The notes beneath the pieces were generated by a model that was not told the origin of the DNA, searched no databases, and worked only from the letters and a program-made list of their open reading frames with translations. This document shows, piece by piece, positions 1 to 64,000 of a DNA stretch of 64,000 nucleotides. Origin of the DNA: Styela clava (taxonomy: Eukaryota); contig NC_135262.1 of NCBI RefSeq assembly GCF_964204865.1, forward strand, positions 4,402,001-4,466,000, in the 5' to 3' direction. Position 1 is the stretch's first letter. The number at the start of each line of letters is the position of its first letter. The position numbers were made by a program, and so were the translations under genes.

Positions 1-780
1 CCTCCTTCGGGAGTCGTCTGGACATTGTTGTCCCTCAATATCGGTAATACTACAGTATAATGAAGTTGCGCAAAATACTACAAAAAAACGCAATCTAGTA
101 ACGTCATCATTGAATTCCTTGGGAAAAAATAATCCGATTTACCGGAGGAAAAAAAATTTTACCGTAGCATTCGAGAGTTTTCAGCAAAAAACGGCAATTT
201 TGGTCATGTGACGGCGCGATTAATTTAGATTATTATTGAGACAAGCATGGCGTGATATAAAGCATCTGACGTGGTCCCAGACGCCCCTCGTTTGTGAGAC
301 ACATGGAGTGTTTGTTTTATTGAGCCAAATGGAGGGAAATTCTTGGAATTTGGATAGTGCGCTGTACTGTACTGGTAGACTATGCATAGCATGCAATGAA
401 AAATTAGCTGAAAATCTCTGCAGAAATTTGCTCGAATTCCGTGAATTTTGAAAATGCAACAGACTACAATAAATGATCTGCATACCAACTTAACAATAGA
501 TAGTGCTTTAGCCCCAGAAAAGCTGTTCTATATTGCAGTAGTCACATCATCACCATTCAGCCATTGCAAAAAAATGTATTCGATGCCGTCTGGCAGTGAA
601 GTATACCTATTTGTCGCTTACAAACTGTTTTACTCGTTCCATAACACTCATTTTTCTGAACTAATATTTGATTACGGTACTGCAACGATAACAGATATTC
701 TCAGAAAACAAAATCAACATTGATTCATTTGATTTATTTCTAATTTCGGAAATACAACCGAAAACCGAGGAATAGCATGC

Positions 781-2080
781 AAAACAAGAGAGCTATGCTC
801 AAATATATGGACACGTAGAGTCACATAATTTTGATGACGTCATAGCGAAAAAAAAAGTAATAGCCTTCTGGAGAAAATTTTTATCTTTAACCACTAAAAA
901 TTTCAAAGCAATTGGTCCAGTATTCGAAGAGAAAAGCGACTTTTAAAAACGTGTCAAGCGGTACTGAGTTAGCAGTCAGGCAGCATCTTACCTGTACACT
1001 GTAGGCCATATACGGTAATTGATCACAGAACAGTTGTTCCCTTGCAAATTTTATGTTGTTTACACTTTAGGACAGATAATTGATCACAGAACAATTCTTC
1101 CCTTTCAAATTTTATGTTGTTTCCAGTAGACTCTCATCAAAATAAACAAATATAGTAGGCTACAAGTGCTACAACGCTTGCATTACTGCACTGGTAGGAC
1201 CGTGAAAGAATAAGTTACGGTAATTTCATTGTGGTAAGACACCGGTACCGGCACCAGTACCGTACTTACGTACTGAGCTACCAGTACCGGTTAGCAGTCA
1301 GCCAGCATCTTACCTGTACACTGTAGGCCATATACGGTAATTGATCACAGAACAGTTGTTCCCTTGCAAATTTTATGTTGTTTACACTTTAGGACAGATA
1401 ATTGATCACAGAACAATTCTTCCCTTTCAAATTTTATGTTGTTTCCAGTAGACTCTCATCAAAATAAACAAATATAGTAGGCTACAAGTGCTACAACGCT
1501 TGCATTACTGCACTGGTAGGACCGTGAAAGAATAAGTTACGGTAATTTCATTGTGGTAAGACACCGGCACCAGTACCAGTATCGTACTTACGTACTGAGC
1601 TACCGGTACCGAACATGTAGGTCTGATATTCCGTTCCGCATACGATAGGCTATAAAACTTGCATTGCAGCATTAGTAATACCGCGGAAGGAATAAGTCAA
1701 TTTCACTGCGTTACGGTACCTGTATGGCAACTTACCAGTACCGACCTACAGTAGCTGTAGTACTGAGCAAGACAATCGATCGCGAAACCGCTTGAAATAA
1801 GTGTAAAACAGTGTTCCCATGAGTAAAAATAAATACCGCGAAATTTTGTATGAAATATCATATCTCATAGGATTCATATAAAATTTAAGAATAAACAAAA
1901 GTAATAGCCTTCTAGCGAAAAAATTAATCTTTAACCACTAAAAATTTCAAAGCAATTGGTCCAGTATTCGAAGAGAAAAGCGACTTTTTAAAAACGTGTC
2001 AAAGAACAAGAACAAGAACAACAACAAGAACAACAACAACATAATATTGAAACGATCGTTATGTCCACTACGTGTCCAAA
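781..2080 (-). mobile_element. Helentron-associated/DINE-1-like non-autonomous rolling-circle element (composite copy)
   Basis: Subterminal inverted repeat GGACACGTAG (809-818) / CTACGTGTCC (2068-2077). Short GAGC-TAT-GCTC hairpin next to an A-run at one end, (CAA)n-like microsatellite at 2003-2040, no TSD seen. Segment 853-957 is repeated at 1897-2002. Related copies at 3993-4250 and about 18925-19240. Confidence 0.6.
969..1610. repeat. Two near-identical 322-bp tandem units, each with an internal ~61-bp duplication
   Basis: TTAGCAGTCAG.CAGCATCTTACC starts at 969 and 1291. AATTGATCACAGAACA...TTTTATGTTGTTT occurs twice per unit. Confidence 0.95.
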
Positions 2081-2335
2081 AACAAACGCACCTATCTGCT
2101 GATCCGAGCGAATGAGTCAGTCACCTTTGACCTCTTGATGATTCGTGAATGTTACGAAAATAAATAAGAAAGTCGATGCTTGGGATACATCTTTGCTGTG
2201 CATCATTTATCGATCTCACCAAAGATAAAAACAAATTGCCAGTAACGGTAACGTACAACTATAATATGGCACGCACAATATTTTAATTGCAGGCACTGCG
2301 ATAGCACACATTTTAAATGTTACTTCCCTTATTTG

Positions 2336-3327
2336 TAGGGTTACCATATTTTTGTGACTTCAAATCGAGAGAGAGAGTTTATTTAATTTTGTCAAACCAA
2401 GGAAACAATTCATGCACACATGAACAAATATCAAAAAAATAGTTTTCGGTATATGACTGGGGGGCAACGATACGACCTTTGGGGGTCATCAGAGTCAGTT
2501 ACCACCCAATTATATTAAATGAGCATAAAAATAACAGGTTCGTGTCAATATATCAATGTCTCTCACGATTTATACTATGTACAATATTTACATGAATTTA
2601 ATATTTTCAATTATGGAAGCATTCTTTTAAATAATGGGATTTTGCACAAATTGAAATTATATTGCAAAATATAATATGATCGAAACGAAAAAAAGTGGGA
2701 AAGCAGGTCAGACAAGCTACCCATTATTTGGGTAACTTGTTTTATTGAATGAATATAAGTTAAACATATCAAGTGGGATTTTGAACAAGCAAATATGGGT
2801 AGAGTTCTATTCTACTATACACACACTAGTGCAATGTAATCAGAAGCGAAGAATCGGGACGCCTCGAAAGACAACGACCCCTTAGCTGTGATTTTATAAC
2901 TTCACATTTTCCGATTTTACTACATAGGCCTACATTCCTACATTTAAAGCTGTCTCGGCTGCCTTTATTGACCCTATTGCTATCGAAATTTCATGCGCAT
3001 ATTCCCTGTCCAAATATCGGGTTCAGTTCGAAAAATAGGAAGGAATTGACGTTAACGATATCGGTACAAATAATTCAAATTTAGACTAATTAGTATTGGT
3101 TTTACATGCGATACGTCTGCCAATCTGTCAATGGGAATCAGCGGGAAACGAACGCATTCACCTTCAGTAAATAGGCTAGCGCTGCGCTACACAGAAACAA
3201 CAGTAACAAGGTCATGTTTGTGTATTATGCTGGAAAAGCGGGACTTTTGGCTGACTTATCGGAACGGCGGGACAAAACGCTGAAAAGCGGGACTGTCCGG
3301 CCTAAAGCGGGACGTATGGTAAGCCTA
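2336..3327. mobile_element. Non-autonomous hAT element (MITE) with a nested insertion
   Basis: TIRs TAGGGTTACCATA / TATGGTAAGCCTA. Perfect 8-bp TSD CTTATTTG (2328-2335, 3328-3335). Subterminal GCGGGAC repeats. Confidence 0.9.
2368..2851 (-). mobile_element. Probable 5'-truncated LINE 3' end nested in the hAT MITE
   Basis: Minus strand ends AATAAA + (CT)n tail. Stem-loop GACC-TTTGGG-GGTC near the tail. Flanked by AATCG on both sides. Confidence 0.5.
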
Positions 3328-3992
3328 CTTATTTGTCTTGCTGTACAGTAGAGGGGGGAGCGTATTGGAAGCAGATCTGGGTTAAGTGCGTTTCGTTGAC
3401 GAAAAGCGGAACGGAAGCGGTTTAGGAAAAGAACAAAAGGCCTTTAATAAAAGGGGTAGATCTGTAAAAATTCGTGTCTAGGTAGAAAGAGTATGCTTGA
3501 CGATCGCTTTATTACTATGTATTTGTTCGTAATTTTTTTAATTATTTATTCCATTTAATTTGATAGAGAGTTTTGACCACTATAGATAATTTCAGAAGAA
3601 TGAGCAACAATTCTAATCTAAATATTACACAGCGTCTCCACGATCGGGTTCATGGTTCGGTTCCCTGGATACCCTATCAACTCGTTTGGCTCGATTGATG
3701 CATAATGTTTAGCGGTTGAATGTTTTACAAATATTTTGTTTTCGAATCAAAATGTTTCGATTCGAATATTTTCGAATCTGATTCTATTCAGTACAACGTC
3801 ATATTATCGTTAATTAAGTTTAAAAGAACTATAGTATAAATTGTGATCAAATAATAATGATGAACTAATGAATTAAGTTAGTAGAATCAAATACATTCAA
3901 TGGATGCATCAACTAATATATAAGGGCTGAGAAAATTAAAGAAAGGCCCCAAGCCTTAGAAGCCTCGACATTTATTCATTAACAATTATTTA

Positions 3993-4250
3993 TTGGACAC
4001 GTTTAGTGGACACAATGATCGTTTCAATATTTTGTTGTTGTTCTTGTTATATTATTTTTCGTCATCATTATAAAATCGCTTTCTCTTTGAATACTAGACC
4101 CATTGCTTTGAAACTTTCAGTGAGTAAAGATTATATTTTTCGCTAAAAGGGTATTACTTTTATTTATCGTTTTTTGTGTGCTATGACGCCATCAAAATTT
4201 GCCACTATGTGGGGCAACGTGACATATATTTGAGTATAGCTCTCTTGTTT
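3993..4250 (+). mobile_element. Short copy of the Helentron-like element
   Basis: Diverged reverse complement of both ends of 781-2080 (TTGGACACG...GAGTATAGCTCTCTTGTTT). Confidence 0.7.
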
Positions 4251-4812
4251 TTAAATTGAAGGGACCTGCCCAAAATGTTTCAATATTTCCTGTTTCGAAT
4301 AATTTACATTTAAACGGTCAAAAAATTAAAAGACGGTCGAATAAATGAATTTGCTTAAATTTAGAAAGCTTAAGCTCCTCAAGGTTATTATACATTTTAC
4401 TATGTTTGAATCTTTTTTAACTGTAATGTTCTATTTATTAGTAATTTGTCCATGTCTCCCCCCACCTTCTCGCTACCAGAAAGGTAGTATAATATGACGT
4501 CGGGTTTTCTCGTGTCTTGACGTTTTATTACATATTCCAGTTTCTTTAAGTGTGTCTAAACACAACTTATTATCCAATCTACTTCAGTGATTAGCGTACA
4601 TTTTTGCATTACCTAAAATTTTAAAACATCTGTGACCCCATAATAAATATATCACGTAACAATAAAGGATTTTTATGACGTCATTGTAATAATCACAAAT
4701 GACCTAGCCTAGGGGCGTCTCGTCGACGTCGTCTAAATCCTGCCCTGCTCATATCTATATCGGTAACTTAGGTTTCATTGATTTAGTGACTTTTTTAATA
4801 TCCGTTCGAGTT

Positions 4813-5464
4813 CGGTGTTCCCAACCTTTTTTTGCCTCACGATCCTCTTTGAATATCTTCTAAAATACCGCGACCCCTTCCACGATATTTACTAAATTTA
4901 TATTTAAAAAATGCACTAAATTCATAGCATAGCCACATATATTTATTCGCAGTCAACTGGTAATATTTAATGTGATAGTTTGGCGTGTATGTGTCTGTGT
5001 AACCAAGACTGGAAATTTGTGGTTGTTTGTTATAATATAGAGCAAGGGTTCCCAATCTTTTTTCTTCAAGCGACCCAAATTTTTTCAAAAGTAAATTTTG
5101 TAAAATCTCGCGACCCAATGATATATTCGCATACTAAACGGCATGTAGTGCTTTTATGCCCGCAAAATTAAATGGCTCTAAATTAAATTAAACCGTCATT
5201 TTTACATGGTAATCATATCAGCAGAAATTAATTAATTCAAAGTTGTTAGTGAGTAAGGAGTGGTTCTTTGCCATCAGCGAGTTTTTGAAGTTGTGGCGTA
5301 GGTTCACTTAACTTAAGTCAAACACGCATTGTATAAAATTACGATTGAACAATACTATACTACCAAATATACAATATGCAATTAAATTTACTAGAAAATA
5401 TTTCTGTCGAAAAAACAGGCGACGACCCAGCTTTTGGTCGCGACTCATAGGTTGGGAAACACTG
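4813..5464. mobile_element. Degenerate hAT-Charlie-like MITE(s)
   Basis: Ends CGGTGTTCCCAACC (4813), CAAGGGTTCCCAATC (5043) and GGTTGGGAAACACTG (5464), with CGCGACCC motifs. No clean TSD. Confidence 0.55.
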
Positions 5465-6247
5465 TTAAAGACAAAGACAAAGCAGGCATCTGTTCATCTT
5501 CTACCTTCAATCTGTTTTGGCCTTCCGTTTTGATACGTAAGAGTCGAAAATCCGCTCTCGCACATGTACGTCATAGCGAAGGGAAGCAGTACTCGAAATG
5601 CCAGTTTCGATATTTTTGGATATGATTTATTACCATTTCACACCAAAATTGTGATAGGCACTTCTGGTAAATATTGTTACACCCCCTTACACTAAGATCA
5701 AGCTAAATTATGTATATGTTGTATATATTAATTAGCTTTAATTAACTTTTTATTATTATTTATCCTCGCACCATGGCAAAGAAATTTCATACAACTTCGG
5801 TTTCTCGTCGATTGCGATAGTTTCCGATTTCAGGTAATTGAGCTTTGCAGGAATATTATTTTAAATAATTGGCCTACAAAATCCCCTGACTGCTTGCTTA
5901 GGCAGAAAAGCATTATTTGAACAATATTGCGTAAAAATTCCCGCTATTGTGGTTGACATACGATATGCGTTTTCTCATAATTTTCCAATAATTGCAGAAA
6001 AGACTGTAACAGAAACCCCCGTGCAAAAATATAAAGGGTAAGCTTCAGAACCAAATTGAACCTAAGACATAATAATAATTATATCGGAAAGAAACGCTAT
6101 CTACCGTGTCTTTGAATCTTCCGAAGCGATTTGGTGATATTGAATCTTCAACCCTTTGCTATCATATTATTTAATTTTCTTTTTCTTTCATCAAGTATAT
6201 ATTTTTTATGGGCAGCAGCGAAATTCAAATCATAATCACACGAATTC

Positions 6248-6450
6248 AGGTACTCCCGTGGTATGTGTACCAGGTTAGGGTTAGGCCATAATTTTATTCC
6301 TATTTTCCTCATATTAGTTCTATCACGAGTTCGGGACTGTCTGTGAGAATACATCCCCTGTCCATAGGTTTCAGTTCCTTTCCACAACTTGATGTAAAAT
6401 AAGCGAACAAAATTAGTTACCTCTATATTGATATACACACTTCCGCCCGA
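6248..6450. repeat. Dispersed repeat with GGTTAGGGTTAGG core, related to the palindromic elements at 11165 and 18789
   Basis: Shares GTATGTGTACCAGGTT(A/T)GGGTT with those elements. Confidence 0.5.
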
Positions 6451-6925
6451 ATTTACAACTTCACCAATTCTCTCACTTGTTTTTCGTAACACTTAATGCC
6501 TTATCTAGAGCCGTACTTTGTGGAAAAGAGACATTTCACTTGCATTTAAACACACTATATCGGCATGGGTAATAATAGGAAATATCTTTGCAGTTATAAC
6601 ATAATAAGAGATCAAAATGCGTAGCTAATAATTCAAGTATTTTACTTATCACAAAACAATAATAAGCGGCCGCTAGTTGTTAGCCGACAACACAATTATT
6701 AAACTGTTCAAAAAAAAAAAATTAACTGTTGCTGACATTTAATTATGTATCTGTCAAGACGGCGGTTAATTGACCAATCTAACATTAATTTATAGCGGAA
6801 TGGAATGCCTATTTTCTAATTTATTAACTTCTGTTTGCCTCACTTAAATCGATTGTCGGAATCTAATTTGCGGCGAAATCCTTTTCATCAAATGCAGTGC
6901 CTCATAGTGATTCTAGCGATGGATT

Positions 6926-9900
6926 TTATATCTGACAGACAACACCAAAGTGATTGAAAGTAGGATAGGAATTCCTCATCCCTGGGTTCGAAGACGCAAA
7001 GAGATAAACATGTTGGTGTTTCTTATAATCCAGTCCTATAGATGGGAAGTTTCTGCTCCACTTTGTGAAGGTTTCTGGATTAGGGTAGATGACGTCACCA
7101 CTCTGCAATTGAAATATTTGAATTTTAGAATACGACAACCTAACCCTTGGAGCATATTCGTCCTTTATTTGCAATTTTTCATAGGTACAAAATGTTTTTA
7201 GATATATAAGTATATAGTATTTCTGTTTATTGGAACCGGTTAAAAACTGAACGCAAAAAGATTTTTTTTTTAATTTCTAAAATTATCTCAAACGACTGCA
7301 AATGAAATTTTTCCCTATTTAGAAAGATCTTAGTTTCACAGAAGTCTTATAGGAGGCATAAACAAATACAATAGTCTATATAAAAAGGGAATATCCCCCG
7401 AGCTGGTAACTGAACTTGAAATAGTTATAAATGTTTAGCGACTTGTAATATGAGCTGTTCTACACCAGAGCTCATAAATTACTTCGTAAAATTCACCTAA
7501 CAAAAATAAAATAGGCTATAAGTATTAATCATAAAAAAAAAGTGGGAAATGACATGCGACCTAGGCAGATTTACCAACACACAACGTGGTCCCCGGCACA
7601 TTTTCCAGTTTGACACACTGCGTCATGGCCCGATATACCAGTCATTGATATTGACAGGAATCGTAGGAAGCTTGGAATAGTGTTTGGAATTATTACCAGT
7701 CAGAATTCCACTGCTTGCAATCTCGATCACAATAGAATACCCCGTCTGTCTATCAATGCTCAAACAACGATATTTGGCAACTAATAATTAATTAGTCTTG
7801 GCGACATGGCGCATAGTACTAAGTGTTAACAAATGCGTTTGTCATTGCAACTCCGATTACCCTTCGTGGGTTCGCAGGTTGGGAAATTATGTGCGAGAGG
7901 ATTGCTGGATTCCTCGCCGCCGTATGGTCCATGTTACGCTGGTAACGGCCTTCTTCATCACCAAGTCCATGCATCTGAAAACATATCATGGCTTACTAGT
8001 CCAATACCTGACATGAACTAGCAACTGAAAGGGAGGCCGTTGTACGCTTTTTTATTTATCCGTCTGGTAGGCTTTCCTCCCCGCTCCGGAATAAATCTGG
8101 AAAATCTTGTCTGTGAATAAATGTAATGTATATATATTGCTTACCATCACATTAATTTTGATCCCGAGCCACAAGTTCGTGTACGATCTTCCTTCTATTT
8201 TTTCTCTAACATTTGCTACGATGTCGTCGTAAATTTCCTGGTTTGGAATAATCGCCAACTTTGCTTCATCATCCGAGCAGATCGCCTTCGCTTGTTCATA
8301 GCTAACATTGGACACTGTGTTTATCTTGGAGTAGAAACATGCACCTTCCATACGAACTTCGCAAAGTTCTACAGAAGAAAAAATTGAAAATGAACACGAT
8401 CGTCAGCAGCCAGTGCCGTTGCATACAATTGCATCCGCAGATTTTAGCCCCCACATACAGATTTCGCCCATGAACATTTGCGCACCCATGGACATTTGCA
8501 CCCATAGATATTTGCACCCATAGACATTTGCACCCACAGACATTTGAACCAAAGGACTTTAGCACCTACGTACTTTTGCACCCGCGAACATTTGCACCAA
8601 CGTACATTTGCACTCACGAACATTAGCACCCACGGATATTCGCATCTATGGACACTTGTACGTTGTACCCATGGAATTTTGCACCCAAAAGATGTTCTAT
8701 TGTCATTTGCGTCGAAATAGGGACATCATAATGTTATATTTTGTAATGAAAACGAGCTAACTGCAAACCCGAGCGTACATGGGTGAAAATATCTGTGGCT
8801 GCAAAGGAATTTTATACACGTGATCTTATACTTGTGAGTTTGTGGCTTAGTTTGGATGTTTATTTAATAAAACAAACGTTTATACTTTCTATCTTACTTT
8901 GACCCGTAAAAATTTATTTTCTTGTATAACGACATTCATAATCTGTTTTCCCCCGAATTATTTTTTAATTTAGGTATAAGGGGCATCATTATTAGAAACT
9001 CGCCCCGGGCAGCAGAAAAGTTTGTCACGCCCCTGACTCTATGTGAGGCGGCATTGGATTTACACCTAAAATGTGTATTCTGCAATGCTATCTCGGGTTC
9101 ACACACATTCCCCTCCCGACGGTGTAATAATTTAGGTAGACAATGCCGAATTCCGACCTCTTTATATAGATAACTGTGGCTTGCATAGAGCCCTGTTCAG
9201 AGCAAAGAAAACAAAAAAAATCTAGTTATATATATATATATATATTCAATAGGCGAATAAAAGTTAAAACTAATTTGGTGATTTATTTTCCCACTAATGG
9301 AATCAACATCCGTGCGAAATGTACCTTTCTCTAAGTTTGATACATATTACTAAATGCTACTTACCGGGCGGTAGATCATCCCTGTTTATTGGTTTGACTT
9401 CGCAAGAAGCTGTTTTATTGTTTGTAATTGATTCAACCAAAGTATTTTCAAGTTCTTCAAAGTTTTCATCAGCTTCTGCCGCTATGGCATCCCCAAGATT
9501 GCCGAATTTTTCTGTCATTTCTGCTTTCCATTTGTCCATTACTGCAATAGAAAAATAGTTCTGGAATATATTTAGTTATGCGTCTATACTTCAACTGAAA
9601 AGCGAAAACCAGCCGGTCAACCAGCCACATCAAGGGGCGGGTGAGCAATAATTCGGATAATCGAAATGTTTTGGCGCAACCTACAGAATTGTTGAATATA
9701 ATGCAAGTGGTTCAAGTTGCTGAACTGACCCGAACAAAGAATTTTTTAAAAAGGAACAAAGTTTTATTGTAATTAATTATTATACTTATACCATCGCTTA
9801 TTCTGAAATTAAATTATTACCTATAGCAAATCTATCCTCAATCCCTTCGTTTATTCGGTCATAATCCACCAATTGGACGTCGTCATCAGAATCTGGCAGA

Positions 9901-9986
9901 GTCACGCAGATTTGAGTGGCTTGTACATTGACTATTTGTTGACTTACAAACAGGCAAATGGGGCAGAATGCTTTCAGAAAGTTCAT
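6926..9986 (-). CDS. Secreted C-type lectin-domain protein, 247 aa, 4 exons (9986-9821, 9541-9365, 8368-8145, 7102-6926)
   Basis: All three introns are GT-AG and phase-compatible (1,1,0), giving a 744-nt frame. Signal-peptide-like N-terminus, acidic helical stalk, then CTLD hallmarks (C-x6-CFY, SYEQAKAIC, LAII, LWLGI, W-x3-P, VVCQI). Confidence 0.85.
7801..8099 (+). mobile_element. tRNA-derived SINE-like element in lectin intron 3
   Basis: A-box-like TGGCGCATAGT and B-box-like GGTTCGCAGG. Homologous copies at 12989-13270(-), 14650-14775(-) and 26835-26930(+). Confidence 0.6.
8420..8805. repeat. ~17-bp minisatellite (GACATTTGCACCCA(T/C)NG) with an inverted terminal copy, MITE-like
   Basis: More than a dozen degenerate units at 8420-8690. 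Inverted unit ATGGGTGAAAATATCTG at about 8779-8795. Confidence 0.85.
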
Positions 9987-11164
9987 TTTTTTTCAAAATT
10001 AGTATTAATATGGTGTCTAAGTAGATATGAAAAGCAAAAAATTTGATAATGAATTTGACTGCTAAAAATCTTATATTTTATCTGGATTTGTATTATTATT
10101 ATGACGTCAGAAATGTTTTTAAAATTTTATTTACATTCCAGTCTCGGTCCTAAACAGAAAATTTCAGAAACTGTTTCTATATTCTTGTCTTTGATTGAGT
10201 GTCTCTGCACTAATGCTGCCTTTTGGCGTTTTGTCTTAAATCAGAGCAACGTAGTAAACGTGGCCCATGATAACATGTGGGGCAAACATAACACAAGATA
10301 TATGCTCCATTTTTTCGCACAATTCCTTTGTAGAAATTTGTTGCAAATTTGCCTGCCCAGTCGTGTCCCTCTAAGTTTGGCACTTTTTATGCTTATACAA
10401 ACGATTTTAATGCTTAGATTTATAGCTGACATCGAAGTTCGCTTGATAAGAATCCTGTTTCGCAAAAAATATTGCCAATGCACGAAAATGCGTTACGTAT
10501 ATCCTATATAGCACAAAACAGAATCGGATACTTTTTTTTATTAACAACGATATCAGATTCAGAACTTTTTCCGCCCAAAGCACTCATTGGCTGCTACAAA
10601 GTGAGATTATTTGCAGCGAAGCGATTTGGTTTTACAATTAGTTTCCGATTTCGGGTAATTTTGGATTATTTTAAGATCAAATTTCCGGAGGTAAAATAAA
10701 TATGGATTATTGTTCCAAGCTTGACCAAGGATGTTGCGTCACCTAATTTGACCTTAAATTCAAATAAATTGAGGTCGTGTCGCAACAATTTAGCAAATCT
10801 ATGAACGTAAATATAGGCGCTTTATTATGGGTCAAAAGTCATACCATACTGTCAGGCCGTTTTAAGTTAATTGGGTCAACCGAACCGTGCGCGTCACAAT
10901 TTTTCTGTACAGTTCGAAGTGGCGGGTATCAGAATTCTCCCAGAGAACTTCTGATGTGTTACCTATTATGAAAGCGTACCATTCATATGCCGAAGACACA
11001 GAAAATTGTCCAATCGTCATTATTTAGGCATATATATTCCAATTCATCAAGCAATACGCGCTCTCAACATAATTCGGATTTTTTGTACAAAGCCCCCGCC
11101 ACTAATGCAAAAATGTAAGTTTGAGAAAAATATCTCCGCCACCACGTTTTAAATAAACAAATTA

Positions 11165-11280
11165 GGGACCTCCAGAAATATGTGCACCAAGATGGCGCAC
11201 AATCTGAACATAGTATGTGTACCAGGTTTGGGTTCAGGTTGTGCGCCATCTTGGGACCTCCAGAAGTATATTCACCAAGT
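11165..11280. repeat. Short palindromic MITE-like element
   Basis: Arms CCAAGATGGCGCACAA / TTGTGCGCCATCTTGG. Inverted copy at 18789-18897. Confidence 0.8.
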
Positions 11281-11980
11281 TTTGGGCGGAGGCTTTGTAC
11301 AAAATATCCCATTATTTCACAAAGAGGTATCTGGTAGTGATGTACACATGTTTTTTTAATATACAGGGTGTTAAAAAAGTCACGCAAAATTAAGGTCAAA
11401 TTTTTCGCCATGGCAACGTTAAAAAAGTAACTGTTAAAAAGCGTCAGTTGTGAAATTTTTAAATGACATTTTACCGTAATTCAATACTGTTAAATGTGTC
11501 AGTCGTTAAATGTTTTAAGTAGCATTTCTTCTTAACTTCTGTAAAATTTGCCTTACTTTTACAACACACTGATATTTATCAGCAATATCAGACGGAAGCA
11601 AATACTTAGCATTGAACGAATGGTCTCAGGTAGATAGACAGCAGTATCATATGAGATATTCTCGAAATATAGAGGTCCAATTTTGTGAGCAATACAAATT
11701 TAATAAGCATGAATTTCATCCGGTTCTACCCCACATTGCCACATGCAATAATAGGTGCGATTGTTGTGTAATTCCGCAAAGAGTTCAATACCCTCCAATT
11801 ATCAGCTGATAATCCAATTATCTTTTTCGTGCATTTTGTCATCTGTTTGCTTTTCTCTAACTACCAATACTTACTGTAGAGTTAATATAATCAAATGCGC
11901 AATTATGAACATGCGTGGTATACGTAAAACAAATTTTATTCATATCAATTTAATTAAAGTGGTTCAAAGTCCGTGTAGGA

Positions 11981-12480
11981 CAGGGGTGGGCAATCTTTTT
12001 CGGCTCTTGTGACAAAATTGGCTAAATTTAACGAAAAAATTTCTCCGCATGCCGACCAAAATTAAAAACAGGATTAAAATAAGCATATATAGATGAAAAC
12101 AGAGAGAGTAATGCATTTGCAAAGTTTATACTTTATAGGACATGGAAAATTTCCGGAAATGGCAACCGATCACGCAGTAGTTCATTTTCTGCACTCTCGT
12201 GTATTCCCTTTTCTATCGCTTATATTTCTTTCGAAATCATTTTATAACATGAATTTAGCAAGTAACTTCAAACAACCAAGTTTACAACTCATTTGTTACA
12301 TCTTAATATATTTCTTTGTAGTCAGTTGAGTCCTTGGTGTCAATGTCACCTGATACAAGGACTTTTGAAACTCGAGAATTATAAATTTCCTCAATTCAAA
12401 CTTAAGTCGATACTGAGATGGCAGTGACTTACCTTGATTCGAGACTCGAAGTGTGGTAGTGTGTGGCATTAATGCTTTAT
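11981..12480. mobile_element. hAT-Charlie-like remnant (one end only)
   Basis: Begins CAGGGGTGGGCAATC. No right TIR found, so the right boundary is uncertain. Confidence 0.35.
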
Positions 12481-12685
12481 CTTTATTGTTGGTATGCAAT
12501 TTTTTTTATCGTAGGGATGGTCAACGTAGAATGATTTACTATCCCAGAATATTTTGAAATAATTAGATCGAATCCAGAATACCGAATCCTATTTTGTTTT
12601 TACAATTATTTAAATAGTGGAAATTTAAGAATTTGAAACAATATTTTTTTTTTCTTTCAAATTTATGTGATCCCTAAAAAGATGG

Positions 12686-12720
12686 AGACAGAGAGAGAGA
12701 GAGTGTGAGAGAGAGAGATG
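12686..12720. repeat. (GA)n microsatellite
   Basis: Seen directly. Confidence 0.9.
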
Positions 12721-12988
12721 AGGGTCATCACGTGACAGGTCAGATGCTTGCCAGTTTCATTTGTTTATCTTCTTTGTGGGTCGCCTTTCAGTTCCTTTTT
12801 GTGAGTTGTGACTATTATTTCGGATTGTGATTGCCCTAGACTGCAAGAGCAAATATTCGACAATTGGGATCATACGCACTGGCATGTATGGCTATCTGGC
12901 TATGGTAAATATGTCTCATCTGTATGTAATGATTAATACCGGTATTATTATTTTATCTATAAAAAAAAAAATATACGGTACAAAGGAC

Positions 12989-13270
12989 AGGATTTACATA
13001 TTTATCCCGGGTAGAGGAGAGCCAATAAGACGGCTTAATCATTCATTTACCGGTACACCACGGCCTTTGGTCTGGTTACCGGTACCGGTTCATGTCGGGC
13101 ATGAGATTAGTTAGCCAGTTTAGGTGCCTCGACTTGATGGTGAACGAAGCCATAAGCATAACCGTGAACCACCCTTTGGCAGTATGGTGGCAAGGAGTTC
13201 AGCAATTCGGGTCTCACGACACGTAGTTTCATACCGCAATGACATGCTTCTAGTCACTGGTGGGTGTAGC
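12989..13270 (-). mobile_element. SINE-like copy
   Basis: Reverse-complement similarity to 7860-8099 (CATCACCAAGTC, GACATGAAC, GATAAAT end). Confidence 0.6.
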
Positions 13271-13438
13271 ATAACGATTTTCGCACTTGTCATTTGTCAA
13301 TCCTAAACCCCACCTGACTGCGGCGAACAAAAATACGTCCCTAACTCACTACAACGTTACAATCACATCAGAGCTTGCGAAAGTATACGGTACCATACAC
13401 CAGTCTGGATTTCATGGCCTTTTTGAACGAGAAATGGG

Positions 13439-13528
13439 GCGTGCAATCAGAAATTCCTGCGTGCAAATAAAAATTCCTGGCGTGCAATTATAGCTCACGG
13501 CGTGCAAAACAACTGCGCCCGCGTGCAA
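13439..13528. promoter_or_regulatory. Phased array of five GCGTGCAA motifs
   Basis: Motif starts at 13439, 13459, 13480, 13500 and 13521. Function is inferred only. Confidence 0.3.
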
Positions 13529-14649
13529 CTGACTTCGACATTAGATGGGGGGTGTAGCCAGTCTGTGGACGATGACGTGTGAATTTACTTTCTACGATCG
13601 GGGGTTAAAGCTATACAAACCATCAAAGTACGACACTTAGAAGACTATTTGCGACCAAACGACCAGTGTGCGACCAAGGCTTTGAACATTGTTTCTGCTG
13701 CGTCGAGACTAGAGCATACGCAGCCATGCGTGAAAAAATTGGGCTTCTAATTGCATTTCTCACTGTCATATATTTTAAGAACACGGTCATTTCGAACAAA
13801 ACTCGTTGAATTGAATACAAAGCACCGCATCACAGCAATCAAACAGACAAAAACACGGTGGTCGCAAATTGGTCGTCAAAGATATTATCGACGTATTGGA
13901 AATGCGCACCCCTTTAATATTCCCCCTCCTTTAAATGTAGAAACGTGAAAATTTAAAGGTGGGTGAAAGAAACACAACTCTACCCCCTTGCCAAGTTTCA
14001 TCTTTTTATCTCTTAGAGTTGTATGGATTTTCAATTTTTTTTAATGAGACAATGGGTAGTTGGCGACATGAAAAAATGGTACGTTTTTTTTTCTTCGGTC
14101 AGGTTTTCGGTTGTAACTTTTTTGTTTGTGGCCCCATTTTAGTGTAATTTTGCAGAGCTATGAGGGACAAGTGGACGATAACGTGTGAGAAATATCGTCG
14201 TAGTTCGTTAATATTTTCGGCATTAACTAGATCAATGAAGCTGATGGCTGCGAATAGATCGTGGCCGCAAAGTAAGCCACCGTACCTCTCAATACATCCG
14301 CGTAAAATTACCAGTATTGGACAAAAAATATGTTGAATCATAGCAAAAATGGACATTTGACCTTTGACCCCAAACTTTGTTTGTATACTTTGTCTCTAAT
14401 TTTGAAGTGTTTGTGCAGCTTTAGATATCGGCACTGTTCAGTACATCCGTGTAAAATTATTGTATAAAAAATACGCTGATTCAGAGCCGTAACTGGCCAG
14501 CGTCGATGAAGGCGTTCTTCTCGCCCATAACAATTCTCACAGGATTCCTATCATTCAACACGATATTGTCTTTTTTGTTTCGCCATTGTCGATCAGGCTA
14601 AATCTTGCAAGACGTAATTTTGGTACGTACTTGAGGTACAAATCTACCC

Positions 14650-14775
14650 TGGACCCAGCAATTCTCTCACACAGAATCCCCTCCCCCACTGATTTCACAC
14701 CCACGCACGTAGGGTAATCAGAGATGCGGTGGCGGGTGTATTCCAAACGCTCAGCACGATGTGCCCCACACATGA
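14650..14775 (-). mobile_element. SINE-like 5' fragment
   Basis: Minus strand reads GGGGCACATCGTGCTGAGCG...CTGATTACCCT, as in the 7801 and 26835 copies. Confidence 0.55.
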
Positions 14776-14905
14776 AATGACATTATATACATGGCCCAAA
14801 AATATCATGAAGTTTTTCTTTTATTTGACTTGGTTTTAATTTCTTCTGAATATTTTCTCAGGATAAAATGTGAACATATATAATTTAATCACACCTTACA
14901 CTGAG

Positions 14906-17200
14906 ATGGGCAACAACAAGTCTCAACATCATTCCAAATATTCGGAATCTGCATCGAAGCGTCAGAGACTAGATTATTTTGCTAGTAGCAACTTTGACGG
15001 ACTCTCTGCTGCGTCGATAAGAGCTAAATACCCTAATCCAGTTCGATCAACACCTTTGAGATTCCACAGAACTCATGGTGTTAATATAACCATTACCTAT
15101 GGTGGTAGGGTCGCTTCAAGAGGTAATAGTTTCTGTTATGCTATTGCTTTCTCATCACGACCTATCAATGTTGAAGAACGTGTGAAAGTTAAATTGAAAA
15201 CTGTGCAAAGGGGATGGAGTGGGGCAATAAGGTTTGGGTTTACAACCAATGATCCTGCTAGTATGGAAACTGCAGACCTACCACGTTATGCCTGCCCTGA
15301 TTTAACAAATCGGAAAGGGTATTGGGCAAAAGCAATGCCTGAACAATTTGCGGAACAAGGCAGTATTGTATCTTTTTACGTCAACACTTCTGGTACAGTT
15401 TTTTTCTCTGTCAATGATGAATTGCAAGGAACTATCCTTGAATCTGTTGACGTAACAAGCCCATTGTGGGCTTTGTTTGATGTTTATGGTAATACAACAT
15501 CACTCGAGCTTGTAAGCCGCATGGAAGATCAAATTGTGGACATAGGGGTAAATGATAGAAATTCTTCTGGTATGTCAACGCTCATGCCTGTTCATTTGCC
15601 ATCCGATATGCCGAGATTTGCAAGAGAGAAGCTTTGTACAGATGAACACATTATTCCAATGACATTTTCTGCTACAATGGGAAAACAGTTAAAATGTCGC
15701 AACTTAATTCAGCTCACAAGGAAAGATGATGTCATAGAAAGTTCATTAGCGTTTACAAGCACTGCACTTAAAGCTGGACAGACAGCTTATTTTTATTGTG
15801 CTCAAACAAAACCTCATCATCTTCCCATGATAGAGGAGATAGGGTTTGGTGTTGGGATCACCACTTGCGATCCTTCATCAATACCAATCAATGAGTTGCC
15901 ATTTGATTCTACCATGATTATGGATCGATCAGAATATTGGATTTTATTCAGAGATTTTGAGCCGCCACGTGAGACAGAATATTTTGCATTTACTGTTGAA
16001 AAAGGAGGATGTCTTACTTACACACGTGAGGGAGGTCAGAAAACTGTGCTTTTCCATATGGATGTCTCCCAGCCCTTGTATGTTGTACTTGACATGTGCT
16101 CAAAGGTATCGTGTTTAGCAATTGTGGGAATGAGCACACAGCTGGAAATTGAAAACGATATTCAAGAATCGTATAATAATCTGGATGGATATACCAGCAT
16201 TCTCGATAATATGCCGACTTTCGATGGAAACTCATCAATGAGCAGGACACATTCTCTGCTACATGAGATGGATGGCTCAACTGAAAGGCCAATTCGACCA
16301 GCCAGTGAGTCTTTCGCTTCTCTAATGCTGCCTAGAACCACAAGTGGGGGACCACGCAGATCCCCAATGGCTGGTATTTCTATTTCTACAGCAAGAGAAG
16401 AAAGTGATGCGGAATCAGAATCACAAATGTCTTCTGGTATTTATCCACATGGTGGTGATTCTCATACCAGTGGAGTATACCCTCATGAAAATGCAACGAA
16501 TTCAAGTGAGGGCGGTTCAAGTGGGGCAGTTGCCGTGGCAATGGCTGCAGCACCTGTTGTAGTATCTGCAATATCCTGGCTGGGAAATACTATGGTTAAC
16601 AGATGGAATCAAAATACAGACAGTGGGAGTGGAAATCGCGAAGTTGTAAACGAAACATCTTCATCAGATTCTAGCAGTAGCAGTGGAATAGATGGTGATA
16701 ATGAAAGTGAAGAAGATCTGGAAAGTGGGGAAGATATGTTCTTTAATGCAAATGATACCAGTCGATCGAATAATGATTCTGATGAGGATCCATCCACACA
16801 GCTTCCAAGATTACTTGAAATGCTAGATGCTGATCTTACAGAGCTGCTGCGTCCGTTGGATTTAGCTGGAGCTGATACGGGTATGAATACTCCAGGAACA
16901 AGTCGTATCTCACAAGAGGTAACTCCATCTTTGACAGTACCAAAAGAAATTGAGACAACGACTTCGAAAGACGAAGAAAAGCAGACCACAGACACTTCTG
17001 GCAAAGAAAAGCAAAGCACAGACACTTCTGACAAGGAGTGTGTAATATGTTGTGATGCATTTGTGAACACAGTTATGTATTCATGTGGACATGCATGTTT
17101 ATGCTACGAATGTGGGCAAGTTATTTTAAGTCGCCGCAATCCAAATTGTCCAATTTGCCGTGCTGACGTGAAAGACATTATTCGGGTTTATCCAGCATGA
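14906..17200 (+). CDS. neur: E3 ubiquitin ligase neuralized/NEURL1-like, 764 aa, single coding exon
   Basis: MGNNKS myristoylation motif. NHR1 (PLRFH...GWSGAIRFGFTTNDP...LPRYACPDL...PLWALFDVYG) and NHR2 (GITTCDP...DRSEYW). C-terminal C3HC4 RING (ECVIC...CGHACLC..C...CPICR). Splice acceptor at 14860-14861. The true start is ATG 14906, not the GTG used by the ORF track. Confidence 0.93.
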   Translation: MGNNKSQHHSKYSESASKRQRLDYFASSNFDGLSAASIRAKYPNPVRSTPLRFHRTHGVNITITYGGRVASRGNSFCYAIAFSSRPINVEERVKVKLKTVQRGWSGAIRFGFTTNDPASMETADLPRYACPDLTNRKGYWAKAMPEQFAEQGSIVSFYVNTSGTVFFSVNDELQGTILESVDVTSPLWALFDVYGNTTSLELVSRMEDQIVDIGVNDRNSSGMSTLMPVHLPSDMPRFAREKLCTDEHIIPMTFSATMGKQLKCRNLIQLTRKDDVIESSLAFTSTALKAGQTAYFYCAQTKPHHLPMIEEIGFGVGITTCDPSSIPINELPFDSTMIMDRSEYWILFRDFEPPRETEYFAFTVEKGGCLTYTREGGQKTVLFHMDVSQPLYVVLDMCSKVSCLAIVGMSTQLEIENDIQESYNNLDGYTSILDNMPTFDGNSSMSRTHSLLHEMDGSTERPIRPASESFASLMLPRTTSGGPRRSPMAGISISTAREESDAESESQMSSGIYPHGGDSHTSGVYPHENATNSSEGGSSGAVAVAMAAAPVVVSAISWLGNTMVNRWNQNTDSGSGNREVVNETSSSDSSSSSGIDGDNESEEDLESGEDMFFNANDTSRSNNDSDEDPSTQLPRLLEMLDADLTELLRPLDLAGADTGMNTPGTSRISQEVTPSLTVPKEIETTTSKDEEKQTTDTSGKEKQSTDTSDKECVICCDAFVNTVMYSCGHACLCYECGQVILSRRNPNCPICRADVKDIIRVYPA

Positions 17201-17923
17201 ATTAAGCCAAGTTCGGTATTTTTAAATCCATAATTATATTATCGTGTTTCATCAAAATGAATTTTGTTTGATTTATTTAATTGGTGCACAATTTTATAGT
17301 TTGCAGTTGTAATATTTAAATATTTTTTCGAATTTGAATCACAAATGATTACTTATAAGATTTGGTTATGTCTATAGAAATTTATGTTCCTAATATGAGA
17401 TCCCTTTTTGTGTGATTTTATTGGGTGATAACTTTACTTAAAGATTTTTCTCTTAAAACACTTTGACAGTATATCCACTATTTTTTATCGTTTCCCTTTC
17501 TTTGGGCAAATAATGTGAAAATAAGTTGCATAATTATATGATATCATTTTATATGGTGAATGGTGATGCATCTCATTTTTATGACTGTAGTCAACGAGTC
17601 ACTCGAACTTTGCATTTAGTTCTTTCCGCCTTGTGACAGTCAAATTTGAAATCATGATCATGCCAAAAGTTTGATCTATATTATTATTGTGCATATTTTC
17701 AGTTTATTAGAATTTAATGGCCAGTCATACTTTCAGAATACCATAATGCTAGATATGAATATCCCACCTCAACACTGATTTTTTTCATAAATTAAATTAA
17801 GTACCAGCCATTTTTTCTCCACCAGTGAATATTTTAATAAGTATGGATTGCAAATGGCTGGTACTTATTTTGTTCTTCTGCTTCAACCTGAATTTACAGA
17901 TAATCCACTTGTATCTTCTAGTG

Positions 17924-18552
17924 CAGTGGTTCTCAATCTTTGTGGGCTGCGCCCTTTTTATAGAATTTGAATTTGTAAGCAATAATATACATTGGCATAA
18001 AAAATAAAAATGTCAGCAATATTTTTTCAACTTGTGCGAAACTTGCTTTTTTATGTCATTGCGCAACTGTTTAATATCAACAGATAGTTTTGATACCGCA
18101 CAACGTAACTGGCTCCTCAAATTGTCATTCGTCAGCTTACTCCTATGCTTCGACTTTATAATTTTCAATTTAGAAAAGAAAAATTTGCACAAATATGTTG
18201 TTCCTATTGCCGCCGCAATACGCATTGCCATTTGTCTCAGGATGGGAAACTTATCGATATCTCCATCGTTGACTGTAGAATTGAAGTTTTCTATTTCTTT
18301 GAAACAAGTATTTCAGTTCCGTTTTTGATTGGATCAATTCAAGTTGCATGTCTTCTGGGGCATCTTCTACTCGAATGTAAAATGAACACATAAAAATTTT
18401 AAAGAGATTGTCGAATTTTTGTAAGTAAGCGAATCTCCTCTTCAATGATTTCACCAACTTTGCGACTTCGTCGCAATATTTATAAAAACTTCAAGTGGGC
18501 CGCACAAATTCTTCCAGTGGGCCGCATGCGGCCCGCGGGTTGGACATCGCTA
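17924..18552 (-). mobile_element. Internally deleted hAT (Charlie/Buster) element with transposase C-terminal remnant
   Basis: Ends CAGTGGTTCTCAA / GGTTGGACATCGCTA. TSD TTCTAGTG/TTCCAGTG (7/8). Minus-strand peptide TTYLCKFFFSKLKIIKSKHRSKLTNDNL matches the hAT dimerisation domain. Confidence 0.85.
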
Positions 18553-18788
18553 TTCCAGTGCACCAGTGGTATCAGTAACAACGACCTCGGTACAGCTTAC
18601 ACATGACTGGTATTGCGACTGTTATCAATCCCTGATTTATTATATTATTAATTAGAAAATACATTTCTTTATTCAACTAATAGTAATTCCTTATGTTATA
18701 AGTTGGAGTCAACTTTCATATATCTTTCATAAATTATGCAGTGGTGGAGGATTGGTGCTCTTTGATTAAACAAATGGGAAATTCTATT

Positions 18789-18897
18789 GGCGCTCCCAAA
18801 GTGTGCACCAAGATGGCGCACAACCTGAACCCCAACCTGGTACACATACTATGTTCAGCTTGTGCGCCATCTTGGTGCACATACTTCTGGAGGTCCC
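18789..18897. repeat. Short palindromic MITE-like element
   Basis: Perfect 21-bp arms GTGCACCAAGATGGCGCACAA (18803-18823) and its reverse complement (18860-18880). Confidence 0.85.
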
Positions 18898-18924
18898 TCT
18901 TTAATTGTATTATGCCACCTATTC

Positions 18925-19240
18925 ATTGATGGACACAATGGGTGATCATTTTGTATTTTCTTCTCTTGTCGTGAAAAATTGCTTTGGAATTTTCAGTAGT
19001 TGAAGATTGTTGTTATCGCTGGGCTATTACTTTTATTTATTTCAAAACTTACTGTGGGCTTTGTGGGAATCGTTCGGCTATCTGAAGTTTTGTGTGGTGA
19101 CATCACCCAAATTAATTGCAGTGATTCCGTGACCATGGATACCAAGCTTGGGAAGAGTACGGTATCATACTGGTACTGTGAAAGATTAGATACCCTCACT
19201 ACTTTGTGTCCATACATTTGAGCATTGCTCTCTGGTTTTG
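18925..19240 (+). mobile_element. Diverged Helentron-like copy
   Basis: Ends TGTGTCCATACATTTGAGCATTGCTCTCTGGTTTT, matching the family terminus. Begins TGGACACAAT. Confidence 0.55.
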
Positions 19241-20839
19241 TCTAATTCTATTATTTTAACAATTCTGATTGTTTTTCGGACACTAGCCTTTTAAATTGTT
19301 GCTGGAAAGCATAATGAAAAAATAAAAAGTGAAATGAAAATTATAAAGTGATTCAAGTCGTCCCACATCATGGCTAAGCAGGGCATACCCAGGGTCAAAC
19401 AGACCCTAATACGAAAGAAGCTACTATGTTTTGGATTGAGGTTGAACCTTCGGTTTTCCATGGTCGCCGATCGAATATCTTGTGCTCTGAATGTGGTAGT
19501 CATAAAATATGATTGGGATGAATCCAACATTTTTGATCTTCGACTGAACTGCAATATAGGCAGGCTAACGTTTGCAAGCTCAGTATTATTTAAGCCTATT
19601 TATTAATGTTGTATCATACAATTAGATTTATATGAATGCATTAAAGCATCTTTAATTTGCATGTGTTGTGTTGTGACGCTTTGCATAATTCCTTGCCACT
19701 ATTTGATGCAAAAAGAAGTTACCCAAAATAGAAAAAAGTGTTGATATTAATAATAATTTTAATTTTTTAGTAATTTTCAGGCTTTTTTCCGCTTTGCATG
19801 GTTTTGAGTTATTTTTTTGCCTTTGTTTATCAGTGATCATGATATGTTACTTGATTCTGAAGTTCTATTGTTTCTCTGTACATCTATTAATAAAAAATTG
19901 AGTAACTTCTTCGATTTTTTTGTCACAAAACAAGACTTTCTTGTATCATTTTTGGGGGAAGAACAGTCACGGTTTTCCTAAGATGTATTCGCAAATATGA
20001 ACTGATGATAAAGGTTTACAATATCAGAATAACTGGCCAACACAGTTCAGTTTTTTGTTTACACCGTAAATCCACCTTGAATATTTCCTGATTAAATACT
20101 AGATCTTTGCTCATTTTATACTACATAGTTTCATATTTTTATGGCGAGGAAAGTTTATCAGAGAGTTTACGCATACATGGTGACTGACTTTATCACCATA
20201 AAATTAAAGGTTAGAAAAATCTAACAGAGATGGTCAAATGCGACGCAACTACCTGTATCCAATATCTACAGTACCAATATCTGTGAGAGAAGCCAAGAAA
20301 TCCCAATTCCAACTCGAAATTGCCATTTTTCATTTTCAAAAATTAAAAATTTGGACGAAGACACCGGCTATGATTACAGTTCAGGTTAATTTTGTTTGTA
20401 AAATATTATACTGATGCATGACCCATAGTATAAAGCTCTAAATTCAGAGGATCACGGTTTCGAATAAATACATCCCTATTTCATAATTCTTATTTTTGTA
20501 CTATTGCCAGTAGTTATTACTACAGGTATTTGAATAAAGACCAGGTACTTTGACCGCACCAACAGGTATGGAAGGCAGGACCAGTGATTTCCCCTGCACC
20601 GAACTCCTGACGAAGGTGAAAAACAAAACAGATGGCCACTCCCCTTACGTATATACTAGTGCAGATCGTCAGTCAAAAAGATAACACATTTTTATAAGTT
20701 AGAAATAGTTCTTTTCACTAATAGCAAAATATCTAACACCCTCTAAATTTGGAAAGCAAATGAAGAACTGGTGATAACACTGGGCTCGTCCGATTTCCAA
20801 GGGAACGGAATTCATGATGCATGTCGATATAAACATTGC

Positions 20840-21305
20840 AGGCAGCTGGGCGGGAACTCAAGAACTGAGGCGCAGTTCTTACCACCTAATGGCAGCTCCT
20901 GCCACGAACGAACCGCGGCAGCTCTTGCCATGGTTTTATAGCGCTATTCAGTATTCAGTAATCAGTATTAACAGTATTCACAAATTAATGTACCAGATTT
21001 TAATTAATCATGTGGAATTATATCTACTTAAACCCTAACCCTAACCCCAAATCAATCAAAACTGTATCCATAAGAAAGACGTTCCAACTTACCCAATATT
21101 TGTCACCATAATAGACAGCCCTGTCTTTACGGCCCACCTGCCGCGGTTACGGCAGCAAAATTTTACCTGCCATTGGTTTTCAATTTGCTGCCGCGGTAAC
21201 GGCAGCTCGACATTGGTTTGTGGCAGCTAAAAAGTCAGTTGCCATGAGTTTGGTCGTAGCGGCCATGGTATGGAAATACTGCCATGGTTTTGCGGCAGCT
21301 GCAGA
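20840..21305. repeat. Foldback-like repeat with GGCAGC/CTGCC motifs and (CCCTAA)n, directly upstream of the GST start
   Basis: Repeated CTGCCGCGGT(T/A)ACGGCAG and TGCCATGGTTTT. AACCCTAACCCTAACCCC at about 21031. Confidence 0.45.
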
Positions 21306-21361
21306 TGCCACAGAATACTTAAAACTGCACTTGCAAGAACTCGTGCTTTGCAAAATTTTGC

Positions 21362-24300
21362 ATGATGTCTTGCAGGCGGCATTTGGTTGAACTGTTTTAC
21401 GATGTTCTGTCCCCATATAGCTATATTTCTTTTAAGTTACTGAATCAATGCAGCAAGCAGTGGAAAAGTATGGATCTTCAGTTACGTCCGGTTCTTGTAG
21501 GCGGGATATTCAAGGAGATTGGAAATCAGGCTCCTCGCATACTTCCTATCAGGGGAAAGTAAGTACTCAGGTTTCTTTCTATCTATCATATGGTTATTTT
21601 AATCAGCAAAAAAGGCAACTGTCTCAATTATCTGAGTTAATGGATGTTTTTTGTATTAGCGGTTTTATTTTTGTACATTTAGTTCCTCTTTCTCATTTTA
21701 GCGATTACCAGTCTACTGGTCATAGGGTTAGGAGAGGACATTTAAGTATTTATCATTTAAAGGTGATTTTCATTGTGTAGTGCGCCATGTTCCTTGTCTA
21801 GTTGGTAGATTCAGTATGGGATATTCAACTAATCAGTCAGTCGATCAAGCATTGCTGCATTAGAAACACAGGCATAAATCTCAAGCATTTGAAATGACTA
21901 ACTGGTTTTGGTTATCTATTCTTATTCCGAACAAGAACTTGTAACCAGATGAGAGAACGTATGGCGTATATATTGATTTGCCTTATAGGCTTTCCTCTGC
22001 GATAAATATAAATTTCTGTCCTAAGTTGAAGTTGTGATGCTGGATTTGAGGGGCTCGAAACATGCTCCCCACATACGACGAAAGCAAGTACCGGTACCGC
22101 ATATTATATCTCAGTGCGCCAAATTTTTTCAATTTCAACTTACTGATTTCTCCGTTTTATAGTATTGTGAGTAATTATAGTAGATTAATAGTTATGCTAC
22201 AATTTTGCTTGAATATCTAAAATTGAAAACAAGCTTGGCATAAAAAACATGAAATTACCAGGCTGAATCAATTGTATTTTTATGCTCCAGCTTATAGGCA
22301 GATTTTCTTAATCTAGTTTGGTCAATCAATCAATCAATCGTTTATTTTGTCATCACAAAAAAACACGTTCAAACATAAAGTGACACAATGAATAAATTAC
22401 AGTACTAATCATGTTTTTGCGTGACCGGAGTCGCGAGGGACCTAAGAAGGTCTTCAAGCAGCGACACCTACAGCGCTACAGGTTAGAATAAATATAGTTA
22501 AATGAGGGATAAAATGAATAAATCCTAGGAATAAGTCACAACTGATACAATTACAGCGACATTCGAAATGTACGCGATTATGACACAGTAAAACAGTAAC
22601 TTTCACGGAATAATTACTAACAACTAATAAAAACGCGAGGAAAACAAGATAAAAGCACAGAAGAAATATAGGAAGGGCAAGTTTGGCGGAATATGTAACT
22701 AAAAGCAATATAAGGCAAACAGTAAATCGAAAACATTTACAGCAAATGCAATTTAGGAGGCACTTACGAAAAATTGATAGAGTCTAATGAGGAATACAAA
22801 CAAACTATTACATCTATATAATGTACATAATAAAGAGGAAAAGATAAAACGGCCTGGTCATTGAAAATAATAGCGAACGTAGGAGGGCAATAAGCTATCG
22901 CTCTCCACTCTGAACGATTTTTGAATCAACTATTAACACAAGTCACAGAAGGCACAAGTCACAGAAACATTGCGGCCAAATTAAGACAAAGATAAAGACA
23001 AATTAAGCTATGAATCTCATAGGTATGCAAACCGCTGACTATAACAGTATATACAATTCCGACTTTCACGAGTCTAACACAGACTGACAGATTGGATTTA
23101 ATGTGAGAAATTGTAACAGTGTACGTAGTATAAAATATACTTTTCTGAGATAAAGAGTTTTAAGATTTTAATGCTGTATAGTGTCTATATATGTTACGCA
23201 TGCATAAGATTATATGTTTGAAAAATATTTTTCTAAACTACAACTTGTGCTTCTCGTCTTTTTAAAATTGATTGAGTGCTTCTTTCGGTGTTCTCCCAGC
23301 CCCAAAAAATTGCTTATTAAAGTGTTTCAGGAAATGTTCAACAGCTATATTTGTTGTACAGTATTGTGTTTCAAATTGGAGGGGTGAACCTCCAACTTTT
23401 TGTCCGATATATTCCATTATTTACTTGATTTCTGGTTCTCTTTTTAGCTCTTCCTTTGTCATCTGAAATTATTGATATAGGCCTACAGCTGTGTGGGATA
23501 TTGTTGTGTCATTTAGTACTGAAAAAGTGGACATACTTACTCAATTGTTCTGTTCTATGTAGAGGTTTCACATTGCCATATTGTATGCTTTCTTTTGAGG
23601 ACCGTATTTTCCGTCAAATAAGCTGATTTTCTGGAACACCAGTTTTGTTCCAATTTTCTGGGGGCAACTTTTTGGGCAGCGCTGCCTATCTTCAATCAAT
23701 ATTATTATGTGTAGTAAATGATGAAAACAAGTAGCTTTGGCACATGTACTGTAATGTAAACATGTTGAAGCAGTGGTTCTCAAACTTCTTGGTATTGTGA
23801 CGCTGATATATGATCAACTTGCGACTCCTCATGAAAACGTCTTGATACCTTTTAATAAAAGACCTCTTTTTTATTTAAATTATGCCTGAAGACTACTATC
23901 ATGGTGTCAATATTAAATCCTTCGAGTCAAGGCGCAGACAAAGTCCTGAACGTCGCTCAACAACGCTCGATATGCCCATGTTCATGAAAGGATCAGAAAT
24001 GCATGACATGCATGGTTCGAGCTGACCTATCCTCAGTGTTTGTGTTGTCATAATTGGAACAGCAACAAATGATCCGTGACGTTAGCGATATATACGTTAT
24101 ATTGTCATCTCCAGTTCTCAAGTGTTATTCAAACGAGAATTTTAACTCTCCTACGAACCGCAGGTACAATTCCTCAAAAGCAGAACGCCCTAGCAAAATT
24201 GAAACGACGCACATTGGGCTTCGCGACGCCCACTTTGAGAACCACGGTGTTAAAGGAAAGAAAGATAGCGCAATGGCAAGGAGCTGGGGAATATAAGTAT

Positions 24301-27300
24301 AAATGAATAAAGCAAAATAGAATGCACATTGGTGTTGAACTTTCAAGCAGAGAAAAAAGTAATGCAGCTTTCCTGCCTCAGATTATTTGGTAATAATATA
24401 AAAAAATCCTTTTTTTATTGCTAAAAATCGGCGCTGTTTGTTTGCAGAGTCGACTTATTAGCCGTAACATACAGTACTTTGTTCAGTTTCTGTGACATTT
24501 TAGACTTGATATAAAGTTAGTGTTTTTGCAAAGGTTCACTCACAAAATGTATTTCAAGTTTTCATTCAATACCCCGTAGCTCTTATCACTTCAGTTTTTT
24601 GTAACCTCACTCACTAGATTTACAGGATTCCTGAATAGGATTGGATTTTTGAATACCGTACTTGGAAGAAGAAAAGTCAATGCAATAACTCGATCATATA
24701 GTAATTGATTTGTCTATCCTTTCATAACCAGTTTATGGGTAGGGAACCAGTCAGTTAGTGCAGAACTATCTGTATATTATATATAAATATGATTGTTTCA
24801 AATGACTGTGTAGCTGAATTATTGCAATTAATGAATGATTCGTTTTTTGTCAGGATAAATTGTTATTTCAATGTGGAAATCAGTATTTTTGAGAAATGTC
24901 TTTAAAGCGCCATTTGGTGGAATTGTTCTACGACGTTTTGTCACCCTATAGTTATATTTCTTTTAAATTTGCTAAGAAACCTTAGCAAACAATGGAATAC
25001 CATGAATCTTCAGCTTCGTCCTGTTCTCGTTGGTGGAATTTTCAAATCTGTTAAAATTCAGGAACCTTTGACCCATCCTACTAAAGGAAGGTGAGTGTAG
25101 ATCATGTATGTCAGAGTGTCGAAGCCATTAAATAACAATACAAAAGAGAACATTCCTAAAATTTTGAATCTCAAACGCATACAAAAAATCCACCGCTGCC
25201 AATCAGCTCGGTTCTTTTGGCACATTCTTAATGAAATCGCCACAAAATTTTTTCGCTGCTCAAACTTCCTAATTGACAATTTCTGCCGAGTCTGATTCTT
25301 CGCTCGCTTGGAATTAAAAAAAATTAGGCATTCGGATGCCACCGCTATCGTTGCGAATAAAATTCATCACACTACTCATGGAGATGGAGGGATACAATAA
25401 CTTTCTCATACTGCAAAAATTGTTGTAGAATCGTTCGTCAGCCAGGGCACACAATATTTGGCAGGTTCGTTTCTAAAACTTGGATGCAGTGAAACTTGCA
25501 TTTGTACACAATAATATGCTTTAACAGCCTTGCCCAGACTCAAATACTATATGCTTATATCGTATTTTGCCCATGCAAAGTGCTATGGTATTGCTGTTTT
25601 GAAACACACAAAATTCGCTGCATGAAACTGATTCAAGGCAATTTTGGGAGGTATGTTATCAAAATCACTCAACATCAGACAGTTCAACATTAGAGTTTAA
25701 AACTCAAAAATATATTGCCTAACTAAGATGTCGTCTTATATGCACATGACTAAAAATTGGGCTTATACACGCATAACTCTGAACTGGAAAGATCGAACTG
25801 GAGAGTTTGACAGTGATAGTGAGGATGATTATGAGGAATTTTGAGACACTTCTTACCGTTATTAATAAAAGTAAAACATAGCGACTATGGTTATCATTTC
25901 TATTACCCTACATTCTCGCATATATGTCAATCACGCATATAAGCCGACCCTACAAATCGTAACACGTCGTATCACAGTTAAGAATATCCAAGTATTCGAA
26001 TACTTTTTCGCCTGATTTTTGAATAATAGCCACTTTTCGCCCACATCACGGTGTTTCGTTGACAAGAAAAGTATTAAAACAAATTTTAGCACTTTGCCAC
26101 ATATTAAAATGACAACGATAAATAAAATCGACACTTTGATTGTTTATCTTCTTTGCGACCCTGCACCTCATATTGTTGCGACACATTTGCATGGTTGTGT
26201 GTTGGGCATTGCCGCCATTTCTTTGCAATGCTTCTTATTTTACACGTTATATCCATTACGTCGCAAAATTGAACATTATATTGTTAAAAGTTGTATCTCT
26301 GTCCGGTAGAATGTAATAAGCCATGTCATGTGTGGTCATGACTGAAAAGATATTATCGTTGATAACATTCTAAAGGAGGTTTTTGAAGTTTACACAATGC
26401 GAGGATATACGTATATATTATTTTAATAATAAATTAATTAAAGTATTGAATGGAAAAGAGTTTTTGAAATAAAATTCAGTACCGTATTCCTTGACGAATA
26501 AGTCTACCCGACAAATAAGAAGAAACCTATTTTCAGCACTGAACCATATAGCACTCCAATAAGACGGGACAGAAAAATAGCTTCTTTGTTGGTCAGCTAA
26601 ACACCGATATGTATCCATAATTTTATATAGTTAGAACCAGGTTTTGCTTGTTTCAGGTAAAATAATACTCACAGCATTAATTCTTACCAATAAAATGGTA
26701 GCTTTTATTGGCGGAAATTGTGTTTAGTTTGGTATAGTTGTTTATTTCAATTATGTAGCTCAACTTTTTACTCCCTGACTATACCCCCTATACTTATGTG
26801 TGATTGTTTGACTGAAGCCGCGGGATCTCTTCTAGAGGGGTGGCGCATCGTGCTTAGCCTTGGGAATACACTTGCGACCGCACTTCTGATTACACTTCGA
26901 AGGTTTGCAGGTCCACATTCGAACCCATACATACATTCAATATCTTTGAAATGATAGTTGGAAAGTTTAGTGGTTATTAATGATCAAATGAGTAAATTTA
27001 TTTATTCAAACAATTCAATACTCAGTTAGCTGTTGTTATCAGTGAGAGCCTGTTCTTCAATATGAGGTTTATATGTGCTTGTAGGGTTGACAGTTTGTGA
27101 TGATAATTTGGAATATTGTAATTAGCACTGTGAAAATTATTGGTATTATTGGCACTCCTCTTATCAGCGTTGGTGTGAATATCACTGCCGCTCTTTTCCT
27201 TTCAGTATCGACTCAATCTGGCATTTACTCAGTTCTGCATGATTTCATTAATAGATATTGGAGTCGCAGGTCCGTGAAATGAGATTTAAATTTGGTTTAA

Positions 27301-28347
27301 TCTTGTACATGCGAGTAATTTCAATCTCTTTGCGTTGCAAAGCCTCTAATTTATTATCTATGCCTATGGCATTACAATGCCCTAACTAGCTTGTCATAAG
27401 ATCAATAACCAAAATTTTTGCTCCTGCGCTACTAGAAAGCCTATGTTAAATGAAGGTTTGGTTTGTGGTTTCACCCAGTTTTTTGTATCTGGCTCCTCAG
27501 CCCTAGAGTAAAAATCATGAATTCAAACTTTCAATGATGATTATCGAAGTGGAAAAATTCTGACACTAAATCAAATATTATTTAGTTAAGTAAGCATTCT
27601 CAACAGACAATTAGCAAAGGATTGCATGGGGGAAAAACTTTTTGTTCAGGCTAACGTTTTTTATTTGAAATATTGTTTTCTGAGATGGGGATGGAGTCAG
27701 AACTTTCTCCAGCATGGAGTCTGTGTTCAGAGTCAAAACTTTTGTTAACCAGAGTTGGAGTTATTTTTAAAATTGCTAGGAGTTGAGTCGGTTGAAAGTT
27801 TTTCAAGACCACATAACACTCCTATCACTAAATATCTGGAATGGATTATTAACAATCATCATTTGTTCTCAGGTACATGTTTGAAGATCTTGACCGAATA
27901 TCTGGATACTATCGCGTTCCGTTCAGACTTTCGAAAAACATAGAACAGGATTTCTTTGCGAAAGGTTCTGTTAAAGCTCAGCGTCTGTTGACTTATGTAC
28001 AGGAGAAATCACCGGACCTATTGAATGGAATTTCAGATGAGATTTTCAAAAGAATCTGGGTTGACAATATTGACATTTCTGAGAAAAAAAGCTTACGAGA
28101 AGCGTGTGAAGCAGCTGGATTGTCCTCCACAGAATCTTCCAATGCTTTGGATGAAATAAATCATCAATCTGTTAAGGAAGGGCTGAAGAAAGCTACTTCG
28201 TATGCTATTGAGTGCGGGGTGTTTGGCACTCCTACCTATATTTTACACAGAAATGGAAAGAAGGACATGTTATTTGGTACTGATAGAATCTTCCTTCTTG
28301 CTCATTATTTGAATGAACCTTGGCCAGTGTTCCCAAATGAGGAATAA
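21362..28347 (+). CDS. GSTK1: Glutathione S-transferase kappa, 223 aa, 2 coding exons (21362-21558, 27873-28347)
   Basis: Exon 1 has VELFYDVLSPYS (catalytic Ser motif) and LQLRP. The phase-2 donor AA|GTAAGT joins TTCTCAG|G to give K-Y-M-F-E-D-L. Exon 2 has GSVKAQR, GVFGTP and MLFGTDR, as in GST-kappa. Confidence 0.92.
22322..23150 (-). mobile_element. Probable L2/CR1-type LINE 3' UTR fragment
   Basis: Minus strand ends AATAAAC + (GATT)n. Stem-loop GACCT-AAGA-AGGTC near the tail. Far boundary uncertain. Confidence 0.5.
23771..24247. mobile_element. hAT-Charlie-like MITE
   Basis: TIRs CAGTGGTTCTCAAA / TTTGAGAACCACGG. TSD TGTTGAAG/TGTTAAAG (7/8). Confidence 0.85.
24896..25090 (+). pseudogene. 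Second GST-kappa exon 1 (exon 1b) with a +1 frameshift
   Basis: MSLKRHLVELFYDVLSPYSYISFK, then an extra T at about 24968-24970, then LLRNLSKQWNTMNLQLRPVLVGGIFK...KG. Same phase-2 donor (AG|GTGAGT). Upstream acceptor at 24852-24853. Confidence 0.88.
25330..26530. mobile_element. Old pogo/Tc2-like remnants
   Basis: Acidic tail DSDSEDDYEEF* at about 25810-25844, plus GGCTTATAC, TATAAGCCG and TACCGTATT terminal-type motifs. Highly degraded. Confidence 0.3.
26835..26930 (+). mobile_element. SINE-like 5' fragment
   Basis: TGGCGCATCGTGCTTAGC...CTGATTACACTTCG. Confidence 0.55.
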
Positions 28348-28408
28348 TGACAGAAAATAACTGATTCCTCCATCAAGTCTATTGATAAATATGCATGAGG
28401 GGCCTGAG

Positions 28409-28711
28409 CAGTGGTTGGCAACCCTTTTTCAGTGACGGACCGGTAACATCTGACCAAAATTTTGGCGGACCACCTTCATACAAATTACAGACAAACTTAT
28501 CTAACGTGATAATTTATACGCGCTAGGAAAGTTGACAATACATTCAAAAACAAAGTAGTTTTTGTAGTTGTCAATTTTGAAAATCTGACCACACATACTG
28601 GTAACAATGCTATTAGGGCATTGTACGTTTTTTGTGTCACCTTTCTGCGGGCCGGTAGTACTCTTTCCGTGGACCGGCGATGGGCCACGGCCCGGTGGTT
28701 GCCGACCACTG
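28409..28711. mobile_element. hAT-Charlie-like MITE (units A and A' only)
   Basis: TIRs CAGTGGTTGGCAACC / GGTTGCCGACCACTG. Empty sites at about 34458 and 42562. Confidence 0.88.
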
Positions 28712-28998
28712 TTCTATAGTATAAGTAGGCATTCGGTTGATATTGTGCATAGCCTATTGCTGACGTAGCTACATAAAAATACAGATTGGAAATCTTCTTG
28801 AAAATAAACTATTTTCTAATCTTCGATTCGATTGGCGGTTCTATTATCCACACAACAAACTACGGATATCTCCTGTCACCCCTTTAACAATTAGCTCTGA
28901 ATTCATTGTTTGCAACACAGTATCTCATTATTGTTGTTATTTAAATGTATAACAGTCTTGTTCGGTGTGCCTACCATGTGATTTATTGCAGATTCATG

Positions 28999-29365
28999 CC
29001 GTGTTTCACTGTAATATAAGACCTAGCCAGAAATTTTGGAATGATTTTAATGCAAGCCCTCTCTTTAAAAGAAGACCTAGTCGATAGCGCGAACTTTTTT
29101 GACCTAAGCAATAGCAAGAAATCTTTTCCACACAATTTAAATGAATAATCTAAAACGTGTGAGAGGGGGAAAAGGTTCAATGACCTGAATAATCTATGTT
29201 CAGCATTTTTTTGCTAACAAAAACGTGTTATCGGTTTTCATATTTTGTATATTCTCTTCTTTGTAATTTTGTTTTTATTAAATAAAAGAAATTCTCTAAA
29301 AATAAGCCGTGGTATTATGGAGAAAATTGAAATAAAACCCTGTTTTATTTTCAGGGAAACACGGT
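28999..29365. mobile_element. Old Tc1/mariner-pogo-type MITE, with copies at ~34764-35925, ~48633-48978 and ~61012-61401
   Basis: CCGTGTTTC...ATAAGAC / GTCTTATTTT...GAAACACGG ends with TA flanks. Empty TA site at about 42849. Confidence 0.75.
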
Positions 29366-29993
29366 ATGCTTCTTGTATTACCTATATTATTTTGGCTTTG
29401 TAGCACAACCTTTTTGTGCACTAATGTTCTCATGAAAATTTCTTTAAAATGTTAAAATTTTAATTGGGGCAATTTTGTATTATTATTCATTTTATATTGC
29501 TCCCATATCATGTAAGATTATTGCATGCTTTGTCAGTGGCCACTACATTTTGATAAATATTTTAAATCAAGTTTTATTCCAAGCGAAATTTCGATCAAAC
29601 AGGTTCGAAAAACCCCAGTTCAATTGATTTTATTTATTATCATAAAAGATGCCAATCGAAAAAATGTGTAATAACAATTTGACGCGAAACACTCGAAGAT
29701 CACTCAACATTATTGAAATACACTTATTGTATGATTATATTATACCTGTGACCTTTGAATTTTTTATATTTAAACTATATCCATATAAAAATATTGACAA
29801 CCCCGGGACTGGGAACCTTATTTCAAAATCACTGTTCTTAATCAATGTCACAGATATGGGCAATGAAGCACTTTGCACCTGCAAAGTATCCAGTGATCCT
29901 GTCTCTCATGATCAACTTTCAAGAGATTCTAATCTGCGAACATGCAGGTTTTCAGCAGTGCAATGGCAAGCCTGTTCCAAACTTACCTATTGG

Positions 29994-30364
29994 TATGGCT
30001 GTCCAAGCGAACCGAATATTCAAAATCGAATCAAATTGCATAATATTCAAATTGTTTCAAGATTAATTTGCGAATCCTTAAAATAGGTACATGAAGCGGA
30101 AAAACCTATTGACTACCTTTGCACAGCGTTTTCCACCGGGCAAGTGGCGTCGCAGCGTTCTTAGAGGACTCTTGCCCTTCTGCATTACTGGTTTTCTGAT
30201 ATTTCTCTCTCCTTAATTTGTGTGAAAAAGGAATGCCCGATGGCATGTCATTAGCAATTTGGTCATGCATGGTCATAACTGAAAAGTTATTATCGGCTTG
30301 ATATTAAAAACATCACAAAAATATTCGATTCCAATCAAAAAAATATTCGATCTTGGACAGCCCT
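29994..30364. mobile_element. Old hAT-like MITE upstream of the Kelch genes
   Basis: TAGGGCTGTCCAA (best preserved at 43657) / TTGGACAGCCCT ends with CGAATATTCG motifs. Full or partial copies precede all six Kelch genes. Confidence 0.65.
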
Positions 30365-30632
30365 CGCTATTAACCAGTCAATTTAATTATATTTTATAAA
30401 CATGCAATACTTTACATGCCCCTTGTATACCCACAATTAGTGGAACCTTAATTCTGAAGCATGTAGCCTCAATTAAAATCAAAATTTTTATGAAATGATG
30501 TAAATAAAAATTCCTAACAATTATCAATATAAGCCTATTGAATTCCAGTAATATTTTTTAACCAATTGCTAAACTTCTCCAGGTTGCATGGTCATATTTT
30601 TTGTGAATATTATTTAGAGTAATAACTTGACG

Positions 30633-32279
30633 ATGTCAAAGGTTTCAGATGATGAGTTTGATTTGGATATTGATGTAAATGAACACAATGCATTGATGAT
30701 GGGAAAAATGCATAGTATGAAAAAAGACGGACAACATTCTGACCTCGTCATCAAAGTAGTAAGTGAAGAGTTCCTGGTTCACAGGAACATGATGTCAGCG
30801 GGTTCTGATTATTTTAATGCGATGTTGTCACATGATAACTTGGAAAGCAACACTGGAATTGTTGATATGAAGGAAGTCGATGTCAATTCTGTGAAAGTTT
30901 GCATTGATTATATTTACACTGGAAAAGCTTCAATTACTTTGGAGAAAAGTGAACGACTACTCCATGTTGCAGCTTTGATGCAATTATCAGTACTTTGTGA
31001 TAAGATAGCTGTGTTTCTTGAAGCCAAGTTGGATGTGAAATCACTTCTCATCATCAAACAAATTGCTTCTATGTTTGAAATTCAAATATTAAAAACAGCA
31101 TGTGATGAATTTGCATTGACTAATATGGGAGCAATTTCACAGGAAGAATACTTCAATGAATTGGATGTGGAATTCATCTCTTTCATGGTTGGATCGAAAA
31201 ATTTAGATTATTCTGAGGATTCTAAACTTGCTGTTCTTCTGCAATGGATCAAAGCTGATATTGGCCAAAGAAAGAAGCTTCTTGTTGAAATGATAAATCT
31301 GATAAACCTGAACAATGTTTCATCTCGATATGCAACATTCTTAGTGGAAAATGAAAGCCTGTGTGTTGAATCACCTTTAATCATGAAATTATTGTTTCTC
31401 AAAATGACAGAGAAATTTGGTGTTAAAGGAGAATCTGCAAAAATCCCCGCTAATGCATCTGAATTCAATACTTTTGCTGTTTTTGACAAAACTTCGACGA
31501 AAATCAAAACATTCCATTCAGAACAAAATGAATGGCAAGAACTAAAAAATCTGCATGATAGTATGGTAGACAGCCTTTACACTGCAGTCATGGTGAAGGA
31601 TTTCATCTATGTTTTTATTGATGATAATCGTTCTGTATATCGTATTAATATTTCTGAACCAGATTCAACTTGGACGAGATTGTCTGATCAGCAATGTGAC
31701 CATGAAATGTATTTACAAGCAGCAGTTTGTAATGAATTCATTTATCTGTGTGGCAATGGTACATTGGAGGAGTACATTATCAGCAAAAATATGTGGAGTG
31801 TGGTGAAAAGTGAAAAGATTGTGCTAATGTATTGTACATTAGTTGGATTCCAGGAATCACTTTATGTGATTGGAGGTTACTCAGGTCGTAGTTTAGCATC
31901 TGTGAATCGATATTTACAACAATCCACTTGGTCTTCAGTCAAAGCAATGAATGTTCCTAGGCAGATTCCTGCCGCTACTGTTTATAGAAATCGAATATTT
32001 GTGGCAGGCGGATATGGTCTTGGATCCTTATCAAGTTCAGAGTTCTATGATGCACAAACAGATTCTTGGACAAATTTAGCCTCTATGACTGTTCCTCGGT
32101 ATGGTTTTAGCCTTTGCACTGTTGGTGATGAATTATTTGCAATAGGAAGTGATAAAGTCGGATCACAATTAGTTGAGAAATACAGTTTTGAATCAAATCG
32201 TTGGGAGCATCATATTAATATTCCAGAAAATATGAATATTGCTCCACTTGCCAGTCTGGCATATAAACTTCCGTCTTAG
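30633..32279 (+). CDS. BTB-BACK-Kelch (KLHL-like) protein K1, intronless CDS
   Basis: BTB (SDLVIKV..EEFLVH...SDYF.AM...IDYIYTG...LL.VA.LMQL..L), BACK, and Kelch repeats (YVIGG, FVAGG, W...A.M..PR). Confidence 0.95.
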   Translation: MSKVSDDEFDLDIDVNEHNALMMGKMHSMKKDGQHSDLVIKVVSEEFLVHRNMMSAGSDYFNAMLSHDNLESNTGIVDMKEVDVNSVKVCIDYIYTGKASITLEKSERLLHVAALMQLSVLCDKIAVFLEAKLDVKSLLIIKQIASMFEIQILKTACDEFALTNMGAISQEEYFNELDVEFISFMVGSKNLDYSEDSKLAVLLQWIKADIGQRKKLLVEMINLINLNNVSSRYATFLVENESLCVESPLIMKLLFLKMTEKFGVKGESAKIPANASEFNTFAVFDKTSTKIKTFHSEQNEWQELKNLHDSMVDSLYTAVMVKDFIYVFIDDNRSVYRINISEPDSTWTRLSDQQCDHEMYLQAAVCNEFIYLCGNGTLEEYIISKNMWSVVKSEKIVLMYCTLVGFQESLYVIGGYSGRSLASVNRYLQQSTWSSVKAMNVPRQIPAATVYRNRIFVAGGYGLGSLSSSEFYDAQTDSWTNLASMTVPRYGFSLCTVGDELFAIGSDKVGSQLVEKYSFESNRWEHHINIPENMNIAPLASLAYKLPS

Positions 32280-33588
32280 TAAATGCAATATGTATTGCAT
32301 CAGCATTAAGAATATAGGAAACAGGCCACTATGAGTTCCATTTGATTTTTAAGTGTTTCAATTTGATTAAATTATCTATTTTGATATTATATGTAGCAAA
32401 CAATGAATGATTATTATAGTACAATTTTCTGTAATTAAGACAAATTTTATTGATATGCTCATATATATGATCTTATTATTATGTTTGAAAAACTTAAACA
32501 AGTTGAATCATGTATTAATATTTCGTTTTATTCTATAGTTAGTCTTCATATGTATGTGTAGTTCTATATACTATATCGTTTAAATTTGGTTTGTTCCCTG
32601 AATGCATTTTTATTCAAAACATAACTTGATGGTGTGAAACTGGCCACTGTTTTTTACACCTGGTTTGCTTTTTCTCTCAAAAAGGAAGGCTGTTGAAGAA
32701 ATGAGCTTTGATAAATACTTTTCCAAGCGGATTTTAATTTAGGGAAAAGGCTTTCATCCTTTATGAGCCTTGCTTGCGGTTGAATTCAAAGGATGTATGC
32801 AGTACGTATTGATTTACTGTTTATTATCACAAATATTGTACTACGTTTTTCATTTGTTACATTTATCTTTACATATTTTTCGGCTTATTGTCTAAAAATC
32901 CCCTTGGCTTACTGCATTCAATATTGGTTTATCGCATCTTCCTTCACACTGAAATGCATTTTTTTCACCTGGTTCTATTCTGTAAAAATATTCTGTCTTC
33001 GACATGTGTAAAAATAAACTACTGATGACTGGTGGTTACAAAAGCTTAATTTGGAAGTGAGAGGGGACATTACACCCATTACAGTTTTAAGAAAAGTTCA
33101 TGATACAGTGGTCACTTGCTTTTCTATTGTCCTGTATAACATTGTGAGCATATATATATGATCGAACTATGGTAGCATGACAGTTTAACATCTTAGATTC
33201 AAATCCCATGGCCACCACCTAAATTAGTACGACTTTTATATCACAACCTAGATGATGTAAATACCATTTGTTAGCTTTTTATACTTCGCTTTCTTATATT
33301 CTTCATTTAATAATTCTTATACTTAGCTAATTCGTTGAATCAGACATGTGTTGTAGCATCGATGGCAATAAAATTCTGAGTCACCAACAAAATTTGTTAT
33401 TGTGCATTCCCAGATAAGGTTTTTACAATTTTAAATAATTGTGTTAAGAAGTTGGAATAAAAATTAATCAGGAATTTCTTCAAATATATTGTATGAAATG
33501 GTATGCATGTTACATTTTACTGCATTTAATATTGTGTTGTATTAAATTTAGTTTTATATCTAGTGAGTTGTCTAAATATTTGATTCTA

Positions 33589-33720
33589 ATGGAATTTGAT
33601 CTTGGTATCGATGAAATTGAACACAAGAACATGATGATGAAACGTGATGATTTGAAAAAGAAGAATCGCCATTCTGAAAAGAAGAATCTCACAATCAAAG
33701 TAGGAAATGAAGAGTTTCTG
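33589..33720 (+). pseudogene. Truncated 5' fragment of a diverged BTB-Kelch gene
   Basis: MEFDLGIDEIEHKNMMMK...HS...LTIKVGNEEFL aligns with the K1-K6 N-terminus, then fuses to GST intron sequence. Confidence 0.8.
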
Positions 33721-33931
33721 CAAAGTTTTCAATCTCAAATTTTGGGTTTTCCCTGAAATAGGGTCAGAATTTTCTCCAGCATGGAGTCAAAACTCTTGTT
33801 AACCTGAATTGAAATTATTTTCAAAATCGCTAGGAATTCAAGTTTGGAAGTGGAGACGGTGGATATTTTTTTAGGATCACATAACTCTATCAATAATTTA
33901 TCAATAATTAACAATTATCATTCTTGCCCAA

Positions 33932-34419
33932 GTACATGTTTGAAGATCTTGATCGAATATCCCAATACTATTATGTTCCGTTCCAACTTCTGAAAAACAT
34001 AGAGAAGGATTTCTTTGCGAAAGGTTCTGTTAAAGCTCAGCGTCTGTTGACTTATGTACAGGAGGAATCACCGGAACTATTGAACGGAATTTCAGATGAG
34101 ATTTTCAAAAGAATCTGGGTTGATAATGTTGACATATCTGAGAATAAAAGCTTACAAGAAGCGTGTGAAGCAGCTGGATTGTCCTCAATCTTCCAATGCT
34201 TTGAATGAAATAAATCATCAATCTGTCAAGGAAGGGCTGAAGAAAGCTACTTCATATGCTATTGAGTGCGGAGTGTTTGGCACTCCTACCTATATTTTAC
34301 ACAGAAATGGAAAGAAGGACATGTTGTTTGGAACTGATAGAATCTTCCTTCTTGCTCATTATTTGAATGAGCCTTGGCCAGTATTCCCATGTGATGAATG
34401 TGAAAGAAAAATAAACTGA
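33932..34419 (+). pseudogene. GST-kappa exon-2 duplicate 2
   Basis: Acceptor CAG changed to CAA. 5-bp deletion near 34187 causes a frameshift. Confidence 0.9.
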
Positions 34420-34784
34420 TTCCTCTGTCAAGTCTATTGATAAATATGCATAAGGGACCTTCAATAGTATAAGTAGGCATTCTGTTCATATTGTGCATAG
34501 CTTATTGCTGACGTATCTACATAAAAATACAGATTGGAAATCTTCTTGAAATTAAACTATTTTCTCTTCTTCGATTCGATTGGCCGGTCTATTATCCACA
34601 CAACAAACTACAGATATCTCCTGTCTCCTCTTTAACAATTAACTCTAAATTCATTGTTTGCAACACAGTATTTCATTAATGCTGTTGTTTAAATGTATAA
34701 CACTTTTGTTTGATGTGCCTGAACCACTGCCATCTTTAAGATGTGATCTATTGAAGATTCATACCGTTTTTCACTGTAAAATAA

Positions 34785-35591
34785 GGGCCATTCCAAGCAA
34801 AAGTTGAATTCCCTCAATTTTTCAAAAAGTGTAGTGAAAGTAATTTTATTTTATTTTTGATATAAAAGACATTGGAATTTTATTGGACTGCATTCATTTC
34901 ATCGAACAATTTAAAATTTCCCCCAGGTTTTTGATGGTTTATAAAAAATGGCCTGAAATGTAGAAATTTTGGTATAATTGACATATTATGTGATGATTCC
35001 TGACACAAAGTGTTTGATTGTGTGGTACAGTTATTTCATATGGAATTGACGCACTGGATTTAAGTTAATAAAGTTTGAATGTTTGCAGTGCTGTAGAACA
35101 TTTCTTCACCCATTTAACGATTTATTACCAGAATTTTAAGAGATGATAGAGGCCGCTATTCCGAAGTGGAAAAATGTCCTGTGGTTTCACGTCCTGTAGT
35201 GTCACATACAATATGCACATTATTGGCATGGATTTACAGTGTTACATTAATAACTTGAGCAACACATAGAGGGGTAGTTCAGCTACTGCACCAGAAAATA
35301 TTATGGGCTCCTACTGTACCATCGCAAAAATTTACAGCACAACACAACGTACTGTTAGTACACGGTGGATTTGCCGTCCTGTAGTGTCACGCTATATTTT
35401 ATTATTATTTTTTTATCTACTAAGTAAGTCTTGGGTGTAACTTTTGTGCAATTTTTTACATATTCAATAAAGCAACTGATTGGACAATGAAACAAAACAT
35501 GCTGAAACATAGCTGAAAATGTGAAAATATATTGCATTCAACAACATGCAAAATTTCTGGAATTGTCCTGTAGTGTCACTCGGAATAGTCC
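34785..35591. mobile_element. Non-autonomous DNA transposon (possibly PIF/Harbinger), unit B only
   Basis: Ends GGGCCATTCC / GGAATAGTCC. GTCCTGTAGTGTCAC occurs three times. Empty site ATAAGACCTAGCC at about 29016. Nested in the older MITE. Confidence 0.7.
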
Positions 35592-37088
35592 ATGAGACCT
35601 AGCCTGGAATTTTAAAATGATTTTAATGCAAGCCCTCCCTTTAAAAGAAGGCCTCGTCGATAGTGGGAATTTTTTTGATCTAATCGATAACAAGAAATCT
35701 CTTCTACACAATTTACATGATTAATCTAAAACATGGGAGCGGGAAAAAGGTTCAATGACCTGACTAATCTATGTTCAGCAGTTTTTTTCTAACAAAAACG
35801 TGTTATCGGTTTTCATATTTTGTATATTTGAAAATAATTAAAAGACACCCTCCAAAAATAAGCCCTGGTATTTATTTTTTAAGGAAAATTGAATAAAGAC
35901 CTTGTCTTATTTTTGGGGAAACACGACATGCTTCTTGTATTATATTATTTTGACTTTGTTGCACACCCTTTTTGTGCACTAATGTTCTCATAGAAAATTT
36001 CTTTTAAATGTTAAAATTGTAATCTGAGCATTTTTGTATTATTATTCATTTTATATTGCTCCCATATCATGTAAGATTATTGCATGCTTTGTCAGTGGCC
36101 ACTACATTTGGATAAGTATTTTATTTCAAGTTTCATTCCAAGCGAAATTCCAATCAAACAGGTTCGAGAAACCCCCTTGCAATTGATTATATTTATTATC
36201 ATAAAAGATGCCAATCGAAAAAATGTGAAATAACGATTTGACGCGAAACACTCGAAGATCACTCAACATTATTGAAACACACTTATTGTATAATTATATT
36301 ATACCTGTGAATTTGATTATATTCAAACAATATGCATATAAGAATATTGACAACTCATGGACTGTACTGGGAACCTTATTTAAAAATCACTGTTCTTAAT
36401 CAATGTCACAGATATGTGTTATAAACCACCTTGCACCTGCGAAGTAAGAGATTCTAACCTAAAAACTTGCAGTTTATCAGTAGTGCGATGGAAAGCTTGT
36501 TACGAACTTAACTATTAGTAGTGCTGTCCAAGCGAAATGAATATTCGAAATTGATTCTCAAATTTTTTGAATCAAATCGAATAAAGTGGAAAAACAAATT
36601 GACTACCTTTGCACATCAGTTTTCACTGGGCAAGCGGCAGTGCATCCTGCTTATGCGACTCTCGCCTTTCACACAACTGTTTACCCGATATTTATCTCCC
36701 CTTTCATTTTGTGTTAAAAAATGCCCGGTGGCATGTTATTAGCAATTTCATGCATGGTTATAACTGAAAAGTTATTTTGACAAACCGATTTGAGAAAAAT
36801 TTTCATTTTTAGACAGCCCTACCTATTAACCAGTCAATTTAATTAGGTATATTTTATAAACATGCACGGCTTCACATTCCTCTGGTATATCCACAATCAG
36901 TGGTACCCTAATCCTGAAATTTGTAGTTTCAATTAGAATCAGAATTTTCATGAAATGCTGTAAATTAAAATTCCTGACAACTATCAATATAAATGAATTT
37001 CAATATGTTTTCACCTAATTGCTAAACTTCTCCAGGTTGCATGGTTATATTTTAGTGAACATAAGTTAAATACAGTAATACCTTGACA

Positions 37089-38738
37089 ATGGCTAAGGTT
37101 TCGGATAAAGAGTTTGATCTGGATATTGATGTAAATGAACACAATGCATTAATGATGGGAAAATTGCATAGTATGAAAAAAGATGGTCAACATTCCGACC
37201 TCGTCATCAAAGTAGGAAGTGAGGAGTTCCTGGTTCACAAGAACATGATGTCAGCGGGTTCTGATTATTTCGATGCGATGTTGTCACATGATAACTTGGA
37301 AACCAACACAGGAATTGTTCAAATGCAAGTTGTTGATGTGGAATCGGTAAAGATTTGCATTGATTACATTTACACTGGAAAAGCTTCAATTACTTTGGAA
37401 AAAAGTGAACAACTACTCCATGTTGCAACTTTGATGCAATTATCAGTACTTTGTGATAAGATAGCTGAGTTTCTCAAAGCAAAGTTGGATGTGAAATCAC
37501 TTCTCATCATCAAACAAATCGCTTCTATGTTTGAAATTCAAACATTAAAAACAGCATGTGATGATTTTGCATTGTCTAATATGGGAGCAATTTCACAGGA
37601 AGAATACTTCAATGAATTGGATGTAGAATTCATCTCCTTCATGGTTGGATCGAAAAATTTATCTTATTCTGAGGATTCTAAACTTGCTGTTCTTCTGCAG
37701 TGGATCAAAGGTGATATTGACCAACGAAGAAAACTTCTGGTTGAAATGATAAATCTGATAAACCTGAATAATGTTTCTTATCGATATGCAACATTCTTAG
37801 TGGAAAATGAAAGCCTGTGTGTTGAATTACCTGTAATCTTAAAATTATTGTTTCTCAAAATGGCTGAGAAGTCTGGTGTTAAAGGAGCATCTGCAGAAAT
37901 TCCCACCAATGCACCTGAATTCAATGCATTTGCAGTTTTTGACAAGACTTCGAGAAAAATCAAAACATTCCGGCCAGAAAAAAAAGAATGGCAGGATCTA
38001 AAAAAACTGCATGATGGTATGGTAAATAGCTATTACACTGCAGTCATGGTGAAGGATTTCATCTATGTTTTTATGGAGAATCGTTCAGTATATCGTATTA
38101 ATATTTCTGGACCAGATTCAACTTGGAATAAAATAGCTGATTACCAATTTGAACATGGCCAGTTTTTGCGAGCAGAATTTTGTAATGAATTCATTTATCT
38201 TTTCGGCATGAAAACATTAGAGGGGTATGATATCAGCAAAAATGTGTGGGGCCTGGTAAAAACAGAAAAAATGACACTATTCAACTGTACATTAGCTGGA
38301 TTCCAGCAATCAATTTACATACTAGGAGGTTCTAATAATGGTAGTTTATCATCAGTGAATCGATATTCACTGCCATCCACTTGGTCTTCATGCAAAGCCA
38401 TGAATGTTCCTCGGGAGCTTCCTGCTGCTACAGTTAATGGGAATCGAATATTTGTGGCAGGCGGATTTAATAATATCTACGGGTCATTATCTAGTTCAGA
38501 GTTTTATGATCTACAAACAGACTGTTGGACAAATTTAGCCTCAATGACAGTTCCTCGGTGTTATTTTCGCCTTTGCACTGTTGGTAATGAATTATTTGCA
38601 ATTGGGGGTGAAAAAGGCCGGTCAAAATCGGTTGAGAAATACAATTTTGAGTCAAGTCATTGGGAGAATCTTATAAATTTTCCAGAAAATATGAATATTG
38701 CTCCACTTGCCAGTCTGGCATATAAACTTCCACCATAG
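37089..38738 (+). CDS. BTB-BACK-Kelch protein K2
   Basis: Intact paralog of K1. Confidence 0.95.
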   Translation: MAKVSDKEFDLDIDVNEHNALMMGKLHSMKKDGQHSDLVIKVGSEEFLVHKNMMSAGSDYFDAMLSHDNLETNTGIVQMQVVDVESVKICIDYIYTGKASITLEKSEQLLHVATLMQLSVLCDKIAEFLKAKLDVKSLLIIKQIASMFEIQTLKTACDDFALSNMGAISQEEYFNELDVEFISFMVGSKNLSYSEDSKLAVLLQWIKGDIDQRRKLLVEMINLINLNNVSYRYATFLVENESLCVELPVILKLLFLKMAEKSGVKGASAEIPTNAPEFNAFAVFDKTSRKIKTFRPEKKEWQDLKKLHDGMVNSYYTAVMVKDFIYVFMENRSVYRINISGPDSTWNKIADYQFEHGQFLRAEFCNEFIYLFGMKTLEGYDISKNVWGLVKTEKMTLFNCTLAGFQQSIYILGGSNNGSLSSVNRYSLPSTWSSCKAMNVPRELPAATVNGNRIFVAGGFNNIYGSLSSSEFYDLQTDCWTNLASMTVPRCYFRLCTVGNELFAIGGEKGRSKSVEKYNFESSHWENLINFPENMNIAPLASLAYKLPP

Positions 38739-38739
38739 T

Positions 38740-40446
38740 CAGTGGCGCAGCCAGGGGGGGGTTTCGGGGTCGAAACCCCCCCCCCCCCCCCCCCCTTTGA
38801 ATTTTCCGAAAAGTGAAAAAGTTGCCGATAACACGCGCAATTGCCTTCTGCTGAAATCGCCGTTCGTTTTCATCAACGCGGCATTTTATTTATTCCGTGA
38901 ACGCCCTTTACATTGGTGTTTATTCTCTTTAAATCACAAATTTGTGCTGCGGGAACAATGGAACTATTTTATTTTTGTACCCGCACGGAAATGTGAAAAC
39001 TGAAAAAGCGTGCAATTGCCTTCTGCTAAAATCGCCCATGTTTTCATCAGCGTGTTATTTGGGCCGTAAACGCCCTTACGTCGGTTTTTATTCTATCTAA
39101 ATCATAAATCTGTGCCACGATAAACATGATAATTATTTTATTTTTGTACTTTGCACGGAATTGTGAATTCGTGAGTTATTATACGTTCATCGGTGGCGAG
39201 GTTCTAAAGACAAAAGAAGGAGTAAAACCGCGATCTAAATTTGATTGAAATTATAAAGTACTGAAAATAAAACCGTAAACAATATAAGTTTTGTTGAGTC
39301 CCGCGACAGTCTAAAAACGCTTTTCTAGTCGCAAAATCGCAAAATTTCTTGTGCCTATGGCGCACATTATGTTTGGTCACCGTTTAGGAACATACCGTCA
39401 CTAAAATCGAAACACGGTTAATTGTGGGTGGGATTTGCCTTTTATCCATTACTTTAAAATTGTCGTAGAAAATTTTCGTGTTATCATTAAACAAGGTTGA
39501 AAACGTGATTTTTTTCCCGGTTTGTGATGATATATAAGATAATTAATCCGAAGTATATTCATCAATTTTTATTGTACTAAAATAAATTTTACTCCGTGAG
39601 AATTCACAGCAGATTTAGGGATTTTTCAGGAGGTTTTATCTTTAAAAATAATCGGAGTGTCAGCATTGCGATTGAACGGAGTCAATGTTACAAGCACATC
39701 TCAAATTTGTCGAATTTGCAGAATAGAAAAAATACGGATCAAAACAATATATGATAGGCGACGGGCAGTTACCACAAATTTTTATTTTTATGTCGGCAAA
39801 TGGCCGAGGTATTTTAAAATTGTGAATTGTAAAAAATTGTTTTGTTTTGTCGACGCAAACGCTGGTTAAATTGAAGACAATTAAATTAATAAAGCAAGAC
39901 ATTTTAAATATGCCCTTATCGGTCACGAATTGATTACTTTGCACAACAGAAAAATCATTTTTCGTTGTAAACGTCAGCTCTTTTAACAAGTGGCGTAATC
40001 GCGGCGATGAATATGTATTTTTGATTTAACCATATACTTCATACGCATTTTCATTGTGCGAAATAAAATTGTACTTTTCGGGATTTTATACCAGTTATTG
40101 AGATTTTTCTAACGGCCGTAACGAGTTGGCAAGATTCCAAAAATACGTATTAAAATTAAATACACCGTTTATCCTCATATTTTACTTATTTCAGAGAACT
40201 AATGTTTTAGTTTTGACGTAAGAAGAAGCAACCGCGAGTTACGTTGGACACAATTAAACTAATATATAAAGACATTTTAGAATTTTGTAGTTGTCAGAGA
40301 TTGAATATTTCACGCGACAAGAATAATCATTATACGCTGAAAAGACGTCCCTTTAACGAGCGCGTAATTCGAAGACTGTTACAGACCGCAATGGGAAGTT
40401 ATGATTATGAAACCCCCCCCTTTTGAAAATCCTGGCTGCGCGCCTG
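38740..40446. mobile_element. Non-autonomous hAT element at the K2 stop codon
   Basis: TIRs CAGTGGCGCAGCCAGG / CCTGGCTGCGCGCCTG. Perfect 8-bp TSD ACCATAGT. Confidence 0.93.
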
Positions 40447-41678
40447 ACCATAGTCAATGCTATATTTATATCATAAGCATTAAGAATATATGAAACAGGC
40501 CACTATGAGTTCCACTTGATTTTTAAGCGTTTCAATTTGATTAAATTATCTATTTTGATAATATACATAGACAATGAATGATTATTATAGGGCAATTTTC
40601 TGTATTTGAGCCGAATTTTATTGATATGCTAGTTTGAAAAACTCAAACAAGATAAATCATGTATTAATATGTAGTTTTACTCTATAGTCTTCATATCTAT
40701 GTGTAGTTCTATACGCTGTATCGTTTAAATTTGGTTTGTTCCATGAATTTTATTTTTTATTCAAAACATAACTTGATGGTGTGGAACTGGCCACTGTTCT
40801 ATATTCTCTTTGCTGACTGAATAGCTGAAGGAAGAGTTCTATGAAAAATTCACCGAGGTTTAATTTTAGAATGAAACTTCTTATCTTTTAAGATTTGTTT
40901 GTGGCTGAACTCAGAGGGATATGTACTGATTAATTTCTACTAGTATAAATATTGTTCGTTTTTTATTTATTGCAATTATTTTATATATTTTGCAGCTTAT
41001 TCGTATTTGGCCAAGTTTCTATTAATCTCAATCTATGTGAGGAATTTAGGTCTCAGTGCTAGTAAACCATATCCTATAATTGTTACCTTTAGTATTTATA
41101 TTTTTCTTTAGCGTAGTGTTGGGTGCAAAAGCTTAATTTGGCAGTGAGGAGGGACATTACGTCCATAATAGTTGGAGAAAATCATCTCACAATATATAAC
41201 ATTGTTCTGTGTAAAATTGTGAGAACTTGTGTTCGAACTGAGTTAGCATCAGATATTAATATCTTAGATACAAACCCCATGGCCACCTCACCGAGTACGA
41301 CTTGTATATCACAACCTAGATGATGTAACTTTCTTTTGTTAACTCATATATACTTTGCTTTCCTATATTCTTCATTTGATAATACTCATGCCTGGCTATA
41401 TTGATCAATCAGACATGTCTTGTAGCATTGAGCAAGCACTGTTATTGGCAAAAAATTTGTAGTCACCAACAGAATTTGTTATTGTGCATCCCCAGTGCAT
41501 TCTCAAAGGAAATTTTTATAATTTTATATAATTGATTTAAGAAATTGCGGTAGGTAATCAGAAATTTCTTCAAATATACTGTATAAAATACTATGCATGG
41601 AACATTTTACTGCATTTAATAACTTGTTGTATTATATTTAGTTTTAAATCTAGTGAGTTGTCTAAATATTTGATTATA

Positions 41679-41803
41679 ATGGAATTTGACTCTGGTATTA
41701 ATGAAAATGAACACAAAAACATAATGATGACGAAATTTGATGATTTGAGAAAGAAGAATACCATTCTGATCTCACAATCAAAGTATGAAGCAGAGAGTTA
41801 CTG
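41679..41803 (+). pseudogene. Truncated BTB-Kelch 5' fragment
   Basis: MEFDSGINENEHKNIMMTKFDDLRKK, then frameshifted. Confidence 0.8.
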
Positions 41804-42030
41804 CAAAGTTTTCAATCTCAAATTTTGGGTTTCTCTGAAATAGAGTCAGAATTTTCGCCAGCATGGAAATGTATTCGAAGTCACAATCTTTGTTAACCCA
41901 AATTGGATTTGCAAAATCAATAGGTGTTTGGAAGTGGAGTCAGTTGAAAGTTTTCCAGGACCACATAACTCTTCTAGTCCTATCAATAAATATCTAGAAT
42001 GAATATTTAACAATTATCATTCTTTCTCAA

Positions 42031-42505
42031 GTAAATGTTTTTAGATCTTGACCGAATATCTGAATACTATCGCGTTCCGTTCCAACTTCTGAAAAACACA
42101 GAGGAGGATTTCTTTGCGAAAGGTTCGGTTAAAGCTCAGCGTTTGTTGACTTTTGTACAGGAGGAATCACCGGAACATTTAAACGGAATTTCAGATGAGA
42201 TTTACAAAAGAATCTGGGTTGATAATGTTGACATTTCTGAATATAGAAGTTTACAAGAAGCGTGTGAAGCAGCTGGATTGTCCTCCATAGAATCTTCCAA
42301 TGCTTTGGATGGAATAAATCATCAATCTGTTAAGGAAGGGCTGAAGAAAGCTACTTCATATGCTATTGAGTGCAGAGTGTTTGGCACTCCTACCTATATT
42401 TTACACAAAAATGGAATATGGGACATGTTATTTGGTACTGATAGAATCTTCCTTCTTGCTCATTATTTGAATGAGCCTTGGCCGGTGTTCCCAAATGATG
42501 AGTAA
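42031..42505 (+). pseudogene. GST-kappa exon-2 duplicate 3
   Basis: Acceptor CAG changed to CAA and first codon TAC changed to TAA. The 156-aa frame from the internal ATG is still open but lacks the catalytic N-terminus. Confidence 0.8.
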
Positions 42506-44283
42506 TGACAGAAAATAACTGATTCCTCCATCAAGTCTATTGATAAATATGCATGAGGGGCCTTCTATAAAATAAATAAGCAATCAGTTAATATTGTGCA
42601 CAACTCAATGTTGACGTAGCTACATAAAAATAAAGCTGCCCAAAATCAAACAATTTCCCCTTCTTCTATACGATTATCCACATGACAAACTACAAATGTC
42701 TTTTGTCACCTCTTTACCAATTAGCTCTGCCTCTGTTTTGATAGTTGTAAAACACAATATCTCATTATTACTGTTGTTTAAATATACAACTCTTGTTGGA
42801 GGTGCCTGAACCACGACCAGTTTTTAGATCTGACCTATTGAAGATTTATATGCTTCTTGGATTATATTATTTTGACTTTCTAGCACACCTTTAGACTGCA
42901 CCAAGTGGTGGCTGTAAGCTTGTAACCTCATGTTTTCATAAAAATTTGTATAAAATGTTAAAATTTTGATTGGGGTAATTTTTAAATTGTTCATTTTACA
43001 TTGCCACAAAATATCATCAGAAATTTGATTGTGGTGATAGTGGCCGTTACATCTCGATAAATATTTTTATCCAAGTTTCATTTGTCGGGTAGTATAATCA
43101 TGTTTTTGTGGTCATTTGTTCGGAACAAGGCTTTGGTTAAAGTATCGCACAGATATATACCGTACATGTATATGTTGAACAAATGAATCAGTGTTGTTAT
43201 AATAGAAGAGGTTCCTTGATATTGACTTATTACACGAGGAACTTCCGTGCAATTGGTTATTTTCATTATCATAAAATATGCCAATCAAATGTGAAACAAC
43301 AATTTGACGCAGAACAACTGAAGTCACTCTACATTAGTGAATCACATTTATTATATGATAATATTATACCTTATATCTGTGATCTGTGTATTTGATTATG
43401 TTTGAACAATATGCAACTAGGAATTTTGCCATTTCGATTGGAATAGGGACATGCGGAACCCCTGGACTTACTGGGGGAACCTAGGTGGAAATCACTGTTT
43501 TAGATTAATGTTACAGATATGGGTAATGAACCACCTTGCACTTGTAAAGTATCAAGCGATCCTGTCTCTCATAATAGTCTTCTAAGAGATTCTAACTTGC
43601 GAACCTGCAGGTTTCCAGCAGTGCAATGGCCAGTTTGTTCCAAACTTACCTCTTAGTAGGGCTGTCCAAGTGAACCGAATATTCGAAATCAAATTGCATA
43701 TTATTCAAATCGTTTTAAGACTAATTTTAGGAATCGTTAAAGTAGGTAGGCTACATTAAGCGGAAAAAGCCTATTGACTACTTTTGCACAGCGTTTTTTA
43801 CCTGGCAAGTGGCGGCGCAGCGTGCAGCAGAGGTTTCCAGTTATTTCTTTCTCCCTCATTTTGTGTTGGAAAAGAATGCCCGTGGCATGACATTAGCTAT
43901 TTCATGCGTGGTCATAACTGAAAAGTTATTATCGGTTCGATATTAAAAACATCACAAAAATATTCGAAATTCGTTCGAATTGGAAAAAAAATTCGTCCCT
44001 ATTAGCAAGTCAATTCAATTATATCATATTTTATATACATACAAGACATTACATAAATGCCTCTTGTCTACCCACAATTAGTGGAACCTTAATTCTGAAT
44101 TCTGCTTCAATTAAAATCAAAATTTTTATGAAATGATGTAAATAAAAATTCCTGACAATTATCAATATAAGCCTAACCTGTTGAATTCCAGTAATATTTT
44201 TTAACCAATTGCTGAACTTCTCCAGGTTGCATCACTTACATGGTCATTTTTTGTGAATATAAGTTAGATACAGTAATAACTTG

Positions 44284-45930
44284 ATGATGGCAAAGGTTTC
44301 GGATAATGAGTTTGATTTGGATATTGATGTAAATGAACACAATGCATTAATGATGGGAAAATTGCATAGTATGAAAAAAGATGGACAACATTCTGACCTC
44401 GTCATCAAAGTAGGAAGTGAGGAGTTCCTGGTTCACAAGAGCATGATGTCAGCGGGTTCTGATTATTTCGATGCGATGTTGTCACATGATAACTTGGAAA
44501 CCAACACAGGAATTGTTCAAATGCAAGTTGTTGATGTGGAATCGGTAAAGATTTGCATTGATTACATTTACACTGGAAAAGCTTCAATTACTTTGGAAAA
44601 AAGTGAACAACTACTCCATGTTGCAACTTTGATGCAGTTATCAGTACTTTGTGATAAGATAGCCGAGTTTCTCAAAGCTAAGTTGGACGTGAAAACACTT
44701 CCCTTTATCAAACAAATTGCATCTATGTTTGAAATTCAAACATTAATAACAGCTTGTGATGATTTTACATTGTCTAATATGGGAGCAATTTCTCAGAAAG
44801 AATACTTCAATGAATTGGATGTGGAATTCATCTCCTTCATGGTTGGATCAAAAAATTCAGCTTATTCTGAAGATTCCAAACTTGCTGTTCTTCTGCAGTG
44901 GATCAAAGCTGATATTGGCACTCGAAGGAAACTTCTGGTTGAAATGATAAATTTGATAAACCTGAACAATGTTACTTATCAATATGCAACATTCTTGGTG
45001 GGAAATGAGAGCCTGTGTTCTGAATCACCTGTGATTTTGAAATTATTGTTTCTCAAAATGGCTGAGTTGTCTGGTATTGAAGAAGCATCTGCAGAAATAC
45101 CCGCTTGTGCATCTGGATTCAATGCTTTTGCTGTTTTTGACAAGACTTTGAGAAAAATCAAAACATTTGAGCCGAGGAAAAATGAATGGCAGGATCTAAA
45201 AAATCTGCATGATGGTATGGTAGACGAAGATTATACTGCAGTCATGGTGAAGAATTTCATATATGTTTTCATGAAAAATGGTTCAGTATATCGTATTTCT
45301 ATTTCTGAGCAAAATGCAACTTGGAATGAAATGTCTGATCATCAGTGTCACCATGGCAAATATTTACGAGCAGCAGTTTGCGACGGATTCATTTATCTGT
45401 GTGACAAGAAAACATTGGAGAAATACGATATCATCAAAAATGTATGGAGTGTGGTCAAAAGTGAAAAGATTATATTACACAATTGTACTTTAGTTCGACT
45501 CCAGGAATCACTTTATGTATTGGGAGGTTATTTAAATGGTAGTTTATCATCAGTGAATCGATATTCATTATCCTCTTGGTCTTCAGTCAAAGCAATGAAT
45601 GTTCCTCGACAGGTTCCTGCTGCTACCGTTTATAGAAATCGAATATATGTTGCAGGGGGTTGGAAAAATGGAGAAATTTCGAGTTCAGAGTTTTATAATT
45701 CGCAAACAGACTGTTGGACAAATTTAGCCTCGATGACTGTTCCTCGGTATGGTTTTTGCCTTTGCATCGTTGGCAATGGAATATTTGCAATAGGAGGTAT
45801 CTGTAATAAAGGATCAAAATCAGTTGAGAAATACAATTTTGAATCAAGGCGTTGGGAGCATCTTTTGAATTTTCCAGAAAATATGAATATTATTCCACTT
45901 GCCAGTCTGGCATATAAACTTCCCTGTTAG
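44284..45930 (+). CDS. BTB-BACK-Kelch protein K3
   Basis: Intact paralog. Confidence 0.95.
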   Translation: MMAKVSDNEFDLDIDVNEHNALMMGKLHSMKKDGQHSDLVIKVGSEEFLVHKSMMSAGSDYFDAMLSHDNLETNTGIVQMQVVDVESVKICIDYIYTGKASITLEKSEQLLHVATLMQLSVLCDKIAEFLKAKLDVKTLPFIKQIASMFEIQTLITACDDFTLSNMGAISQKEYFNELDVEFISFMVGSKNSAYSEDSKLAVLLQWIKADIGTRRKLLVEMINLINLNNVTYQYATFLVGNESLCSESPVILKLLFLKMAELSGIEEASAEIPACASGFNAFAVFDKTLRKIKTFEPRKNEWQDLKNLHDGMVDEDYTAVMVKNFIYVFMKNGSVYRISISEQNATWNEMSDHQCHHGKYLRAAVCDGFIYLCDKKTLEKYDIIKNVWSVVKSEKIILHNCTLVRLQESLYVLGGYLNGSLSSVNRYSLSSWSSVKAMNVPRQVPAATVYRNRIYVAGGWKNGEISSSEFYNSQTDCWTNLASMTVPRYGFCLCIVGNGIFAIGGICNKGSKSVEKYNFESRRWEHLLNFPENMNIIPLASLAYKLPC

Positions 45931-47154
45931 GTTAATGCTATATTTATTGCATCAGCATTAAGGATATATGAAACAGGCCACTATGAGTTCCACTTGATTT
46001 TTAAGCGTTCCAATTTGATTAAATTATCTATTTTGATAATATAATGAATTATTATTATAGGACAATGTTAATTTAGCCAAATTTTATTGATATGATCTAT
46101 CTTATTGTTATGTTCGAGAAACTGAAACAAGTTAAATCATGTATCAATACATAGTTTTATTCTATATTCTTTATATCTAAGTGTAGCTCGATATGCTGTA
46201 TAATTTAAATTTGATTTCTTCATAAATTTCATTTTTATACAAAACATAACTTGATTGTGTGGAACTGTCCACTGCTTTTTTATACTTTTTTTTTAAAGAC
46301 AAGGCCTTTGAAGATTTTAATGTAAGGAAAAGGCTTCTATCCCTTATGAGTCTTGCTTGCGGCTAAATTTAAATGCTATATGCACTGATTTACAGTTTAT
46401 TATTACAAATATTGTACTATGTTTTTCATTTATTATATTTATCTTTACATATTTTTCAGCTATGTTTTTCCCTTTTATAGGGAGATTTTTGGTTTCAATG
46501 CAAGTAAACTATATCCTATAATTATTACCTTTTGTATTTGTATTTTCCTTTATCTTGCTTCTTTATCTTTAGCGTAGTGTTGGGTGCAAAAGCTTAATTT
46601 GGGATTGAGATGAGACATTACACCCATCATAATTAGAGAAAATCACTTGACTATGTAATCTATTATGTAACAGTGGTCACTTGATTTTCTTATTGTTCTG
46701 TATAACATTGTTAGTACATATGATCGAACTATGTTAGCATCACAGTTCAACATCTTGGATTCAAACCCCATGCCCACCCCCTTACCTATTAAGACTGGTA
46801 TATCACAATTAGATGATGTAACTTTCATTCGTCAGCCCATATATATTTCGCTTTCTCATATTTTTCATTTAATAATACTCATACTTGGCCAAATCGTTGA
46901 ATCAGACCTGTGTTGTAGCATTGAGCAATGGCGCTGTCAATGGCAATGAAATTTGTATTTACCAACAGAATTTGTTATTGTGCATCACAAAACGAGATTT
47001 TTATAATAATTGTGTTGAAAAGTTGGAATAAAAATTAATCAGCAATTTCTTTGAATATATTGTATACTATACATGGAACATTTCACTGCATTTAAAACCT
47101 TGTTGTATTATATTTGATTTTAAATCTAGTGAGTTGTCTCAATATTTGATTATA

Positions 47155-47280
47155 ATGGAATTTGATCTTGGTATTGATGAGAATGAACACAAGAAGATAA
47201 TGATGAAGAAACTTGATGATCTATGAAAGGGGAAATGTAATTCTGATCTCACAATCAAGGTAGGAAATGAAAAGTTCCTG
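47155..47280 (+). pseudogene. Truncated BTB-Kelch 5' fragment
   Basis: MEFDLGIDENEHKKIMMKKLDDL*...SDLTIKVGNEKFL. Confidence 0.8.
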
Positions 47281-47513
47281 TGAAGTTTTTAATCTCAAAC
47301 TTTGGGTTTTCTCTGAGATAGATTCAGAATTTTCTCCAGCATGGAGTCTGTATTTGGAGTCGAATCTTTTGTTTACCTGAATTGGAGTTATATTTAAACT
47401 CGCTAGGAGTTGAGAAGTTTAGTCAGTTGAAAGTTTTTCAGGACCACATAACTCTTCTAATCCTATCAATAAACATCTGGAATGAATAATTAACAATCAT
47501 CATTCGTTCTCAG

Positions 47514-47980
47514 GTACCGGTACATGTTTGAAGATCTTGATCGAATATCTGATATCTCGCGTTGCGTTCAAACTTCCGAAAACATAGAAAAGGATTTTTT
47601 GCAAAATTGTGGATAAAGCTCAGCGTCTGTTGACGTATGTACAGAAGGAATCACCTGAACATTTGAACGGAATTTCAGATGAGATTTTCAAAAGAATCTG
47701 GGTGGACATTTCTGAAAATAAAAGCTTACAAGAAATGTGTGAAGCAGCTGGTCTGTCTTCCACAGAATCTTCCAATGCTTTGGATGGAATAAATCATCAA
47801 TCTGTCAAGGAAGGGCTGAAGAAAGCTACTTCATATGCTATTGAGTGCGGGGTGTTTGGCACTCCTACCTATATTTTACACGGGAATGGTAAGAAGGACA
47901 TGTTATTTGGTACTGATAGAATCTTTTTTCTTGCTCATTATTTGAATGAGCCTTGGCCAGTGTTCCCAAATGATGAATAA
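47514..47980 (+). pseudogene. GST-kappa exon-2 duplicate 4
   Basis: Acceptor intact, but indels give an in-frame TAA at about 47614. There is also a 9-bp deletion. Confidence 0.9.
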
Positions 47981-48041
47981 TGACAGAAAAGAACTGATTC
48001 CTCCATCAAGTCTATTGATAAATATGAATGAGGGGCCTGAG

Positions 48042-48344
48042 CAGTGGTTGGCAACCCTTTTTCAGTGGTGGACCGGTAACATCTGACCAAAATTTTGGCG
48101 GACCACCTTCATACAAATTACAGACAAACTTATCTAATGTGATAATTTATACGCGCTAGGAAAGTTGACATTACATTCAAAAACAAAGTAGTTTTTGTAG
48201 TTGTCAATTTTAAAAATCTGACCACACATACTGGTAACAATGCTATTAGGGCATTGTACGTTTTTTGTGTCACCTTTCTGCGGGCCGGTAGTACTCTTTC
48301 CGTGGACCGGCGATGGGCCGCGGCCCGGTGGTTGCCGACCACTG
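48042..48344. mobile_element. Duplicate of the 28409-28711 MITE at the same site
   Basis: Near-identical sequence and flanks. Confidence 0.88.
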
Positions 48345-50239
48345 TTCTATAGTATAAGTAGGCATTCGGTTAATATTGTGCATAGCCTATTGCTGACGTA
48401 GCTACATAAAAATACAGATTGGAAATCTTCTTGAAAATAAACTATTTTCTAATCTTCGATTCGATTGGCGGTTCTATTATCCACACAACAAACTACGGAT
48501 ATCTCCTGTCACCCCTTTAACAATTAGCTCTGAATTCATTGTTTGCAACACAGTATCTCATTATTGCTGTTATTTAAATGTATAACAGTCTTGTTCGGTG
48601 TGCCTACCATGTGATCTATTGCAGATTCATGCCGTGTTTCACTGTAATATAAGACCTAGCCTGAAATTTTGAATTCTTATTAAAAGTCGATAGCGCGAAC
48701 TTTTTTGACCTAAGCGATAGCAAGAAATCTTTTCTACACAATTTAAATGAACAATCCAAAACGTGTGAGAGGGGGAAAAGGACCTGAGTAATCTATGTTC
48801 AGCATTTTTTTGCTAACAAAAACGTGTTATCGGTTTTCATATTTTGTATATTTGAAAATTTCTTAATTCTCTTCTTTGTAATTTTGTTTTTATTAAATAA
48901 AAGACATTCTCCAAAAATAAGCCGTTGTATTATGGGAAAATTGGAATAAAACCCTGTCTTATTTTCAGGGAAACACGATATGCTTCTTGTATTATAATAT
49001 TTTGACTTTGTAGCACAACCTTTTTGTGCACTAATGTTCTCATGAAAATTTCTTTAAAATGTTAAAATTTTAATTGGGGCAATTTTGTATTATTATTCAT
49101 TTTATATTGCTTTCATATCATGTAAGATTATTGCATGCTTTGTCAGTGGCCGCTACATTTTGATAAATATTTTAAATCAAGTTTCATTCCAAGCGAAATT
49201 CCAATCAAACAGGTTCGAAAAACCCCAGTTCAATTGATTTTATTTATTATCATAAAAGATGCCAATCGAAAAATGTGTAATAACAATTTGACGCGAAACA
49301 CTCGAAGATCACTCAACATTATTGAAATACACTTATTGTATGATTATATTATACCTGTGACCTTTGAATTTGTTATATTTAAACTATATCCATGTAAAAA
49401 TATTGACAACCCCGGGACTGGGAACCTTATTTCAAATTCACTGTTCTTAATCAATGTCAAAGATATGGGCAATGAACCACTTTGCACCTGCAAAGTATCC
49501 AGTGATCCTGTCTCTCATGATCAACTTTCAAGAGATTCTAATCTGCGAACATGCAGGTTTTCAGCAGTGCAATGGCATGCTTGTTCCAAACTTACCTATT
49601 GGTATGGCTGTCCAAGCGAACCGAATATTCAAAATCGAATCAAATCGCATAATATTCAAATTGTTTCAAGACTAATTTGCGAATCTTTAAAATAGGTACA
49701 TGAAGCGGAAAAACCTATTGACTACTTTTGCAGCGTTTTTCACCGGGCAAGTGGCATCGCAGCGTTCTTAGAGGACTCTCGCCCTTCTGCATTACTGGTT
49801 TTCTGATATTTCTCTCTCCTTAATTTGTGTGAAAAAAGAATGCCCGATGGCATGTCATTAGCAATTTGGTCATGCATGGTCATAACTGAAAAGTTATTAT
49901 CGGCTTGATATTAAAAACATCACAAAAATATTCGATTCCAATCAAAAAAATATTCGATCTTGGACAGCCCTCGCTATTAACCAGTCAATTTAATTATATT
50001 TTATAAACATGCAATACTTTACATGCCCCTTGTATACCCACAATTAGTGGAACCTTAATTCTGAAGCATGTAGCCTCAATTAAAATCAAAATTTTTATGA
50101 AATGATGTAAATAAAAATTCCTAACAATTATCAATATAAGCCTATTGAATTCCAGTAATATTTTTTAACCAATTGCTAAACTTCTCCAGGTTGCATGGTC
50201 ATATTTTTTGTGAATATTATTTAGAGTAATAACTTGACG

Positions 50240-51886
50240 ATGTCAAAGGTTTCAGATGATGAGTTTGATTTGGATATTGATGTAAATGAACACAATGCAT
50301 TGATGATGGGAAAAATGCATAGTATGAAAAAAGACGGACAACATTCTGACCTCGTCATCAAAGTAGTAAGTGAAGAGTTCCTGGTTCACAAGAACATGAT
50401 GTCAGCGGGTTCTGATTATTTTAATGCGATGTTGTCACATGATAACTTGGAAAGCAACACTGGAATTGTTGATATGAAGGAAGTCGATGTCAATTCTGTG
50501 AAAGTTTGCATTGATTATATTTACACTGGAAAAGCTTCAATTACTTTGGAGAAAAGTGAACGACTACTCCATGTTGCAGCTTTGATGCAATTATCAGTAC
50601 TTTGTGATAAGATAGCTGTGTTTCTTGAAGCCAAGTTGGATGTGAAATCACTTCTCATCATCAAACAAATTGCTTCTATGTTTGAAATTCAAATATTAAA
50701 AACAGCATGTGATGAATTTGCATTGACTAATATGGGAGCAATTTCACAGGAAGAATACTTCAATGAATTGGATGTGGAATTCATCTCTTTCATGGTTGGA
50801 TCGAAAAATTTAGCTTATTCTGAGGATTCTAAACTTGCTGTTCTTCTGCAATGGATCAAAGCTGATATTGGCCAAAGAAAGAAGCTTCTGGTTGAAATGA
50901 TAAATCTGATAAACCTGAACAATGTTTCATCTCGATATGCAACATTCTTAGTGGAAAATGAAAGCCTGTGTGTTGAATCACCTTTAATCATGAAATTATT
51001 GTTTCTCAAAATGACAGAGAAATTTGGTGTTAAAGGAGAATCTGCAAAAATCCCCGCTAATGCATCTGAATTCAATACTTTTGCTGTTTTTGACAAAACT
51101 TCGACGAAAATCAAAACATTCCATTCAGAACAAAATGAATGGCAAGAACTAAAAAATCTGCATGATAGTATGGTAGACAGCCTTTACACTGCAGTCATGG
51201 TGAAGGATTTCATCTATGTTTTTATTGATGATAATCGTTCTGTATATCGTATTAATATTTCTGAACCAGATTCAACTTGGACGAGATTGTCTGATCAGCA
51301 ATGTGACCATGACATGTATTTACAAGCAGCAGTTTGTAATGAATTCATTTATCTGTGTGGCAATGGTACATTGGAGGAGTACATTATCAGCAAAAATATG
51401 TGGAGTGTGGTGAAAAGTGAAAAGATTGTGCTAATGTATTGTACATTAGTTGGATTCCAGGAATCACTTTATGTGATTGGAGGTTACTCAGGTCGTAGTT
51501 TAGCATCTGTGAATCGATATTTACAACAATCCACTTGGTCTTCAGTCAAAGCAATGAATGTTCCTAGGCAGATTCCTGCCGCTACTGTTTATAGAAATCG
51601 AATATTTGTGGCAGGCGGATATGGTCTTGGATCCTTATCAAGTTCAGAGTTCTATGATGCACAAACAGATTCTTGGACAAATTTAGCCTCTATGACTGTT
51701 CCTCGGTATGGTTTTAGCCTTTGCACTGTTGGTGATGAATTATTTGCAATAGGAAGTGATAAAGTCGGATCACAATTAGTTGAGAAATACAGTTTTGAAT
51801 CAAATCGTTGGGAGCATCATATTAATATTCCAGAAAATATGAATATTGCTCCACTTGCCAGTCTGGCATATAAACTTCCGTCTTAG
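50240..51886 (+). CDS. BTB-BACK-Kelch protein K4 (near-identical to K1)
   Basis: I see only three amino-acid differences from K1 (R/K, D/A, E/D). Confidence 0.95.
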   Translation: MSKVSDDEFDLDIDVNEHNALMMGKMHSMKKDGQHSDLVIKVVSEEFLVHKNMMSAGSDYFNAMLSHDNLESNTGIVDMKEVDVNSVKVCIDYIYTGKASITLEKSERLLHVAALMQLSVLCDKIAVFLEAKLDVKSLLIIKQIASMFEIQILKTACDEFALTNMGAISQEEYFNELDVEFISFMVGSKNLAYSEDSKLAVLLQWIKADIGQRKKLLVEMINLINLNNVSSRYATFLVENESLCVESPLIMKLLFLKMTEKFGVKGESAKIPANASEFNTFAVFDKTSTKIKTFHSEQNEWQELKNLHDSMVDSLYTAVMVKDFIYVFIDDNRSVYRINISEPDSTWTRLSDQQCDHDMYLQAAVCNEFIYLCGNGTLEEYIISKNMWSVVKSEKIVLMYCTLVGFQESLYVIGGYSGRSLASVNRYLQQSTWSSVKAMNVPRQIPAATVYRNRIFVAGGYGLGSLSSSEFYDAQTDSWTNLASMTVPRYGFSLCTVGDELFAIGSDKVGSQLVEKYSFESNRWEHHINIPENMNIAPLASLAYKLPS

Positions 51887-52863
51887 TAAATGCAATATGT
51901 ATTGCATCAGCATTAAGAATATAGGAAACAGGCCACTATGAGTTCCATTTGATTTTTAAGTGTTTCAATTTGATTAAATTATCTATTTTGATATTATATG
52001 TAGCAAACAATGAATGATTATTATAGTACAATTTTCTGTAATTAAGACAAATTTTATTGATATGCTCATATATATGATCTTATTATTATGTTTGAAAAAC
52101 TTAAACAAGTTGAATCACGTATTAATATTTCTTTTCATTCTATAGTTAGTCTTCATATGTATGTGTAGTTCTATATACTATATCGTTTAAATTTGGTTTG
52201 TTCCCTGAATGCATTTTTATTCAAAACATAACTTGATGGTGTGAAACTGGCCACTGTTTTTTATACCTGGTTTGCCTATTCTCTCAAGAGAGAAGGCTGT
52301 TGAAGAAATGAGCTTTGATAAATACTTTTCCAAGAGAATTTTAATTTAGAGAAAAGGCTTTCATCCTTTATGAGCCTTGCTTGCGGTTGAATTCAAAGGA
52401 TGTATGTAGTACGTATTGATTTACTGTTTATTATTACAAATATTGCACTACGTTTTTCATTTGTTACATTTATCTTTACATATTTTTTGGCTTATTGTCT
52501 AAAAATCCCCTTAGCTTACTGTATTCAATATTGGTTTATCGCGTCTCCCTTCACACTGAAATGCATTTTTTTATCTTTTTTTATCCAATGTTTATTTTTC
52601 GGCATGTTTAAAAATTAACTACTGATTACTGGTGGTTACAAAAGCTTAATTTGGGAGTGAGAAGGGACATTACACCCATTACAGTTTCAAGAAAATCATA
52701 TTTCAATGACAAATATGACATGGTTACTGGGTTCATAATACAGTGGCTCTTGTTTTTCTATTATCCTGTATAACATTGTGAGCACATATATGATCGAACA
52801 TCTTAGATTCAAATCCCATGGCCACCACCTAAATTAGTACGCCTTTTATATCACAACCTAGAT

Positions 52864-54650
52864 CAGTGGTTCCCAAACTTTTTTGACCATCGCCCCCCTA
52901 AAGTAGTTTATACAACTTCATCGCCCCCCAGCACTACAAAAAAATGTAAAGTCAGAAACGAATATATTACAGACCAAATGAGAAGACAAATCATAGTTTA
53001 TAGTGTTTGTTAATGAGATGGATGAGCTTGGTGTTCTTCAGCAAGTTTTTTATTAGTAGCACGGCTCAAAAACGCTTTTTCACCATATATTAGGTCGGAA
53101 ATGAAAGAATCCAGGGTTCTATCTCCTTAAAAAACGTCGTGTACTCTTGCCTTATAGCATTTCACTTCCTAAATTCACCAAATTTCACATTAAATTAATG
53201 AAAGCAAAGTTAATTTTCGCATATATTTTTTAAAAGTTAAAAACGGAACAACGCGCGAAAACTGAGACAATTCGTGAACTCAACTCAGTCGTCTTATTAA
53301 AAAATATTACAATGACATTTAATGTGACACTGTCATGTTGATGCATCACGCTTGATAGCTTTACGACGCCAAGATTGGAACATTTTCTAAATGGGCATCA
53401 CTAATCCCAGTTCTTCGCTTGTTCTTTGTAATGTCTCCATTTTCGAAAAAAATTGTTTGCACAAAAATATGTACTTCCAAACATCTAAGTGAATATTCTC
53501 GCATGGTTTGTGAAATTTTGATAAAGATTTTTTTTAGGAAGATACTTTCTTACAAAAATTACGCAGTGATGAATCTCTCGAATAGAATATGAATTTTAAT
53601 TCCTTATTGCATTGCAATATATTCGAGTACTTACTGCGCTATTGAACCCCTGCCCTCAGCATCAACTTTTTTTCCTCGTGTTTCCATTTGTCTAATTATA
53701 ATTAAATTCTAAGCTCGTTAAACGAGTAGCTAGCTGTTTAATAGAATTTTTAGGCTATAATAAAATTTAGTCTAAACGTGTCTCACGATAAATTCTGTTA
53801 CGTAAAAAAATGTAATTTACTCCTCGAGCGTAGATAAATAAAATAAATTCATCGTCAAAACCGCCGTTTGGATGTTTCCCCGGGCATAGACTTCCTTGCT
53901 TACATCGTGACATTGGCCAATCAGCAAGATGCAAAAATAAACGTAACAATGCCCCCTTTCGCATCCGCTCAGACAGACTTTCAGGCGTGGTCGTGAACAT
54001 TCCTCATTTTTGAATTAAATTCGTTAGTTTTTAGTTGTTTTTCGGAAATTTAAATAAAAATCATATAAGTCAATGATTACTTTGTCCTCCTATGAGTTTC
54101 AGTTTAAATACGGTAATCAAAAATTGGTGTAGAAATAGCTGTGATGGACTATAGGCTAAATTTTTTTATCGGTACTTTTAAAAAACAGATTGTTGAATGG
54201 TATGAATTAGAATGATAGTTTGAAACAAATACCCTATTTTACAGGCAAACACTCGCGAAACCACTCTTAAAAATAAGCACCGAAAATTTAAAAATGATAA
54301 AGTATATAGGAAGAATTTTACGCGGTCAAAAGTCGGGGATAGGTCTATTCAGTGAATCGTCCCGGGCCATATTTTTTTACTTAAGCCGTATTTTGTCGAC
54401 CACTGGGATACGCCAACTACCGTACCTTACTGCGGAGACGAGTCCAGAAATCCTTTCGCGTGTGATAATTGACCACGTGAATCAAGTCTGCGAATGCACA
54501 CAGCGTAGGCTACAGAATTGAGTGCACGATACGCAGAGCAATAACAGATTTCGCGAAATCGCCCCCCTATCGCCCCCTTCGACTTTTTCGCCCCCCTCTG
54601 TATCGTTTTCGCCCACCGGGGGGCGATATCGCCCACTTTGGGAATCACTG
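52864..54650 (-). mobile_element. Recently inserted, internally deleted hAT-Buster/Charlie element
   Basis: TIRs CAGTGGTTCCCAAA / TTTGGGAATCACTG. Perfect TSD ACCTAGAT. Minus-strand remnant ending QAHPSH*. Empty site at about 33246 and in the other units. Confidence 0.93.
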
Positions 54651-55231
54651 ACCTAGATGATGTAAATATCATTTGTTAGCTTTTTATACTTTGCTTTCTT
54701 ATATTCTTCATTTAATATTTCTTATACTTAGCTAATTCATTGAATCAGACATATGCATCGATGACAATAAAATTTTGAGTCACCAACAAAATTTGTTATT
54801 GTGCATTCCCAGATAAGGTTTTTATAATTTTAAATAATTGTGTTAAGAAGTTGGAATAAAAATTAATCAGGAATTTCTTCAAATAAGTTATTACCGGTTC
54901 GATATTAAAAACATCACAAAAATATTCGATCTTGGACAGCCGTCCCTATTACCCAGTCAATTCAATTATATCATATTTTATATACATACAAGACATTACA
55001 TAAATGCCTCTTGTCTACCCACAATTAGTGGAACCTTAATTCTGAATTCTGCTTCAATTGAAATCAAAATTTTTATGAAATGATGTAAATAAAAATTCCT
55101 GACAATTATCAATATAATCCTAACCTGTTGAATTCCAGTAATATTTTTTAACCAATTGCTAAACTTCTCCAGGTTGCATCACTTGCATGGTTATATTTTT
55201 TGTGAATATAAGTTAGAGTAATAACTTGACG

Positions 55232-56881
55232 ATGGCAAAGGTTTCGGATAATGAGTTTGATTTGGATATTGATGTAAATGAACACAATGCATTAATGATG
55301 GGTAAATTGCATAGTATGAAAAAAGATGGACAACATTCTGACCTCGTCATCAAAGTAGGAAGTGAGGAGTTCTTGGTTCACAAGAACATGATGTCAGCGG
55401 GTTCTGATTATTTTGATGCGATGTTGTCACATGATAACTTGGAGACCAACACAGGAATTGTTAAAATGCAAGATGTTGATGTGGAATCAGTAAAGGTTTG
55501 CATTGATTACATTTACACTGGAAAAGCTTCAATTACTTTGGAAAAAAGTGAACAACTACTCCATGTTGCAACTTTGATGCAGTTATCAGTACTTTGTGAT
55601 AAGATAGCCGAGTTTCTCAAAGCTAAGTTGGACATGAAAACACTTCCCTTTATCAAACAAACTGCTTCTATGTTTGAAATCCAAACAATAAAAACAGCAT
55701 GTGATGATTTTGCATTGTCTAATATGGGAGCAATTTCTCAGGAAGAATACTTCAATGAATTGGATGTAGAATTCATCTCCTTCATGGTTGGATCGAAAAA
55801 TTTATCTTATTCTGAGGATTCTAAACTTGCTGTTCTTCTGCAGTGGATCAAAGGTGATATTGACCAACGAAGAAAACTTCTGGTTGAAATGATAAATCTG
55901 ATAAACCTGAATAATGTTTCTTATCGATATGCAACATTCTTAGTGGAAAATGAAAGCCTGTGTGTTGAATTACCTGTAATCTTAAAATTATTGTTTCTCA
56001 AAATGGCTGAGAAGTCTGGTGTTAAAGGAGCATCTGCAGAAATTCCCACCAATGCACCTGAATTCAATGCATTTGCAGTTTTTGACAAGACTTCGAGAAA
56101 AATCAAAACATTCCGGCCAGAAAAAAAAGAATGGCAGGATCTAAAAAAACTGCATGATGGTATGGTAAATAGCTATTACACTGCAGTCATGGTGAAGGAT
56201 TTCATCTATGTTTTTATGGAGAATCGTTCAGTATATCGTATTAATATTTCTGGACCAGATTCAACTTGGAATAAAATAGCTGATTACCAATTTGAACATG
56301 GCCAGTTTTTGCGAGCAGAATTTTGTAATGAATTCATTTATCTTTTCGGCATGAAAACATTGGAGGGGTATGATATCAGCAAAAATGTGTGGGGCCTGGT
56401 AGAAACAGAAAAAAATACACTATTCAACTGTACATTAGCTGGATTCCAGCAATCAATTTACATACTAGGAGGTTCTAATAATGGTAGTTTATCATCAGTG
56501 AATCGATATTCACTGCCATCCACTTGGTCTTCATGCAAAGCCATGAATGTTCCTCGGGAGCTTCCTGCTGCTACAGTTAATGGGAATCGAATATTTGTGG
56601 CAGGCGGATTTAATAATATCTACGGGTCATTATCTAGTTCAGAGTTTTGTGATCTACAAACAGACTGTTGGACAAATTTAGCCTCAATGACAGTTCCTCG
56701 GTATTATTTTGGCCTTTGCACTGTTGGTAATGAATTATTTGCAATTGGAGGTGAAAAAGGCCGGTCAAAATCGGTTGAAAAATACAATTTTGAGTCAAGT
56801 CATTGGGAGAATCTTATAAATTTTCCAGAAAATATGAATATTGCTCCACCTGCCAGTCTGGCATATAAACTTCCACCATAG
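55232..56881 (+). CDS. BTB-BACK-Kelch protein K5 (chimeric: K3-like 5' part, K2-like 3' part)
   Basis: Intact ORF. See the chimera finding. Confidence 0.95.
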   Translation: MAKVSDNEFDLDIDVNEHNALMMGKLHSMKKDGQHSDLVIKVGSEEFLVHKNMMSAGSDYFDAMLSHDNLETNTGIVKMQDVDVESVKVCIDYIYTGKASITLEKSEQLLHVATLMQLSVLCDKIAEFLKAKLDMKTLPFIKQTASMFEIQTIKTACDDFALSNMGAISQEEYFNELDVEFISFMVGSKNLSYSEDSKLAVLLQWIKGDIDQRRKLLVEMINLINLNNVSYRYATFLVENESLCVELPVILKLLFLKMAEKSGVKGASAEIPTNAPEFNAFAVFDKTSRKIKTFRPEKKEWQDLKKLHDGMVNSYYTAVMVKDFIYVFMENRSVYRINISGPDSTWNKIADYQFEHGQFLRAEFCNEFIYLFGMKTLEGYDISKNVWGLVETEKNTLFNCTLAGFQQSIYILGGSNNGSLSSVNRYSLPSTWSSCKAMNVPRELPAATVNGNRIFVAGGFNNIYGSLSSSEFCDLQTDCWTNLASMTVPRYYFGLCTVGNELFAIGGEKGRSKSVEKYNFESSHWENLINFPENMNIAPPASLAYKLPP

Positions 56882-56882
56882 T

Positions 56883-58595
56883 CAGTGGCGCAGCCAGGGG
56901 GGGGGGGGGGGGGGGGGGGTTCGGGGTCGAACCCCCCCCCCCTTTTGAATTTTCCGAAAAGTGAAAAAGTTGCCGATAACACGCGCAATTGCCTTCTGCT
57001 GAAATCGCCGTTCGTTTTCATCAACGCGGCATGTTATTTATTCCGTGAACGCCCTTTACATTGGTGTTTATTCTCTTCAAATCACAAATTTGTGCCGCGG
57101 GAACAATGGTAACTATTTTATTTTTGTACCCGCACGGAAATGTGAAAACTGAAAAAGCGTGCAATTGCCTTCTGCTAAAATCGCCCATGTTTTCATCAGC
57201 GTGTTATTTGGGCCGTAAACGCCCTTACGTCGGTTTTTATTCTATCTAAATCATAAATCTGTGCCACGATAAACATGATAATTATTTTATTTTTGTACTT
57301 TGCACGAAATTGTGAATTCGTGAGTTATTATACGTTCATCGGTGGCGAGGTTCTAAAGACAAAAGACGGAGTAAAATCGCGATCTAAATTTGATTGAAAT
57401 TATAAAATACTGAAAATAAAACCGTAAACAATATAAGTTTTGTTGAGTCCCGCGACAGTCTAAAAACGCTTTTCTAGTCGCAAAATCGCAAAATTTCTTG
57501 TGCCTATGGCGCACATTATGTTTGGTCACCGTTTAGGAACATACCGTCACTAAAATCGAAACACGGTTAATTGTGGGTGGGATTTGCCTTTTATCCATTA
57601 CTTTAAAATTGTCGTAGAAAATTTTCGTGTTATCATTAAACAAGGTTGAAAACGTGATTTTTTTCCCGGTTTGTGATGATATATAAGATAATTAATCCGA
57701 AGTATATCCATCAATTTTTATTGTACTGAAATAAATTTTACTCCGTGAGAATTCACAGCAGATTTACGGATTTTTCAGGAGGTTTTATCTTTAAAAATAA
57801 TCGGAGTGTCAGCATTGCGATTGAACGGAGTCAATGTTACAAGCACATCTCAAATTTGTCGAATTTGCAGAATAGAAAAAATACGGATCAAAACAATATA
57901 TGATAGGCGACGGGCAGTTACCACAAATTTTTATTTTTATGTCAGCAAATGGCCGAGGTATTTTAAAATTGTGAATTGTAAAAAATTGTTTTGTTTTGTC
58001 GACGCAAACGCTGGTTAAATTGAAGACAATTAAATTAATAAAGCAAGACATTTTAAATATGCCCTTATCGGTCACGAATTGATTACTTTGCACAACAGAA
58101 AAATCATTTTTCGTTGTAAACGTCAGCTCTTTTAACAAGTGGCGTAATCGCGGCGATGAATATGTATTTTTGATTTAACCATATACTTCATACGCATTTT
58201 CATTGTGCGAAATAAAATTGTACTTTTCGGGATTTTATACCAGTTATTGAGATTTTTCTAACGGCGGTAACGAGTTGGCAAGATTCCAAAAATACGTATT
58301 AAAATTAAATACACCGTTTATCCTCATATTTTACTTATTTCAGAGAACTAATGTTTTAGTTTTGACGTAAGAAGAAGCAACCGCGAGTTACGTTGGACAC
58401 AATTAAACTAATATATAAAGACATTTTAGAATTTTGTAGTTGTCAGAGATTGAATATTTCACGCGACAAGAATAATCATTATACGCTGAAAAGACGTCCC
58501 TTTAACGAGCGCGTAATTCGAAGACTGTTACAGACCGCAATGGGAAGTTATGATTATGAAACCCCCCCCTTTTGAAAATCCTGGCTGCGCGCCTG
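56883..58595. mobile_element. Duplicate of the hAT element at the K2 stop codon
   Basis: Same TIRs, same TSD ACCATAGT, same site. Confidence 0.93.
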
Positions 58596-59808
58596 ACCAT
58601 AGTCAATGCTATATTTATATCATAAGCATTAAGAATATATGAAACAGGCCACTATGAGTTCCACTTGATTTTTAAGCGTTTCAATTTGATTAAATTATCT
58701 ATTTTGATAATATACATAGACAATGAATGATTATTATAGGGCAATTTTCTGTATTTGAGCCGAATTTTATTGATATGCTAGTTTGAAAAACTCAAACAAG
58801 ATAAATCATGTATTAATATGTAGTTTTACTCTATAGTCTTCATATCTATGTGTAGTTCTATACGCTGTATCGTTTAAATTTGGTTTGTTCCATGAATTTT
58901 ATTTTTTATTCAAAACATAACTTGATGGTGTGGAACTGGCCACTGTTCTATATTCTCTTTGCTGACTGAATAGCTGAAGGAAGAGTTCTATGAAAAATTC
59001 ACCGAGGTTTAATTTTAGAATGAAACTTCTTATCTTTTAAGATTTGTTTGTGGCTGAACTCAGAGGGATATGTACTGATTAATTTCTACTAGTATAAATA
59101 TTGTTCGTTTTTTATTTATTGCAATTATTTTATATATTTTGCAGCTTATTCGTATTTGGCCAAGTTTCTATTAATCTCAATCTATGTGAGGAATTTAGGT
59201 CTCAGTGCTAGTAAACCATATCCTATAATTGTTACCTTTAGTATTTATATTTTTCTTTAGCGTAGTGTTGGGTGCAAAAGCTTAATTTGGCAGTGAGGAG
59301 GGACATTACGTCCATAATAGTTGGAGAAAATCATCTCACAATATATAACATTGTTCTGTGTAAAATTGTGAGAACTGGTGTTCGAACTGAGTTAGCATCA
59401 GATATTAATATCTTAGATACAAACCCCATGGCCACCTCACCGAGTACGACTTGTATATCACAACCTAGATGATGTAACTTTCTTTTGTTAATTCATATAT
59501 ACTTTGCTTTCCTATATTCTTCATTTGATAATACTCATGCCTGGCTATATTGATCAATCAGACATGTCTTGTAGCATTGAGCAAGCACTGTTATTGGCAA
59601 AAAATTTGTAGTCACCAACAGAATTTGTTATTGTGCATCCCCAGTGCATTCTCAAAGGAAATTTTTATAATTTTATATAATTGATTTAAGAAATTGCGGT
59701 AGGTAATCAGAAATTTCTTCAAATATATGCAACATTTTACTGCATTTAATAACTTGTTGTATTATATTTAGTTTTAAATCTAGTGAGTTGTCTAAATATT
59801 TGATTATA

Positions 59809-59933
59809 ATGGAATTTGACTCTGGTATTAATGAAAATGAACACAAAAACATAATGATGACGAAATTTGATGATTTGAGAAAGAAGAATACCATTCTGAT
59901 CTCACAATCAAAGTATGAAGCAGAGAGTTTCTG
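59809..59933 (+). pseudogene. Truncated BTB-Kelch 5' fragment
   Basis: Near-identical to 41679-41803. Confidence 0.8.
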
Positions 59934-60160
59934 CAAAGTTTTCAATCTCAAATTTTGGGTTTCTCTGAAATAGAGTCAGAATTTTCGCCAGCATGGAAAT
60001 GTATTCGAAGTCACAATCATTGTTAACCCAAATTGGATTTGCAAAATCAATAGGTGTTTGGAAGTGGAGTCAGTTGAAAGTTTTCCAGGACCACATAACT
60101 CTTCTAGTCCTATCAATAAATATCTAGAATGAATATTTAACAATTATCATTCTTTCTAAA

Positions 60161-60643
60161 GTAAATGTTTTTAGATCTTGACCGAATATCTGAATACTAT
60201 CGCGTTCCGTTCCAACTTCTGAAAAACACAGAGGAGGATTTCTTTGCGAAAGGTTCGGTTAAAGCTCAGCGTTTGTTGACTTACGTACAGAAAGAATCAC
60301 CTGAACATTTGAATGGACTTTTAGATGAGATTTTCAAAAGAATCTGGGTCGACAATGTTGACATTTCTGAAAATAAAAGCTTACGAGAAGCGTGTGAAGC
60401 AGCTGGATTGTCCTCCATAGAATCTTCCAATGCTTTGAATGAAATAAATCATCAATCTGTCAAGGAAGAACTGAAGAAAGGTACTTCATATGCTATTGAG
60501 TGCGAGGTGTTTGGCACTGCTACATATATATTACACAAAAATGGAAGATGGAATGGAAGGACATGTTGTTTGGTACTGATAGAATATTCCTCCTTGCTCA
60601 TTATTTGAATGAGCCATGGCCAGTGTTCCCAAATAATGAATGA
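60161..60643 (+). pseudogene. GST-kappa exon-2 duplicate 5
   Basis: Acceptor lost, TAC changed to TAA, the conserved GTP proline changed to Ala, and a frameshifting insertion near 60545-60560. Confidence 0.9.
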
Positions 60644-62354
60644 ATATGAACTAATTCCTGTGTCAACTCTATTGATAAATATGATTAAGGGGACTTAAAT
60701 ATTATAAGTATGATTTCGGTTAATATTGTACACAGCTTATTGCTGACATACATAAAAACACAGCTACATAAAAATATCAATCGAAAAGCTGCCGAAAATT
60801 GAACAATTTTTCCATCTTTAATGCGATTGGCGAGTCTATTATCCACATGACAAACTACAGATGTCTTTTGTCACCTCTTTATCTATAATCTCTGATTTGA
60901 TTGTTGTAAGCACAGTACCTCATTATTGCTGTTGTTTAAATATATATTACACCTTTGTTGGAGGTACTTAAACCACTGCTATCTTTAGATGTGACCGATT
61001 GAAGTTTAATACCGTATTACCCCGAATATAAGTCCTAGCCTGAATTTCAAAAATGATTAAAATAAGACCTAATCGATTATGCAAAATATTTTTTTGACTT
61101 AGTTGATAGCAATAAATTTCTCCTACACGTTTTGAAGGATTAGTCAAAAACGTATGAGAGAGAAAAAGGTTTAAAGATCTGAATAATCTATGTTTAGCAG
61201 TTTTTTAAACTAAAAATATGTTATTCATAAGTAAATTGATCTCGGTTTTCATATTTTGTATATTTAAAAATCTTTTAATTCTTTACTGTGTAATTTCGTT
61301 TTTGATAAATGAAAATAAAAAATCCTCTAAAAATAAGCCCTGGTGTTATTTTTTGAAAGAAAATTGAAATAAGACCCGGTCTAATTTTTGAGGAAACACG
61401 GTATACTTCTTGTATTATATTATTTTGACTTTGTAGCACACCCATTTTGTGCACCAATGTTGTCATAAAAATTTCTTTAAAATGTTAAAATTTTATTGGG
61501 TTATTTTTAAATTATTCATTTTGTATTGCTTTCATATCATGTAAGATTATTGCATACTTTGTCAATGGCCACATTTAAATTTACATTTTGATGAAAATTT
61601 TGAGTTAAGTTCCATTTGTCTTTGAATGTGATCATATTTTTTGTTCATTTGCTCGGAACAAGGCTTTAGACAAATTATAGCAAAAATATATTTGTTGTTG
61701 AACCGATTAACCATCGTTAGTATAATAGAAAAAGCCTTTTCATATTCATCCCATAAGGAGTGAAAATCAATACCATAGCTTAGTCATATAGTGAACTACT
61801 TACTGCCTCTTATTCAATTACCAGACCAAGAGGTATATTTTCTCTGGTTATTCAGTCTAGATCAGTGGTTTTGAACCTTTTTGGTGTAGCGAAATATTGC
61901 CCTTCGCATAACTGGTTTCTCGATATTTCTCTCACCTTCATTTTGTGTTAAAAAAATGCCTAGTAACCTGTTATCAGCAACTTCACGCATGTTCATAACT
62001 GAAAGATTCAGTGATAAACACCGATTAGAGAAAAATATTCGATTCAAGTCGAAAAATTATTCGATTTTGGACAGCCCTACCTATTAGCCAGTCAATTGAA
62101 TCATATTTTATAAACATGCAAGACTTTACATGCCCCTTGTATACCAACAATTAGTGGTAGCTTAATTTTGAAGCATGTAGCTTCAATTGGAATCAAAATT
62201 TTTATGAAATGCTCCCTTTGATAATTTCTAGTAGCTATCAACATAAACCCAACCCAATAAATTCCAGTAATATTTTTTAACCAATTGCTAAACTTCTCCA
62301 GGTTGCATGGACATATTTTAGTGAACATAAGTTAATTAGAATAATAACTTGACA

Positions 62355-63998
62355 ATGGCAAAGGTTTCGGATAAAGAGTTTGATTTGGATATTGATGTAA
62401 ATGAACACAATGCATTGATGATGGAAAAAATGCATAGTATGAGGAAAGACGGACAACATTCTGACCTCGTCATCAAAGTAGGAAGTGAGGAGTTCCTGGT
62501 TCACAAGAACATGATGTCAGCGGGTTCTGATTATTTCGATGCGATGTTGTCACATGATAACTTGGAGACCAACACAGGAATTGTTGACATGCAAGATGTT
62601 GATGTGGAATCAGTAAAGGTTTGCATTGATTACATTTACACTGGAAAAGCTTCAATTACCTTGGAAAGAAGTGAACAACTACTCCATGTTGCAACTTTGA
62701 TGCAGTTGTCAGTACTTTGTGATAAGATAGCTGAGTTCCTCAAAGCTAAGTTGGATGTGAAATCATTTCTCATCATCAAACAAATTGCTTCTATGTTTGA
62801 AATTCAAACATTAATAACAGCTTGTGATGATTTTGCATTGTCTAATATGGGAGCAATTTCTCAGGAAGAATGCTTCAATGAATTGGATGTGGAATTCATC
62901 TCTTTCATGGTTGGATCGAAAAATTTATCTTATTCTGAGGATTCTAAACTTGCTGTTCTTCTGCAGTGGATCAAAGCTGATATTGACCAACGAAGGAAGC
63001 TTCTGGTTGAAATGATAAATTTAATAAACCTGAACAATGTTTCTTATCGATATGCAACATTCTTAGTGGAAAATGAAAGACTGTGTTCTGAATCACCTGT
63101 GATTTTGAAATTATTGTTTCTCAAAATGGCGGAGAAGTTTGGCGTTGAAGGAGCATCTGCAGAAATCCCCGCTAGTGCATCTGAATTCAATGCTTTTGCT
63201 GTTTTTGACAAGACTTCCAAAACAATAAATTCATTCTATCCAGAAAAAAGTGAATGGCAGGAATTAAAAAATCTGCATGATAGTATGATAAACAGCAATT
63301 ACACTGCTGTCATGGTGAAGGATTTTATCTATGTTTTTATTGGTAATTGTTCAGTATATCGAATTAATATTTCTGAACCAGATTCAACTTGGAATAAAAT
63401 TGCTGATCATCAATGTCACCATGGTCAATATTTACGAGCAGCAGTTTGTGATGGATTCATTTATTTGTGTGACAAGGAAACATTGGACGAGTACAATATC
63501 AGTCAAAACATGTGGACGGTGGTAAAAAGTGAAAAAATTACGCTATACAATTGTACTTTAGTTGGACTGCAGGAATCACTTTATGTAATAGGAGGTTTTT
63601 TAAATGGTAGTTTATCCTCAGTGAGTCGATATTCACAACAATCTTCTTGGTCTTCAGTCAAAGCGATGAATGTTCACAGGCAAAATCCTGCTGCTACTGT
63701 TTATGGAAATCGAATATTTGTAGCAGGCGGATTTGATGGTGTATATTTATCTAGTACAGAGTTCTATAATCCACAAACAGATTCTTGGACAAATTTATCA
63801 TCCATGACTGTTCCTCGGGGTGGTTTTTGTCTTTATGCTGTAGAAAACAAACTATTTGCAATTGGAGGTAATAGACAGGGATCAAAATCAATTGAGAAAT
63901 ACAATTTTGAATCAAGTCGTTGGGAGCATCTTATGAATTTTCCAGATAATATGGATATTGCTCCACGAGCCAGTCTGGCATTTAAACTTCCACCATAG
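62355..63998 (+). CDS. BTB-BACK-Kelch protein K6
   Basis: Intact paralog ending TAG at 63996-63998. Confidence 0.95.
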   Translation: MAKVSDKEFDLDIDVNEHNALMMEKMHSMRKDGQHSDLVIKVGSEEFLVHKNMMSAGSDYFDAMLSHDNLETNTGIVDMQDVDVESVKVCIDYIYTGKASITLERSEQLLHVATLMQLSVLCDKIAEFLKAKLDVKSFLIIKQIASMFEIQTLITACDDFALSNMGAISQEECFNELDVEFISFMVGSKNLSYSEDSKLAVLLQWIKADIDQRRKLLVEMINLINLNNVSYRYATFLVENERLCSESPVILKLLFLKMAEKFGVEGASAEIPASASEFNAFAVFDKTSKTINSFYPEKSEWQELKNLHDSMINSNYTAVMVKDFIYVFIGNCSVYRINISEPDSTWNKIADHQCHHGQYLRAAVCDGFIYLCDKETLDEYNISQNMWTVVKSEKITLYNCTLVGLQESLYVIGGFLNGSLSSVSRYSQQSSWSSVKAMNVHRQNPAATVYGNRIFVAGGFDGVYLSSTEFYNPQTDSWTNLSSMTVPRGGFCLYAVENKLFAIGGNRQGSKSIEKYNFESSRWEHLMNFPDNMDIAPRASLAFKLPP

Positions 63999-64000
63999 TC

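What the first reader, a model, noticed from the sequence alone, without database searches (positions are those of the whole stretch)
30633..63998. Tandem repertoire of BTB-BACK-Kelch adaptors with constant BTB and variable propeller loops
Seen: six intact intronless paralogs. The first ~130 aa are almost the same in all of them. The Kelch region differs sharply, with indels, at specific loops: MVDSLY/MVNSYY/MVDEDY/MINSNY; HEMYLQ/HGQFLR/HGKYLR/HGQYLR; GGYSGRSL/GGSNNGSL/GGYLNGSL/GGFLNGSL; RQIP/RELP/RQVP/RQNP; GGYGLGSL/GGFNNIYGSL/GGWKNGEI/GGFDGVYL; GSDKVGSQ/GGEKGRSK/GGICNKGSK/GGNRQGSK. Established: BTB-BACK binds Cullin-3, and the loops after GG and after 'PR' form the substrate-binding face of Kelch propellers. 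Nematode F-box/MATH-BTB families show the same constant-adaptor, variable-recognition pattern, proposed to reflect pathogen conflict. Inference: this is a lineage-specific, diversifying CRL3 recognition system, possibly for intracellular immunity or allorecognition. The ORFs stay open while neighbouring duplicated exons decay, which argues for selection.
Basis: partly seen in the sequence, partly recalled or inferred. Interest (0 to 1): 0.85.

Follow-up and report, generated by a model that had tools for sequence, protein, structure and literature searches.

The report
Diversifying BTB-Kelch array in sea squirt
Six intact single-exon BTB-BACK-Kelch genes (the type that recruits substrates to cullin-3 ubiquitin ligases) form a tandem array in the sea squirt Styela clava; the front end stays constant, a few residues on the predicted substrate-binding face change faster than neutral, and this is one of several such arrays in the genome.

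Summary
Six uninterrupted ORFs of 547-549 aa, all BTB+BACK+Kelch, lie at the stated places. They represent four diverged types, because K1/K4 and K2/K5 are recent block duplicates. The organism is Styela clava. The array continues past the window with two more close copies and two diverged ones.

BTB is under strong purifying selection (dN/dS 0.06-0.23). Exchange between copies adds some homogenisation: K5 is a mosaic. Kelch dN/dS is 0.4-0.6 overall.

My own codon site models find a 2-3% class with omega of about 4-5 (p 0.0006-0.03). The three best-supported sites all lie in predicted top-face loops.

In this array, however, amino-acid variability is spread over the whole propeller. Bottom loops vary as much as top loops.

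Two sister arrays give much stronger, face-specific signals: C17b with 8 genes and C1 with 22 genes. The scan had already reported the C1 array on other DNA (s1-817512), and my independent analysis agrees with it.

Cul3 binding is inferred by homology only. The canonical phi-x-E contact reads N-L-E here. Expression could not be tested. An immune or allorecognition role has no direct evidence.

The parts
30633..32279 (+). K1: intact single-exon BTB-BACK-Kelch gene (548 aa)
   Evidence: ORF; Pfam BTB/BACK/Kelch; 99% identical to K4
37089..38738 (+). K2: intact BTB-BACK-Kelch gene (549 aa). BTB is about residues 29-134, BACK 143-235, six-blade propeller 278-547.
   Evidence: AF2 model pLDDT 87.7; Foldseek hits to KBTBD2-CUL3, KLHL22-CUL3 and the KLHL12/KLHL3/KEAP1 Kelch domains
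44284..45930 (+). K3: intact BTB-BACK-Kelch gene (547-548 aa; two adjacent ATGs)
50240..51886 (+). K4: recent duplicate of K1 (dS 0.003)
55232..56881 (+). K5: mosaic gene. The BTB end is nearest K3 and the BACK-Kelch part is nearly identical to K2.
   Evidence: K2-K5 dS is 0.19 in BTB and 0.018 in Kelch; K3-K5 BTB dS is 0.067; sliding identity; block profile
62355..63998 (+). K6: intact BTB-BACK-Kelch gene (547 aa), ending 2 nt before the window edge
   Evidence: L004
27690..33095 (+). Recent duplicated block A (partner 47317-52695). Identity is 99.5-100% in the core around the CDS and falls to 89% at the edges.
36795..42848 (+). Recent duplicated block B (partner 54918-61008). Identity is 98-100% from codon ~170 of the gene through 3 kb of downstream non-coding DNA, and 87-95% over the BTB end.
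27877..28344 (+). DSBA-like thioredoxin (PF01323, GST-kappa-like) exon carried in the repeat unit. It is intact here and at 42035-42502. It is broken at 33936-34398 (frameshift), 47524-47977 (stop + frameshift) and 60165-60640 (frameshift).
33592..33720 (+). Remnant of a Kelch-gene 5' end (residues 8-48, 55% identity). A second remnant at 47158-47280 carries a stop.
   Evidence: tblastn

Best explanation
These are functional, lineage-specific KLHL-type genes of Styela clava. They grew by tandem duplication of a unit of about 5-7 kb: Kelch gene, about 500 nt of conserved upstream sequence, and a DSBA-like exon. The array is still being reshuffled by unequal exchange and gene conversion. The N-terminal BTB-BACK module is kept nearly constant, mainly by purifying selection and secondarily by exchange between copies. 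It is predicted to dimerise and, by homology, to dock on cullin-3. The C-terminal six-blade Kelch propeller diverges. A small set of residues in the BC and DA loops, which form the substrate-binding face in solved KLHL/KEAP1 structures, evolves with omega>1. The most likely outcome is a repertoire of E3-ligase adaptors with different substrate specificities. The dimer interface is shared, so mixed dimers between paralogs are conceivable. Shown here: gene integrity, domain architecture, the selection pattern and the mosaicism. Inferred: Cul3 docking, substrate binding at the top face, and any biological target.
For: ORFs and domains. Species and paralog landscape: the own-genome search gave 78 matches, of which at least 53 are full-length and uninterrupted; RefSeq names are. 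Each array is monophyletic with a long stem and a star-like crown. Pairwise NG86 dN/dS is 0.06-0.23 for BTB, 0.17-0.45 for BACK and 0.38-0.62 for Kelch. K1/K4 versus the other copies has equal dS in BTB (0.30-0.33) and Kelch (0.31-0.33), yet BTB dN is only 0.06, which indicates purifying selection without conversion. Codon ML on the Kelch region of six lineages: M1a/M2a 2dlnL 9.75 (p 0.008), M7/M8 14.7 (p 0.0006), M8a/M8 10.9 (p 0.001), with 2-3% of sites at omega 4-5. Sites with posterior >0.9 are K2 residues 398 (3DA), 466 (5BC) and 510 (6BC). With partition-specific trees the signal persists (summed M8a/M8 10.8, p 0.0045), and BTB shows none. In 16 null simulations on a two-tree mosaic the largest 2dlnL was 2.5. 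The AF2 model defines the loops. Sister arrays: C17b M7/M8 32.6, with 13 of 15 selected sites in top loops (p 3e-5); C1 M8a/M8 218, with 14 of 19 (p 2e-4). Tree-free top-loop omega is 1.00 (C1), 0.80 (C17b) and 0.62 (window). Selected positions recur across arrays near K2 residues 398, 415/416, 466 and 510. A protein from another S. clava assembly (P0003) differs from K6 at 10 Kelch residues; 9 are in top loops and none in bottom loops. BTB-BACK aligns to Cul3-bound KLHL11, KLHL3 and KBTBD2. The predicted BTB-BACK homodimer scored 0.75 against a best control of 0.00. That mark was reached by 21 of 30 proteins solved as pairs of one chain and 0 of 23 solved as single chains. The runs agree in >=95% of contacts and partner pLDDT is >=85. 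The pass may come from memory of solved KLHL dimers. All 6 Kelch ORFs are intact, whereas 3 of 5 neighbouring DSBA-like exon copies are broken.
Against: In this array the face-specific contrast is weak. Top-loop dN is 0.246 against 0.199 for bottom loops. The fraction of variable residues is 0.60 against 0.65. Top-loop enrichment of selected sites is 5 of 7, p 0.051. Only about four to six independent lineages are available. Recombination is present, and it can inflate site-model tests beyond what my simple two-tree control covers. The codon-model code is my own, not PAML or HyPhy. The Cul3-contact motif phi-x-E of KLHL3, KLHL11 and KBTBD2 aligns to N-L-E here. No expression data could be obtained. 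Loop classes come from a predicted structure's secondary-structure string, not from 3D distances.
Confidence: 0.68

Rival explanations
1. Neutral birth-and-death of redundant duplicates. On this reading the Kelch domain is simply under relaxed constraint, BTB looks constant because gene conversion homogenises the 5' end, and the omega>1 class is a recombination artefact.
For: Kelch-wide dN/dS is 0.4-0.6, not above 1. Variability in this array is spread over strands and bottom loops. The mosaic K5, a collapsed BTB tree for six of eight copies, and patches of high identity inside the Kelch region show frequent exchange.
Against: K1/K4 shows BTB conservation with undiminished dS. At fourfold sites the BTB-versus-Kelch contrast is only about 1.6-fold and is significant (p<0.05) in only one of 15 pairs (K3-K6, p 0.04). 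LRTs survive partition-specific trees, and null mosaic simulations do not reproduce them. Selected sites fall on top loops and recur at homologous positions in three independent arrays. All ORFs are intact while neighbouring exons decay.
Confidence: 0.2
2. The proteins do not work with cullin-3. They would be BTB-dimerised Kelch scaffolds, for example cytoskeleton- or protein-binding, and no ubiquitin ligase would be involved.
For: The phi residue of the phi-x-E Cul3 contact is Asn in the whole Styela family (N-[LV]-E). No Cul3 interaction was tested.
Against: The Glu of the motif is invariant and a hydrophobic residue sits next to it in a low-confidence loop (pLDDT <50 at residues 69-71), so a register shift is possible. 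BTB and the 3-box/BACK region align over their full length to three adaptors solved in complex with Cul3. BTB is the most constrained part of the protein, as expected for a conserved partner interface.
Confidence: 0.1
3. Allorecognition or self-incompatibility determinants, one of the first reader's suggested roles.
For: The array content apparently differs between two S. clava assemblies: P0002 and P0003 have no identical counterpart among K1-K8.
Against: The sequence shows no signal peptide or hydrophobic segment, and the architecture is that of a cytosolic adaptor. S. clava is a solitary ascidian. There is no linkage or expression evidence.
Confidence: 0.04
4. Copies K4 and K5 are assembly artefacts: an alternative haplotype collapsed in tandem rather than true paralogs.
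For: The K1/K4 core is 99.5-100% identical and the K2/K5 block is 98-100% identical over 4.4 kb.
Against: Identity falls gradually to 85-89% at the block edges. K5 carries a different BTB end from K2. The third members of the units (K3, K6) differ by 19% in protein. This pattern fits exchange within a real array better than a duplicated haplotig.
Confidence: 0.06

Closest known systems
Vertebrate KLHL / KBTBD Cul3 substrate adaptors (KEAP1, KLHL3, KLHL11, KLHL12, KLHL22, KBTBD2)
   Same: The BTB-BACK-six-blade-Kelch architecture is the same. The full-length fold matches KBTBD2-CUL3 and KLHL22-CUL3, and the Kelch domain matches KLHL12, KLHL3 and KEAP1 at TM about 0.8. BTB-BACK aligns to KLHL11 and KLHL3. 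A BTB dimer is predicted.
   Different: The coding sequence is a single exon. The genes sit in tandem arrays of near-identical BTB ends. Identity to any solved human Kelch domain is only 19-24%. There is no stable one-to-one orthology: RefSeq names the paralogs KLHL12, 24, 8, 26 and others inconsistently. The phi-x-E motif reads N-L-E.
Nematode BATH (MATH-BTB) and F-box adaptor expansions under positive selection (Thomas 2006, Genome Res; cited from my own knowledge)
   Same: A constant cullin-docking module is paired with a variable substrate-recognition module. The expansions are lineage-specific and tandem. Positive selection concentrates on the binding surface.
   Different: The recognition domain here is a Kelch propeller C-terminal to BTB, not an N-terminal MATH domain or an FBA/FTH domain. 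The host is a chordate. In neither system is a pathogen link demonstrated.
Teleost finTRIM / TRIM5-like B30.2 expansions (PMC2657112)
   Same: A large lineage-specific E3-related family is diversified by duplication, with positive selection on loops of the recognition domain.
   Different: That family has a RING-B-box-coiled-coil scaffold with its own E3 activity, rather than a cullin adaptor. finTRIMs have documented virus and interferon induction. Nothing comparable is known here.
Tunicate and amphioxus Klhl local duplications (Coppola et al. 2020, PMC7517041)
   Same: That paper reports 32 Klhl genes in Ciona robusta, 37 in amphioxus and 42 in human, with a 'tremendous increase' of the Klhl9/13 subfamily in tunicates arising by local duplication.
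   Different: Styela was not sampled in that study. The count here is at least 53 uninterrupted single-exon copies as a lower bound. Selection analysis was not part of that paper. Whether these arrays belong to the Klhl9/13 clade was not tested.
The 286-kb C1 array of the same genome (earlier scan finding s1-817512)
   Same: It is the same gene superfamily with the same constant-BTB / variable-top-face pattern. My own analysis of 22 of its genes agrees with the earlier report.
   Different: It is a different chromosome-scale contig and a separate monophyletic clade, about 33% identical to the window genes. Its crown is younger, with a far stronger and more face-specific signal: top/bottom dN ratio 4.3 against 1.2 here.

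Membership tests
BTB-BACK-Kelch (KLHL/KBTBD) family | N-terminal BTB/POZ domain | tested here: met
   PF00651 scores 65-77 bits in all six copies against a cut-off of 20.5
BTB-BACK-Kelch (KLHL/KBTBD) family | BACK domain following BTB | tested here: met
   PF07707 scores 34-40 bits against a cut-off of 20.9. The region aligns to KLHL11 and KLHL3 BTB-BACK crystal constructs.
BTB-BACK-Kelch (KLHL/KBTBD) family | C-terminal six-bladed Kelch beta-propeller | tested here: met
   The AF2 model (pLDDT 87.7) has 24 strands in six four-stranded blades, with C-terminal strand closure. Foldseek TM is about 0.8 to the KLHL12, KLHL3 and KEAP1 Kelch domains.
BTB-BACK-Kelch (KLHL/KBTBD) family | BTB-mediated homodimer | tested here: met
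   This is a prediction only. The score was 0.75 against a best control of 0.00. That mark was reached by 21 of 30 proteins solved as pairs of one chain and 0 of 23 solved as single chains. The runs agree in >=95% of contacts and partner pLDDT is >=85. The pass may reflect memory of solved KLHL dimers.
Cullin-3 substrate adaptors (CRL3) | phi-x-E motif in the BTB alpha3-beta4 loop that contacts Cul3 (definition recalled from my own knowledge of the KLHL3/KLHL11/SPOP-Cul3 structures) | tested here: inconclusive
   M-S-E of KLHL3, F-S-E of KLHL11 and L-S-E of KBTBD2 align to N69-L70-E71 of K2. The Glu is invariant and the N-[LV]-E pattern holds in all 26 Styela relatives examined. The loop has pLDDT <50.
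Cullin-3 substrate adaptors (CRL3) | Physical binding to Cul3 and substrate ubiquitination | not testable with these tools
   Styela Cul3 is a spliced gene, and a joined model could not be handed to the complex predictor.
Diversifying adaptor repertoires (BATH / F-box / finTRIM type) | Lineage-specific tandem expansion | tested here: met
   The array has 8 close and 2 diverged copies. Three arrays are each monophyletic at 100% support. Named relatives above 30% identity all come from S. clava.
Diversifying adaptor repertoires (BATH / F-box / finTRIM type) | Site class with omega>1 in the recognition domain, and none in the docking domain | tested here: met
   Window Kelch region: p 0.0006-0.008, and p 0.0045-0.03 with partition-specific trees. 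BTB: p 0.4-0.7. Sister arrays give 2dlnL of 23-291.
Diversifying adaptor repertoires (BATH / F-box / finTRIM type) | Selected sites map to the substrate-binding surface | tested here: inconclusive
   In the window array 5 of 7 selected sites are in top loops (p 0.051), and overall top-loop and bottom-loop variability are equal. The pattern is clear in the sister arrays (p 3e-5 and 2e-4) and in the P0003-K6 comparison, where 9 of 10 differences are in top loops.
Diversifying adaptor repertoires (BATH / F-box / finTRIM type) | Expression, and induction by infection or another conflict | not testable with these tools
Orthologs of a named vertebrate KLHL (KLHL12, KLHL24 and others, as in RefSeq names) | Consistent one-to-one relationship to one vertebrate subfamily | tested here: inconclusive
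   Automatic names differ among near-identical paralogs. The best solved matches are spread over KEAP1, KLHL12, KLHL17, KLHL20 and KLHL22. No vertebrate-inclusive tree was built.

The most novel reading that the evidence does not exclude
The arrays together would form an individually variable intracellular recognition repertoire in a chordate that lacks adaptive immunity. Dozens of Cul3 adaptors would share one dimerisation and docking module, so that homo- and heterodimers combine different propellers. Their top-face loops would be driven by an arms race with viruses, transposon proteins or other selfish elements. Unequal exchange would continually generate new haplotypes. This would be a Kelch-based analogue of TRIM5/finTRIM restriction factors.
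Probability: 0.22. Interest if true: 0.85.

Novelty: new variant of a known kind. Interest (0 to 1): 0.6.

Why it matters
Tunicates are the closest living relatives of vertebrates, but they lack antibodies and T-cell receptors. How they generate recognition diversity is an open question. A large tandem family of ubiquitin-ligase adaptors with a frozen docking module and a positively selected binding face would be a new candidate system for intracellular non-self or conflict recognition in chordates. It would also be a natural library of Kelch propeller specificities. For this particular window the value is corroborative. It shows that the pattern seen in the large C1 array recurs in an independent and older array, and that it decays towards general divergence with age. 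It also documents the exchange events (mosaic K5, graded blocks) that keep the arrays dynamic.

Tried and rejected
Expression and the origin of unnamed Logan relatives (P0054, P0058 and others) therefore remain unknown.

2. Literature. Eight searches found no paper on Kelch or BTB expansion in Styela. The only related statement found concerns the Ciona and amphioxus Klhl repertoire (PMC7517041).

3. Cul3 docking by complex prediction. This was not attempted, because Styela Cul3 is spliced and joined exon models may not be submitted.

4. Gene conversion as the sole cause of BTB constancy. I rejected this. K1/K4 has undiminished BTB dS, and the fourfold-site contrasts are weak.

5. 'Variability confined to top-face loops' in this array. 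I rejected this. The bottom-loop variable fraction is 0.65 against 0.60 for top loops.

6. Mapping sites onto 3D coordinates. Model coordinates are not exposed, so loop classes were derived from the DSSP string instead.

7. Residue-level alignment to KEAP1 contact residues. This was not obtained, because designed SAKe proteins outrank KEAP1 in the alignment output.

8. A viral or horizontal origin was not examined.

Full report
WHAT IS THERE

The window holds six uninterrupted ORFs of about 1.65 kb on the + strand between 30.6 and 64.0 kb. With the first ATG and the stop included, the coordinates are:
- K1 30633-32279
- K2 37089-38738
- K3 44284/44287-45930
- K4 50240-51886
- K5 55232-56881
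- K6 62355-63998

Each copy scores above Pfam's gathering thresholds for BTB (65-77 bits), BACK (34-40 bits) and Kelch motifs. The N-terminal 135 residues are 87-99% identical between copies. The propeller is about 66-76% identical between types.

There are four diverged types in the window, not six. K1/K4 differ at four codons (dS 0.003) and K2/K5 are 97% identical. These pairs lie in two recent duplicated blocks, 27690-33095 ~ 47317-52695 and 36795-42848 ~ 54918-61008. Block identity is 99.5-100% in the core and decays to 85-89% at the edges.

ORGANISM AND GENOMIC SETTING

The nearest database proteins are RefSeq models of the ascidian Styela clava. They are named inconsistently as kelch-like protein 12, 24, 8, 26 and so on. 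The window is G000:C17:4402001-4466000 of a 377-Mb assembly.

The array continues beyond the window. Two more close copies lie downstream (K7 at C17:4468768, K8 at C17:4472952), followed by two diverged copies.

The own-genome search returned 78 matches. By my count at least 53 are full-length and uninterrupted. They sit mostly in arrays on C17 (a second array at 4.68-4.77 Mb, 'C17b'), C1 (23.02-23.31 Mb), C18 and C10. This is a lower bound, because only 79 of 570 first-look candidates were scored. For comparison, the whole Klhl repertoire was reported as 32 genes in Ciona robusta, 37 in amphioxus and 42 in human (PMC7517041).

A protein tree makes each of the three sampled arrays monophyletic at 100% support: window 8, C17b 8, C1 22. 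Each has a long stem and a star-like crown.

An exhaustive HMMER search, followed by a name look-up for ten of the full-length relatives at 31-35% identity, found only S. clava among the named ones; the rest were unnamed Logan contigs.

STRUCTURE

An AlphaFold2 model of K2 was built on 26 Styela paralogs. It has mean pLDDT 87.7. It shows a BTB domain, a helical BACK domain and a six-blade, four-strand-per-blade propeller closed by the C-terminal strand.

Foldseek matches the full-length model to KBTBD2-CUL3 and KLHL22-CUL3 adaptors. The propeller matches the KLHL12, KLHL3 and KEAP1 Kelch domains at TM about 0.8.

From the strand map I classed every propeller residue as strand, top loop (B-C and D-A) or bottom loop (A-B and C-D). 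In solved KLHL and KEAP1 complexes the B-C and D-A loops form the substrate-binding face; this is established knowledge that I recalled, not something tested here.

WHY BTB IS CONSTANT

Pairwise Nei-Gojobori dN/dS is 0.06-0.23 in BTB, 0.17-0.45 in BACK and 0.38-0.62 in Kelch.

The K1/K4 lineage has the same dS against the others in BTB (0.30-0.33) as in Kelch (0.31-0.33), yet its BTB dN is only 0.06. For that lineage, purifying selection alone explains the constancy.

Among K2, K3, K5, K6, K7 and K8 the BTB tree collapses: terminal branches are 0.001-0.036, against 0.10-0.14 in Kelch. K2-K3 are 97-99% identical in nucleotides over codons 1-120. K5 is a clear mosaic, with BTB nearest K3 and the rest nearly identical to K2.

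At fourfold-degenerate sites, however, the BTB-versus-Kelch contrast is only about 1.6-fold, and only one of 15 pairs reaches p<0.05 (K3-K6, p 0.04).

I conclude that purifying selection is the main cause of BTB constancy and that exchange between copies contributes. About 500 nt upstream of the ATG is also conserved between paralogs (82-85%). The downstream flank is barely alignable.

IS THE PROPELLER UNDER DIVERSIFYING SELECTION?

Domain-wide the answer is no, since omega is about 0.4-0.6.

I wrote a GY94/F3x4 maximum-likelihood implementation of M0, M1a, M2a, M7, M8 and M8a. I applied it to the Kelch region (277 codons) of the six independent lineages. The results were:
- M0 omega 0.40
- M1a/M2a 2dlnL 9.75 (p 0.008)
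- M7/M8 2dlnL 14.7 (p 0.0006)
- M8a/M8 2dlnL 10.9 (p 0.001)
- 2-3% of sites at omega 4-5

Sites with posterior above 0.9 are K2 residues 398 (3DA), 466 (5BC) and 510 (6BC). At posterior above 0.5, 5 of 7 sites are in top loops (p 0.051).

Splitting the propeller into halves, each with its own ML tree, keeps the signal: summed M8a/M8 is 10.8 (p 0.0045). BTB shows none (p 0.4-0.7) and BACK is marginal. Sixteen null (M1a) simulations on a two-tree mosaic, analysed on one tree, gave a maximum 2dlnL of 2.5. The code is therefore not grossly miscalibrated, and mild mosaicism does not produce the signal.

The evidence against a face-specific process in this array is that amino-acid variability is general. 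The variable fraction is 0.48 in strands, 0.60 in top loops and 0.65 in bottom loops. Top-loop dN (0.246) is only 1.2 times bottom-loop dN (0.199).

REPLICATION IN SISTER ARRAYS

The same profile recurs elsewhere in the genome: a constant first 100 or so codons and a variable remainder. C17b gives omega 0.20 (BTB codons 1-100), 0.31 (BACK) and 0.54 (Kelch). C1 gives 0.09, 0.34 and 0.71.

Site models give the following:
- C17b: M7/M8 2dlnL 32.6 (p 8e-8). All 11 M2a sites, and 13 of 15 M8 sites, lie in top loops (p 3e-5).
- C1 (22 genes, branch lengths fixed up to a scale factor): M1a/M2a 256 and M8a/M8 218. 14 of 19 selected sites lie in top loops (p 2e-4).

A tree-free class-wise estimate gives top-loop omega of 1.00 (C1), 0.80 (C17b) and 0.62 (window). 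The top/bottom dN ratios are 4.3, 1.7 and 1.2. Selected positions recur across arrays near K2 residues 398, 415/416, 466 and 510.

After I had run these analyses I found that the scan had already reported the C1 array (s1-817512). My results agree with that report.

The window array therefore looks like an older member of the same system. Its crown dS is 0.3-0.45, against about 0.1-0.2 in C1. In an older array, general divergence would have blurred the face-specific signal.

A GLIMPSE OF BETWEEN-INDIVIDUAL VARIATION

Two proteins from another S. clava assembly have no identical counterpart among K1-K8. P0003 is closest to K6, at 96% identity in the Kelch domain. Of its 10 Kelch differences, 9 are in top loops, 1 is at the strand end next to a top loop, and none is in a bottom loop. 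P0002 is closest to K8, with 16 differences in top loops, 11 in strands and none in bottom loops. I could not tell whether these are alleles or additional paralogs.

IS IT A CUL3 ADAPTOR?

This rests on homology only. BTB-BACK aligns end to end with KLHL11, KLHL3 and KBTBD2, all of which have been solved with Cul3.

The phi-x-E contact motif (M-S-E, F-S-E and L-S-E in those three) aligns to N69-L70-E71. N-[LV]-E holds across all 26 Styela relatives examined and the Glu is invariant. The loop is modelled with low confidence. This is a real deviation whose effect is unknown.

A BTB-BACK homodimer is predicted, with a score of 0.75 against a best control of 0.00. That mark was reached by 21 of 30 proteins solved as pairs of one chain and 0 of 23 solved as single chains. 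The runs agree in at least 95% of contacts and partner pLDDT is at least 85. The pass may come from memory of solved KLHL dimers.

The predicted interface residues (4-29, 50-57, 93-104, 120-128) are almost invariant among the paralogs. Mixed dimers are therefore conceivable, but this is inference.

FUNCTION

The genes are maintained: 6 of 6 ORFs here and 22 of 22 sampled in C1 are intact. By contrast, 3 of 5 copies of the co-duplicated DSBA-like exon are broken.

There is no signal peptide or hydrophobic segment, which makes a cell-surface allorecognition role unlikely.

Nothing in hand links the family to immunity.

VERDICT

This is a real, selected, lineage-specific BTB-BACK-Kelch array with a constrained docking end and a small positively selected class on the predicted binding face. 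The signal in this array is modest, part of the BTB constancy comes from exchange between copies, and the CRL3 and immune readings remain inference.

Its closest analogues are the nematode BATH and F-box expansions and the fish finTRIM expansion. Relative to these it is a new variant, built on a Kelch propeller in a tunicate. The scan has already described the phenomenon on other DNA of the same genome.

Noticed in passing
window 14870-17200 (+): An uninterrupted 776-aa ORF with two Neuralized homology repeats (PF07177, E 1e-64) and a C-terminal C3HC4 RING. It looks like a single-exon Neuralized-type E3 ligase gene, about 13 kb upstream of the array.
   Followed up: no
window 27877-28344, 33936-34398, 42035-42502, 47524-47977, 60165-60640 (+): Five copies of a DSBA-like thioredoxin (PF01323, GST-kappa-like) exon are carried along with the repeat unit. 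Two are intact and three are broken by frameshifts or a stop. I did not check whether the intact ones belong to a functional multi-exon gene.
   Followed up: partly
window 9-15 nt upstream of each ATG (e.g. 30610-30632, 37066-37088): A conserved polypyrimidine tract followed by AG lies just upstream of all six start codons. It could be the acceptor of a 5'-UTR intron or a spliced-leader trans-splice site. About 500 nt of upstream sequence is 82-85% conserved between paralogs.
   Followed up: no
window 33592-33720 and 47158-47280 (+): Short remnants of Kelch-gene 5' ends (residues 8-48, 55-59% identity, the second with a stop) sit at unit junctions.
   Followed up: partly
K2 residues 69-71 (window 37293-37301) and homologous positions in all paralogs: The Cul3-contact phi-x-E motif of solved KLHL/KBTBD adaptors reads N-[LV]-E in every Styela family member examined, including members of other arrays.
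   Followed up: partly
P0002, P0003 (proteins of another S. clava assembly): These have no identical counterpart among K1-K8 (best matches 89% to K8 and 95% to K6). That suggests the array content or alleles differ strongly between individuals.
   Followed up: partly
G000:C17:4476356-4480791 (L009, L021): Two much more diverged BTB-Kelch genes (49% and 44% identity to K2) sit at the downstream end of the same array. L021 is identical to RefSeq 'kelch-like protein 30' (P0021).
   Followed up: no
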